From contig OZ250169.1 in the NCBI GenBank assembly GCA_965237955.1, positions 8,032,001 to 8,096,000 on the forward strand: a stretch of DNA of 64,000 bases, given 5' to 3'. Of this stretch, positions 1 to 64,000 are shown in pieces; position 1 is the stretch's first letter, and the number at the start of each line of letters is the position of its first letter. The DNA comes from Candidatus Marinacidobacterales bacterium (lineage in GTDB: Bacteria; Acidobacteriota; Vicinamibacteria; Marinacidobacterales; SMYC01). The notes under the pieces are model-generated. The model ran no database searches. It was not told where the DNA came from and saw nothing but the letters and a program-made list of their open reading frames with translations. A program made the translations under genes and the position numbers.

Positions 1-858
1 TCAGGAGACCAAACAAACCCGTTTAATGATTACCGTACGCTTGGCGTGACCAACCAGAGCACCGGCGAGCCTGACACCATCTTTGTCCTGCGGCCGGAAT
101 TCCGGGGAGACTCGAGTAGAACGGTGATGACCAACCCCAGCTTTGCGGACGAAATTTACCGAGACTACAACGGAATTGAGTTTGCCGTACGAAGGCGCTT
201 TCGTGACGGCTGGCAATTGATGGCCGCCTACAACTTTAGCTCAAGCACGGGCAACGTCGCCAATGACTTCCAAGGCACGACGACCAGGAACCGGATATAC
301 AATAGCCCCAATGAGTTCATCAGAGCTATTGGCCCTCTCGCCCTGGACGCTCCCCACCAGTTCAAGCTCCAGGGGACCTATACCTTGCCCTACGATGTTC
401 TCCTGAGCGGCTTCTACCAGGCCCAGACCGGTTTTCCCATCAAGTTAATCGAAAGTGACCAATCCATTCAGGGATCCCACAAGCAGCGCTTCTACCCGCT
501 CTGCCCCTCCGGTAGTGCTGGCGGCGGAGCGAAAGGAGACGGCGGCGGTGGTGGCGGTTGCCAGCAGCCTCCGCTGGGTATTCCCGGAATCGTGGTGGAG
601 GGCAACATCGATTCGGCTGCACTGCAAGCCGGTGGCATACGCCACGACTTCAGACACAAGATCGACGTCCGATTGGAAAAGCAGTTTCCGTTCGGGGACC
701 GAATGAAACTGGGGCTCATCTTGGATGTCTTCAATCTAGGCAACGTCAGCCGGATTCAATCCTATAAGTCACTGCAAATAGATAACTCCAATTTCCTGAT
801 TCCAGCGTCGTTCGAAGCACCCCGTATTTTAAGATTGGGAGTGCGCTTCAATTTTTGA
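1..858 (+). CDS. TonB-dependent receptor-like outer-membrane protein, C-terminal part (runs off window start)
   Basis: Frame open from base 1; amphipathic beta-strands, DxRLEK..F, DVFNL.N and terminal PRILRLGVRFNF typical of TBDR barrels. Confidence 0.8.
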   Translation, partial: SGDQTNPFNDYRTLGVTNQSTGEPDTIFVLRPEFRGDSSRTVMTNPSFADEIYRDYNGIEFAVRRRFRDGWQLMAAYNFSSSTGNVANDFQGTTTRNRIYNSPNEFIRAIGPLALDAPHQFKLQGTYTLPYDVLLSGFYQAQTGFPIKLIESDQSIQGSHKQRFYPLCPSGSAGGGAKGDGGGGGGCQQPPLGIPGIVVEGNIDSAALQAGGIRHDFRHKIDVRLEKQFPFGDRMKLGLILDVFNLGNVSRIQSYKSLQIDNSNFLIPASFEAPRILRLGVRFNF

Positions 859-911
859 CCAGGGTTAGAAGTTTGAAAAGACGTAAGCTCTAGTCTCGAA
901 GCACCGACTCG

Positions 912-945
912 AAACGGGGCGCCAGTTGGCGCCCCGTTTTTTTTT
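912..945 (+). terminator. Rho-independent terminator
   Basis: AAACGGGGCGCCA/TGGCGCCCCGTTT hairpin followed by a T run. Confidence 0.85.
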
Positions 946-1080
946 GCTCGTTTTTGACCCCGGTGGCTGTCGCTGGGTACTCGGGGGGGTGAGTATAATG
1001 GGGCGAGTCTACGGGCCGTTATGAATGATGGGCAGGGTGTTCCCGTAACCCCCCACCTGTAAAGGATTAGGAGTCGCAGC

Positions 1081-1673
1081 GTGTTACCGAGCGGACGGAC
1101 GACTCGGCGGATGGTAACGGTCTTTTTGGCCGTGGCGGTGGCACTGCTACGCTTTGGAGAGGCGGGGTTATCGACGCAGTGGTCATTGCTCGATTTGGAG
1201 GGTCGACAGGTCGACCCCCTAAAGCAGACGGATGCCAAAGCGACCGTCTTTCTCTTCACCCGTACCGATTGTCCGATCTCGAACCGTTACACACCGGAGC
1301 TCCAACGACTGCAAGCGAAGTTCCGTCGGACAACGTCCGGTTCTGGCTCGTGTATTCCGATCCGGACGAATCGGTGAAAGCCATTCGTGAGCATGTGAAG
1401 GAATACGGTTACTCCTGGGGTGTTCTGCGCGATCTGCAACACGGGCTGGTCAGGAAAACCCAGGTGAGGGTGACACCGGAGGCTGCCGTCTTCGTGAGTG
1501 GGCGGATGGTGTATCGCGGCCGTATTGATGACCGCTACGTCGATTTTGGCAAGGCACGGGCGAAACCGACCCAACACGATCTCGAGCAAGCCCTACAGGC
1601 GATCCTCGAGGGGAGGCCGGTGGAACGCGCCATGACCCCTGCCGTCGGCTGCTTTATCCCGGATTTGCAATGA
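1081..1673 (+). pseudogene. Redoxin/thioredoxin-like exported protein, split by a 1-bp frameshift near 1325 (or sequencing error)
   Basis: ORF 1081-1377 (signal peptide, DCPIS..Y.PEL) continues in ORF 1179-1673 (TPEAAV, YRGRIDD, AVGCFI). Confidence 0.75.
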
Positions 1674-3613
1674 CCCGCTCGGCCCACTTAGCCCTCGCAA
1701 TACTCATCTTCCCAGGCGTCGTTGTATTCGGCGCTACGAAAGGAGTGCGATCTCAGAACGCGAGCCTTCTAGGCTCTTCAAGCAGGTTGACGTTCAACAA
1801 GGATATTGCGCCGATTGTGTTTGAAAACTGTGCAGCGTGTCATCGCCCCGGTGAGCCGGCACCCTTCAGCTTGTTGAGCTACCAAGATGTGCGCAAACGG
1901 GCCAGACAGATTGCGGTCGTCACCGGAAGTCGGTTCATGCCACCTTGGCTGCCCGAAGAAGGATACGGCGAATTCCTGGGCCAGCGCCGCCTCACGTCCG
2001 ACCAAATCGCCACCTTCCGCAAGTGGGTCGAGGACGGCGCCCTGGAGGGAGACCCGGATGATTTGCCCCCACTGCCGCAGTTTACCGAGGGCTGGCAACT
2101 CGGCGAACCGGATCTGGTGATCGAAATGGCTGAGCCTTACACTCTGCCGGCCGGGGATCGAGATGTGTTTCGCAGCTTCGTGATCCCGATACCGTTACCG
2201 ACCAGGAAATACGTGAGAGCCGTCGAATTTCGAGGAGGGAATCCGCGAATCGTCCATCACACCGTAATGCAAATTGATAAAACGCGTTCGACCCGATATC
2301 TCGATGAACAAGATCCCGAGCCGGGCTATGAGGGCATGTATCCTGGAGACGCCAGTAGCCCCGACGGCCAATTCTTGGGCTGGACACCGGGCAAGGTCCC
2401 GATGGCCGCCCCCGAGGGTATGGCCTGGCGCCTGGAGAAAGGCAGCGACCTTCTCCTCAAGGTGCACCTTCTGCCCAGCGGCAAGCCAGAGGTGGTTCGC
2501 TGCGCGGTAGGATTCTACTTTACCGAGAAGGCACCCACGCGCATTCCTCTCGGACTCAGGCTTGGCTCCCATACCATCGACATTCCTGCCGGAAAGAAAG
2601 ACTATACGATCAAAGACTCCTTCGAGTTGCCAGTCGACGTGGAGGTGCTCGGCGTGTACCCGCATGCCCATTACCTGGCACGGGACATGAAAGGCTATGC
2701 CACGCTTGCCGATGGCACGACGAGGTGGCTCATCCGTATCAAGGAATGGGATTTCAACTGGCAGGACGAGTATCGATTCGCCGAGCCGGTGTTCTTACCC
2801 CGGGGTACCAAGCTCGAAATGGAATACACCTACGACAACTCCTCCGACAATGTGTTCAACCCGCACCATCCTCCCCGGCGTGTGGTATTCGGTCCGCACT
2901 CATCGGATGAGATGGGGGACTTGTGGTTTCAGCTGGTGCCTACCGATAGCGCCGAGCTGGCGATTCTGAAACGCGATTTCGCGATAAAGGATCACCGGGC
3001 GCGCCTCGACGGCTACAAACATCGAATTCGCACCACTCCCGGAGATGCCCAACCACACTATGACCTGGGCATCATGCTATCGGCTCGAGGTAAGCGAGAG
3101 GAAGCGATTCGACATTATCGTCGCGCCGTCGAGATCAAACCAGACTTTGCCCTAGCGCACAACAACCTGGGCCACGTGCTGCTGGCGCAGCGCAAGACGG
3201 ACGAGGCGATGAAGCTCTTTCGTTACGCTTTGCGAGTCGATCCGGACCTGGCTCTAGCACACAACAATCTCGGTGTCGCACTGTTGATGCAGGGGGATAG
3301 CGAGGAAGCGATCCGGCATTTTCGTAGTGCCCTGCGGGCCTGGCCCGACTTCGCTGATGTGCACCACAACTTGGGCAAGGCCCTGTTGCTCCAGGGTAGC
3401 GGCGAAGAAGCGATCGGTCACTATCGTCAGGCCGTGTCAATCAAGCCCGACTCGGTTCTGGCGCACTTGAGCCTCGGCAACGCTCTCGCCCGACAAGGGA
3501 TTTTGGTCGAGGCCGCGGCCCACTATGAACGGGTGCTGCAGATCCAACCCGGCCATGTCAAAGCACAAAAAAACCTAAAACTGGTTAGGTCGCATCTCGA
3601 GAAGAACCGCTAG
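1670..3613 (+). CDS. Exported protein: cytochrome c-like CxxCH + copper type II monooxygenase-like domains + C-terminal TPR repeats
   Basis: CAACH; IVHH, PHAH, WDFNWQ, DEMG motifs; about 6 TPRs (AHNNLG..L). Confidence 0.75.
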   Translation: MTRSAHLALAILIFPGVVVFGATKGVRSQNASLLGSSSRLTFNKDIAPIVFENCAACHRPGEPAPFSLLSYQDVRKRARQIAVVTGSRFMPPWLPEEGYGEFLGQRRLTSDQIATFRKWVEDGALEGDPDDLPPLPQFTEGWQLGEPDLVIEMAEPYTLPAGDRDVFRSFVIPIPLPTRKYVRAVEFRGGNPRIVHHTVMQIDKTRSTRYLDEQDPEPGYEGMYPGDASSPDGQFLGWTPGKVPMAAPEGMAWRLEKGSDLLLKVHLLPSGKPEVVRCAVGFYFTEKAPTRIPLGLRLGSHTIDIPAGKKDYTIKDSFELPVDVEVLGVYPHAHYLARDMKGYATLADGTTRWLIRIKEWDFNWQDEYRFAEPVFLPRGTKLEMEYTYDNSSDNVFNPHHPPRRVVFGPHSSDEMGDLWFQLVPTDSAELAILKRDFAIKDHRARLDGYKHRIRTTPGDAQPHYDLGIMLSARGKREEAIRHYRRAVEIKPDFALAHNNLGHVLLAQRKTDEAMKLFRYALRVDPDLALAHNNLGVALLMQGDSEEAIRHFRSALRAWPDFADVHHNLGKALLLQGSGEEAIGHYRQAVSIKPDSVLAHLSLGNALARQGILVEAAAHYERVLQIQPGHVKAQKNLKLVRSHLEKNR

Positions 3614-3639
3614 CTCAGAACTCCGTTGACCGAGGGAAC

Positions 3640-3810
3640 ACGTCCATCCTCACGCCTCGCCATTTGTTCGTAACGGCCAGGAGGACGGCGTAGCTGATTT
3701 TCACAGCGGCGTCCTCGGTGAAGAAGTGAGGAATGACCTTCGTCCGACGCTTATGCTCTCCGAAGGTACGCTCGAGTGCGTATTCCGAGCACCGCTACTC
3801 AGTACCGAGC
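3640..3810 (-). mobile_element. IS256 transposase C-terminal remnant abutting an IS21-like end
   Basis: Minus strand reads LERTFGEHKRRTKVIPHFFTEDAAVK..W; TGCGTATTCCG at 3777 matches the IS21 terminus. Confidence 0.55.
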
Positions 3811-4523
3811 GGCCTCTTATCCAATACCCTATACTCTGACCTGTTCACTTACTACGGATCTCAGCATGGGTAGGTGCGGAGTGACGAACCCATGACTGCG
3901 TTCACCCGGCGCCGCGCGTCCGCAGCTGCCGTGGTTCTCCTGCTGGTTGGAGGTGTCGTCTGGTGCGCCCAGGCAATTCGCAAGGCAGAGCGGCCGAGTG
4001 GAGACGACCTGGTAAGCTACCTTGCGTCGTCCACAGCGCTGTACTCCGGCTCGGACCCGTATAACACTGGTAGCCAGTTTCCCTACATCTACCCGTTGTT
4101 GCTGGCCACGCTCATCAGGCCGTTGGCCGAGCTCCCCCCCCGCACCGTAGCGGTCCTGTGGTTCATGCTTTCGTCGGCGTGCCTGCTGTACGTCGTGAAT
4201 GCCGCTGCCCGTTGTCCGGGGCGGGCGCGCACTTTTGGCGTTCTCGCCCTCGCTGGCGTCGTTGCGGTTTTCGGTGACGTAATCCACAGAACGAGTTGCT
4301 GAACGGGCAGGTGAACCTGCTGGTGCTGGCGCTGGTCGTGGCCTCAGTGCGATTGGCGAACAGACCACATGCAGCGCCCGCTCTGCTTGGTGCTGCGATC
4401 GCGCTCAAACTCACGCCTGCGCTGCTGCTCATCTACTGGTGCGTCAAGGGCCGCTTCCAGTATGCCGTCCAGGTTGTGCTCTGGGCGGCAGTCTTTATGC
4501 TTGCGCCCTGGCTCGTAGTGCAG

Positions 4524-5968
4524 GGAGGTGCCCCCACCATAGTTGGAGGTTCGAGGTGGTGGCGGCTCCTGACACATGGTTTACCCGACTTTGGCGTGCT
4601 TGTCGAGCGCTTGATTCTCAGTGACCTCCGCTAACTTCGCTTCGAGGATAGGTAGCGATTGGTATCCAATGATACGACGGAAATTTTTCTCCGTGGCGAG
4701 CAGAGCCGAAGCGGCCCATCTCAGAACCATCTTGCCATTGCGCCAGCGGGTGACGCGACGGGTACGACCTCGCGCACCGCTGAAGCACGACTCGATGATG
4801 TTCGTCGATCCAAGGCAGCGTTTCAGAGATGCGGGGAGGTCGAGCTCGTTGATGGTGAACATCTCGTCGAGCCCCTCCCGGATGCTCTCCGCCGCCGAGG
4901 GGTAGTCGTCCTCGAGCCACTTCGCCTGTTGCTCCAACCGCGCTTTGCCCTTCTTTGCTGGGAGCTGCCAGGCCGAACGCAGGCTCGCTTGCACTTGCGG
5001 CTTCAGCTCCTGCGGCAGATAACCGAGCACATTGCGCTCCTTGTGCTTCCTGCAACGCTGGACCTTGTTGTGGGTACCGAACACAGCGTCGACGGCGACC
5101 CGTAGCGCCTTGGAGCCATCGATCACGAACAGCCGACACCGCTCTGGGCTCAGGCCTCGTTCGACCAGGTCCTCCAGCAGCGCCTTGCACACTATCTGGT
5201 TCTCCGATGCTCCATCCCGAAGCCCCAGAACATGCTTGTATCCCTCTGTATCTACGCCGATTGCCGCCAGCGCGTGGTGCTCGCCGAAGCGAATCCCGTC
5301 CAGGTACACGACCGCGATCTCCAGCTCGTCCAGCGGATGCTCCATCAGCCCCTGCAACTGCTCCGCGCTTGCTTCCACGAACTCACGGCTCACCTCGCTC
5401 TTGCTAACCCCTACCGTCTCCGCCATCTCGGGAAGAACCGACGCGTACTTGCGCGTCGACACACCCAGCATCAGGATTTCCCAGATGCGTTGGCTCAGCC
5501 GAGACGAGTTGTTCACCGCTTCGTAGGCAGGAATCGCAACCTCCCCTCCCTCTGCCTTTCCCTTACGCCGCAGACGTGGCCGGCTCACTCTCAACTTCCG
5601 CTCCGCAAGGCTTACTACGCCACCCTGCCGGCCGTGCCAGCGAACATCGCTACCCTTCTTCCCCGGGTGTTTCTCCCCAGCCACACTTTGGGCTGACAGA
5701 TCCAAGACCGCTTCGATCGTCGCTCGGCCAGCAACGTCGATCACTTCGTCGATCGCTATCTCGGTTCGCTCAATCGCATCCAAGAACGGCAACAGAGCTT
5801 GCCCCTTCGAGCTCAGTATCTCTCGAAGCTTCTTCCTGTTCTTCGCATCGATGATTTGGTGATTTGACATCGTGGTGGCTCCTTTCTTTTTCCTTCACAG
5901 CCGGATTCTATCGAACCCGGCCTTAGGAGCCGCCACTCCTAACCTTCAACTATCTCAGGGGCATCTCC
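4524..5968 (-). mobile_element. IS256-family element type 1, intact
   Basis: Imperfect 28-bp IRs GGAG(G/A)TGCCCC...; 8-bp TSD TAGTGCAG (4516-4523 and 5969-5976). Confidence 0.92.
4581..5870 (-). CDS. IS256 family transposase
   Basis: LDG, IDG.K, QRC..HK.RN, STN.IES motifs. Confidence 0.92.
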   Translation of the reverse strand: MSNHQIIDAKNRKKLREILSSKGQALLPFLDAIERTEIAIDEVIDVAGRATIEAVLDLSAQSVAGEKHPGKKGSDVRWHGRQGGVVSLAERKLRVSRPRLRRKGKAEGGEVAIPAYEAVNNSSRLSQRIWEILMLGVSTRKYASVLPEMAETVGVSKSEVSREFVEASAEQLQGLMEHPLDELEIAVVYLDGIRFGEHHALAAIGVDTEGYKHVLGLRDGASENQIVCKALLEDLVERGLSPERCRLFVIDGSKALRVAVDAVFGTHNKVQRCRKHKERNVLGYLPQELKPQVQASLRSAWQLPAKKGKARLEQQAKWLEDDYPSAAESIREGLDEMFTINELDLPASLKRCLGSTNIIESCFSGARGRTRRVTRWRNGKMVLRWAASALLATEKNFRRIIGYQSLPILEAKLAEVTENQALDKHAKVG

Positions 5969-6544
5969 TAGTGCAGAATGCCTTGTGGCTTCTCTATGCG
6001 GGCTATCTCAGCGACTTCGCACTCGCGCGATTGTCGGTGCCGCAAGGCCAAGGCCCGGGACTCTTCTTCACGATCTACGGTTTCTGGTCATGGCTGACAG
6101 GAACGCATCCCGCGGACCCGCTGCTCATTCTCAGCACGGCCCTAGGCACGGCGGTAGCCCTGGCAGTCTGGCACCGCCGGATGCTCACGAGGAGGCAAGC
6201 GATCCTAAACGACTCGCCTGCGGCTTGGGTCTACATAGCGGCAGTTCCGCTGCTCAGCCCGATGTCTGAAGTGCACCATCTCACCTCACTGCTTCCAGCC
6301 GCAGCATACAGCGTAGCTGCATGCGCCGGATATGTCGAGAAGGCGGGCCTCGTCCTGTCGGCAGTACTCCTTTGGCTTGGTTGGCTCGACCCCACGGGCC
6401 CCTGGTACTTCCTTGCAGTGCTCGCACTGATCAGCTCGGCTGCTGTCGTGCTGTCCCGCGTGTCAGACCAGGCGGCGCCCGCTGAACTACTGTCGCCCGC
6501 GTAGCAGTATCCCCGGTGCTTGCGCTGTTCGCTTCTTGAAGCCA

Positions 6545-6690
6545 AGAAATACCGTGTTCGTCTTCACGCGGTCCGTCACATGGTAGAAGAGGGTTTCCGA
6601 GAAAACGACATTCTGACGGAGGTGCTCGAGCGGTGTAAAAATTGGAAGACTATCCGGATGATTCGCGGTGTTTACTAATTGGACATTTTT
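6545..6690 (+). pseudogene. DUF4258-like (RelE-like toxin) remnant
   Basis: KKYRVRLHAVRHMVEEGF..DI.. followed by EDYPDDSRCLL in a shifted frame. Confidence 0.45.
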
Positions 6691-6720
6691 CGATGATTGA
6701 CAACGTCAGCTCGCCCTTGG

Positions 6721-8250
6721 GGGATGTCCCGGCCGCTGGTCGGGTAGCGGCGGCACCTGTGAATACTCTTAGGCAGCAAACTCATCGCTGTCAAGAGATT
6801 TCTGTTTGCTTCTAAGCGCGTGAACGAGAGCGCCCATATGGCGATAGCCTTTGATACGCCGGAACTCTTTCTGCGCGGTGACGACGCCAAGAGCGGTCCA
6901 TCGGCGAACCATGGAAGGACTCTTCCAACGCTTGACGTTTCTCGATACTCTGCGAATGGTTCCGTTGAGATTCTCAATGGCGTTCGTCGTGGCAAGAGAC
7001 TGGCGAAGTAAGGCGGGCAGCGCGAGCTTCACGACCGTGAGTGTCTCTTCCATCCCTTCACGAAGGCTTCCGGCAGCTTCGTCGTAGCCGTTTCGCTCGA
7101 GCCACGACACCAATACCTGAAGTCGCTTGCGCGCCTTGTCGGCACTCTTGCACTTGTAGGCTTCCTTCATCGTCTGGAGCACGTAGGCGTGACGAGACTC
7201 TGGGAAGGTACGAGCGAAGATTTCGGAGTTTATGGATCTGGCACCTTTGGATGACCGCGAGGTCCCCAAAAACGTCGACGAGTGCCTTGCGGATGCCTTT
7301 GCCTCCGTCCACTACGCAGAGAATCGACGCATCGACGCGCAAGCCTCGCTCGAGAAGGTCCTGCAACATCGCGGTGCACACCCGAGAGTTCTCCGTCGAG
7401 CCCAGCCATATACCCAGGGGCACCTTCGTTCCATCTATTGTGATACCGAGAGTTACGACGACGGTCTGTCCGGCCACCTCAAGGCCATCCAGCATCAGTG
7501 CCGCAAGCTCGAACTCCTCTAGCCGCCGAGACAGGTATTCCTCGAGCTTCTTAGTCGTCTGGCTCACGAGGTGACGGCTGGCGGCACTCTTACTCGTGCC
7601 ACGAGACTTCAACTTGGCCGCGGGTTTGTCCAGACTCGATTCGTAATTTCGGGTCGATACCCCCATCAAGATCTGATTCAACACTCGCTCTGGAAGCGGG
7701 TCTTCTTCGCGGAAGGCTTCGAAGTGTGGAAGCGACGCCTCCTCGCCCGACTTCGAGCGAACTCGAGGTCGCGACACTTGGATGCGACGACCACCGAAGC
7801 TCAGCTCTCCGTTCGTGCTCCCCCAGTGGTTATGAGTTCGCTCCTTCTCGTGCTTGCCCTTGAGCCCCGCGATCTCCTCGGCGTCCTCTCTGAGCAGTAG
7901 GTGCAGAGCTGTCAGTCCTTGCTCGTACACCCATTCCGTCAGATCCGCCTTCGTGGCCGCGATCCCAGCTATCATCGGTAGCAGTATCTGACCGACTTGG
8001 CCAACTACCTTGCCCGTAGGCGAGTGCGTTTGCTTTCTTACTGGCTTCTTTGATTTCCTAGTCCCCTGGATCTTTGATTACTATACAAAGTTAGGCTTTT
8101 CGCCAGCCCATAAGATTCATAAGATTCATGCACTTAGAAGGGTTTCGGCAAGCTCTGTTTTATCTAGTTTGTTCTGATACAGGGGACTAGGCATTGGTGG
8201 CTCCTTGTCCCCCTCTGGAGACGGTTTATTGGCAGACCTATTCTTAGGGC
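6721..8250 (-). mobile_element. IS256-family element type 2; transposase (8194-6769) broken by a MITE and a frameshift near 7205
   Basis: LDG, VDG.K, QRC..HK, TTN.IE motifs; GGGATGTCCCG end; intact 5' allele at 63957; upper boundary approximate. Confidence 0.85.
8062..8186. mobile_element. 125-bp MITE inserted at CTAG, copy 1
   Basis: TIR TCCCCTG(G/T)ATC; CTAG on both sides; empty allele TTTCCTAGGCAT near 63946. Confidence 0.9.
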
Positions 8251-8447
8251 CGCCGACAAAATAACTGTCTTGTTTTGAGCACACTCTTCCTGTTTCAGGT
8301 CGTGATCGCGATGTCGTCTGGCATCACGAGAGCCTGGCAAGCTCCCTAGAAACGGAACATTTGTAGATCTTCAGCAACCAGCGCGTGTTTGACAAACGGT
8401 CCTCATTTTAGGGAGGATTACGCCTATCAAGGAGCACTTCTCCTATT

Positions 8448-9950
8448 ATGAGACCTACGAGCTATCAGTCTGAAGATCTCGACCGCCTGTTGAGGAAGCA
8501 CAAAATAGCTACCCTCGATGATTTGAAGGCAGTGTTGGGTACCGATGTGGACTCGACCGTCTTCCGAAAGCTCAATGAGTTGGCGTATCGGACAAGCTAC
8601 TCCCACCGTGGTAGCTACTACACGTTGGACGAGATCGCCCAGTTCGATCGAAAAGGTCTTTGGTCGTTGCGCTCAGTGTGGTTCTCGAAGTACGGGACGT
8701 TGCTTGCGACGGTAAAAGCGTTGGTCGCGGCCTGTGAGGCAGGCTACTACGTCGACGAGCTCGAGGACGTGGTGCAGGTTGACGTCAAGGCTCCTCTGTT
8801 GAAACTGGTCCGAGAGAAAAGATTGGCGCGCGAGCAGGTGTTCGGCCGATATCTGTATCTGGCCACCGATGTGAGCACGCGCAAGCAACAGCTCTCGGCC
8901 CGCCAGGTACATGAGGCGTCACCTTCCACGTTGGGCTGGGTCGGGGGAGTCCGCGTGCTCCCCGTGGAGTTGAAGGCTGCGATCGTTCTTTTCTACAGCC
9001 TGCTCGATGAAAAGCAGCGCCGTCTCTACGCGGGAGTCGAGGCCATGAAGCTCGGTCACGGTGGCGACCAACAGATTGCCGAACTGCTCGGGATGGATCC
9101 GAGCACGGTAGCCAGAGGTCGTAGGGAATTGCTAATGAGAGATGTTGAGCTCGACGGAGTTCGGCGAAAGGGTGGCGGACGGCGCGCCGTGCAAAAAAAA
9201 CGCCAGAAGTCATCGCCAAGATCGAAGAACTCATGAAGCACGACACCGCGGGCGATCCGATGACGGGAGTGAAATGGACGCGGCGGACCACCGACAAGAT
9301 TGCTTGCGAGCTAAGAAGCCTCGGTGTGAACGTCAGCAGCAAAACCGTCGGTCGACTGCTCAAACAGCTCGGCTTCTCGTTGCGGGTGAACCACAAGAAG
9401 CTGTGCGGTGCCACGTCCGAAGATCGCGATACCCAATTCGCGTGTATCGCCGAACTGCGCGAGCGTTTTGCCGCAGCTGGTCATCCCATCATCAGCGTAG
9501 ACACGAAGAAACGGGAGCTGGTGGGATTATTCAAAAACGGCGGGCAGGCCTGGAACCGCGAGCCGACTCTCGTCAAAGACCATGACTTCCGTTCCGAATC
9601 GAACGGCATCGCAATCCCCTACGGCGTCTACGATCTGCTCGCGAACCGCGGGACAGTGTTCATTGGTACCTCGTACAACACCCCGGACTTCGCCGTGAAT
9701 GCCATCGAGAAGTGGTGGCGAACGGAAGGACGGCGACGCTATCCTGCAGCCCGTGACCTCGCGATATTGGCAGACGCCGGGGGCAGCAATGGCTATCGGT
9801 GTCGGGGTTGGAAGCACGGGCTTCAAACGCGGATTTGCAATCGCCACGACATCGCTATCACCATAGCCCACTATCCGTCCGGTACATCCAAGTGGAATCC
9901 AGTGGAGCACCGTCTGTTCAGCGAGATCAGCAAGAACTGGGCGGGCAGGC
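8448..9950 (+). mobile_element. ISAzo13-family transposase (orfA 8448-9236, orfB from 9233; A8 slip site 9193-9200), truncated by IS21
   Basis: LDEKQRRLYA, TAGDPM..KWT, ISVDTKK.E, DAGGSN, SKWNPVEHRLFS motifs. Confidence 0.88.
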
Positions 9951-10364
9951 TGCGTATTCCAGCCATCGTGAACGCCGAATCCAGAGCAAGCTGAACAGCG
10001 AATCCGGTGAAGCCGAACGCTCATCGAAGCGATGAAGTGTTGGGTGACCTCCTTCCCACTGATTGAAAACGTGAACCTATCTTACCTGCGTGTTGTGTAG
10101 CAAGGGGCGGCAGGTCGGTGCCGGAGGGAGCGGGCGTAAGGAAAGACGCGAAGCGACCTTCCCGCTCCCGTAGGCAGCGACCTGCCGCGGCCGAACCCCG
10201 GGCGATGTGGGGCTGGTTTCGGGGGGTTGCTGGGGTATGGCCTGGCTCGAGAAGACGCTTCCTGAGGCATTCTCGCGCGTCGTTTTGGCACCGCATCGTC
10301 TGGTACCCCGGGTTTGGCGGTTTCACCCGTTTTTATCGCATCGACGCTGTGGTCCCTCGCTCGC

Positions 10365-11123
10365 TCATGCATCGGCGTTGTCAAATGCCTTTGGCGCAGC
10401 CTTGGTCTTTCTCAGAGAAGCTCCTTTGAGAGTGATGCGGTGCGCGCTGTGGAGAATGCGATCGCAGATAGCGTCTGCCTGGTTTGGGTCGCCAATCGCT
10501 TCGTGCCACTGCTTGAGCGGAATCTGGGTCGCGATGAGTGTGGAGCCACGCTCGGCGCGGTCTTCGATGACCTCCATTAGATCCCGTCTCTCCGATTCTT
10601 TCAGCGGGTGAAGCAGCCAATCATCGATAGCCAGTAAGTCCAGCTTGGCGAGTTTCGTCAAAAGCCGGGCGTAGGAACCATCACCACGAGCGACCGCGAG
10701 CTCGTGGAGCAAGCGCGGTGCTCGCACGTAGCATCCGGTGAAGCCGCGACGACAGGCCCGCTCCACGAAGGCGCAAGCCAAGAACGATTTGCCAATCCCC
10801 GTCGGGCCGGTGATGAGCAGGTTATGGCGCTCACCGACAAAGCGGCAGTTGCCCAGGCTCAAGATCTGTTCGCGGTTTAAGCCTCGAGGCGCTTGGAAGT
10901 TCACGTTCTCCAAACATGCCGGATAGCGGAGCTTTGCCGCTCGCAGTCGTCGAGAAAGCTTACGCTGTTCGCGGGCGGTCCACTCGGCATCGACCAGGAG
11001 TCCCACACGTTCCTCGAAGCTCAGCTCCTTGTATTCGCTCGAGCTCAACTGGGTTTCGAACGCGGACACCAAGCCGAACAACTTCATGGCGTTCATCTTT
11101 TCTATCGTTTCGGGTGTCAGCAT
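10365..11123 (-). CDS. istB: IS21 helper ATPase
   Basis: GPTGIGKS Walker A, LLAIDD Walker B, DAICDR. Confidence 0.93.
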   Translation of the reverse strand: MLTPETIEKMNAMKLFGLVSAFETQLSSSEYKELSFEERVGLLVDAEWTAREQRKLSRRLRAAKLRYPACLENVNFQAPRGLNREQILSLGNCRFVGERHNLLITGPTGIGKSFLACAFVERACRRGFTGCYVRAPRLLHELAVARGDGSYARLLTKLAKLDLLAIDDWLLHPLKESERRDLMEVIEDRAERGSTLIATQIPLKQWHEAIGDPNQADAICDRILHSAHRITLKGASLRKTKAAPKAFDNADA

Positions 11124-12673
11124 CGGGACTCTCCTCCTTCGTAGTGATCCGCGCCTCGGATGTTCTCGTGCTCCTCTCGCGGTTTCGCTTCGGCGTCCGA
11201 TTCGAGCACCACACGATCTAGACCAGCCGAGAGAATGTTTTTCACCGTGCGATAGCTGTAAGAGCTCAAAGCTTCCGCTCGTGCGCAAGCGGCCTCGAGA
11301 CGCTCACTGCCCCAGCGGCTGCCTAGTCGCATGACTCCCAGGCAAGAGCGAAATCCCTGCTCCGGGTGAGGCCGACTCTCTAGAATCCCCGCAACCAGCC
11401 TTCCCGTGGCGCGACCTGACTGCTCCGCCCAGTGGAGCAGCCGCGACGGCGTCCACTCCAGGTGCTCCCGATGCGAACGTGGCATATGCTCCGGGTTCGT
11501 GGAGTAGTGCCCCTTTCCTTTCTTGCGGGGATGCGACGCGACGCGCTTTCCCTTGAACAGGACCTCCACCACCGAGGCCGTCACCCGTGCCTCGACTTTC
11601 TCGTGAATGAGCTGATAGGGAACGCTGTACAAGTTGTTCTCCACCTCCACGTGGTAGTCGATGTTCACTCTGCACCGCTTCCACGTCGATAACTCGTAGC
11701 TCTCCTGCGGTAGCGGTTTCAGTACGGGCCGGTCTAGCCTTTCGTACAACTCCCGCCGACTCACACCGAGCTTCTGCATCGGACGCGCATTCAGGACCTC
11801 TAACTTCTCCCAGATGGCTTCGTTCAGTTCCGCCAGGCTGAAGAACGTGCGATGACGAAGCACCGCCAGGATCCAGCGCTGCGCCACCTGCACTGCCGAC
11901 TCCACCTTCGCTTTGTCTTTCGGCTTGAACACCCGAGCCGGGACCACAACCGCACCGTAATGCGTCGCCAGCTCTTCGTACGTCCGGTTGATCCCTGGCT
12001 CGTAACGGTCCACCAAATCCACGCCGCTCTTCAAGTTGTCCGGAACCCAGATCTCCGTACTGCCACCGAAGTAATCCGACATCCCCTTATGGGCCTTCGC
12101 CCACGATTCCAGCGACTGGTTCAGTGTCGCTTCGACGTAGGTGTAACTGCTCGCGCCCAACGTCCCGACGAACAGCTCCATTTCGACGAGCTCTCCCGTT
12201 TTCGGATCGACGATGTGAGGCTTCTTCCCCGAAAAATCGACGAATGTCTTCTCGCCTGCTCGATGCCGTTGACGCATCGTCGGGTTCAGCTTCTTCTTCC
12301 ACTGACCGTACAGCTCGCAATAACGGCTGTAGCCGTACGCTCCCGGCTTATTCTCCGCGTACTCCACCCACAGCTGCAGCAACGTCAGCTCTCGGTGACG
12401 CCTCAGCTCCTCGTGGATGTGGGCATAGTCCAGACCCGGCCGTGCGCCAGACGAGCCCGGCGGCGGAAACAGCCCTGCCTCCAGCTCCCCGTCGCTCAGC
12501 TCCTCCGGGAGCGGCCAGCTCAGACCACCCTTCTTCGCCTTGGCCAGGTACTCACTCACCGTTCCAACCGCCACGCGAAGTGCCTTTGCGATCATGCGGT
12601 GAGTAAAACCCAGCTCGTACTTTAACCTTAGAACCTCTCGTGTTTTTCTCATCGATAACCTCTTAGCTGCCAT
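11117..12673 (-). CDS. istA: IS21 transposase
   Basis: HRAGEK.FVDF.G, VPDNLKS, P.DKAKVE motifs. Confidence 0.93.
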   Translation of the reverse strand: MAAKRLSMRKTREVLRLKYELGFTHRMIAKALRVAVGTVSEYLAKAKKGGLSWPLPEELSDGELEAGLFPPPGSSGARPGLDYAHIHEELRRHRELTLLQLWVEYAENKPGAYGYSRYCELYGQWKKKLNPTMRQRHRAGEKTFVDFSGKKPHIVDPKTGELVEMELFVGTLGASSYTYVEATLNQSLESWAKAHKGMSDYFGGSTEIWVPDNLKSGVDLVDRYEPGINRTYEELATHYGAVVVPARVFKPKDKAKVESAVQVAQRWILAVLRHRTFFSLAELNEAIWEKLEVLNARPMQKLGVSRRELYERLDRPVLKPLPQESYELSTWKRCRVNIDYHVEVENNLYSVPYQLIHEKVEARVTASVVEVLFKGKRVASHPRKKGKGHYSTNPEHMPRSHREHLEWTPSRLLHWAEQSGRATGRLVAGILESRPHPEQGFRSCLGVMRLGSRWGSERLEAACARAEALSSYSYRTVKNILSAGLDRVVLESDAEAKPREEHENIRGADHYEGGESRC

Positions 12674-12893
12674 TTCCTAGATCGTCCTCCTTCCGGGTAC
12701 GACCTAGAGTTGCCTTGAAACGTGCTATCGATGAGCGTTCGCGATGCCGGAACCGGCGTTCACGTTGCCTGGAATCCGTGTTCACCTTCCCCGGAATCGA
12801 TGTTCACGATCCCCGGAATCCGTGTTCACGATGCTTTGGAATGGATGTTCACCTTCGGCTGGAATCTGCGTTCACGATGCCCCGGAATACGCA

Positions 12894-13171
12894 CGCTTCC
12901 AGCCCATCAAAGAGAAGGTCAAAGGTATTTGGGAGCTTTTGAGAACCCGCAGCAGCGTCGAGCTCGAAGACGTTACCTTCGAAGGCAAGGCGACGTCCCG
13001 CAAAGTGAGCCTCGACGTGACCGTCGACGGCACCGAAGGTGCCGCCCTCGGCGTCATGAGCCAGGGCGAGCTTCATTCGCTCGCGCTCGCTTTGTTTCTC
13101 CCCAGAGCGACCCTTGAGGCGAGCCCGTTCCGATTCCTCGTCATCGACGACCCGGTTCAGTCCATGGACCC
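12894..13171 (+). pseudogene. Internal fragment of an SMC/SbcC-like ABC ATPase
   Basis: MSQGE signature and FLVIDDPVQSMD Walker B/D-loop; cut by IS ends on both sides. Confidence 0.7.
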
Positions 13172-13324
13172 CGTCCTGTGCCAAAACTCGGCCCTTTTGA
13201 AATAGACCACAAATCAGCAGCTTAGACGCCCTTGGATGATGGTGGCGCTCTACATAATATAGATGAACTCGACGATGGCCCGTCGCGCGGGTCTTAGAGT
13301 GCGTTTGTATTCTTGGACACGACG
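13172..13324. mobile_element. 153-bp hybrid mini-element (CGTCC-type end + inverted CGTCG-type end)
   Basis: Starts CGTCCTGTGCCAAAACT, ends TTGGACACGACG. Confidence 0.75.
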
Positions 13325-13442
13325 CGCAGACCTACCCGCCAGGTCCGCCCGTTGCGGACGCATTCCGGGCCGACTTCGAAGCTGAGAAGGAAAGGCTTGC
13401 GCGAGAGCTCGGGCCCGCGCCGCCCACCTAGGGTGGCCGTCG

Positions 13443-14201
13443 CTACCGACGAATGATCTGCTGCTTCAGGAGCGCGTCGACGGCGACGACGAGATTCTCG
13501 AAAGGCTGCTCCGTACTCGGCGCGGGTTGCAGCCGTCCTTCGCGATCGATTAGGTAGTTGGCGGGGTATCGCGCCGTCGTCTGATAAATCTCGGGGACGT
13601 CCCCCTCGATCGTCAGAAGGGGGTAGCTCACCGACAGGACGTTTTCTTCGAAGTTGAGCTGCGTTTCGAGGTCCTCTGTGGAGAGGCCGAAGACCATGAA
13701 TCCCTGTTTCTTGCGTTCCTGATAGAGCTTGTCGAGACCCGGCATTTCCTTGCGGCACGGCGGACACCAGGTCGCCCAAACGTTTACGAGCACGACCTTT
13801 CCTCCATGCTCGTCGAGACGATGAGTGTTGCCGTGGATGTCCGCCGTCGAGAAAGGCGGCGCCTCGACGTCACTGAGCGCCAGATTCCGCGCCTGCGTAG
13901 CGCGCTCGACGACGCCTCGAATCGGAAGGAACACGAGACCGAGCGACAAAATGCCGAGCATCAGGCCCACCTTGCTCACGGTTGAGAAGGCTCCTTTGCG
14001 GTGGTCGGCGAGCGCGAGGACGAGAGTGATGATGCCCGGCAAGGCCATCGCGATCGCGACTATGGAGAGACGGAAGACGAAGTCGGCGTCCCTGTCGGCG
14101 CTCGCGCGCGTCAGGCTCCGATAGACGAACAGGCCAAGACCCGCTGCCGCAAAGGGCGACGCGACGCCGGCCCATAGAGTCCGAAAGTACAGCTTCGACA
14201 T
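13443..14201 (-). CDS. TlpA-family disulfide reductase with 3 N-terminal TM helices, copy 1 (intact)
   Basis: VNVWATWCPPCR.EMP thioredoxin motif. Confidence 0.88.
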   Translation of the reverse strand: MSKLYFRTLWAGVASPFAAAGLGLFVYRSLTRASADRDADFVFRLSIVAIAMALPGIITLVLALADHRKGAFSTVSKVGLMLGILSLGLVFLPIRGVVERATQARNLALSDVEAPPFSTADIHGNTHRLDEHGGKVVLVNVWATWCPPCRKEMPGLDKLYQERKKQGFMVFGLSTEDLETQLNFEENVLSVSYPLLTIEGDVPEIYQTTARYPANYLIDREGRLQPAPSTEQPFENLVVAVDALLKQQIIRR

Positions 14202-14478
14202 AACGAAGCCATTCTAGCGTGAGACGGTTCGGTAGCGTGCTAGGGTATTGTCAGGTGCTATCAAGTTGAGACGGCGACTGACACAATGAGCCGATGAACA
14301 GCCAGCCATCCCGCTACCACATTAATAAGGGGCAATGCCGTTCGCCGAATGATGGAGGCCAAAAGCGAGCGTGGCAGTAGCCGCGGGTTGGCTTTACAGG
14401 CGTGGCCTACCTTAAAGCGTTGCGACGAGGGCGCGTTGCTAGCCGGTCTTGAGTTCGTTTGTATTTTTGGACACGACG

Positions 14479-14848
14479 GCGATGAGCCTTCGGTGCCAAG
14501 CCAGAAGGGTTTCCGGTGTGACGATACCGGCGACTTCTGCCAAGAGTTTCCGGCCAAGCGCCTTACCCTTTACCGCGAGCCGACGTCGCTCGTCGTCTGT
14601 GAGACGAAGCTTCCTCCCGCAGAGCCGAGCTTTGAGGATTTTGTTCTCCTCGAGCAAGTAGACGATAGCGGCCTGATGGTCACGCTGGAGCCAACCAGCG
14701 ATGGCGACGACCAACAAGGTCAAGGGCTGGACCGGCGTGCTCATGACCGAGGATTCTAGCTCCCATTGGCCAATCAAACGTAGATACGTCTATTCCGAAA
14801 CGTCCCGGCGGGCCGGTCTTGAGTTCGTTTGTGTTTCTGGACACGACG
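14479..14848 (-). mobile_element. CGTCG-type integrase-core element, left end + truncated transposase
   Basis: Near-identical to the 5' part of 29266-30742; cut at 14478 by another CGTCG end. Confidence 0.85.
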
Positions 14849-14862
14849 CCCTACCGCGGTCC

Positions 14863-15299
14863 TCAGACTTGGAAGCTACCATGCTGGGCGCGACCCCGAA
14901 CTAACTTTCGAATGTGTCGCTTGTCGTAGTATCGTCCGATACCGATACCAGGACAGTGCTCTCGCGCCGTGTTCCACTGTGAACGAGTAGCGATTGGCGA
15001 GTCTTTGCCCGGCGTGAAGGGGAAGTTCCGGCACTGCGTCGGCCGCACGTCGTAGATCCCACAGCCCTTCGTTCTCGGATCCAGGAATACGCAGGTGCCC
15101 GAAGCCTCCGATAGAACGCGATGGTCGCCACGTTCCTCAATCGCCCACGCAACCCCAGCCGTCTGCAACCGACCCACATCGCGCTTGCTCAAAAAGACGC
15201 CCTCGACGTCACCCTTGCCGAACATTGACTGTGAGCAGCAGTGACCGCAGTCTGGTTGGCACTCGAATCTCAAACCTTTCTTAATCCATCTCATTCCAT
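14863..15299 (-). CDS. YkgJ-family (CxxCxxCC) Fe-S/zinc cluster protein
   Basis: GLRFECQPDCGHCC, CVFL, C.IY..RP.QCR.FPF, CPGIG; start uncertain. Confidence 0.8.
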
Positions 15300-15381
15300 G
15301 TACCGCGCAGTCGCCGCTCGGAGCTCCCGACTTGGACCCCTCATTCGTCCTCTTGCGCTCCGACTGGCATGAACAGCATCC

Positions 15382-15480
15382 AAATAACGAACCGGGGAGT
15401 TGCGGCCGGGGGCCGGGCAAAAGAGACAGACTACAGCTAATGCAGTGCGCCCGGCCGTCAGCTTCAATGGCGCGTTAGAA
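15382..15480 (-). other. Putative integron attC site
   Basis: Minus strand TTCTAAC...GCTGACGGCCGGG...CCCGGCCGCAAC...GTTATTT; overlaps the stop codon of the upstream ORF. Confidence 0.6.
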
Positions 15481-15786
15481 TGCCCCCTGCCACATGCCGT
15501 CGTCATATGACTCCATCGTGGTTTTTAGCCGCTCATAGAGATGGTCGAGTTCCTTTTGGAGCTTCTTGTCATCCGTGTGATTTGCTTCCGCCGCGATGTA
15601 GCCAATTATCTCATCCAGATCATCCAGAGTCAGCTTAACGATGAGTTTCTTACCTTTGACCACCGCCATCCGTAGAGGGCCAGTGACCTCGGGCCCACCC
15701 ATCGCATGCTCCAGTATGAGACTCCTTTGCCGTGGTGTAATGGCGACTTCAATGGGTTGGCCGTATTCGATCTTCTGTCGGTTCAT
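15475..15786 (-). CDS. Hypothetical protein (likely gene cassette)
   Basis: Natural amino-acid composition; bracketed by GTTAGAA (15809-15815) and TTCTAAC. Confidence 0.7.
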   Translation of the reverse strand: MNRQKIEYGQPIEVAITPRQRSLILEHAMGGPEVTGPLRMAVVKGKKLIVKLTLDDLDEIIGYIAAEANHTDDKKLQKELDHLYERLKTTMESYDDGMWQGAF

Positions 15787-15901
15787 GATTTGCTGAGACT
15801 TCGGGTCGTTCTAACGTTCTACCGCCTAAGTATTGTATCTGGCGCACGGGGAACCAGAAAGAGGTAGGCAGGTAACTCGCGTTACAGTGATTCCCATGGC
15901 G

Positions 15902-15950
15902 TGAACCGCCCCGGGTTTTCCAGGAGACTGTTTTAGTTGAGTCTCGCCAT
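15902..15950 (-). mobile_element. IS3-family right-end remnant
   Basis: TGAACCGCCCCGGG IR; matches the reverse complement of 48722-48768. Confidence 0.75.
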
Positions 15951-16027
15951 CTATGTCGAATCCTAGAGGCGTTCTCAAAACTCGCGGAGACCAGCCGACG
16001 CGGCACTGGCTCTGCGATAGGCGACCC

Positions 16028-16344
16028 CGTCCTGTGCCAAAACTCGGCCCTTTTGAAAAACCATGTCTGTAATTTAATGCACCGTAAAGTCTTAGTGTCA
16101 TTTTACCAACACTTAATGGCGGAAGCACCCATGAGGTCTGTGTGAGCGGCAGGGCTGCCCGATCGAACAACGGCTGCCTGACCAACAGTAGGAATTGCAC
16201 ATGGTACGTCATGATGGATCCGAAGATAACACCCTCGGGCCAGACGATTGTAAAGCCCACGGCCCTTGGCACCATCGCAAAACACAGACGCTAAGCTGCT
16301 GATTTATAGGCTATTTCAAGAGGGCCGAGTTTTGGCACAGGACG
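16028..16344 (-). mobile_element. 317-bp internally deleted derivative of the CGTCC-type element
   Basis: Inverted CGTCCTGTGCCAAAACT ends; keeps the [12 protein letters not shown] transposase start. Confidence 0.82.
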
Positions 16345-16562
16345 GGGTCGGCAAGGGCATGAAGAAGGGCGAACGGCTTGACCCGTTGGTCACCCGCGGC
16401 CCGGAATGGTTCGAGATTATCGACGCAACAGTGCAGCAAATTCGCGAGGCTCTTGAGAATCGGGACGATGGCACTGAATGACGTGGTCTGGAAGAACGAG
16501 CGGCAGCGGGTGAAGCCGTGGTCAGCGCGTGGCAAGGCGGCAGCTGCGAAGTGGAGCCTGTT

Positions 16563-16903
16563 GGTTTCCGGTGTGACGATACCGACGACTTCTGCCAAGA
16601 GTTTCCGGCCAAGCGCCTTACCCTTTACCGCGAGCCGATGTCGCTCGTCGTCCGTGAGGCGAAGCTTCCTCCCGCGAAGCCGAGCTTTGAGGACTCTGTT
16701 CTCCTCGAGCAAGTAGACGATAGCCGCCTGTTGGTCACGCTGGACCCAACCAGTGATGCCGACCACCAACCATGTCAAGGGCTGCATCGGCGTGCTCATG
16801 ACCGAGGATTCTAGCTTCCATTGGCAAACCAAGCCTAGACACCTCTCATCCGATACGGCCCGGCGCGCCGGTCTTGAGTTCGTTTGTGTTTTTGGACACG
16901 ACG
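16563..16903 (-). mobile_element. CGTCG-type element, left end + truncated transposase
   Basis: GWVQRDQQAAIVYLLEEN...VTPET; end TTGGACACGACG. Confidence 0.82.
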
Positions 16904-16930
16904 GCCGTCAAACTCGCCTGTCTGCTGCCG

Positions 16931-18259
16931 CTACTTCTTCGCGGGCATCAGCTCTCTGAGCGCGATGACGGTAGCGATGACGCCGCTTCGGACCGCAGGC
17001 TCGGGCGCGATCTCGAAGAGTGGCGAATGGTGTGACGGCACCGGAGGCCCGCCTGCGGCTTCTCTTTCGAAACTCTCTTTGGGGGTGCCGCCAATCCCGA
17101 AGTAGGCGCTGGGGACGTAAGGCTCCATCGTCAAGAACGGAAAGTCCTCACCGCCCATCCCTTCTCGCTGATAGTCGGCGAAAGCGTCATCGCCGAGCTC
17201 CGAGCGCCAACGAGCCTCCAATCTCTTGACCAGAGTGGTGTCGTTCACGGTGACGGGCACACCTCCCTTCATCTCGACGCGGGGAAGCCGCTCGTCCGGA
17301 AGTCCCGCGGCCCGGCCGATGTTCACTGCGATCCGTTCGATACCCTCCAAGAGTTTCTGGCGGGTTTCCTGGGTGTCGGAGCGCACCGTGAGCTCGAGCA
17401 CGGCTTCCTCGCCGATCACGTTACGCTTATTGCCGGCTCGGAATACACCGACAGTTACGACGCCGGGCTCTCGCGGGCTCAGCTCTCTCGAAACCAGTTG
17501 CTGGAGTGCGACGACGATCTGCGCTCCAATGAGCACGGGGTCTTTTCCGCGGTGGGGACTCGCGCCATGGGCGCCGATGCCGGACACGATGATGTCCACG
17601 CTGTCGACACCCGAGTACGCCGCACTCTCGGCGACGTGGAGCTTTCCAGCTTCGATGTCGGCAGCCACATGAAAGGCGAGGGCGTAGTCCGGCTGGCCAA
17701 AGCGCTCCCACAGCCGATCCTGGTGCATCGCCTGAGCGCCCGAGATCTTCCACTCTTCCGCAGGCTGGCCGATGAGCATCAGCGTACCGGACCAGGAATC
17801 GAGCTCGGCGGCCATCCGTCGCGCCGTCCCCACGAGAGAGGTAATGTGCACGTCGTGCCCGCAAGCATGCATCACGGGAAATTCCTGTCCGTCGTCATTG
17901 ACCTGCGTGACGGTCGAGGCGTATGGAAGATCGGCGAGCTCCTTCACGGGAAGTCCGTCCATGTCGGCACGCATCATGACGAGGGGTCCGTCGCCATTCT
18001 CCATGATGGCCACCACGCCCGTTCTTCCGACACCCTCCGTAACCTCGAAACCCGCGTCGCGGAACTCCTTGGCGAGTCGCGCCGCGGTCTTGACCTCGAC
18101 GAACGACAGCTCGGGGTTCGCGTGAAAGTGCTTGAAGAGCGCGTCGAGGTGAGCATCGTAGTCCGCCTTGACCGCCGACTCGAGCTTGTCGTCGGCTCGC
18201 GATTCCACCGACAGTGTCACGAGAGTCGCAATGGCTACGCTTGTTGCTAGGAACTTCAT
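16931..18259 (-). CDS. M20D-family amidohydrolase with signal peptide
   Basis: H.NPELS, RADMD.LP, MHACGHD, QPAEE, GGEDF, HHSP motifs. Confidence 0.92.
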   Translation of the reverse strand: MKFLATSVAIATLVTLSVESRADDKLESAVKADYDAHLDALFKHFHANPELSFVEVKTAARLAKEFRDAGFEVTEGVGRTGVVAIMENGDGPLVMMRADMDGLPVKELADLPYASTVTQVNDDGQEFPVMHACGHDVHITSLVGTARRMAAELDSWSGTLMLIGQPAEEWKISGAQAMHQDRLWERFGQPDYALAFHVAADIEAGKLHVAESAAYSGVDSVDIIVSGIGAHGASPHRGKDPVLIGAQIVVALQQLVSRELSPREPGVVTVGVFRAGNKRNVIGEEAVLELTVRSDTQETRQKLLEGIERIAVNIGRAAGLPDERLPRVEMKGGVPVTVNDTTLVKRLEARWRSELGDDAFADYQREGMGGEDFPFLTMEPYVPSAYFGIGGTPKESFEREAAGGPPVPSHHSPLFEIAPEPAVRSGVIATVIALRELMPAKK

Positions 18260-18446
18260 CGTTTCCTCCGATAGCTATCGAGTTTCAGAATTCTATCAAG
18301 ATCAGCGGCCCGGTCAGGCGGTACGTCGTGCGTTCCGATCGGACGGCGCTCTCGAATCAAGGCCGGGGTGCCGCGAAACGTAAGCAGGCTTGCACGTTCT
18401 GGCCCAGATGCGCCTGGGCCTCCTCACAGACAGTACGAAGCACAGC

Positions 18447-18540
18447 TGTGATCCGCAAAAAAGAAAACCGGCCAGAAGCAGCCGACCATGGCGGGTCTAA
18501 AACGCGCAATCAACACTGGATAGACTTTTTGCGGAGCACA
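18447..18540. mobile_element. 94-bp MITE-like element with TGTG(A/C)TCCGCAAAAA TIRs
   Basis: Inverted ends; right about 54 bp recur at 32791-32844 and 60740-60793. Confidence 0.6.
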
Positions 18541-18960
18541 AGGCCAAGGTCGTGATTGAAAGGTGGCGGCAAGAGTTCAATTGCTTCAGACCCTACAGCT
18601 CGTTGAGTTACCAACCGCCGGCCGTCGTCCGAAGCCTAGAGGAGGCCGGTAATTAGCTGCTGACCTTCTACGAATTCCCTCGTGCCATGTGGAAATCGAT
18701 TCGAACGACCAATGCTCTGGAGAATCTCAACCGCGAGTTTCGACGCCGGACGAAAACCCAAGCGTCGTTCTCCAGCGAGGAGTCCGCGGTCGCTTTGCTG
18801 TTTGGGCTTATCGCCTCTGGCCAGATTCAACTACGGCGCGTCGACGGCTACCAAGGTCTGAGCGAGGTTCTCGAACACGCGGAGGTTGCCGCCTGATCTG
18901 ATACCCTGATGGCGGAGTGGAGGGCGCCGTTCTTTTTCCACGAACCTCGGGACACATCCA
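18541..18960 (+). mobile_element. Fused IS3 (3' fragment) and IS256 (3' fragment + end) remnants
   Basis: AKVVIERWRQEFN..RP.SSL.Y.PP, then LLTFY.FP...RTTNALENLNREFRRRTK and GGGACACATCC. Confidence 0.75.
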
Positions 18961-19386
18961 AACGCGGGTAGGCCCACAAGGTCGGGACCGGGGCATCTTC
19001 CTTCTTGGCCCAGGCCGACCGGATCATCTGCAACACCGATTCGGCGGTCGGCGCCTGCAACGCCAACGCCCGGGTTTTCTCCTTCAGCAGCCCCTCGGTT
19101 CACTGGACACGGCTTTGGCCATGCGGTAGCCGACACCCGAGGCTCGGTCACGATGTAGGCGGGGCTGGTGGCAACGTCACCCCGTCCTGTGCCAAAACTC
19201 GGCCCATTTGAAATAGACCACAAATCAGCAGCTTAGACGCTCTTGGAATCCGCGCAGAATCGAGGGTATTTCGCGCCGCAGGGCTGGCTCAAATCGGCTG
19301 CGGGGCGAGCTACGGGCAGTGAACTGCGCACCCGGAAGTCTCTGATTAGACTGGACTTTACCGGGCAGAAGAGCGAACGTTCGGTG

Positions 19387-19818
19387 ATGCCGCAGGATAC
19401 AGGGGTTGGGCGGAACGTCGTTCTGGACGGTTTGGACTTCGCCAGCTTGCGGCGGGTCTGGGAGCAGACCTTTGGGGCAGCTCCGCCAAGCTCGCTCTCG
19501 CGTATCTTCATGCGCCGCGTTCTCTTGCACGAACGCCAGTGCCGGACCCATGGCGGGCTTTCGGCCGCAACCCGGCGCGCTCTGGCCGCTATGGCGAACG
19601 AGACACCAGGCAACGCCGCTCCCGCAGGGTCCGTTTCTGCCGGCACCCATATCGTCCGCGAGTGGAATGGCCGGACCTACCAGGTCGAGGTAGTCGACAA
19701 CGGCTATCGGTTCGATGGCAAAACCTATCCGTCCCTCACCGCCATCACAAAGCGAATCACCGGCACCCACTGGTCAGGACCACGCTTTTTCGGTCTCACG
19801 CCCAAGCGCAAGGCCTAA
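19387..19818 (+). CDS. DUF2924 domain protein
   Basis: GT..VREWNG..Y.V, Y.SL..I...ITGTHWSGPRFFGL. Confidence 0.85.
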   Translation: MPQDTGVGRNVVLDGLDFASLRRVWEQTFGAAPPSSLSRIFMRRVLLHERQCRTHGGLSAATRRALAAMANETPGNAAPAGSVSAGTHIVREWNGRTYQVEVVDNGYRFDGKTYPSLTAITKRITGTHWSGPRFFGLTPKRKA

Positions 19819-19819
19819 C

Positions 19820-21481
19820 ATGAAGAAGATCCGCTGTGCCATCTATACGCGAAAGAGTGCGGAAGAGGGTCTCGAACAGGAGTTCAACTCCCTCGATGCG
19901 CAGCGAGAAGCCTGCGCCGCGTATGTCGCGAGCCAGAAAGCGGAGGGCTGGGTGCTGCTGCCAACTGTCTACGAGGACGCGGGGCTCTCGGGAGGAACCC
20001 TGGAGCGCCCGGGCCTGCAGCGCTTGCTCGCCGACATCGACGCAGGTCTCGTCGACCAGATTGTGGTCTACAAGGTCGACCGGCTGACCCGTTCCCTCTC
20101 CGACTTTGCAAAGCTCGTCGAGCGGCTCGAGGCGGCCGGCGCGGTTTTCGTCTCGGTGACTCAGTCCTTCAACACCGCGACCAGCATGGGACGACTGACG
20201 CTGCATATGCTGCTGTCCTTCGCACAATTCGAACGCGAGGTCACGGCCGAGCGGATCCGCGATAAGGTCGCTGCCTCCAAGCGCAAGGGACTATGGATGG
20301 GCGGCCGCGTACCGCTCGGCTATGAGAAGGACGGGCGCACGCTGCGCATCAACGAGGCTGAGGCCGAAACGGTCCGGACGCTCTATGCGCTGTACCGAAA
20401 GCACGAAACGCTCCGGCAGGTGAAGGCCGAGGCGGACCGTCTGAGACTGCGTACCAAGCAACGCTTCACCGCGGATGGAACCCGAACGGGCGGGCTGCCG
20501 TTCCGTCGCGGACACCTCCACTGCCTGCTGACCAATCCTCTCTACGCCGGCCGCATCCGGCACCAGAGGCGTGTCTACGAGGGCCAGCATCCATCGATCA
20601 TTGCTCCGGAGCTCTGGGACGCGGTCCAAACGCAGCTGCAGGCAGGGGCTGCCAAACCAAGGAGACGCACGACGAAGGGCCGTGCCGCCCGTTCCCCACT
20701 GGCAGGCAAGCTCTTCGACGAGACCGGGGACCGGCTGACGCCGAGCCACACCAAAAAGAAAAACGGGCAACGGCTCCGCTACTACGTCTCCCGGCGCCTC
20801 ATCCAGCACAGTGGCCAAAAGGACCTCTCCGGCTGGCGACTGCCCGCCCCGATGCTGGAACAGACCGTCGTGCATCTCATCCGACAGCATGTGGATGCCA
20901 CGACCTTCTCGGCCTCGTTGATCCACACTCCGACGATGCAAGAGCTCGCCTCGGTGCGTCGCTTTTTAGACGGGCTGTGTTCCGGTAGTAACAATGATAG
21001 TGCCTCGGCAGCCCCCCTGCTCCGTCTTATCCGGCGGGTCGACATCAGCCCCGGCTCTGTGTCCATCCTGCTCGACCGCGATGCGTTCGCTGCTTGCCTC
21101 TCTATGGGACCCGAACGCATTCGCGACGATGCACTCCGCATCCTCGCACCGTTCCGCTTGCGTCGACGCGGCGTCGAGACCAAGCTCGTTCTGGGCAACC
21201 CCACGAAATCCGTCGACCGCACACTCCTGCGCAATATCAGAAACGCCCTCTCCTGGCTCGACCGAATCAAAGCAGGCAAAACCTATGAGCAGATTGCCAC
21301 CGAACACGCCATCCCAACGGACCGCGTGCGCAAGGCAATCCGTTATGCCTTCCTGGCTCCCGACATCGTCCGCGCCATTGTCGAAGGCCGCCAGCCCGTT
21401 GGGCTGACCTCGAGCTACCTCTTGCATCATCCGCTTCCCGACGATTGGGAGAAACAGCGAGTGCTCGTCAAAACGCTGTGA
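19820..21481 (+). CDS. Large serine recombinase
   Basis: CAIYTRKS catalytic Ser, SG...ERP, DRLTR, FERE...ERI, LTNP.Y.G recombinase domain. Confidence 0.92.
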   Translation: MKKIRCAIYTRKSAEEGLEQEFNSLDAQREACAAYVASQKAEGWVLLPTVYEDAGLSGGTLERPGLQRLLADIDAGLVDQIVVYKVDRLTRSLSDFAKLVERLEAAGAVFVSVTQSFNTATSMGRLTLHMLLSFAQFEREVTAERIRDKVAASKRKGLWMGGRVPLGYEKDGRTLRINEAEAETVRTLYALYRKHETLRQVKAEADRLRLRTKQRFTADGTRTGGLPFRRGHLHCLLTNPLYAGRIRHQRRVYEGQHPSIIAPELWDAVQTQLQAGAAKPRRRTTKGRAARSPLAGKLFDETGDRLTPSHTKKKNGQRLRYYVSRRLIQHSGQKDLSGWRLPAPMLEQTVVHLIRQHVDATTFSASLIHTPTMQELASVRRFLDGLCSGSNNDSASAAPLLRLIRRVDISPGSVSILLDRDAFAACLSMGPERIRDDALRILAPFRLRRRGVETKLVLGNPTKSVDRTLLRNIRNALSWLDRIKAGKTYEQIATEHAIPTDRVRKAIRYAFLAPDIVRAIVEGRQPVGLTSSYLLHHPLPDDWEKQRVLVKTL

Positions 21482-23054
21482 GCCTGCCAGCGCCCACTCC
21501 GTGAATGGGCTCGGTTAGCAGCAAGCTGCTCTCCGACACTGGCCTCCACCAATCAGCCTCAAACTGGCCCCAATTCCCTGTCATGGTTTCCAGACTCGGA
21601 TAGCTCCTTGTACTGGACCGTCTGCGGAGTCATCTTCGTTTCCTCCGTAAAACTCCGCTGGATGAATTCGAGGTTTGGCCAATTCGAATTCCGCTATTCG
21701 CCTTCTCCTCAGGCGCGATCTAGGCGTTAAGCGTCTTCTCATTGTCTGCGCGATTAAGCGCAAAAACGTCCCGATAAGCCCCAAAATCGCCCCAAACTGC
21801 ACGTTAATGGCCTGTTGTGCTCTGTTTCTGATCGTTTCCAGCCAAGAATCGGAAGCTCCACTCAAGCCTCCCGACTGCGATAGCCGGAAAGATGTTCCCG
21901 TCGACGAATATTCGCTGATGAGACGTAAAGCTTTTTATAACAATGAGTAACGGCCGGCGGTGGCGCCGGAGGGTTCACGACACGACCTTCTTTCAGGCGT
22001 CCGGGAGATTGAAATTGCCGTATAGAAAATCTTACTAAAGCCAATTAAAATCCCGGCTCGAACGACCACCCGTCGATAATGCGTGCGGGGACCAGCACGT
22101 GACGGAGGCCGTTAAATCACTGTAGGGGAAGAGGATGGAACGAAATGGGCAGCATGGTTGAAACCCGAGAGGGCGTAAAACAGCCTTCTCCCAAAACCTG
22201 TGTACGCGTCAAGAAAGTCAAGAAATGCGCGAAACTCGAAACCTCCTAAATCTCCACTTATTTTTCTCTTTGAGGATTTCCGCCAAAAGCTGGACCGCCT
22301 TTTGCCGAGACCGGATAGCTCCAAACTGCACCATCCGCCACCCAGTCTGGCCAATTGCGGCCCCGCAGAGACGGGTGGGATTTCCCGCGCGGTTGGCGGG
22401 GTTTTGCAGAGGTAGGTGGCACCAGAGACGCGCTATAAGGGCTGAACAGGCCTCATTTTCGGTATTGGTCTCTAATCTCGATTTTCGAGTGCCACGTTTG
22501 CGCTAAAGGGGAGAACGGGCGCTGACCGGGCCGTGCGGCGGCGGAAAAGAGGCCACCCGAGAAGCCCAGAATCGAAGCCGGGGATACCGCAGCGTAGCTC
22601 GCCTAGCACGTTCTGGTCCAGGTGCGGCCCTGGCCTACTGGATTTCCATCTTGTCCCAGGCCCGGATCCAGGGTCTTCGCCCGGGAGCATGGCATCCCGT
22701 TTCTGGACGTTGTTTCCCAGTACGGGGGAACCCGAATTGCTTGCCGCAATGTCACCCTTCTAGGGCATTGGTGTCACCTCGTTCGAATAGGCGAGGATTT
22801 CCACAACCGCCTAGGGGTCAGCCCTGGCGTTCAGAACAATAGGCCAGAGATTCGGAAACGGTTGCAAGAGCGAGCACTGGTAATGTCCTAAGATTCTTGT
22901 CAAAGAAAAACGATGTATGGTTCCCAGGTCTCACAACCCTCCCCGGAATGGGGACAGAAACGGAGAACCATACATCATGGGGAAAGTACTACCGAGTCAG
23001 CGATTGCTCAAGCAGTTCGAGGAACGACTGGTTTACCCATCAATGTAAAGTAGT

Positions 23055-24548
23055 CTACAACGCTGGCTTGCGTTCAATCTTGAAGGTGAAAGCATGCTCG
23101 CAAGGCTTTTTGTCCGGGGTTTTGATTGTAAGGCCGTCTTCAGTCATCGTCCATTCCAGTTCTTCATCAACACCAAGCATCTTTATGGATTCGATCTCCG
23201 ATTCATATAATCTAAATTCTGCGCCAGGAGGTAATCCAACGCCAGCCAGGAATTTAATGGTAACCTCATCTCCTGGCCAATCGAGACTAATCGCATAGAT
23301 GACGTTATCCTTGACCGTAAACCTGATATCCTGAGCTGTATATAGGGGTTTCTTCCCCTCCCCGAGACCAGAATCACTTACCTTTGTAGGACCTTCTCCA
23401 TGTCTTATCCAAGCCGTGGTACCATAAATCGCTTCGCCGTTTACCTTCAGCCATTCGCCCAACCCCAGCAGACTTTTCTTGGCCTCTTCAGGGATCGTTC
23501 CATCAGGTTTGGGACCAACATTGAGTAAAACAAACCCATTCTTGCTGACTCTATCCACCAGAAGATCCACCAGCCTATTTACCGGTTTGAAGTTTGAGTC
23601 CTCAACCCAAGACCATGCGCCCTGGTCATCTACAGAGGGATCCGACATCCACATGTGATATGTCACCTGGGTTTTTCCCCCTGAGTTCTCGATACCAACG
23701 CCGGGCGGAAAATCATGAACTTTGTATGACAGTAAAACTTCCTTGCCGCGTTCAACGGATTTGTTGTAGTAATAGGCCAGAAAGTTCTTTTGATAAACAT
23801 CTTTCCTTACTCCATCCAGAGGAGAGTCAAACCATATAAAGTCGGGATCATATTTATCTACAACTTCTATTATTTTCCCGTACCATTCATCTAAGTACTC
23901 CTCGTTGGGCTCTTCTCCCCTCTCGTGTATCTGGCCGTATAATCCCGAATACTTCGGATCGGAACAGTCGAATCTCTCGTCCCATACCGGAAACTTGTAC
24001 CATTTCGAGGAATGGTGGAATGTCGTTACGAATTTCATGTTGCGTTTTTTTATGGCTTTTTCTAACTCCCCGACGACATCTCTTTTCGGTCCCATCTTCG
24101 CAGCATTCCATTCTGAGTACTCGGTATCCCACATTGCGAAGCCATCTTGATGCTCTGCGACTGGACCGGCGAATTTTGCGCCAGCCTTTTCGAAAAGCTC
24201 TGCCCATTCGTCAGCATCGAACTTCTCTGCCTTAAACATAGGTATAAATTCCTTGTATCCGAATTCCGAGAGAGAACCATATGTTTCTACATGGTGTTTA
24301 TGCTGTTTGGAATCTTCACGATACATTTCACCGGGATACGATGTACCATCGGGACCCCCCATGGCTGGTACCGAATAAACTCCCCAATGTGTATAAATTC
24401 CAAACTTGCCATCTTTTACCCACTGCGGGACTGGATAGCGTTTTAGAGATCTCCAGGTAGGTTCATAGGTTTCCTCGGCCAATAACAAACCTGTCGCCAT
24501 TATCACTACAGCCAATACCGCTGCCGATACAATCGACTTTCTTAACAT
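23055..24548 (-). CDS. Alpha-L-fucosidase (GH29), secreted
   Basis: KFGIY.HWG.YSVP, EHQDGF..W, PDFIWFD, LLNVGP..DG; visibly lower GC than flanks. Confidence 0.92.
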   Translation of the reverse strand: MLRKSIVSAAVLAVVIMATGLLLAEETYEPTWRSLKRYPVPQWVKDGKFGIYTHWGVYSVPAMGGPDGTSYPGEMYREDSKQHKHHVETYGSLSEFGYKEFIPMFKAEKFDADEWAELFEKAGAKFAGPVAEHQDGFAMWDTEYSEWNAAKMGPKRDVVGELEKAIKKRNMKFVTTFHHSSKWYKFPVWDERFDCSDPKYSGLYGQIHERGEEPNEEYLDEWYGKIIEVVDKYDPDFIWFDSPLDGVRKDVYQKNFLAYYYNKSVERGKEVLLSYKVHDFPPGVGIENSGGKTQVTYHMWMSDPSVDDQGAWSWVEDSNFKPVNRLVDLLVDRVSKNGFVLLNVGPKPDGTIPEEAKKSLLGLGEWLKVNGEAIYGTTAWIRHGEGPTKVSDSGLGEGKKPLYTAQDIRFTVKDNVIYAISLDWPGDEVTIKFLAGVGLPPGAEFRLYESEIESIKMLGVDEELEWTMTEDGLTIKTPDKKPCEHAFTFKIERKPAL

Positions 24549-24744
24549 TTCTTCCTCCTATTTGTTTCAGATTAAGGTATCAATGGATTGAATTAAACTT
24601 ATTTCATGCTTTTAACAATGTTAAGGATAGGAAATTTCATGGCCCATTGAGAAGCGTGTTCCTCCAATTTCCTCGGCTTGCATGCGGCTCAGCGAGTCTA
24701 TTGAAGCTCGCTGAGGATATCAGGTCGTAGGGATCTTTGAAGCC

Positions 24745-25368
24745 CGTAGTGTGCCAAAACTCAACCGGCGCGAAGCAGAGTGGCGTTGGGTGACGTTTTC
24801 TAAGAGCAAGAGTAGTGCCAGTGCTCCGCGCGGCTAGAATGCGGTCTATGCAGTCCCACCTATGGCAGCTCCTCGCGTTGACCTTCGCAGGGTGAGTCAA
24901 CCGGTCCCAGCAGGATGTAATCGAATACCTGAAGGAAGAGAATCGAGTGCTCCGGGAGCAGCTCGGTGCTCGTCGCATACGTTTCACGGATGATCAGCGT
25001 CGGCGCCTGGCAGCGAAGGCGAAGGCCATGTGCCGGGACAACCTGAAGGAAATCGCGGACCTCGTGACACCTGACACATTGTTGCGCTGGTACAGAGAGC
25101 TCATTGCAACAAAGTACGATGGGAGCCAGCGCCGCGGTCCAGGGCGACCTCGCGTGATGGAAACGATACGTGAGCTCGTGCTCACGATGGCGAAGGAAAA
25201 CTCAAGCTGGGGATATACGAGAATTTGTGGGGCTCTCGCCAACATGGGCCATGAGGTCGGCAGAAACACCGTGAAACGTATCCTCGCGGAACACGGTATC
25301 GAGCCCGCACCCGTGAGGGACAAACGCACTCCCTGGAGCACCTTTCTGAAAGCCCATTGGGGAGCTAT
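24745..25368 (+). mobile_element. Third subfamily (CGTAG end) of the integrase-core element; pseudogene truncated by IS21
   Basis: CGTAGTGTGCCAAAACT end; [27 protein letters not shown]; internal TGA near 24893. Confidence 0.82.
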
Positions 25369-27692
25369 TGCGTATTCCGGGGCATCGTGAACGCAGATTC
25401 CAGCCGAAGGTGAACATCCATTCCAAAGCATCGTGAACACGGATTCCAGGCAACGTGAACGCCGGTTCCGGCATCGCGAACGCTCATCGATAGCACGTTT
25501 CAAGGCAACTCTAGGTCGTACCCGGAAGGAGGACGATCTAGGAAATGGCAGCTAAGAGGGTATCGATGAGAAAAATACGAGAGGTTCTAAGGTTAAAGTA
25601 CGAGCTGGGTTTTACTCACCGCATGATCGCAAAGGCACTTCGCGTGGCGGTTGGAACGGTGAGTGAGTACCTGGCCAAGGCGAAGAAGGGTGGTCTGAGC
25701 TGGCCGCTCCCGGAGGAGCTGAGCGACGGGGAGCTGGAGGCAGGGCTGTTTCCGCCGCCGGGCTCGTCTGGCGCACGGCCGGGTCTGGACTATGCCCACA
25801 TCCACGAGGAGCTGAGGCGTCACCGAGAGCTGACGTTGCTGCAGCTGTGGGTGGAGTACGCGGAGAATAAGCCGGGAGCGTACGGCTACAGCCGTTATTG
25901 CGAGCTGTACGGTCAGTGGAAGAAGAAGCTGAACCCGACGATGCGTCAACGGCATCGAGCAGGCGAGAAGACATTCGTCGATTTTTCGGGGAAGAAGCCT
26001 CACATCGTCGATCCGAAAACGGGAGAGCTCGTCGAAATGGAGCTGTTCGTCGGGACGTTGGGCGCGAGCAGTTACACCTACGTCGAAGCGACACTGAACC
26101 AGTCGCTGGAATCGTGGGCGAAGGCCCATAAGGGGATGTCGGATTACTTCGGTGGCAGTACGGAGATCTGGGTTCCGGACAACTTGAAGAGCGGCGTGGA
26201 TTTGGTGGACCGTTACGAGCCAGGGATCAACCGGACGTACGAAGAGCTGGCGACGCATTACGGTGCGGTTGTGGTCCCGGCTCGGGTGTTCAAGCCGAAA
26301 GACAAAGCGAAGGTGGAGTCGGCAGTGCAGGTGGCGCAGCGCTGGATCCTGGCGGTGCTTCGTCATCGCACGTTCTTCAGCCTGGCGGAACTGAACGAAG
26401 CCATCTGGGAGAAGTTAGAGGTCCTGAATGCGCGTCCGATGCAGAAGCTCGGTGTGAGTCGGCGGGAGTTGTACGAAAGGCTAGACCGGCCCGTACTGAA
26501 ACCGCTACCGCAGGAGAGCTACGAGTTATCGACGTGGAAGCGGTGCAGAGTGAACATCGACTACCACGTGGAGGTGGAGAACAACTTGTACAGCGTTCCC
26601 TATCAGCTCATTCACGAGAAAGTCGAGGCACGGGTGACGGCCTCGGTGGTGGAGGTCCTGTTCAAGGGAAAGCGCGTCGCGTCGCATCCCCGCAAGAAAG
26701 GAAAGGGGCACTACTCCACGAACCCGGAGCATATGCCACGTTCGCATCGGGAGCACCTGGAGTGGACGCCGTCGCGGCTGCTCCACTGGGCGGAGCAGTC
26801 AGGTCGCGCCACGGGAAGGCTGGTTGCGGGGATTCTAGAGAGTCGGCCTCACCCGGAGCAGGGATTTCGCTCTTGCCTGGGAGTCATGCGACTAGGCAGC
26901 CGCTGGGGCAGTGAGCGTCTCGAGGCCGCTTGCGCACGAGCGGAAGCTTTGAGCTCTTACAGCTATCGCACGGTGAAAAACATTCTCTCGGCTGGTCTGG
27001 ATCGTGTGGTGCTCGAATCGGACGCCGAAGCGAAACCGCGAGAGGAGCACGAGAACATCCGAGGCGCGGATCACTACGAAGGAGGAGAGTCCCGATGCTG
27101 ACACCCGAAACGATAGAAAAGATGAACGCCATGAAGTTGTTCGGCTTGGTGTCCGCGTTCGAAACCCAGTTGAGCTCGAGCGAATACAAGGAGCTGAGCT
27201 TCGAGGAACGTGTGGGACTCCTGGTCGATGCCGAGTGGACCGCCCGCGAACAGCGTAAGCTTTCTCGACGACTGCGAGCGGCAAAGCTCCGCTATCCGGC
27301 ATGTTTGGAGAACGTGAACTTCCAAGCGCCTCGAGGCTTAAACCGCGAACAGATCTTGAGCCTGGGCAACTGCCGCTTTGTCGGTGAGCGCCATAACCTG
27401 CTCATCACCGGCCCGACGGGGATTGGCAAATCGTTCTTGGCTTGCGCCTTCGTGGAGCGGGCCTGTCGTCGCGGCTTCACCGGATGCTACGTGCGAGCAC
27501 CGCGCTTGCTCCACGAGCTCGCGGTCGCTCGTGGTGATGGTTCCTACGCCCGGCTTTTGACGAAACTCGCCAAGCTGGACTTACTGGCTATCGATGATTG
27601 GCTGCTTCACCCGCTGAAAGAATCGGAGAGACGGGATCTAATGGAGGTCATCGAAGACCGCGCCGAGCGTGGCTCCACACTCATCGCGACCC
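25369..27692 (+). mobile_element. IS21 copy 2; istB (from 27095) truncated by a CGTCC-type element
   Basis: Near-identical to copy 1; two left subterminal repeats missing. Confidence 0.92.
25545..27101 (+). CDS. istA: IS21 transposase
   Basis: Near-identical to 11117-12673. Confidence 0.92.
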   Translation: MAAKRVSMRKIREVLRLKYELGFTHRMIAKALRVAVGTVSEYLAKAKKGGLSWPLPEELSDGELEAGLFPPPGSSGARPGLDYAHIHEELRRHRELTLLQLWVEYAENKPGAYGYSRYCELYGQWKKKLNPTMRQRHRAGEKTFVDFSGKKPHIVDPKTGELVEMELFVGTLGASSYTYVEATLNQSLESWAKAHKGMSDYFGGSTEIWVPDNLKSGVDLVDRYEPGINRTYEELATHYGAVVVPARVFKPKDKAKVESAVQVAQRWILAVLRHRTFFSLAELNEAIWEKLEVLNARPMQKLGVSRRELYERLDRPVLKPLPQESYELSTWKRCRVNIDYHVEVENNLYSVPYQLIHEKVEARVTASVVEVLFKGKRVASHPRKKGKGHYSTNPEHMPRSHREHLEWTPSRLLHWAEQSGRATGRLVAGILESRPHPEQGFRSCLGVMRLGSRWGSERLEAACARAEALSSYSYRTVKNILSAGLDRVVLESDAEAKPREEHENIRGADHYEGGESRC

Positions 27693-29120
27693 CGTCCTGT
27701 GCCAAAACTCGGCCCTTTTGAAATAGGCCATAAATCAGCAGCTTAGTGTCTGTGTTTGCGCCGGGGCCAAGGGCCGTAGGCTTTACAATCGTCTGGCCCG
27801 AGGGTGTTATCTTCAGATCCATGATGACGTACCACGTGCAATTCCTACTGCTCGTTCTAGCTGGCTGGGTCAACCGCCAGCAGCAGGATGTGATCGACTA
27901 CCTGCAAGAGGAGAACCGTGTGCTCCGAGCCGGGCTTCGGGGCAAGCGTCTCAGTCTCTCGGACGACGACCGGCGCAGGCTCGCGGTCAAGGCCCAGGCT
28001 TTGGGCCGCGAGGCGCTGGCCCAGATTGCGTCCGTTGCCACACCCGCTACGCTTCTGCGCTGGTACCGCCACCTCATTGCAGCCAAGTACGATGGCAGCA
28101 AGAACCGGAGTCCAGGCCGACCTCCGACGGCGAAGGACATCCGTGAGCTCATTGTGCGCGTGGCGCGGGAGAACCCGACGTGGGGATATACGCGCCTGCG
28201 AGGCGCACTCAAGAACCTAGGACATGAACTCGGACGCAACACTATCAAGAGGATCCTCGCCGAGCACGGTATCGCGCCTGCGCCGGAGCGGGGCAGGAGC
28301 ATGTCGTGGAGCACCTTCATCAAGGCTCATTGGGGCGCCATCGCTGCGACAGACCTGTTCGCCGTCGAGGTTGTGAACCCGTTCGGGCTCGTCCGCTACC
28401 ATGTCCTGTTTGTCATCGATATCGCCACTCGCTGCGTGTGCATCGGTGGGATAACGTCGGACCCCAACGGGGAGTGGATGAAGCAGGTGGCAAGAAACCT
28501 CACTGACATGTGGGATGGTTTCCTCCTTGGCAAGCGATACCTCATCCACGACCGGGACCCGCTATTCACCGAGGCGGTACGTGGGCTGTTGAGAGATTCA
28601 GGCGTGAAGCCCCTGCGCCTTCCAGCCAATAGTCCAAATCTGAACGCATACGCGGAAAGATTCGTTCTCTCCATACGTCGAGAGTGTCTCGACCGCTTCG
28701 TACCTCTCAGTGAGCGACACCTGCGCACAGCGGTAACCGAATACGTAGTGCACTATCACACAGAACGGAACCACCAAGGTCTCGGCAACGAGCTCCTCAC
28801 ACCTCTGCCGGCAAGCGCGAATGACGCTGGCCCCATCGTGTCGCGAGAGCGACTTGGGGGCATTCTCAACTACTACTGCCGTGCCGCGTAGATGGTCGCC
28901 GGCGACGGTAGCCCCTCGGCGGGATCGACCGGCGTAGCGTGGAAACAGCTTCAGGAACACGCTTCGATATTCGCTCTCGACTAGGTGGTCATCTGCATGG
29001 TGACGACCCGCCCGCCCAAGACGATTGTAAAGCCCACGGCCCTTGACCCGGTCGCAAACACAGACACTAAGTTGCTGATTTATGGCCTATTTCAAAAGGG
29101 CCGAGTTTTGGCACAGGACG
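27693..29120 (+). mobile_element. Complete CGTCC-type integrase-core IS with about 100-bp inverted repeats, no TSD
   Basis: 27693-27792 is the near-perfect inverse of 29021-29120; flanks are GACCC and GGGTC. Confidence 0.88.
27821..28891 (+). CDS. Integrase-core (rve) DDE transposase, IS481-like/unclassified
   Basis: ATDLF, IHDRD, NAYAERF triad; WGYTR HTH; R.HQGL. Confidence 0.88.
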
Positions 29121-29265
29121 GGGTCCGTCTCCTCTAGATCCGGCGCGTAAAAGGATCGACAGGCGTTTGCCACGAACGCGTCAAAGCCATCGGCATCGAG
29201 CAAGGCGTTCAAGCGCGTGTAGAAAGGATGCCCCGGCGAAACCGGCAGATCAGACGCGGCGATCC
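29121..29265 (-). pseudogene. IS5/IS1182-like transposase N-terminal fragment
   Basis: DLPVSPGHPFYTRLN.LL...GFDAFV..C..FYA. Confidence 0.6.
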
Positions 29266-29426
29266 CGTCCTGTCCGAAAACGCGAACGGAGCGGCAAGGT
29301 CGAATCCTAGAGGCGTTCTCAAAACTCGCGGAGACCAGCCGACGCGGTACTGGCTCTGCGATAGGCGACCCCGAGCAGACCTCTCCTGCAGACCATCCGT
29401 TCCGTCCAACTGGCGCGCCCGAACTC

Positions 29427-30509
29427 CTATGCGGCGTCGCGGTGGTAATAGCTGAGCAAGCCGCCCAATCGCTTACGACATCGCACCTTCCCGTGAGGAC
29501 TGCCGACGCATTCTTCCGCTTCGAGCAACGCGTTCCCGAGCCCTTGATGGTTGCGCTCTCCGTGATAATGATGGATGAACTCAGCGACGGCACGGCGCAG
29601 CGATTGCTCACTGAAGAAGATCATCCGCTCCAAGCACTCGCTCTTGATCGACAAAACAAACCTTTCGACGTAAGCGTTCAGATTCGGCGAACGGTGCGGC
29701 AGCCGCATGACGTCCGTTCCGGCGTGCTCGAGCAAATCGCGAAACTCCGTGGTGAACTTCTTGTCGCGGTCCAAGATGAGGAATCGCTTGCCGCGCAGAA
29801 AGCCGTCGAATGGGTCGGTGAGATTCCGACCGACCTGCATCATGAACGGGCCAACCGGCCCCGGAGTGATTCCGGCGATGTGTACTTTTCGCGAAGACAG
29901 CTCGATGACGACGAGCACATAGTAGGTCACGAGCCTGCAAACTGTGGCGACCTCGACGGTGAAGAAGTCGGTCGCAGCAACGGTTTCCCAATGGGCGGCG
30001 AGAAACGTGCGCCATGGCGTTCGCTCACTTCGCTCCGGCGCGGGCTCGATGCCATGTTCTCGCAGAATATTGGCGATGGTGCTCCTGGCTACCGTATGGC
30101 CGAGATTCGAGAGGGCGCCGCGAATGCGTGTATACCCCCACCTCGGATTCGACTTCGCCATCCCTACGACAAGCTTGCTAATCTCGGCCATGACCCGGGG
30201 CCGTCCAGGCTGTTTCCGCCGCTCGCTGTAGTCCCACTTCCCCGCAATCAGCCTTCGGTGCCAAGCCAGCAGGGTTTCCGGTGTGACGATACCGGCGACT
30301 TCTGCCAAGAGTTTCCGACCAAGCGCCTTACCCTTTACCGCGAGCCGACGTCGCTCGTCGTCTGTGAGACGAAGCTTCCTCCCGCAAAGCCGAGCTTTGA
30401 GGACTTTGTTCTCCTCGAGCAAGTAGAAAATAGCGGCCTGTTGGTCACGCTGGAGCCAACCAGCGACGGCGACGACCAACAAGGTCAAGGGCTGGACCGG
30501 CGTGCTCAT
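29427..30509 (-). CDS. Integrase-core DDE transposase
   Basis: ATDFF, ILDRD, NAYVERF; paralog of 27821-28891. Confidence 0.88.
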   Translation of the reverse strand: MSTPVQPLTLLVVAVAGWLQRDQQAAIFYLLEENKVLKARLCGRKLRLTDDERRRLAVKGKALGRKLLAEVAGIVTPETLLAWHRRLIAGKWDYSERRKQPGRPRVMAEISKLVVGMAKSNPRWGYTRIRGALSNLGHTVARSTIANILREHGIEPAPERSERTPWRTFLAAHWETVAATDFFTVEVATVCRLVTYYVLVVIELSSRKVHIAGITPGPVGPFMMQVGRNLTDPFDGFLRGKRFLILDRDKKFTTEFRDLLEHAGTDVMRLPHRSPNLNAYVERFVLSIKSECLERMIFFSEQSLRRAVAEFIHHYHGERNHQGLGNALLEAEECVGSPHGKVRCRKRLGGLLSYYHRDAA

Positions 30510-30548
30510 GACTGAGGATTCTAGCTCCCATTGGCCAACCAAGCCTAG

Positions 30549-30673
30549 TCCCCTGGATCTTTGATTACTATACAAAGTTAGGCTTTTCGCCAGCCCATAA
30601 GATTCATAAGATTCATGCACTTAGAATGGTTTCGGCAAGCTCTGCTTTATCTAGTTTGTTCTGATACAGGGGA
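30549..30673. mobile_element. 125-bp CTAG MITE, copy 2
   Basis: Near-identical to 8062-8186; empty allele AAGCCTAGACAC at 16831. Confidence 0.9.
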
Positions 30674-30987
30674 CTAGACACGTTTATTACCAAACGTCCC
30701 GGCGAGCTCGTCTTGAGTTCGTTTGTATTTTTGGACACGACGCCTTCGCTGCGCGCTAAACGGAGTGTAAGCGCCTCTTTTGCAAAGGGATGCGCACACA
30801 TCACCAACAGTAAATGGCGCAAGCACCGCACAGGACGGCGTCGAAGACGAGTTCGCAGGGCGGCGCTCTCATGGCTGTCTGCCCGTCGATACGCGATCTT
30901 TTTTTTCGGATCACAGGCGGATTACACGGACACGAACGGGACGCCGACCAGTAGTTTTCCGCTCAATCTTAATCTCAATCAGACCCT

Positions 30988-31941
30988 CTAGAAAAGGTAC
31001 TTTAAGTTCAGGCCGACGCCGAACATTTGGATGTCGCCGACCTCAAGGCCGCCCGACACAGGCTCGCTGCCATCCCTGCGAAGATTGGGCGGGTGGCTGC
31101 GCAGTGGATCCCAGACAATACTGTCGTCGTTTCGAAAAGAATGAAAGTTAACCCAGCGTCCCTTAACCCCGAGCAGTAATGCCTCCGTGAGCGCGTAGTC
31201 CACACCAAATAATACCTGGTAGCCGAACAGCGTATCGCTGAGCACGGTCTGTGCGCTGCTAGTCGATCCGGCAAGGGTCTGACGGATCTGCTCCACATTG
31301 TCTAGCCCCTCCCCGGTCGTGATCGCATTCGCATCAAGGTTCCTCTGCCACAGGGAACCATAATCCATATTGGTAAACCCGGTGCCCACACCAACCCCGA
31401 CATACGGCGTAAGCCGGCTAGCGTTCTTAAAATCGAAATACAGGTTGGCAAACAAGTTGTGCGAGGTAAGGCTGCCGATGCGGTCTGTGGCTACCTGGAG
31501 TTCCTGGGCGAGCTTGTCACCGGAGGCTCCAGTGGCCCCGGGAATATCGGAAGTTTGGTCATGGCCGGTGTCACGGTAGAAGTATTCCAGTTCAAAACGG
31601 AAGGAGTTATCCGCGAAGCGATAGCCGAGCGCCATACCGAACAGAGGGCCCTTGGCGGAATCGAATGCGTTTTGCCAATCGTCACCCTGACCGCGATTTG
31701 CGCCGGTGCAGTTGTAGTTCTCGTACCCCAGAGTGCCCATGACTGTATCGAACGCAGGGTTGATGTATTCGTCACACACACTCGCCCGGTCGTTGCTGAA
31801 TCCGACCATATCCAACGACGAGCCGAAATTCGCTCCCCACTCGCTGCCGAAATAGAACCCCGATTGGGCGTGCGCCGGGGTGCCTATCCAGAATGTAATG
31901 AAGATAACTATCAAAATTACGGACTGGAAAAACTTGTTCAT
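30988..31941 (-). CDS. Outer-membrane beta-barrel protein (opacity/Msp2-like)
   Basis: Signal peptide, FRFELEY, NLYFDF, PYVGVGVG, terminal LKYLF. Confidence 0.82.
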   Translation of the reverse strand: MNKFFQSVILIVIFITFWIGTPAHAQSGFYFGSEWGANFGSSLDMVGFSNDRASVCDEYINPAFDTVMGTLGYENYNCTGANRGQGDDWQNAFDSAKGPLFGMALGYRFADNSFRFELEYFYRDTGHDQTSDIPGATGASGDKLAQELQVATDRIGSLTSHNLFANLYFDFKNASRLTPYVGVGVGTGFTNMDYGSLWQRNLDANAITTGEGLDNVEQIRQTLAGSTSSAQTVLSDTLFGYQVLFGVDYALTEALLLGVKGRWVNFHSFRNDDSIVWDPLRSHPPNLRRDGSEPVSGGLEVGDIQMFGVGLNLKYLF

Positions 31942-31995
31942 GAAGTCCCTCTCACTTTTGTCGAAATACTCATGCGTACATTGTACCGCGCCCGG

Positions 31996-32345
31996 TGATC
32001 CGCTCCGGGTTTTCCGGAGGCTCTATTTCTTGAGAGGATGGGAGTCATTATGGGAAGATCAACGCGATATTCTTCAGAAGTTCGTGAGCGTGCCGTCGGG
32101 ATGGTGTTGGAGCATCGGGACGAGTACGAATCGCAATGGGCGTCGCTGACGTCGATTGCCTCGAAGACCGGGTATGCAAGCGGCTTATTCTCAGCTTGTC
32201 TGCCAGGGCTGCCTTCGTCAATCCCTCCTGCAAATGCTCTCGCAGCAACACTCGTTTCTCCCTTCCGTACATGGGTCGCCTCCGCTCTTGAGGGACTACT
32301 TTGTCTGAAGGGCCGCAGTCCTCGTGAGATCAAAATACTCATGCG
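31996..32345. mobile_element. IS3 left end/orfA fragment (+) fused to an IS21-like istA N-terminal fragment (-)
   Basis: TGATCCGCTCCGGG IR, RYSSEVRERAV.MV; MYGREKRVLLREHL..GL.K HTH. Confidence 0.65.
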
Positions 32346-32553
32346 CCTTCTGTCCAAAAACACAAACGAACTCAAGACTGGCGCGCCGGGACGTTTCGGA
32401 TCAGAGACGTCTGAGGCTTGGTTGGCCAATGGAAGCTAGAATCCTCGGTCATGAGGAGGCAGAGCCAGCCCTGAACCTTGTTGGTCGTCGCCATCGCTGG
32501 CTGGCTCCAGCGTGACCAACAGGCCGCTATCGTTTGTGTTTTTGGACACGACG
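32346..32553 (+). mobile_element. About 200-bp mini-derivative of the CGTCG-type element
   Basis: TGTCCAAAAACACAAACG at both ends, inverted, enclosing the transposase start. Confidence 0.75.
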
Positions 32554-32869
32554 GCGTCAGCACGCGGGCGTCGACACCGAAACGCCGGTAGTTGTGATAG
32601 GTGGCCGTGCATCAAGCGGTCGTCGCCCGTCGCCGTAGGCCTCTCTCATCTCGACGGGGGACCCACACCCCCAGCCGCTCGTCGAGCGCATAGCTAACCG
32701 CGACGTTGATATCGATCTTCCGGTTGTCCCGCTCCAGCTCGGCCCCGCGCCGGTATGTGTCCGGTCTTCGCCGCCACCGTATTCCCCTCTCATGGCAGAT
32801 CTAAACCGCGCAATCGATGCTGGATCGACTTTTTGCGGAGCACAACTCCCACAGGAAACGGGGAGAAAC

Positions 32870-32916
32870 AGATAGGCCGCGCCTACGGAGCACCGCGCCA
32901 GCCCTCGACCCTACCG
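32870..32916. repeat. 47-bp dispersed REP-like repeat
   Basis: Recurs at 57906-57952 with 3 mismatches. Confidence 0.6.
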
Positions 32917-32922
32917 GGAACG

Positions 32923-32956
32923 AAAAAAAGTCCGGGCCGCGTGAGCGACCCGGGCT
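32923..32956 (-). terminator. groEL Rho-independent terminator
   Basis: GC-rich hairpin plus T7 on the minus strand. Confidence 0.75.
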
Positions 32957-32973
32957 CTCGGGAAGTATGTAGC

Positions 32974-34629
<1,656 letters not shown>

Positions 34630-34645
34630 TTAAAATACCTCCAAG

Positions 34646-34936
34646 CTATTCCACGATGCCGAGTACGTCGTCCTCTTTAAGGATGAGGTACTCAGTTCCG
34701 TCCAGTTTCACTTCCGAGCCCGAGTACTTGCCGATGAGCACTCTGTCGCCCACCTTCACCTCAAGCGCAACCTTCTCTCCGTCCTTCAAGGTCCGGCCCG
34801 ATCCGATAGCTATGACTTCGGCCGTCATCGGCTTTTCCTTCGCGGTGTCGGGGATGATGATAGACCCGACGTTCTTCTCGTCCCTCTCCTCGATCCGCTT
34901 TACGACAATGTTGTCCTTTATCGGTGTGATCTTCAT
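34646..34936 (-). CDS. groES: Co-chaperonin GroES
   Basis: IIIPDTAKEKP, VKVGD, KYSG.EV. Confidence 0.97.
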   Translation of the reverse strand: MKITPIKDNIVVKRIEERDEKNVGSIIIPDTAKEKPMTAEVIAIGSGRTLKDGEKVALEVKVGDRVLIGKYSGSEVKLDGTEYLILKEDDVLGIVE

Positions 34937-34997
34937 TTCTCGATTGCTCCTCCTTGTTATCTAGGACCGGCCGTCGGGGTCGAGCTCCCGATGGCGG

Positions 34998-35443
34998 TCA
35001 ACTACTGATGGGAATCTGACAGCTTTTCTCGCTCGCCTTCTTCGGCATGGTCACCGTCAGAATGCCCTTCTTGAAATCGGCCTTTACTCTGTCCGTTTCG
35101 ATGCTCGTCGGGAGCTCGAACGTACGATGGAACGGGCCGTAGGAACGTTCCATCGTACGAGCCGTTTCTCGTTGATGGCTTCGTTGACCGGGCGCTTGCC
35201 TTACAGCGTCACTCGACCGTCGTCGATGTGAAGCTCGATGTCGTCTTGATCTACTTCGGCGAGCTCGGCCTTGAGAACGAGGCTCTTTTCGGCTTCGTAG
35301 AGACCCACGGCGGGGGACCATGCCCCTGTGGTCGAGAACTCCCCCTCGGAGCGCGTGCGCGACAGCGTCTGATCGATTAGCCGGTTCATCCGTTCTTGGA
35401 GAGCAAGAAGCTCACGCACGGGGTCCCAATGGGCGAGTGGCAT
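34998..35443 (-). pseudogene. Hsp20 small heat-shock protein with an in-frame stop (35201) and a frameshift
   Basis: W.PAV..YE, ERSYG.F.R.F.LP, F..GIL.V.MPK in two frames. Confidence 0.85.
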
Positions 35444-35467
35444 GTGTAATTCATCAACCTCGACATA

Positions 35468-35494
35468 TTAGCACTCTACACACCCGAGCGCTAA
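35468..35494. promoter_or_regulatory. CIRCE element (HrcA operator)
   Basis: TTAGCACTC-N9-GAGCGCTAA upstream of hsp20-groES-groEL. Confidence 0.92.
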
Positions 35495-35881
35495 TCGTAC
35501 GAGATAGTAGTTATTTGGTACTTTCGAGTGAACGAACGATTTCGGTCACTCCCCGATGACCTCCGCCCACGCGGGCGGTGCCATTGCTGTCAAGTTTTCC
35601 ACGGCCTGACGGCCACCCCGTCCTGTGCCAAAACTCAGCCCTTTTGAAATAGACCACAAATCAGCAGCTTAGACGCCCTTGGAATCCGCGCAGAATCGAG
35701 GGTATTTCGCGCCGCAGAGCTGGCTTCCGACCCCTGGGCTGCGGGTGGCGAGCGACAGGCCACCGGGGGTGCGCACGGCTGGCTCAAATCGGCTGCGGGG
35801 CGAGCTACGGGCAGTGAACTGCGCACCCGGAAGTCTCTGATTAGACTGGACTTTACCGAGCACAAGAGCGAACGTTCGGTG

Positions 35882-36313
35882 ATGCCGCAGGATACAGGGG
35901 TTGGCCGGAACGTCGTTCTGGACGGTTTGGACTTCGCCAGCTTGCGGCGGGTCTGGGAGCAGACCTTTGGGGCAGCTCCGCCAAGCTCGCTCTCGCGTAT
36001 CTTCATGCGCCGCGTTCTCTTGCACGAACGCCAGTGCCGGACCCATGGCGGGCTTTCGGCCGCAACCCGGCGCGCTCTGGCCGCTATGGCGAACGAGACA
36101 CCAGGCAACGCCGCTCCCGCAGGGTCCGTTTCTGCCGGCACCCATATCGTCCGCGAGTGGAATGGCCGGACCTACCAGGTCGAGGTAATCGACAACGGCT
36201 ATCGGTTCGATGGCAAAACCTATCCGTCCCTCACTACCATCGCAAAGCGAATCACCGGCACCCACTGGTCTGGACCACGCTTTTTCGGTCTCACGCCCAA
36301 GCGCAAGGCCTAA
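35882..36313 (+). CDS. DUF2924 domain protein
   Basis: Near-identical to 19387-19818. Confidence 0.85.
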   Translation: MPQDTGVGRNVVLDGLDFASLRRVWEQTFGAAPPSSLSRIFMRRVLLHERQCRTHGGLSAATRRALAAMANETPGNAAPAGSVSAGTHIVREWNGRTYQVEVIDNGYRFDGKTYPSLTTIAKRITGTHWSGPRFFGLTPKRKA

Positions 36314-36314
36314 C

Positions 36315-37976
36315 ATGAAGAAGATCCGCTGTGCCATCTATACGCGAAAGAGTGCGGAAGAGGGTCTCGAACAGGAGTTCAACTCCCTCGATGCGCAGCG
36401 AGAAGCCTGCGCCGCGTATGTCGCGAGCCAGAAAGCGGAGGGCTGGGTGCTGCTGCCAACCGTCTACGAGGACGCGGGGATCTCGGGAGGAACCCTGGAG
36501 CGCCCGGGCCTCCAGCGCTTGCTCGCCGACATCGACGCAGGTCTCGTCGACCAGATTGTGGTCTACAAGGTCGACCGGCTGACCCGTTCCCTCTCCGACT
36601 TTGCAAAGCTCGTCGAGCGGCTCGAGGCGGCCGGCGCGGTTTTCGTCTCGGTGACTCAGTCCTTCAACACCGCGACCAGCATGGGACGACTGACGCTGCA
36701 TATGCTGCTGTCCTTCGCACAATTCGAACGCGAGGTCACGGCCGAGCGGATCCGCGATAAGGTCGCTGCCTCCAAGCGCAAGGGACTATGGATGGGCGGC
36801 CGCGTACCGCTCGGCTATGAGAAGGACGGGCGCACGCTGCGCATCAACGAGGCTGAGGCCGAAACGGTCCGGACGCTCTATGCGCTGTACCGAAAGCACG
36901 AAACGCTCCGGCAGGTGAAGGCCGAGGCGGACCGTCTGAGACTGCGTACCAAGCAACGCTTCACCGCGGATGGAACCCGAACGGGCGGGCTGCCGTTCCG
37001 TCGCGGACACCTCCACTGCCTGCTGACCAATCCTCTCTACGCCGGCCGCATCCGGCACCAGAGGCGTGTCTACGAGGGCCAGCATCCATCGATCATTGCT
37101 CCGGAGCTCTGGGACGCGGTCCAAACGCAGCTGCAGGCAGGGGCTGCCAAACCAAGGAGACGCACGACGAAGGGCCGTGCCGCCCGTTCCCCACTGGCAG
37201 GCAAGCTCTTCGACGAGACCGGGGACCGGCTGACGCCGAGCCACACCAAAAAGAAAAACGGGCAACGGCTCCGCTACTACGTCTCCCGGCGCCTCATCCA
37301 GCACAGTGGCCAAAAGGACCTCTCCGGCTGGCGACTGCCCGCCCCGATGCTGGAACAGACCGCCGTGCATCTCATCCGACAGCATGTGGATGCCACGACC
37401 TTCTCGGCCTCGTTGATCCACACTCCGACGATGCAAGAGCTCGCCTCGGTGCGTCGCTTTTTAGACGGGCTGTGTTCCGGTAGTAATGATGATAGTGCCT
37501 CGGCAGCCCCCCTGCTCCGTCTTATCCGGCGGGTCGACATCAGCCCCGGCTCTGTGTCCATCCTGCTCGACCGCAATGCGTTCGCTGCTTGCCTCTCTAT
37601 GGGACCCGAACGCATTCGCGAGGATGCACTCCGCATCCTCGCACCGTTCCGCTTGCGTCGACGCAGCGTCGAGACCAAGCTCGTTCTGGGCAACCCCACG
37701 AAATCCGTCGACCGCACACTCCTGCGCAATATCAGAAACGCCCGCTCCTGGCTCGACCGAATCAAAGCAGGCAAAACCTATGAGCAGATTGCCACCGAAA
37801 ACGCCATCCCAACGGACCGCGTGCGCAAGGCAATCCGTTATGCCTTCCTGGCTCCCGACATCGTCCGCGCCATTGTCGAAGGCCGCCAGCCCGTTGGGCT
37901 GACCTCGAGCTACCTCTTGCATCATCCACTTCCCGACGATTGGGAGAAACAGCGAGTGCTCGTCAAAACGCTGTGA
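36315..37976 (+). CDS. Large serine recombinase
   Basis: Near-identical to 19820-21481. Confidence 0.92.
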   Translation: MKKIRCAIYTRKSAEEGLEQEFNSLDAQREACAAYVASQKAEGWVLLPTVYEDAGISGGTLERPGLQRLLADIDAGLVDQIVVYKVDRLTRSLSDFAKLVERLEAAGAVFVSVTQSFNTATSMGRLTLHMLLSFAQFEREVTAERIRDKVAASKRKGLWMGGRVPLGYEKDGRTLRINEAEAETVRTLYALYRKHETLRQVKAEADRLRLRTKQRFTADGTRTGGLPFRRGHLHCLLTNPLYAGRIRHQRRVYEGQHPSIIAPELWDAVQTQLQAGAAKPRRRTTKGRAARSPLAGKLFDETGDRLTPSHTKKKNGQRLRYYVSRRLIQHSGQKDLSGWRLPAPMLEQTAVHLIRQHVDATTFSASLIHTPTMQELASVRRFLDGLCSGSNDDSASAAPLLRLIRRVDISPGSVSILLDRNAFAACLSMGPERIREDALRILAPFRLRRRSVETKLVLGNPTKSVDRTLLRNIRNARSWLDRIKAGKTYEQIATENAIPTDRVRKAIRYAFLAPDIVRAIVEGRQPVGLTSSYLLHHPLPDDWEKQRVLVKTL

Positions 37977-38307
37977 GCCTGCCAGCGCCCACTTCGTGAA
38001 TGGGCTCGGTTAGCAGCAAGCTGCTCTCCGACACTGGCCTCCACCAATCAGCCTCAAACTGGCCCAAATTCCCTGTCATGGTTTCCAGACTCGGATAGCT
38101 CCTTGTACTGGACCGTCTGCGGAGTCATCTTCGTTTCCTCCGTAAAACTCCGCTGGATGAATTCGAGGTTTGGCCAATTCGAATTCCGCTATTCGCCCTC
38201 TCCTCAGGCGCGATCTAAGCATTGAGCGTCTTCTCATTGTCTGCGCGATTAAGTGCAAAAAACGACACCATAAGCCCTAAAATCGCACAAAATTGCACGC
38301 TAAGGGT

Positions 38308-39392
38308 GCCTTGGTGCACAACTCGCGATCTCGGTCCACAATTGTCCTTTACTCACGGATTCGAGGTTCCCCATGAGCATTTTCAAACGCACTCAGCGGA
38401 AGTATGTGAAGAAGGCCTATCGCGTGAGGAATTGGCGTGAATATGAGGCGGGTCTACGCAACCGTGGGAGCCTGACCGTCTGGATCTCGCTCACCGCCGG
38501 CAAGCTTGTGAACTGGGACGCGCCCCGGCCGAGGAGGAGGAAACCGGGCCGTCAACGCAAGTACTCGAACCACGCCATCGAGACGGCTGTCACCCTGGGC
38601 ATGGTGTTTCATCTGTCATCTAGGCAGAGCGAGGGATTGCTGCGATCGTTGTTCGCTCTGATGAAGCTAGACAATGATGTGCCCGATCACACCACGATTT
38701 CGAGGCGCAAGGCGAAGCTGGGTAAGGTCCCCTTCTACCAAGACAAGCAGAAGACGCCGTTGCACATCTTGATCGACAGCAGCGGTCTCGCTGTCCACGC
38801 CGGCCAGCTGCGCAGAGCACCAAAGAGCAGGGACTATCGCAAGCTCCATCTGTGTGTCGACGAGCAGAGTGGCGAAGTCGTCGCCGGCGAGCTGACGAGC
38901 AAAAGAGCCCGCGATTCATCGCGGGTTGCATCGCTTGTCGGACAGATCGACAGTCCCATCTCATCTGCCAGAGCTGACACCGCATACGACGCCAGCGGCG
39001 TCTATGAGGCGATCGAGAATCACAGCGCTCATCGCTCGCCGAGGGTGCTAATACCGCCGCGCAAGGGCGCCCAGCTCGCATCGGGGCCGGCGAGCAGCCG
39101 ACAGCGCAATCGCAACATTGCAGCACAAGCTCGGCTCGGCAAACGAAAGTGGCACACAGAATCGGGCTACAGCAAACGGAGCAAAGTCGAGACAACGTTC
39201 CATCGCTACAAGGCTATCGTGGGCTCAGCGATGCGAGCGAGAGGGTTGGCGGCACAGAGAGTCGAGGCAAGGATCGGGTGCAAGATTCTCAACACCATGA
39301 CGGCGCTCGGGATGCCTGATAGCGAGATGATCGGATGATGGGAGTCGGGGCCAAGCGAGCTATCGGCCTCTATCGGAGTTGTGCACCAAGGC
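38308..39392 (+). mobile_element. IS5-family (IS903 group) element; transposase 38373-39338
   Basis: Perfect IR GCCTTGGTGCACAACTC; NW.EY..L..RGSLT.W, IDSSGL, AD.AYD, Y.KRS.VE; no TSD seen. Confidence 0.9.
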
Positions 39393-39816
39393 AGAAAAGC
39401 ACTTCACTTCCTGGCTTACCCTCGCGCCCAATAACAAAATCTCCGGCGGGCGACTCCTCAGCTCGAAAACACAACCCTCTGCAAACCGCGCCGCTGGCAT
39501 TCTCCGCATGGCCGCACTCAGCCTCGGGCGTACACAGACCGCTCTCGGCGCCTACTATCGACGTCTCGCCTATCGCGTCGGTAAATCCCAAAGCCATCAC
39601 CGCCACCGCTCGAAAGCTCGCCATTCTCGTCTACCGCACTCTCAAGGATGGGCTCGTCTATCAAGACCCCGGGGCCGCCGCCTACAACGCTCAAGATCGC
39701 TCCCGTGCCGTGCGCCGCCTGACCCAACGCGCCGCTGACCTCGGTTTCGCTCTCATCGACACTCAAACGGGCGACGTCGTTCAGGCGGTAGTTTCTTAGG
39801 AGAATGGGCTTGACTC
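39393..39816 (+). mobile_element. IS110 3' fragment (frameshifted)
   Basis: Matches the reverse complement of 49780-50200. Confidence 0.85.
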
Positions 39817-39844
39817 GCGGACAGCCCTTCGACCATGCGTACGT

Positions 39845-40918
39845 CTAATCATATTTGGGAAGTATGGCTAATTGTTCGGCAAGAGGTTTTTCCAAGAAGA
39901 GGTCAAATTCAGCGGAGAAATCCTCCGATGACATCCCGAAGGTTTTTTGGAACGCTCCTTCCCACCCAAGTTCGTTGAGACTGGGATAGAAGGTGTCTAG
40001 TAGCGCTTCCTGGCCTACCTTGTTTAGCAGATAAGCATATGCCCAGGCACCCAAATCATAGGCCGCACCCGAACAATCATTGTCGTAAGTAAGTTCATGT
40101 AGCTTAGTCCCAGGGCAGTGTTCTTCGATCGTATTCTTGCCGCTTTTCATTTTGTTTTCAAAACTCTGTTCGAAGGAGCTTAAACCACTATTGTCGATCG
40201 TGGTCAACTTCCCTGAGGCCCACAACTTTCTTACAGTAGTTTGCGCCATGTACTCAGCTCCACCCTCACTAGACCAGACAGGTCCCAGGAGTGCACGCCT
40301 TTCGTCCGGATCGTTTGATTGAAGGTGAGCATGCTGTACGGCGTGAAAGTACTCATGAAATACGGTTTTTTGCTCCCCTCCTGGAGTTCGATCCAGAAGT
40401 TTCGCAAAGCCGAGAGGATACGAAGAAACAAACAGATGAATGCCCCATTCACGCATGCCATTACGTCCCATGGACGTACTCGGCTTCTTATTGGCAATGG
40501 CATCAGCGCCTACCTTCCGATAGTACTCAAAGCGATGTTTTTCGTTAGGGTCCAGGTTCTCACTTAGGCATTGAGACTTTTCAAAATTCCCACGCTGCGA
40601 GCGACGTTCACAGAATAGTTCAGTAAGGTGCTTGGCAGCCTCTAGATCCGTTCCTAACACCCAATACTCCAGCGGTCCGTAGTTTCCCCATTCGGCAGTT
40701 GCTACAAGCAATGTATTGGTCAAACCGTTACGCACATCGTCAGACAAGTCTGCTGCAAAGAATGTCTCTGGTGGAGCCTCGATAATTTGCCCCCAAGTGT
40801 CTGCTACCGTATCTTCATTCGCCGCGCTTTCTTCTGAAAGAGGATTCTGATTTTGAACGTTGGCACCTACACAAGAAATTAATAATGTTAATCCAAAGAA
40901 TAAAAGTAGTTTCTTCAT
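39845..40918 (-). CDS. Lipoprotein with HExxH (zincin-like) motif
   Basis: LLISC lipobox, HEYFH, W..EG.AEY; low GC. Confidence 0.7.
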   Translation of the reverse strand: MKKLLLFFGLTLLISCVGANVQNQNPLSEESAANEDTVADTWGQIIEAPPETFFAADLSDDVRNGLTNTLLVATAEWGNYGPLEYWVLGTDLEAAKHLTELFCERRSQRGNFEKSQCLSENLDPNEKHRFEYYRKVGADAIANKKPSTSMGRNGMREWGIHLFVSSYPLGFAKLLDRTPGGEQKTVFHEYFHAVQHAHLQSNDPDERRALLGPVWSSEGGAEYMAQTTVRKLWASGKLTTIDNSGLSSFEQSFENKMKSGKNTIEEHCPGTKLHELTYDNDCSGAAYDLGAWAYAYLLNKVGQEALLDTFYPSLNELGWEGAFQKTFGMSSEDFSAEFDLFLEKPLAEQLAILPKYD

Positions 40919-41049
40919 TGTCGAAAAGCCTCCTATGCACAGCGCATCTTACACTCCCTCGGAAAGTGCGCCAATCTTAGTTGGGAATTGAAACGGCTCC
41001 AAACTCCGTGGTTTGATGGCGTTGGACAAAACAAAATCAAGCCACGAAG

Positions 41050-41613
41050 TGAACCGCCCCGGGTTTCCCGGAGACTCCAACTCTTGAGAGGATGGAGTCA
41101 TGACAAGACGAAGCAGGTATTCACCGGAGATGAAAGAGCGCGCAGTGCGGATGGTTTTCGACCAGCAGACTCAGCACGAATCTCAGTGGTCAGCGATCTC
41201 ATCGATTGCGTCGAAGATTGACTGTACGCGGGAAACGCTACGCACGTGGGTGCGGCGAGCAGAGCGTGATGCTGGGAAACGAGCGGGACTGACGACGGAC
41301 GAGCGTCAGCGGCTGAAGGAGCTTGAGCGAGAGAACCGTGAGCTAAAGCGGGCGAACGAGATCCTTCGCAAGGCGTCGGCGTTTTTCGCCCAGGCGGAGC
41401 TCGACCGCCGACCGAGGTGAATGTGTTGTTCGTGGACGCGAACCGTGAAAATTACGGGGACGCGCCGATCTGCCGGATGCTTCCGATCGCCCCGTCGACC
41501 TATTACGAGCAGAAAGCGAGAGAGAAGGACCCAAGCCGCCAGCCAGCGAGAGCGAAGCGCGACGTCCAACTCTGCGGCGAGATTCGTCGTGTACGGCAAG
41601 AGAACTTTGACGT
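41050..41613 (+). mobile_element. IS3-family (IS51-like) left part: orfA 41100-41420, truncated orfB
   Basis: TGAACCGCCCCGGG IR; RYSPE.KERAV, KASAFFAQAELDR. Confidence 0.88.
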
Positions 41614-44600
41614 CGTCGTGTCCAAAAATACAAACGAACTCAAGACCGGCTAGCAACGCGCCCTCGTCGCAACGCTTTAAGGTAGGCCACGCCTGTAAAG
41701 CCAACCCGCGGCTACTGCCACGCTCGCTTTTGGCCTCCATCATTCGGCGAACGGCATTGCCCCTTATTAATGTGGTAGCGGGATGGCTGGCTGTTCATCG
41801 GCTCATTGTGTCAGTCGCCGTCTCAACTTGATAGCACCTGACAATACCCTAGCACGCTACCGAACCGTCTCACGCTAGAATGGCTTCGTTATGTCGAAGC
41901 TGTACTTTCGGACTCTATGGGCCGGCGTCGCGTCGCCCTTTGCGGCAGCGGGTCTTGGCCTGTTCGTCTATCGGAGCCTGACGCGCGCGAGCGCCGACAG
42001 GGACGCCGACTTCGTCTTCCGTCTCTCCATAGTCGCGATCGCGATGGCCTTGCCGGGCATCATCACTCTCGTCCTCGCGCTCGCCGACCACCGCAAAGGA
42101 GCCTTCTCAACCGTGAGCAAGGTGGGCCTGATGCTCGGCATTTTGTCGCTCGGTCTCGTGTTCCTTCCGATTCGAGGCGTCGTCGAGCGCGCTACGCAGG
42201 CGCGGAATCTGGCGCTCAGTGACGTCGAGGCGCCGCTTTTCTCGACGGCGGACATCCACGGCAACACTCATCGTCTCGACGAGCATGGAGGAAAGGTCGT
42301 GCTCGTAAACGTTTGGGCGACCTGGTGTGCGTATTCCAGCCATCGTGAACGCCGAATCCAGAGCAAGCTGAACAGCGAATCCGGTGAAGCCGAACGCTCA
42401 TCGAAGCGATGAAGTGTTGGGTGACCTCCTTTCCACTGATTGAAAACGTGAACCTATCTTACCTGCGTGTTGTGTAGCAAGGGGCGGCAGGTCGCTGCCT
42501 ACGGGAGCGGGCGTAAGGAAAGACGCGAAGCGACCTTCCCGCTCCCGTAGGCAGCGACCTGCCGCGGCCGAACCCCGGGCGATGTGGGGCTGGTTTCGGG
42601 GGGTTGCTGGGGTATGGCCTGGCTCGAGAAGACGTTTCCTGAGGCATTCTCGCGCGTCGTTTTGGCGCCGCATCGTCTGGTACCCCGGGTTTGGCGGTTT
42701 CACCCGTTTTTATCGCATCGACGCTGTGGTCCCTCGCTCGCTCATGCATCGGCGTTGTCAAATGCCTTTGGCGCAGCCTTGGTCTTTCTCAGAGAAGCTC
42801 CTTTGAGAGTGATGCGGTGCGCGCTGTGGAGAATGCGATCGCAGATAGCGTCTGCCTGGTTTGGGTCGCCAATCGCTTCGTGCCACTGCTTGAGCGGAAT
42901 CTGGGTCGCGATGAGTGTGGAGCCACGCTCGGCGCGGTCTTCGATGACCTCCATTAGATCCCGTCTCTCCGATTCTTTCAGTGGGTGAAGCAGCCAATCA
43001 TCGATAGCCAGTAAGTCCAGCTTGGCGAGTTTCGTCAAAAGCCGGGCGTAGGAACCATCACCACGAGCGACCGCGAGCTCGTGGAGCAAGCGCGGTGCTC
43101 GCACGTAGCATCCGGTGAAGCCGCGACGACAGGCCCGCTCCACGAAGGCGCAAGCCAAGAACGATTTGCCAATCCCCGTCGGGCCGGTGATGAGCAGGTT
43201 ATGGCGCTCACCGACAAAGCGGCAGTTGCCCAGGCTCAAGATCTGTTCGCGGTTTAAGCCTCGAGGCGCTTGGAAGTTCACGTTCTCCAAACATGCCGGA
43301 TAGCGGAGCTTTGCCGCTCGCAGTCGTCGAGAAAGCTTACGCTGTTCGCGGGCGGTCCACTCGGCATCGACCAGGAGTCCCACACGTTCCTCGAAGCTCA
43401 GCTCCTTGTATTCGCTCGAGCTCAACTGGGTTTCGAACGCGGACACCAAGCCGAACAACTTCATGGCGTTCATCTTTTCTATCGTTTCGGGTGTCAGCAT
43501 CGGGACTCTCCTCCTTCGTAGTGATCCGCGCCTCGGATGTTCTCGTGCTCCTCTCGCGGTTTCGCTTCGGCGTCCGATTCGAGCACCACACGATCCAGAC
43601 CAGCCGAGAGAATGTTTTTCACCGTGCGATAGCTGTAAGAGCTCAAAGCTTCCGCTCGTGCGCAAGCGGCCTCGAGACGCTCACTGCCCCAGCGGCTGCC
43701 TAGTCGCATGACTCCCAGGCAAGAGCGAAATCCCTGCTCCGGGTGAGGCCGACTCTCTAGAATCCCCGCAACCAGCCTTCCCGTGGCGCGACCTGACTGC
43801 TCCGCCCAGTGGAGCAGCCGCGACGGCGTCCACTCCAGGTGCTCCCGATGCGAACGTGGCATATGCTCCGGGTTCGTGGAGTAGTGCCCCTTTCCTTTCT
43901 TGCGGGGATGCGACGCGACGCGCTTTCCCTTGAACAGGACCTCCACCACCGAGGCCGTCACCCGTGCCTCGACTTTCTCGTGAATGAGCTGATAGGGAAC
44001 GCTGTACAAGTTGTTCTCCACCTCCACGTGGTAGTCGATGTTCACTCTGCACCGCTTCCACGTCGATAACTCGTAGCTCTCCTGCGGTAGCGGTTTCAGT
44101 ACGGGCCGGTCTAGCCTTTCGTACAACTCCCGCCGACTCACACCGAGCTTCTGCATCGGACGCGCATTCAGGACCTCTAACTTCTCCCAGATGGCTTCGT
44201 TCAGTTCCGCCAGGCTGAAGAACGTGCGATGACGAAGCACCGCCAGGATCCAGCGCTGCGCCACCTGCACTGCCGACTCCACCTTCGCTTTGTCTTTCGG
44301 CTTGAACACCCGAGCCGGGACCACAACCGCACCGTAATGCGTCGCCAGCTCTTCGTACGTCCGGTTGATCCCTGGCTCGTAACGGTCCACCAAATCCACG
44401 CCGCTCTTCAAGTTGTCCGGAACCCAGATCTCCGTACTGCCACCGAAGTAATCCGACATCCCCTTATGGGCCTTCGCCCACGATTCCAGCGACTGGTTCA
44501 GTGTCGCTTCGACGTAGGTGTAACTGCTCGCGCCCAACGTCCCGACGAACAGCTCCATTTCGACGAGCTCTCCCGTTTTCGGATCGACGATGTGAGGCTT

Positions 44601-45478
44601 CTTCCCCGAAAAATCGACGAATGTCTTCTCGCCTGCTCGATGCCGTTGACGCATCGTCGGGTTCAGCTTCTTCTTCCACTGACCGTACAGCTCGCAATAA
44701 CGGCTGTAGCCGTACGCTCCCGGCTTATTCTCCGCGTACTCCACCCACAGCTGCAGCAACGTCAGCTCTCGGTGACGCCTCAGCTCCTCGTGGATGTGGG
44801 CATAGTCCAGACCCGGCCGTGCGCCAGACGAGCCCGGCGGCGGAAACAGCCCTGCCTCCAGCTCCCCGTCGCTCAGCTCCTCCGGGAGCGGCCAGCTCAG
44901 ACCACCCTTCTTCGCCTTGGCCAGGTACTCACTCACCGTTCCAACCGCCACGCGAAGTGCCTTTGCGATCATGCGGTGAGTAAAACCCAGCTCGTACTTT
45001 AACCTTAGAACCTCTCGTATTTTTCTCATCGATAACCTCTTAGCTGCCATTTCCTAGATCGTCCTCCTTCCGGGTACGACCTAGAGTTGCCTTGAAACGT
45101 GCTATCGATGAGCGTTCGCGATGCCGGAACCGGCGTTCACGTTGCCTGGAATCCGTGTTCACCTTCCCCGGAATCGATGTTCACGATCCCCGGAATCCGT
45201 GTTCACGATGCTTTGGAATGGATGTTCACCTTCGGCTGGAATCTGCGTTCACGATGCCCCGGAATACGCACCTGGTGTCCGCCGTGCCGCAAGGAAATGC
45301 CGGGTCTCGACAAGCTCTATCAGGAACGCAAGAAACAGGGATTCATGGTCTTCGGCCTCTCCACAGAGGACCTCGAAACGCAGCTCGACTTCGAAGAAAA
45401 CGTCCTGTCGGTGAGCTACCCCCTTCTGACGATCGAGGGGGACGTCCCCGAGATTTATCAGACGACGGCGCGATACCC
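41614..45478 (+). repeat. Inverted duplicate of 14478 to about 13565 (CGTCG end + TlpA), split by IS21
   Basis: Near-identical sequence; TlpA 41891-42327 and 45271-45478, truncated at 45479. Confidence 0.9.
42328..45270 (-). mobile_element. IS21 copy 3 (complete; istA 45050-43494, istB 43500-42742)
   Basis: 7-bp TSD CCTGGTG inside the TlpA WCPPC codons. Confidence 0.95.
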
Positions 45479-45785
45479 CGTCCTGTGCCAAAACTCGGCC
45501 CTTTCGAAATAGACCATAAATCAGCAGCTTAGCGACTGGGCCAAGGGCCCCTAGGCTTTACAGTTACCCCACCCGCAGTCGACCTTCGAGAGCCGCGCCG
45601 TTTCACCGTACGGCAGAGGACGGCGAGCTGCTGCCGAAGAGCGACATTGTCAAGAGCCAGTTCGCGACGAGCCTTGAAGGCGGAGATGAGAGCGCGAACA
45701 AACGACGAAATCAAGCAGGTATGGTGCCGGCAGACCGGAGACTAATCAAGTTCGGGGCGCCCGGATGAATAAATAGAAGCACAGG
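45479..45785 (-). mobile_element. Hybrid mini-element: CGTCC end + left end and 5' fragment of a fourth integrase-core subfamily
   Basis: ISSFVRALISAFKARRELAL.N.ALRQQLAVL; CCTGTGC(C)TTCTATTTATTC end also at 49767, 62910 and 63069. Confidence 0.7.
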
Positions 45786-45854
45786 TCTGGCGAGGGCGTG
45801 GGCCTAGTTGTCCCCGTCGCCGTGCGCCATCTTGATTGCGAAGGTTGGATTACC

Positions 45855-46205
45855 TCAAGCTTTGCGCAGCCGCTTCACCGCAAGCACCACCAGAACCAGC
45901 GCCAGGATCAAAAGACCGAACATGAGCCCGGGGCTCATCCCGGTCTCCGCTGCCGCCGCCTCATCCGTTTCAGCGGTGGACTCTGCCATTTCTTCTACCG
46001 ATTCGGCAGCCGAGTCCGCCATCTCCCCTGCTGCCTCGACCGGCGAATCCGCCATCTCGCCAGCAGCCTCAGCGGCTTCCCCAGCGGCGTCGGTTACCGC
46101 TTCCGATTCCTGCACGGCCTCCGATTCCTGCGCGGCGATGGCGTGGGTGAAACCCACTATCAACATAAGAGTTGCGATCGCAGCGAAACCAAAGATTCTC
46201 TTCAT
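45855..46205 (-). CDS. Small acidic repeat surface protein with C-terminal TM anchor
   Basis: Signal peptide, EAAGEMADS repeats, TM helix + KRLRKA. Confidence 0.75.
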   Translation of the reverse strand: MKRIFGFAAIATLMLIVGFTHAIAAQESEAVQESEAVTDAAGEAAEAAGEMADSPVEAAGEMADSAAESVEEMAESTAETDEAAAAETGMSPGLMFGLLILALVLVVLAVKRLRKA

Positions 46206-46263
46206 CGCTCCCCCCTAATAGAACCCAACAATGCCATATATACAAAATGTGAGAACGATGCAA

Positions 46264-48768
<2,505 letters not shown>

Positions 48769-48873
48769 GATTGCCAATCAGACCAAGAGGAGGGCCTTGA
48801 TGCCCGAGGCTTGGCGCTGGTACACCCAGCGGCACCTTCGTCGGAGAATTTCTCAACTTCTACACAAATCTTA

Positions 48874-49371
48874 CTACTTGATCATCGAGAAAATGATCGA
48901 AGGCACCAATGGTTCACCGGCCGGCTGGATAGCTTCAATGCATAGGTTCGCCTCTGAATTATTAGCTGACATCATGACTTCTACAACATCACCCGCCTTC
49001 AGTGGGACGATTCCCTGCGATATGATGACGTCTTTCGCCCTGCTGTCGGCATCCTGACACAGCTGTACGTTGGAGTTCGCTACATCATCTCCATTAACAC
49101 GTAGCCATAAATCGAAGCAACCATAGGGTCCTCCACCTTCGCGTCCCACTTGGGGTGCAGCGACTATCAGATAGGGTCCGGCTTCACTTACAGTGATTTT
49201 GTTGTCTTTTAGGGCAAGGCCATTGGCTGCATCCGTGACATCCATTTTAACGACCACGGGTGCATTGCCGGGGCACTGGGTAATCGTTGAGGATGCCTGC
49301 AAATACTGGTCGGCGTTTGCCATACTCATGGATGTCAATAATACAAACACTGTAGAGATAATCTTCTTCAT
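48874..49371 (-). CDS. Secreted C1q/BclA-CTD-like jelly-roll protein
   Basis: Signal peptide; ITV..AG.YLI, LWLRVNG, L.AGDVVEV. Confidence 0.6.
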   Translation of the reverse strand: MKKIISTVFVLLTSMSMANADQYLQASSTITQCPGNAPVVVKMDVTDAANGLALKDNKITVSEAGPYLIVAAPQVGREGGGPYGCFDLWLRVNGDDVANSNVQLCQDADSRAKDVIISQGIVPLKAGDVVEVMMSANNSEANLCIEAIQPAGEPLVPSIIFSMIK

Positions 49372-49779
49372 GCTCTTGCGCTCCTTTTCAGTCCAGGTCA
49401 AAGCTTTTTGGGCATTCAGCTCAGCCAGTCGGGCAGGCGGTCCCCCTGACACCTGACGATGGCTTGCCGGTCAACTAAGTCAGTACAAGTAGAGTACTTT
49501 AGCAGAATTTATGGCGTAGTCAAAGGATGCTGGGCAGGTCGTAGGTGCAAACTGCTGACCCGCTGGGCCTTCGCGTATTTTGACCAGACGGGTTTTGGCG
49601 CTTTTGGCGCAGGATCTATTCGGTCGCAGCTCCGGAGCTCGTGTTTGTGGGTGTCCATTCGAGTCTGGAGAGACGGTTTCCCGAAGAGTTCGGACGCCGG
49701 GTCGAGAACGCCAGACCGGAGACTAATCAAGTTCGGTGCGCGCGGATGAATAAATAGAAGGCACAGGTACCAGCGCAGG

Positions 49780-50943
49780 AGTCAAGCCCATTCTCCTAAG
49801 AAACTACCGCCTGAACGACGTCGCCCGTTTGAGTGTCGATGAGAGCGAAACCGAGGTCAGCGGCGCGTTGGGTCAGGCGGCGCACGGCACGGGAGCGATC
49901 TTGAGCGTTGTAGGCGGCGGCCCCGGGGTCTTGATAGACGAGCCCATCCTTGAGAGTGCGGTAGACGAGAATGGCGAGCTTTCGAGCGGTGGCGGTGATG
50001 GCTTTGGATTTACCGACGCGATAGGCGAGACGTCGATAGTAGGCGCCGAGAGCGGTCTGTGTACGCCCGAGGCTGAGTGCGGCCATGCGGAGAATGCCAG
50101 CGGCGCGGTTTGCAGAGGGTTGTGTTTTCGAGCTGAGGAGTCGCCCGCCGGAGATTTTGTTATTGGGCGCGAGGGTAAGCCAGGAAGTGAAGTGCTTTTC
50201 AGTAGGCCATCGGTTCATATCGGTACCGATCTCGGCGAGCAAGCGAAGCGCGGAATAGGGTCCGATGGCGTCGATCTGGGAGAGGTCGACCCCGGCGATC
50301 TGGTGGAGGAGAGGCCGGAGCTCGAACCGAGGTTCGTTCACTCGGGGCTTGCGCGATTTTCGAGGCGGTGGCAAGGAGGTGTTCGGGGTTGAGCGTTGAG
50401 CTAGAAGCTGCAGGTGCGATTCGATGGCCACGTCACAGGTTTGGATCTGGAGCTGAAAAGCATCAAAGAGTTCGAGGTTCTGCTTGAGAGCGAAGAGGTG
50501 CTCGGGGCGATAGTTGCCGGTGAGTGCAGCGGCGATCTCGGCCTCGGAGGACTGACAACGGTGGTCACGGTGCTTAGCGAGCCGATGGGGGTCGGTTTGT
50601 CCGGCAACGATGTCTCGTAGAATCCGCATGCCAGTGACACCCGTGATATCAGTGACCACAAGGTGGAGTTGAAGATTCATTTGCACGAGAGCCTTCTGCA
50701 TGCGCTGGATATGGGTTACCGCACTCTGAACGAGAGTCTCTCGGTGGCGGAGGTAGCCACGCAGGGCGGTGATGGCTGCTTCGGGTCGAAAGCTTCCGCG
50801 GAGCAACCCCACGCTGTGCAACTCCCGGAGCCATTCGCAATCGCTGACATCGCTCTTGCGCCCCGGGACGTTTTTGACGTGGCGCGCGTTGACCAAGAGG
50901 ACCTGGAAGCCACGGGCTTCGAGGATTTCATACAGGGCGATCC
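49780..50943 (-). mobile_element. IS110-family recombinase, 5'-truncated by the LSR unit end
   Basis: LVNARHVK.VPGRKSD..D, IG..SA..L.AEIG, SWL.L.P....SGG, A.ARKLA. Confidence 0.9.
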
Positions 50944-53399
50944 CGTCCTGTGCCAAAACTCGGCCCTCTTGAAATAGACCACAAATCAGCAGCTTAGACG
51001 CCCTTGGAATCCGCGCAGAATCGAGGGTATTTCGCGCCGCAGGGCTGGCTTCCGACCCCAGAGCTGCGGGTGGCGAGCGACAGGCCCACCGGGGGTGCGC
51101 ACGGCTGGCTCAAATCGGCTGCGGGGCGAGCTACGGGCAGTGAACTTCGAACCCGGAAGTCCCTCATTAGACTGGACTTTATCGAGCACAAGAGCGAACG
51201 TTCGGTGATGCCGCAGGATACAGGGGTTGGCCGGAACGTCGTTTTGGACGGTTTGGACTTCGCCAGCTTACGGCGGGTCTGGGAGCAGACCTTTGGGGCT
51301 GCTCCTCCAAGCTCGCTCTCGCGTGTTTTCCTGCGCCGCGTTCTCTTGCACGAACGCCAGTGCCGGACCCATGGCGGGCTTTCGGCCGCAACCCGGCGCG
51401 CTCTGGCTGCCATGGCGAACGAGACACCAAGCCCCGGCGCTCCCGCAGGGTCCGTTTCTGCCGGCACCCATCTCGTCCGCGAGTGGAATGGCCGGACCTA
51501 CCAGGTCGAGGTACTCGACAACGGCTATCGGTTCGATGGCAAAACCTATCCGTCCCTCACTACCATCGCAAAGCGAATCACCGGCACCCACTGGTCTGGA
51601 CCACGCTTTTTCGGTCTCACGCCCAAGCGCAAGGCCTAACATGAAGAAGATCCGCTGTGCCATCTATACGCGAAAGAGTGCGGAAGAGGGTCTCGAACAG
51701 GAGTTCAACTCCCTCGATGCGCAGCGAGAAGCCTGCGCCGCGTATGTCGCGAGCCAGAAAGCGGAGGGCTGGGTGCTGCTGCCAACTGTCTACGAGGACG
51801 CGGGGCTCTCGGGAGGAACCCTGGAGCGCCCGGGCCTACAGCGCTTGCTCGCCGACATCGATGCCGGTCTCGTCGAGCAGATCGTGGTCTACAAGGTCGA
51901 CCGGCTGACCCGTTCCCTCTCCGACTTTGCAAAGCTCGTCGAGCGGCTCGAGGCAGCCGGCGCGGTTTTCGTCTCGGTAACTCAGTCCTTCAACACCGCG
52001 ACCAGCATGGGACGACTGACGCTGCATATGCTGCTGTCCTTCGCACAATTCGAACGCGAGGTCACGGCCGAGCGGATCCGCGATAAGGTCGCTGCCTCCA
52101 AGCGCAAGGGACTATGGATGGGCGGCCGCGTACCGCTAGGCTATGAGAAGGACGGGCGCACGCTGCGCATCAACGAGGCTGAGGCCGAAACGGTCCGGAC
52201 GCTCTATGCGCTGTACCGGAAGCACGAAACGCTCCGGCAGGTGAAGGCCGAGGCGGACCGTCTGAGACTGCGTACCAAGCAACGCTTCACCGCGGATGGA
52301 ACCCGAACGGGCGGGCTGCCGTTCCGTCGCGGACACCTCCACTGCCTGCTGACCAATCCTCTCTACGCCGGCCGCATCCGGCACCAGAGGTGTGTCTACG
52401 AGGGCCAGCATCCATCGATCATTGCTCCGGAGCTCTGGGACGCGGTCCAAACGCAGCTGCAGGCAGGGGCTGCCAAACCAAGGAGACGCACGACGAAGGG
52501 CCGTGCAGCCCCCTCCCCACTGGCAGGCAAGCTCTTCGACGAGACCGGGGACCGGCTGACGCCGAGCCACACCAAAAAGAAAAACGGGCAACGGCTCCGC
52601 TACTACGTCTCCCGGCGCCTCATCCAGCACAGTGGCCAAAAGGACCTCTCCGGCTGGCGACTGCCCGCCCCGATGCTGGAACAGACCGTCTTGCATCTCA
52701 TCCGACAGCATGTGGATGCCACGACCTTCTCGGCCTCGTTGATCCACACTCCGACGATGCAAGAGCTCGCCTCGGTGCGTCGCTTTTTAGACGGGCTGTG
52801 TTCCGATACTAATGATGATAGTGCCTCGGCAGCCCCCCTGCTCCGTCTTATCCGGCAGGTCGATATCAGCCCCGGCTCTGTGTCCATCCTGCTCGACCGC
52901 AATGCGTTCGCTGATTGCCTGTCTATGGGACCTGACCGCATTCGCGAGGATGCACTCCGCATCCTCGCACCGTTCCGCTTGCGCCGACGCGGCGTCGAGA
53001 CCAAGCTCGTTCTGGGCAACCCCACGAAATCCGTCGACCGCACACTCCTGCGCAATATCAGAAACGCCCTCTCCTGGCTCGACCGAATCAAAGCAGGCAA
53101 AACCTATGAGGAGATTGCCACCGAAAACGCCATCCCAACGGACCGCGTGCGCAAGGCAATCCGTTATGCCTTCCTGGCTCCCGACATCGTCCGCGCCATT
53201 GTCGAAGGCCGCCAGCCCGTTGGGCTGACCTCGAGCTACCTCTTGCATCATCCGCTTCCCGACGATTGGGAGAAACAGCGAGTGCTCGTCAAAACGCTGT
53301 GAGCCTGCCAGCGCCCACTTCGTGAATGGGCTCGGTTAGCAGCAAGCTGCTCTCCGACACTGGCCTCCACCAATCAGACTCAAACTGGCCCAAATTCCC
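50944..53399 (+). mobile_element. DUF2924 + large serine recombinase unit, copy 3 (3' flank cut by a CGTCC-type IS)
   Basis: DUF2924 51208-51639; most diverged of the three copies. Confidence 0.8.
51641..53302 (+). CDS. Large serine recombinase
   Basis: Near-identical to the other two copies, frame intact. Confidence 0.92.
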   Translation: MKKIRCAIYTRKSAEEGLEQEFNSLDAQREACAAYVASQKAEGWVLLPTVYEDAGLSGGTLERPGLQRLLADIDAGLVEQIVVYKVDRLTRSLSDFAKLVERLEAAGAVFVSVTQSFNTATSMGRLTLHMLLSFAQFEREVTAERIRDKVAASKRKGLWMGGRVPLGYEKDGRTLRINEAEAETVRTLYALYRKHETLRQVKAEADRLRLRTKQRFTADGTRTGGLPFRRGHLHCLLTNPLYAGRIRHQRCVYEGQHPSIIAPELWDAVQTQLQAGAAKPRRRTTKGRAAPSPLAGKLFDETGDRLTPSHTKKKNGQRLRYYVSRRLIQHSGQKDLSGWRLPAPMLEQTVLHLIRQHVDATTFSASLIHTPTMQELASVRRFLDGLCSDTNDDSASAAPLLRLIRQVDISPGSVSILLDRNAFADCLSMGPDRIREDALRILAPFRLRRRGVETKLVLGNPTKSVDRTLLRNIRNALSWLDRIKAGKTYEEIATENAIPTDRVRKAIRYAFLAPDIVRAIVEGRQPVGLTSSYLLHHPLPDDWEKQRVLVKTL

Positions 53400-54479
53400 C
53401 GTCCTGTGCCAAAACTCGGCCCTTTTGAAATAGGCCATAAATCAGCACTTTAGTGTCTGTGTTTGCGACCGGGCCAAGGGCCGTGGGCTTTACAATCGTC
53501 TTGGGCGGGCGGGTCGTCACCATGCAGATGACCACCTAGTCGAGAGCGAATATCGAAGCATGTTCCTGAAGCTGTTTCCACGCTACGCCGGTCGAGCCCG
53601 CCGAGGGGCTACCGTCGCCGGCGACCATCTACGCGGCACGGCAGTAGTAGTTGAGAATGCCCCCAAGTCGCTCTCGCGACACGATGGGGCCAGCGTCCTT
53701 CACGCTTGCAGGCAGAGGTGTGATGAGCTCGTTGCCGATGCCTTGGTGGTTCCGTTCGGTGTGATAGTGCACGACATATTCGGTTACCGCTGTCCGCAGG
53801 TGTCCCTCACTGAGAGGTACGAAACGGTTGAGACACTCTCGACGTATGGAGAGAATGAATCTTTCCGCGTATGCGTTCAGATTCGGACTATTGGCGGGAA
53901 GGCGCAGGGGCTTCACGCCTGAATCTCTCAAGAGCCCACGTACCGCCTCGGTGAATAGTGGGTCCCGGTCGTGGATGAGGTATCGCTTGCCAAGGAGGAA
54001 ACCATCCCACATGTCAGTGAGGTTTCTTGCCACCTGCTTCATCCACTCCCCGTTGGGGTCCGACGTTATCCCACCGATGCACACGCAGCGAGTGGCGATA
54101 TCGATGACAAACAGGACATGGTAGCGGACGAGCCCGAACGGGTTCACAACCTCGACGGTGAACAGGTCTGTCGCAGCGATGGCGCCCCAATGAGCCTTGA
54201 TGAAGGTGCTCCACGACATGCTCCTGCCCCGCTCCGGCGCAGGAGCGATACCGTGCTCGGCGAGGATCCTCTTGATAGTGTTGCGTCCGAGTTCATGTCC
54301 TAGGTTCTTGAGTGCGCCTCGCAGGCGCGTATATCCCCACGTCGGGTTCTCCCGCGCCACGCGCACAATGAGCTCACGGATGTCCTTCGCCGTCGGAGGT
54401 CGGCCTGGGCTCCGGTTCTTGCTGCCATCGTACTTGGCTGCGATGAGGCAGCGGTACCAACGCAGAAGCGTAGCGGGTG

Positions 54480-57400
54480 GGAGGTGCCCCCACCATAGTT
54501 GAAGGTTCGAGGTGGTGGCGGCTCCTGACACATGGTTTACCCGACTTTGGCGTGCTTGTCGAGCGCTTGATTCTCAGTGACCTCCGCTAACTTCGCTTCG
54601 AGGATCGGTAGCGATTGGTATCCAATGATACGACGGAAATTTTTCTCCGTGGCGAGCAGAGCCGAAGCGGCCCATCTCAGAACCATCTTGCCATTGCGCC
54701 AGCGGGTGACGCGACGGGTACGACCTCGCGCACCGCTGAAGCACGACTCGATGATGTTCGTCGATCCAAGGCAGCGTTTCAGAGATGCGGGGAGGTCGAG
54801 CTCGTTGATGGTGAACATCTCGTCGAGCCCCTCCCGGATGCTCTCCGCCGCCGAGGGGTAGTCGTCCTCGAGCCACTTCGCCTGTTGCTCCAACCGCGCT
54901 TTGCCCTTCTTTGCTGGGAGCTGCCAGGCCGAACGCAGGCTCGCTTGCACTTGCGGCTTCAGCTCCTGCGGCAGATAACCGAGCACATTGCGCTCCTTGT
55001 GCTTCCTGCAACGCTGGACCTTGTTGTGGGTACCGAACACAGCGTCGACGGCGACCCGTAGCGCCTTGGAGCCATCGATCACGAACAGCCGACACCGCTC
55101 TGGGCTCAGGCCTCGTTCGACCAGGTCCTCCAGCAGCGCCTTGCACACTATCTGGTTCTCCGATGCTCCATCCCGAAGCCCCAGAACATGCTTGTGTTTC
55201 GGTTCAGCTGGAACATGACAGTCCTGAAGTTAAAATACGCACATGGAAAAAGGAGCTGTCATGAGCAAAGGTCGTCGTCGTCACACTGCGGAGCAAAAGG
55301 CAGAGCTGTTGCGCCAGCACGTTGCCGAGAAAAAGCCGGTCTCGGAGGTATGCAACGAGGCAGAAATCCAGCCGAGCCTGTTCTACACATGGCAAAGGGA
55401 GCTATTGGCTGGAGCCCATACGGTGTTTTCGTTCCGTCGTGCGCCGAGCCGTGAGAAGGAGCTAGAGGAGAAGCTCTCCCGTCTCGAGGCGAAGGTGGCC
55501 CGTAAGGATCAGATCATCGCTGAGGTGACCGAAGAGTACGTGACACTCAAAAAAAACTTGGGGAAGCCTGAGTGGTGCCTGGATTCCCCATGACCGTCGT
55601 GACGAGGTTGTCGACTTCGTGAACACAATCGCCACCAAGACCCAGCTTCCGGTCCAGCAGATCGTTCAGTGGTGCGGGATCGCTCGGGGCAAGTTCTACG
55701 ACTGGCGCAAGCGGTACGGGAAGGTGAATGAGCACAACGGCCTGGTGCCGCGGGATCACTGGATCGAAGAATGGGAGCGCCAGTCCGTGATCGACTACTT
55801 CGACTGCCACCCACTGGACGGGTATCGCCGACTCACGTTCATGATGCTGGACGAAGACGTGGTGGCAGTTAGCCCCTCGACGACGTACCGGGTGTTGTCG
55901 AAGGCGGGTCGTCTGGACCGTTGGAACCCGAAGCCGTCGAAGAAGGGAACGGGCTTCGTTCAGCCGCTGCGAGCGCACCAGCACTGGCACACGGATATCT
56001 CGTACTTGAACCTGGGTGGGACGTTCTACTACCTCTGCTCGTTTCTGGATGGTGCGAGCCGCGCGGTGGTTCACTGGGAGATTCGTGAGTCGATGACGGA
56101 AGCGGATGTGGAGTGCATCTTGGAGCGAGCAAAGGAGCGGTACCCCGATGCGCGGCCTCGAATCATCTCGGACAACGGTCCGCAGTACATCGCGAAGGAC
56201 TTCAAGGCATTCATCCGCATCTCAGGGATGACGCACGTGAGGACCGCGCCGTACTACCCGCAATCGAACGGGAAGATCGAGCGTTGGCACAAGACGATAA
56301 AATCGGACGCCCTGCGTCCTGCCAGCCCCACGAGCCTCGAAGAGGCTCGCCGCTTGATGGAACGATTCGTCGAATATTACAACGGGGTTCGCCTGCACAG
56401 CGCGATCGGCTACATTGCGCCGCTGGACTTCATGGATGGCAAGGCCACCCAGATCTGGTCGGAGCGAGACCGCAAACTCGAGCAGGCTCGGAAGCTGCGG
56501 CGTGAGCGCCGTGCGAACAAGGTGCCCGCATGAACACTCTGATCCCAGGAGCCCCACTCCGTTCCCTCTCGCCCACAAGCATTGAGTACCAGAGAGCGCA
56601 GGGGGCGTCAAGGGCGGCGAAGCCGGCGCGCGCAGCGCGCTTTACCCTTGACGCCCCCGAGCACTCTGGTACGATCCCTGGGGCGATAGGGGACATCCTG
56701 CCGCCGGGCGTTGCGTTAACGTCCAACCTCGCTGTCATCTTCACGCTGAACCAATACACTTGTATCCCTCTGTATCTACGCCGATTGCCGCCAGCGCGTG
56801 GTGCTCGCCGAAGCGAATCCCGTCCAGGTACACGACCGCGATCTCCAGCTCGTCCAGCGGACGCTCCATCAGCCCCTGCAACTGCTCCGCGCTTGCTTCC
56901 ACGAACTCACGGCTCACCTCGCTCTTGCTAACCCCTACCGTCTCCGCCATCTCGGGAAGAACCGACGCGTACTTGCGCGTCGACACACCCAGCATCAGGA
57001 TTTCCCAGATGCGTTGGCTCAGCCGAGACGAGTTGTTCACCGCTTCGTAGGCAGGAATCGCAACCTCCCCTCCCTCTGCCTTTCCCTTACGCCGCAGACG
57101 TGGCCGGCTCACTCTCAACTTCCGCTCCGCAAGGCTTACTACGCCACCCTGCCGGCCGTGCCAGCGAACATCGCTACCCTTCTTCCCCGGGTGTTTCTCC
57201 CCAGCCACACTTTGGGCTGACAGATCCAAGACCGCTTCGATCGTCGCTCGGCCAGCAACGTCGATCACTTCGTCGATCGCTATCTCGGTTCGCTCAATCG
57301 CATCCAAGAACGGCAACAGAGCTTGCCCCTTCGAGCTCAGTATCTCTCGAAGCTTCTTCCTGTTCTTCGCATCGATGATTTGGTAATTTGACATCGTGGT

Positions 57401-57492
57401 GGCTCCTTTCTTTTTCCTTCACAGCCGGATTCTATCGAACCCGGCCTTAGGAGCCGCCACTCCTAACCTTCAACTATCTCAGGGGCATCTCC
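54480..57492 (-). mobile_element. IS256 type 1 copy 2, interrupted by IS3
   Basis: 8-bp TSD AGCGGGTG; near-identical to 4524-5968. Confidence 0.92.
55195..56758 (+). mobile_element. Complete IS3-family element (orfA 55261-55593, orfB to 56533)
   Basis: TG..CA IRs (TGTTTCGGTTCAGC / GCTGAACCAATACA), 4-bp TSD CTTG, A8 slip site 55549-55556, WHTD/SDNG/IER triad. Confidence 0.93.
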
Positions 57493-57905
57493 AGCGGGTG
57501 TGGCAACGGACGCAATCTGGCCAGCGCCTCGCGGCCCAAAGCCTGGGCCTTGACGGCGAGCCTGCGCCGCTCGTCGTCCGAGAGCCTGAGACGCTTGCCC
57601 CGAAGCCCGGCTCGGAGCACACGGTTCTCCTCTTGCAGGTAGTCGATCACATCCTGCTGCTGGCGGTTGACCCAGCCAGCTAGAACGAGCAGTAGGAATT
57701 GCACGTGGTACGTCATCATGGATCTGAAGATAACACCCTCGGGCCAGACGATTGTAAAGCCTACGGCCCTTGGCCCCGGCGCAAACACAGACACTAAGCT
57801 GCTGATTTATGGCCTATTTCAAAAGGGCCGAGTTTTGGCACAGGACGCGATCGAAACGGCCCCGGCGCGCCGATCTTGAGTTCGTTTGTGTTTTTGGACA
57901 CAACG

Positions 57906-57952
57906 AGATAGGCCGCGCCTACAGAGCACCGCGCCAGCTCTCGACTCTACCG
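57906..57952. repeat. 47-bp dispersed REP-like repeat, copy 2
   Basis: Matches 32870-32916. Confidence 0.6.
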
Positions 57953-57972
57953 CGCTTCTCCGTACTGCCTTC

Positions 57973-58785
57973 CTAGAGGTCGATGTCGACACCTACCGGG
58001 CAGTGGTCGGAGCCCCGCTCGTTGGGCCAGATGAAGGCGTCCTTCAATCGTTCCATCGCGCTCGGCGACGCGAGGACGTAGTCGATGCGCCACCCGACGT
58101 TCCGCTCGCGCGCGCCGCCCCACTGCCGCCACCAAGTGTAATGGTCCGGCTGGTCGGGATGCAGGGCGCGAAAGGTGTCCACCCAGCCCGCTTCGAGCCA
58201 GCGGTCGAGCTCGACCCGCTCCTCGGGGAGGAACCCGCTGTTCTTGACATTGGATTTCGGGCGAGCGAGGTCGATCTCGCGGTGCGCGGTATTGAAATCC
58301 CCGATCACGAGCACTGGACATCGGCGCCGCAGTTGCTGCGCCCGGTCGAACACAGCCCGATAGAAGTCGAGTTTGTAGCCGACCCGGCTGTTGTCCCGGT
58401 CCTTCCCGCTTCCCTTGGGAAAATAGCCGTTTACAACCGCGAACCGCCCGCGATCGGTCCGGAAGTGAGCAGCGATGAACCGGCCCTCAATATCGAACCG
58501 AGGCTCTCCGAGGGAGGTCTCCACTAGAACGGGCTGGAACTTCGAGTAGATTCCGACACCACTGTATCCCCGGCGCTCGGCTACCGCGAACACGGCGTGC
58601 CAGTCGGTCGGCCTCCGTGCGGCGAGAGGGATCTCCTCGGGCAGCGCGCGGACCTCTTGGACGCCGAGGATGTCGGCTCCAGACCGGTCCAAAAAGTCCA
58701 CGAACCCGCGCCGCACGCAAGCGCGAATCCCATTTACGTTCCAGCTCACGACCCGCATCGGTTCTTTCTCCGCCACACCAGCCAC
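57973..58785 (-). CDS. xth: Exodeoxyribonuclease III
   Basis: SWNVNGIRA, QE, GYSGV, GDFNTAH, YTWW, GWRIDY, SDHCP. Confidence 0.95.
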   Translation of the reverse strand: MAGVAEKEPMRVVSWNVNGIRACVRRGFVDFLDRSGADILGVQEVRALPEEIPLAARRPTDWHAVFAVAERRGYSGVGIYSKFQPVLVETSLGEPRFDIEGRFIAAHFRTDRGRFAVVNGYFPKGSGKDRDNSRVGYKLDFYRAVFDRAQQLRRRCPVLVIGDFNTAHREIDLARPKSNVKNSGFLPEERVELDRWLEAGWVDTFRALHPDQPDHYTWWRQWGGARERNVGWRIDYVLASPSAMERLKDAFIWPNERGSDHCPVGVDIDL

Positions 58786-59043
58786 TAGACGTTCGTCAGG
58801 CCGCTCTTAGTAGATGGTCTCGTTGGTGGGGGCAGATCAATTGAGGTTGCCGTCTGGGGAGCAGATTGAAACTCAAGCGCGCGCAAAACAGCGTCCCGCT
58901 GCGTCGTGCTCCGCCTGCGAAGCGGCTTCAACACGGTCGACTATGTTGAAACGGTCAGAAGTGACGCCCATCTCGCAAACCCGGTACGGTTCACAATTCA
59001 GGCCGCCGCGTAATCTGTCCACAGAACACGCCGAACGAGATGT

Positions 59044-60279
59044 TTAGTCCTCGTCGAGCCGATTGAAGGCTATTACCGCCTGGCCTATCGCGGTCAGCCA
59101 TTCATTGGAGTGTTCGAGTAGATCGCCGACCTTCGGCTTTCTCCCGTCGACGACTACGCGCCATGACCAATAGTTGCCGTCCTTTTTCACGGTTGCTCCG
59201 GGAAGGAGCCGGGCCACGGCCTCAAGGTAATCCACCCCTACTTGCGGATCGCCGCATTGCTCCGCGTAATAGACCACGTAGTTCGTGTCGAGATCTCCAT
59301 TCGGAAACAACGTGCCGAAGTTAACCTTGCTTCCATCGCTCCGATGCCAGTTCAAGATGTACGAGGCGCGTGACAAGGTGACTTCGAAATCGTCGCCCTG
59401 GGCCTCGTAGCTCTGGAAGAATGCCCGCACGCGCAACGGTAGTGCCGGATCGACCTGTTCGATCTGTTCGTAGAACTCCTTCTCCGTGATCTGCGTCCTG
59501 ACTCTTACACCACCTGACGCTGGTGGCGGGTCTTCCACCACGACCTCCGCGTCGGCCCGTCGCACGACAGCACGTTCGATTTCGATCGTCTTGGCGAGTA
59601 CCCTCGGCTCTACGATAACCCCGCCCGCCGAGCCCTCCGGCATGTCGAAGATGGCCAACTCCACGAGCCCGAACGTGATTCGAATGCCGGCGGACTGGTT
59701 GAGATAATCCGCGATGCGTTCAACCCCTTCGCGTATGCCGTCGCCCACCACGATCAGGAGAAAGCGGCCGCTGGTAAGGCTACGCGCGACGTCGTCCACG
59801 AAGGTCGCTTCGTCAAGCGTATCGTGCTGCGCCCGCACGATATCGAACAACGCGTTGGTGTTTCCGGAACGTCTTGCAGCCCGGCAAACGGCATCGTTCA
59901 GCTCATCGTACGACCAGCGACTGATCTCCTTCGCGTAGTCGAGGATCTGGGAGACAGCACCGCGCCGTGCCTCGGGGTTACGCCACAGCTTGCACTCAAC
60001 GATGGACAATCGACCCTCCTCGCTCATGTAGGCGAGGTCGATCGGCCCGGCCGCGGTTGGCAACTCGCGACAAAGCGGTGTGGCAGGAGCGAACGCAGGA
60101 TCGATTTCTCCGATTGGGAGGATTTCAGGCGTCTCGAACAGAAGCCGTTGAAGCCAATCCTCGTCATACCCGTTACCGCCGGACCCGATCTCCAGTCGAC
60201 GCCGGTGCAACGGAACCGCGCGGCTTCCCTTAAGTTTTGGAAGGTAGACTGTCTGACCGTATCTGGAGCGGTTAGACAT
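59044..60279 (-). CDS. PD-(D/E)XK (NucS-like) nuclease-domain protein
   Basis: E..LQ, RE..T.AG.IDL, IVECKL, QILDYA. Confidence 0.7.
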   Translation of the reverse strand: MSNRSRYGQTVYLPKLKGSRAVPLHRRRLEIGSGGNGYDEDWLQRLLFETPEILPIGEIDPAFAPATPLCRELPTAAGPIDLAYMSEEGRLSIVECKLWRNPEARRGAVSQILDYAKEISRWSYDELNDAVCRAARRSGNTNALFDIVRAQHDTLDEATFVDDVARSLTSGRFLLIVVGDGIREGVERIADYLNQSAGIRITFGLVELAIFDMPEGSAGGVIVEPRVLAKTIEIERAVVRRADAEVVVEDPPPASGGVRVRTQITEKEFYEQIEQVDPALPLRVRAFFQSYEAQGDDFEVTLSRASYILNWHRSDGSKVNFGTLFPNGDLDTNYVVYYAEQCGDPQVGVDYLEAVARLLPGATVKKDGNYWSWRVVVDGRKPKVGDLLEHSNEWLTAIGQAVIAFNRLDED

Positions 60280-61049
60280 GCTCGATTCTCCTTTCTGTAG
60301 CGGCAGTCCCGGTTAGTCCGGCGCAGTCGAGACATTGTAGCCGCACTGCGAGGCACACGAACTAGACAACACGAGGTATTCTACGCCGCTGCGAACCCGT
60401 CCTGCGCCAAAACTCGGCCCTTTTGAAATAGACCATAAATCAGAAGCTTAGTGTCTATGGTGCGCTCCCGTGAACGGCTTGGCGGGTTGCTACGTTGCGT
60501 GCACGAACAGATTCATGCTCGGTAGCGAGTGCGGCGAGCGGGCGATGATTCACACGCGAGAGTACTGACGGGTCAGCGCCAGCAAGCTCTCGCGCGTGCG
60601 GTCGTGCGACAGTCGAATACGATCCCCGTGGCCGGCAAGCACCCCGTCCTGTGCCAAAACTCGGCCCTTTTGAAATAGACCATAAATTAGCAACTTCTGT
60701 GCCATCCCCGTCGGGTCGAATCGGCGCGAAGCAGCTGATCGTGGCAGGTCTAAACCGCGCAATCAACGCTGGCTCGACTTTTCGCGGAGCACAGCCCATA
60801 GCTCCGGAACGTCGAGGTCACCTGCTGCACCAGGTTCTCGAAGATATGGTGACGCAGCTCGAAAATACCGGAGCGCCGGGGACCGGGCATGCTATGAGCC
60901 CTGTCTTCCCGATTCTTTTCTGGGATTTTCCATAACCGAACCTCCCAACTCCTAATCGGACCAATTTTGTATCGAGAACGTACTCTCCTCGGCACCCACA
61001 TCTAAGCCAAGAGAATTCCAGAAATCACGATAGAACAATCTTAAGGATC

Positions 61050-61370
61050 CATCATCGGCCTCTACAAAACCGAGATGACCCATCGACGCGGGCCCTGGCG
61101 TGGTCTCGAGGACATCGAGTTCGCCACCCTCGAGTGGGTGCATTGGTACAACACGCAACGATTCCTGGAGCCGATCGTGTGAGATACGCTGTACTTTACG
61201 TGGTATTTGCATTCCCATCGCACATGCGACAGGCTTTTCCATTCGTGCATGCAGGTTCTCCTTTCGGAGGCCCCACAGGGTCTTCCCGGAGGGGGAACCT
61301 AGTACACGTCGGATCGCTCGAAGCTCTTCGGGTCACGCCGCCAGAGGCGGCGGATTTAGTAGCGGATTAA
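61050..61370. mobile_element. IS3 3' fragment (+) fused to IS200 left end and tnpA N-terminus (-)
   Basis: [20 protein letters not shown]; MHEWKSLSHVRWECKYHV with a CGCCGCCAGAGGCGGCG hairpin upstream. Confidence 0.75.
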
Positions 61371-61484
61371 GACCCTCGGGACAGACGATTGTAAAGCCTA
61401 CGGCCCTTGGCCCGGTCGCAAACACAGACACTAAGCTGCTGATTTATGGCCTATTTCAAAAGGGCCGAGTTTTGGCACAGGACG
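61371..61484 (-). mobile_element. Solo left end of the CGTCC-type element
   Basis: Matches 57735-57847. Confidence 0.85.
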
Positions 61485-61630
61485 GGGTTCTCTTCCACGC
61501 GGACATTAATCTCGTGACGGATGGCGTGCTCCATCTCGCTCGCCTTCGCCTCGTCGGTCTTGAGCGCATCAACCTTCTCTTCAAACTCCCGGCGAGAAAA
61601 GCTGAACCTCCTTGACCAGGATCTGGATGC

Positions 61631-61858
61631 CGGCCGCTCGACAGCTACGAAACCGTCCTGAACTTCATACGGACCACCAAGACCAAGACCGGGCTCAAGG
61701 TAAACGCCCGTCTCGTCAAGAAGCAGTATGCCAAGGGCATCAAAATCTCAGACCCAGCGATGACAGTACTAAACTTCAAACGACCCACTTCGCTGCCGAA
61801 ATGGAACTACACATTGCGTCCATCCAAGAATGGGAAATAATTTTTGCCGGTGTGCTAG
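61631..61858 (+). mobile_element. ISAzo13 transposase C-terminal remnant
   Basis: RPLDSYETVLNFIRTTKTKTGLKV...Y.KGIKISD...WNYTL. Confidence 0.75.
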
Positions 61859-61869
61859 TATCGCCTGCC

Positions 61870-62610
61870 ATGGCGCTGCGAGAGGAGCTGACGGTGGCGG
61901 GGGCGTTCTTGTTCCGCTGGCGCAGTTATTTTCCGCTAGGTGCCCTGGTCCTCGTAGTGTCCCAGATGCGTCACGTCGCGCACGGTGGCGCGCGGTATCC
62001 CGACAGCCTTCCCTGGGGAGCATTGTGTCTCGTGGTCGCTCTCGCCGGTCTCGGTGTGAGGGCCTACGTCGCCGGCCATGTGCCACAGGGCACGTCGGGA
62101 CGCAACACTCGATCTCAAATCTGCGAAGGGCTCAACACGGATGGCGCCTATTCGATGGTCCGTCACCCACTGTACCTCGGCAATTTCTTCATCTGGCTGG
62201 GTGTAGCGCTCGTACCGCGAAGCGCGTGGCTATTGCTTCTGGTTACGGCCGCGTTCTGGATCTACTACGAGCGGATCATGTATGCGGAGGAGGAGTTTCT
62301 TCGGAACAAGTTCGGCGAGCGTTACCTCTTCTGGGCACGAACCACACCCGCGTTCCTGCCCAACCCTCGGCTCTTCCGTCGACCCTCGTTGCCATTCTCG
62401 CTTCGGACCGTTCTTCGAAGGGAGTGCTCGAGCTGGTTCGGGGTCATCGCGTCGTTTGCGTTGCTCGAGACGATGGCGAATTCGAGTGCTCATGGTCGCC
62501 TCGGGCTCGGCGCGGGCTGGACGACGTTGGTGACCATCTGCGGCCTCACCTATGTGGCGTTGCGGTGCGTGAAGCGACGTACCCATTGGCTGGACGTCGC
62601 GGGACGCTGA
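61870..62610 (+). CDS. ICMT/PEMT-family membrane methyltransferase, LmtA-like (lipid A phosphate methyltransferase)
   Basis: MAL.EE...G..LFRWRSY.P, TSGRNT, G.YS.VRHPLY.GN, EE.FL..KFG. Confidence 0.8.
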   Translation: MALREELTVAGAFLFRWRSYFPLGALVLVVSQMRHVAHGGARYPDSLPWGALCLVVALAGLGVRAYVAGHVPQGTSGRNTRSQICEGLNTDGAYSMVRHPLYLGNFFIWLGVALVPRSAWLLLLVTAAFWIYYERIMYAEEEFLRNKFGERYLFWARTTPAFLPNPRLFRRPSLPFSLRTVLRRECSSWFGVIASFALLETMANSSAHGRLGLGAGWTTLVTICGLTYVALRCVKRRTHWLDVAGR

Positions 62611-62657
62611 GTGCGAGGTTTCAGCATTCCTTCAGAGTTCTCGCCTAAACTGAGCGG

Positions 62658-62797
62658 GTGGAAATCCTGATCGTGGAGGACGACGAGCGCATGGCGTCCC
62701 TCCTGAAGCGAGGCCTCGAGAAGGAAGGCCATGTCGCGACCCTCACGGCAGACGGCCCAGAAGGGCTCGACTTCGCAATGTCGCGCACCTTCGACCT
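62658..62797 (+). pseudogene. Response regulator receiver N-terminus, truncated by a CGTCC end
   Basis: ILIVEDD..MA..L..GL..EG...DG.EGL...FDLV. Confidence 0.8.
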
Positions 62798-63090
62798 CGT
62801 CCTGTGCCAAAACTCGGCCCTTTTGAAATAGACCACAAATCAGCAGCTTAGACGCCCTTGGAATCCGCGCAGAAGCGAGGGTATCTCGCGCCGCAGGGCT
62901 GTCTTCCGACCTGTGCCTTCTATTTTATTCATCCGCGGGCACCAGCTCGCGACGAGCCTTGAAGGCAGAGATGAGAGCAAGAACAAACGACGAAATCATG
63001 TAGGTATGGTGCCGGTAGACCGAAGACCAATCAAGTTCGGGGCGCGCGGATGAATAAATAGAAGGCACAGCCGAATTTTGGCACAGGACG
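62798..63090. mobile_element. 293-bp composite mini-element: CGTCC ends enclosing a about 160-bp TGTGCC-ended mini-element
   Basis: First about 112 bp match the LSR-unit leader; inner inverted CTGTGCCTTCTATTT ends. Confidence 0.75.
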
Positions 63091-63448
63091 GGGTACCAGA
63101 CGATGCGGCGCCAAAACGACGCGCGAGAATGCCTCAGGAAGCGTCTTCTCGAGCCAGGCCATACCCCAGCAACCCCCCGAAACCAGCCCCACATCGCCCG
63201 GGGTTCGGCCGCGGCAGGTCGCTGCCTACGGGAGCGGGAAGGTCGCTTCGCGTCTTTCCTTACGCCCGCTCCCTCCGGCACCGACCTGCCGCCCCTTGCT
63301 ACACAACACGCAGGTAAGATAGGTTCACGTTTTCAATCAGTGGGAAGGAGGTCACCCAACACTTCATCGTTTCGATGAGCGTTCGGCTTCACCGGATTCG
63401 CTGTTCAGCTTGCTCTGGATTCGGCGTTCACGATGGCTGGAATACGCA
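63091..63448 (+). mobile_element. IS21 copy 4, right-end remnant
   Basis: Reverse complement of 9951-10308. Confidence 0.9.
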
Positions 63449-64000
63449 GTCTGGCTCACGAGGTGACGGCTGGCGGCACTCTTACTCGTGCCACGAGACT
63501 TCAACTTGGCCACGGGTTTGTCCAGACTCGATTCGTAATTTCGGGTCGATACCCCCACCAAGATCTGATTCAACACTCGCTCTGGAAGCGGGTCTTCTTC
63601 GCGGAAGGCTTCGAAGTGTGGAAGCGACGCCTCCTCGCCCGACTTCGAGCGAACTCGAGGTCGCGACACTTGGATGCGACGACCACCGAAGCTCAGCTCT
63701 CCGTTCGTGCTCCCCCAGTGGTTATGAGTTCGCTCCTTCTCGTGCTTGCCCTTGAGCCCCGCGATCTCCTCGGCGTCCTCTCTGAGCAGTAGGTGCAGAG
63801 CTGTCAGTCCTTGCTCGTACACCCATTCCGTCAGATCCGCCTTCGTGGCCGCGATCCCAGCTATCATCGGTAGCAGTATCTGACCGACTTGGCCAACTAC
63901 CTTGCCCGTAGGCGAGTGCGTTTGCTTTCTTACTGGCTTCTTTGATTTCCTAGGCATTGGTGGCTCCTTGTCCCCCTCTGGAGACGGTTTATTGGCAGAC
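63449..64000 (-). mobile_element. IS256 type 2 copy 2, 5' part (start 63957), cut by IS21
   Basis: Near-identical to 7557-8237 without the MITE. Confidence 0.88.

Follow-up and report, generated by a model that had tools for sequence, protein, structure and literature searches.

The locus examined here raises the question of how three near-identical gene pairs, each coupling a DUF2924 gene to a large serine recombinase (LSR) gene behind an insertion sequence (IS) end, came to share one window, by which we mean the entire 64,000-nucleotide stretch analyzed from a Candidatus Marinacidobacterales genome (G000; contig OZ250169.1, positions 8,032,001 to 8,096,000), and which enzyme moves them. We consider it probable that each derives from a 3.5-kb IS-ended cassette containing DUF2924, the LSR, and an attP-like site. 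A transposase likely moves this cassette in trans, and the LSR likely recombines its site with the 3′ ends of tRNA-Ser genes.

All three copies are on the forward strand and, as the sequence-only reading had reported, begin at one terminus (19183, 35619, and 50944) with unrelated left flanks. They are 96.1–97.7% identical to one another, and DUF2924 and the LSR (Resolvase plus Recombinase domains; ATG at 19820, 36315, and 51641) are open in each. Copy 1 starts with a left IS end (19183..19247) whose terminal repeat is common to a probable helper IS and which includes a 13-mer (19223-19235) that we take to resemble the IHF consensus. This is followed by an intact DUF2924 gene (19384..19818, 144 aa, PF11149), the LSR gene (19820..21481, 553 aa, catalytic Ser12 motif intact), a shortened version (21572..21600) of the repeat arm found ahead of the att core in other variants, an attP-like core (22307..22347) with a 7-bp stretch matching the 3′ ends of tRNA-Ser exactly, and a post-crossover arm plus the remainder of the unit (22338..22740), the arm being fused to tRNA-Ser 3′ ends elsewhere. 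Homology in copy 1 runs to about 22740, and the right IS end is absent. Copy 2 (35619..38306; left end, DUF2924 at 35879-36313, LSR at 36315-37976) is interrupted 5′ of the att core by an IS5-family element on the forward strand (38307..39393, right limit approximate). Positions 21805 and 38303, previously taken as the end of homology, reflect this insertion in copy 2, and copy 1 continues past it. Copy 3 (50944..53399; DUF2924 at 51205-51639, LSR at 51641-53302) has its left end within an IS110-family gene, and a further IS end interrupts it at 53399, short of the att core. The leader recurs as a leader-only left end of about 65 bp (13172..13236, forward strand) and, over about 112 bp, at 62798. 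Both had been noted earlier; at the second, the leader forms the left end in a miniature element of 293 bp (62798..63090) whose other end, inverted, is at 63090. The copies are not an assembly artifact, because they diverge by 2–5%, differ in their flanks, and are present in independent assemblies. Passive segmental duplication could likewise be rejected as the main route for the left ends, although 155 of 737 junctions occur at more than one locus.

The full element measures ~3.5 kb (complete units, 3.4–3.8 kb) and consists, from left to right, of an IS481/IS3-like end, the DUF2924 and LSR genes, the attP-like site, and another IS end of its own in inverted orientation, with no transposase among the enclosed genes. 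G000 has 16 intact LSR copies, and copies 94–98% identical occur in 8 related genomes, with several Acidobacteria genera represented; of 31 genomes examined, 9 carry the LSR unit, and these 9 are also the ones with the exact terminus. The leader end lies 604–698 bp upstream of the LSR in 15 of the 16 intact G000 genes and is likewise upstream in 19 of 32 related-genome loci, vs. 0 of 47 outside loci. On the right, the second-type end of the unit is found ≤620 bp beyond the att core in 15 of 43 cores. Most G000 units are without their own right end; the right halves show mosaicism, and numerous copies finish in other termini. The complete unit was also found, in the same form, in other genera.

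The probable helper is a 1428-bp IS on the forward strand (27693..29120) with inverted repeats of about 107 bp and no target duplication. Its 356-aa transposase (27821-28891, forward) carries the residues D178-D244-E279 (DD35E). A second copy on the reverse strand (53400..57847) contains nested insertions of IS256- and IS3-family elements, and a related transposase of the same family (29427..30620, reverse) adjoins second-type ends. In G000, there are 27 distinct full-length cognate transposase genes (7 of 28 copies are frameshifted), and target duplication is absent in 22 of 22 full copies of the helper. The helper shares a DD35E integrase-core transposase and terminal inverted repeats with the IS481 and IS3 families but differs in its repeats of about 107 bp, its lack of target duplication, and its profile scores, which fall far short of the thresholds: 101 bits for NF033577 (IS481; cut-off, 224), which places it outside a strict definition of IS481, and 82 for the second NCBIfam profile in the IS481/IS3 comparison (cut-off, 160). 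The nearest annotated homologs are “integrase core domain” proteins on Streptomyces plasmids (34–39%). Elements of the IS1202 family leave long target duplications of about 24–28 bp, which were not found in the helper’s group here.

The terminus is not rare, as G000 contains 501 copies at ≤1 mismatch. Including the second end type, there are 737 ends, 699 of them concentrated in 1.86 Mb (23% of the chromosome). Leader-bearing termini number 83, with 78 distinct 15-bp flanks among them. The motif WYCS is present at 392 of the 737 end flanks vs. a 4% background, and unit junctions have the same target preference as the autonomous IS. Target duplications around complete units amount to 0–1 bp, the autonomous IS also being without them, and no long duplications were detected up to 50 bp among 512 ends or up to 34 bp in 194 facing pairs. 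Consequently, there is no single clean whole-unit transposition event to point to. As controls in G000, IS256-like elements retain repeats of 8–11 bp in 28 of 33 full copies and IS21-like elements retain repeats in about half; IS5, IS3, IS110, and IS481-like controls, whose boundaries were set automatically, were given no weight. Two-ended insertion with target deletion was considered and rejected, as it showed no excess over shuffles (10 of 48 elements with nearby flanks vs. 12.9 expected). Consistent reciprocal junctions at a fixed offset (0–2) were absent among 357 testable IS ends, and no breakpoint clusters were seen within the unit besides the att core and the leader indel. Four two-ended Streptomyces homologs, whose loci contain no LSR, shared this flank preference and likewise lacked duplications.

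A search for att-like cores, as the sequence-only reading had suggested, located one inside the unit, matching tRNA-Ser 3′ ends. On either side of the crossover window (22335-22337) lies an 8-bp arm; the two arms are inverted, and 6 bp separate each of them from the dinucleotide at 22335-22336. In 7 genomes, this internal site is joined to tRNA-Ser 3′ ends, and reciprocal junctions are also present. The attL-type junction in G000 lies at tRNA-Ser(TGA) (126836-126921), and further junctions of this type occur at 6 sites in 5 of 12 genomes, at TGA, GCT, and CGA isoacceptors (reversed-pattern control, 0). Genome G013 also has one, and attL was absent in 3 of 10 carrier genomes. The junction arms are 87–91% identical to the window copy, and in the present hosts they adjoin three different tRNA-Ser genes. 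Among attR-type matches, 9 of 14 run on into non-element DNA, and 8 of those 9 continuations match DNA that follows tRNA-Ser in other genomes; the LSR gene is directly upstream at 3 attR-type junctions. In genome G021, both att halves bracket 2.6 kb. Because att cores are also present where there is no LSR gene, any one junction may stem from another copy. A pattern search for further non-tRNA attR sites found none in 5 genomes. A candidate partner for the G000 tRNA-Ser(TGA) junction, at core-flank junction 2014200, yielded only paralogous kinase matches in the wrong orientation. The internal crossover site and the tRNA-Ser targets had been overlooked in the earlier reading.

Both att halves are also found in G000 around 32 kb of DNA (2369651-2401606), with a 3-bp overlap. 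On one side of the insert is a dam gene and on the other a convergent gene, a pair that is adjacent in 12 of 18 relatives’ loci, and near-identical contigs from runs X2 and X11 diverge from the reference at the exact junction base. Relatives lack the insert, as apparently do these near-identical strains. Together, attL and attR with a short common core and an empty attB provide the set of sites expected of a large serine integrase. A check for circular junctions listed none on a complete unit (contigs, 4 runs). One RNA-library run covers the unit, which by itself does not establish expression.

The LSR has a Resolvase domain with the catalytic Ser followed by a Recombinase domain; the zinc ribbon PF13408 had no match at E 0.05, DUF4368 was not detected, and the CcrB profile scored 130 vs. 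a cut-off of 900. Across 42 full-length copies, of which 10 are frameshifted, variants comprised 186 synonymous and 157 nonsynonymous changes, or 0.32 of the neutral ratio, counted per site and not on a tree, the copies being mosaic. Singleton variants likewise gave 0.32. The proposed comparison of substitutions among copies, made with these per-site counts, thus indicates that purifying selection acts on the LSR (pN/pS about 0.3). For DUF2924, a role as DNA-binding accessory factor to the LSR is probable, although our confidence here is low; it might act as a directionality factor, as the sequence-only reading had supposed. Its predicted model (pLDDT 84) had no Foldseek match at E 0.001. In a wide structural search, the top hits were the C-terminal domain of CcrM (Z 6.5) and MPND (Z 6.4), and the N-terminal part matched small helical domains of SAP/LEM-like type at Z 5–6; none of these scores reached the level that the tool treats as meaningful.

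Outside the family, the closest LSRs are Rhodobacteraceae proteins (50–63% identity). A convergent tRNA lies within about 400 bp at 20 of 29 outside LSR loci scanned, and DUF3489 is upstream in 3 of 3 outside loci tested. A DUF3489 search found 0 in 5 genomes, its built-in control likewise being without any match. Proteobacterial DUF3489-DUF2924-LSR modules at tRNA 3′ ends share the gene pair (43–63% LSR identity), an att site matching tRNA 3′ ends, and no detected Cys zinc ribbon with our unit. However, they are single copies without IS ends, whereas the Acidobacteriota unit is IS-ended, multi-copy, and without DUF3489. Judging from these sequence comparisons, the DUF2924-LSR module crossed into Acidobacteriota; its source was probably a tRNA-targeting element of Rhodobacteraceae type, from which it was captured with loss of the DUF3489 gene.

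Other explanations could account for parts of this picture. The lack of target duplications and of paired flanks (10 of 48 vs. 12.9 by shuffling), the mosaic right halves, and the many copies ending in other termini would also fit an active tRNA-Ser integrase in a cassette that is not transposable, with single IS ends joined beside an integrative element and spread by one-ended rearrangement and homologous recombination. We regard this as unlikely, since the leader end is dedicated, at a fixed distance, and has 78 distinct flanks in 83 copies, the right end is dedicated as well, and other genera contain this complete unit too. It is also conceivable that the LSR is now passive cargo and that the tRNA junctions and low pN/pS were inherited from an ancestral phage-like element, as the 10 frameshifted copies out of 42 and the tRNA location of outside relatives might suggest. 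The 87–91% identity of junction arms to the window copy at three tRNA-Ser genes of present hosts, the 0.32 ratio in singletons, and the 32-kb insert lacking in relatives, and apparently in near-identical strains, make this very improbable.

We assign the lowest probability, a very small one, to the LSR itself making the IS-end junctions, as a multi-target enzyme with the terminus as an att arm, or resolving cointegrates of the IS. Two points agree with this idea: target duplications do not arise in serine recombination, and the 9 genomes (of 31) with the LSR unit are also those with the exact terminus. Still, no internal breakpoint cluster was seen except at the att core and leader indel. The sequence-only reading had left open whether the LSR acts on the IS end, and this part of it is unsupported because there are no consistent reciprocal junctions at offsets 0–2 among the 357 ends, the four two-ended Streptomyces homologs behave alike in LSR-free loci, and the crossover site is internal. 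By contrast, its proposal of a two-recombinase hybrid, a non-autonomous transposon moved in trans, is supported by the unit’s own inverted second IS end and by the target preference shared with the autonomous IS.

For such a cassette moved in trans, the transposase would make end junctions either by joining the ends singly or through insertion with a subsequent adjacent deletion. DNA circles with the cassette and flanking DNA would be integrated by the LSR, and integration would split the cassette, leaving an arm next to the tRNA and moving the LSR gene to the opposite end. Such use would keep every LSR copy under selection and seed IS-rich islands in new hosts. More tentatively, and with some doubt on our part, the system may be a two-enzyme gene-transfer engine, in which a single-end-joining, duplication-free transposase inserts a portable cassette of integrase and attP into DNA of any kind and excises circles carrying cargo. 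In other genera, the LSR would then integrate such circles at the ends of tRNA-Ser genes, where they would give rise to islands.

Mobile insertion cassettes such as MIC231 of the Bacillus cereus group are described as likewise having two IS ends, passenger genes, no transposase, and a cognate autonomous IS in the genome, with a size range of 0.7–3 kb to which our unit is close (PMC6199540). Our unit has the two inverted IS ends and cognate transposase but, unlike MIC231 as described there, no target duplication; its passenger is a second recombination system with an att site, and its ends are IS481/IS3-like rather than IS231/IS4. Tn4451/Tn5397 (TnpX/TndX), multi-targeting DUF4368 LSRs, and SCCmec Ccr (PMC10083194) also represent LSR-driven integration and excision with cargo, but in those systems recombination by the LSR takes place at the ends of its own element. 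In our unit, the crossover is internal, the ends belong to a DDE system, and no reciprocal end junctions were found, which differs from Tn4451/TnpX-type elements, where the LSR recombines both ends. An IS-ended, amplified form of the DUF2924-LSR module was not found in the literature searched.

The helper’s group consists of widespread, unclassified transposases whose copies lack target duplication in two phyla, and a mechanism is needed for it. A 2014 database paper lists serine integrases as not known to target tRNA genes (PMC4383910). The LSR family here apparently does target them, a near-universal site that makes it useful for genome engineering. The system is immediately testable, since the positions of the two att halves, of the crossover window, and of three tRNA-Ser targets are known already. 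If our model is true, the cassette would be a natural device for making an integrative element of any DNA in which it lands.

The window (8,032,001-8,096,000) lies within one 8.13-Mb contig, and its three repeats are genuine. As the sequence-only reading had it, the copies at 19183, 35619 and 50944 share an identical start base, and the DUF2924 and large serine recombinase (LSR) genes are intact in all three. The right boundary proposed earlier proved to be an IS5 insertion within copy 2 rather than the limit of the unit. Copy 3 is truncated by another IS end, and of the three only copy 1 retains the downstream part. At copy 3, the left end cuts the start of an IS110-family gene (window 49796-50956).

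The shared terminus occurs 501 times in this genome (G000). It forms the inverted repeats of a 1428-bp IS (27693-29120) that encodes a transposase with a DD35E triad, which falls below the cut-offs of both IS481 and IS3. Counting a second end type as well, G000 has 737 ends; 699 lie in clusters that span 1.86 Mb. The LSR leader is present on 83 ends, which have 78 different flanks. Complete LSR units measure 3.4-3.8 kb and are closed by an inverted end, often of the second type, which is specific to the unit. The unit is therefore built like a non-autonomous IS derivative, as had been suggested, with a leader end and its own inverted right end. Miniature elements of ~130, 210, and 320 bp carry the same ends (e.g., G000 7468977-7469105 and many others).

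Repeats longer than 3 bp were found at 0 of 22 full copies of the 1428-bp IS and 0 of 194 facing end pairs in G000, while target duplications were kept by 28 of 33 IS256-like copies in the same genome. For 357 ends, a homologue of the flank without an interruption allowed a test; partner ends among these lacked a common offset, and the two flanks of one element were not nearer each other than chance predicts. A WYCS motif was detected in the flanks of 392 of the 737 ends. Both ends were recognized at 4 of 25 homologous loci (Streptomyces; one plasmid), and all four have a similar flank, without target duplication and without an LSR. Because these homologues behave alike in the absence of an LSR, missing duplications and flank preference are a property of the transposase group. 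This group is widespread and unclassified, and a 4-bp motif is preferred beside each end (G000; loci L174, L178, L179, and L195). The accessible text of PMC11708052 describes adjacent deletions and duplication-free insertions for IS3, IS5, and IS481 elements, as a subset of events.

The unit contains a conserved att core 0.8 kb past the LSR (copy 1: 22307-22347), of which 7 bp match tRNA-Ser 3' ends exactly. At G000 126921 the right arm of this core is joined to tRNA-Ser(TGA), 0.5 kb ahead of the largest island's first end. The same fusion, involving three isoacceptors, was present in related genomes G008, G012 (twice), G015, G018, G021, and G013, and was not found in G023, G025, and G032. At the reciprocal junction, foreign DNA follows in 9 of 14 pattern matches, and eight of these nine continuations match post-tRNA-Ser DNA of other genomes, such as tRNA-Gln after Ser(GCT). 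In G021, both att halves are present, flanking 2.6 kb, and the DNA behind this insert shows synteny with G027, where the site is empty.

A larger insert is enclosed by the two att halves at G000 2369651-2401606. These 32 kb separate a dam gene from a convergent gene, a pair adjacent in 12 of 18 relatives' loci, and contigs from sequencing runs X2 and X11, 99-100% identical to the dam region, diverge from the reference at exactly the junction base. The overlap is 3 bp and includes the dinucleotide of symmetry for the core's two 8-bp arms. The insert begins on the left with the arm and closes on the right with a leader-DUF2924-LSR unit that is now frameshifted; other DNA lies in between. This permuted order is as would be expected if a circle of one cassette plus flanking DNA had integrated through the internal site.

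Some att cores keep a full repeat arm but have no LSR gene (G000 815854, 466732, 483533, and ~10 more), in many cases with a right end 0.5 kb away; these are probably recombinase-less derivatives. At loci L098, L105, L106, and L110, the core is followed immediately by the arm of a different island, starting from that arm's first base; elsewhere this arm comes straight after tRNA-Ser. These are tandem islands at one tRNA. Two further core junctions, for which no partner was found, lie at island edges at G000 2014189-2014225 (minus strand) and 1078780, and in L099 (704-1494) the core runs directly into an array of eight tRNA genes.

The dN/dS check on the copies, run as pN/pS on 42 different full-length copies, 22 of them from G000, gave 0.27-0.32 for the LSR (0.32 by a spectrum-corrected count) and 0.15-0.25 for its catalytic domain. 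DUF2924 had values of 0.42-0.59 and the transposase 0.19-0.30, compared to 0.43-0.94, at few sites, for recent IS21 and IS256 expansions. Of 55 genomes from the order, 10 have the exact terminus, with a patchy distribution inside genera; an LSR 94-98% identical is present in 9 of 31 genomes searched for it, and the same nine carry the terminus. Fragmented assemblies may hide repeats from such absence calls; G009, which has neither, is an assembly of only two contigs. Copies from different genomes interleave in a tree of mosaic sequences drawn without support values. Among island genes, groEL, with groES beside it (window 32974-34936), occurs four times in G000 at 98% identity, each time in an island rich in the terminus. 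An AhpC-like gene (13443-14201), an outer-membrane protein (30988-31941), an EEP gene pair (57973-60279), and a TPR protein (1670-3613) have 2-4 copies at 99-100% in distant islands.

Near-identical LSRs occur in genomes of Candidatus Marinacidobacterales (Acidobacteriota), and the nearest beyond that phylum are Rhodobacteraceae proteins. DUF2924 lies upstream of the LSR at 46 of 47 outside loci, the IS end at 0 of 47, and a convergent tRNA was present within ~400 bp at 20 of 29 loci scanned. G009, a family member without the helper IS, carries a 53% identical DUF2924-LSR module at tRNA-Ser(GGA) without IS ends (L010/L119), which is a separate acquisition.

In build, the unit matches mobile insertion cassettes, as far as the available portion of PMC6199540 describes them. 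Its cargo matches tRNA-targeting DUF3489-DUF2924-LSR modules, but DUF3489 is missing. Multi-target LSRs belong to another clade, marked by DUF4368, according to the text available for PMC10083194. The Islander paper (PMC4383910), in its accessible part, states that serine integrases are not known to target tRNA genes; the open portions of two later papers by the same group (PMC12424338 and PMC12884075) do not address this, and their databases or supplements may hold such islands. An IS-ended integrase-attP cassette was not found in searches of the open-access literature, where DUF2924 is mentioned in three Wolbachia papers. The genomic footprints give good support to the cassette as a new combination of known parts.

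DUF2924 is conserved and always adjacent to the LSR, and its predicted model has two small domains with weak matches to DNA-binding folds. Most likely, the transposase acts in trans, forming end junctions and multiplying the cassette, and the LSR inserts DNA that bears the internal site, using tRNA-Ser ends and, on occasion, other places as targets. By integrating such DNA, a cassette with a working LSR would thereby gain an advantage during DNA movement between hosts.
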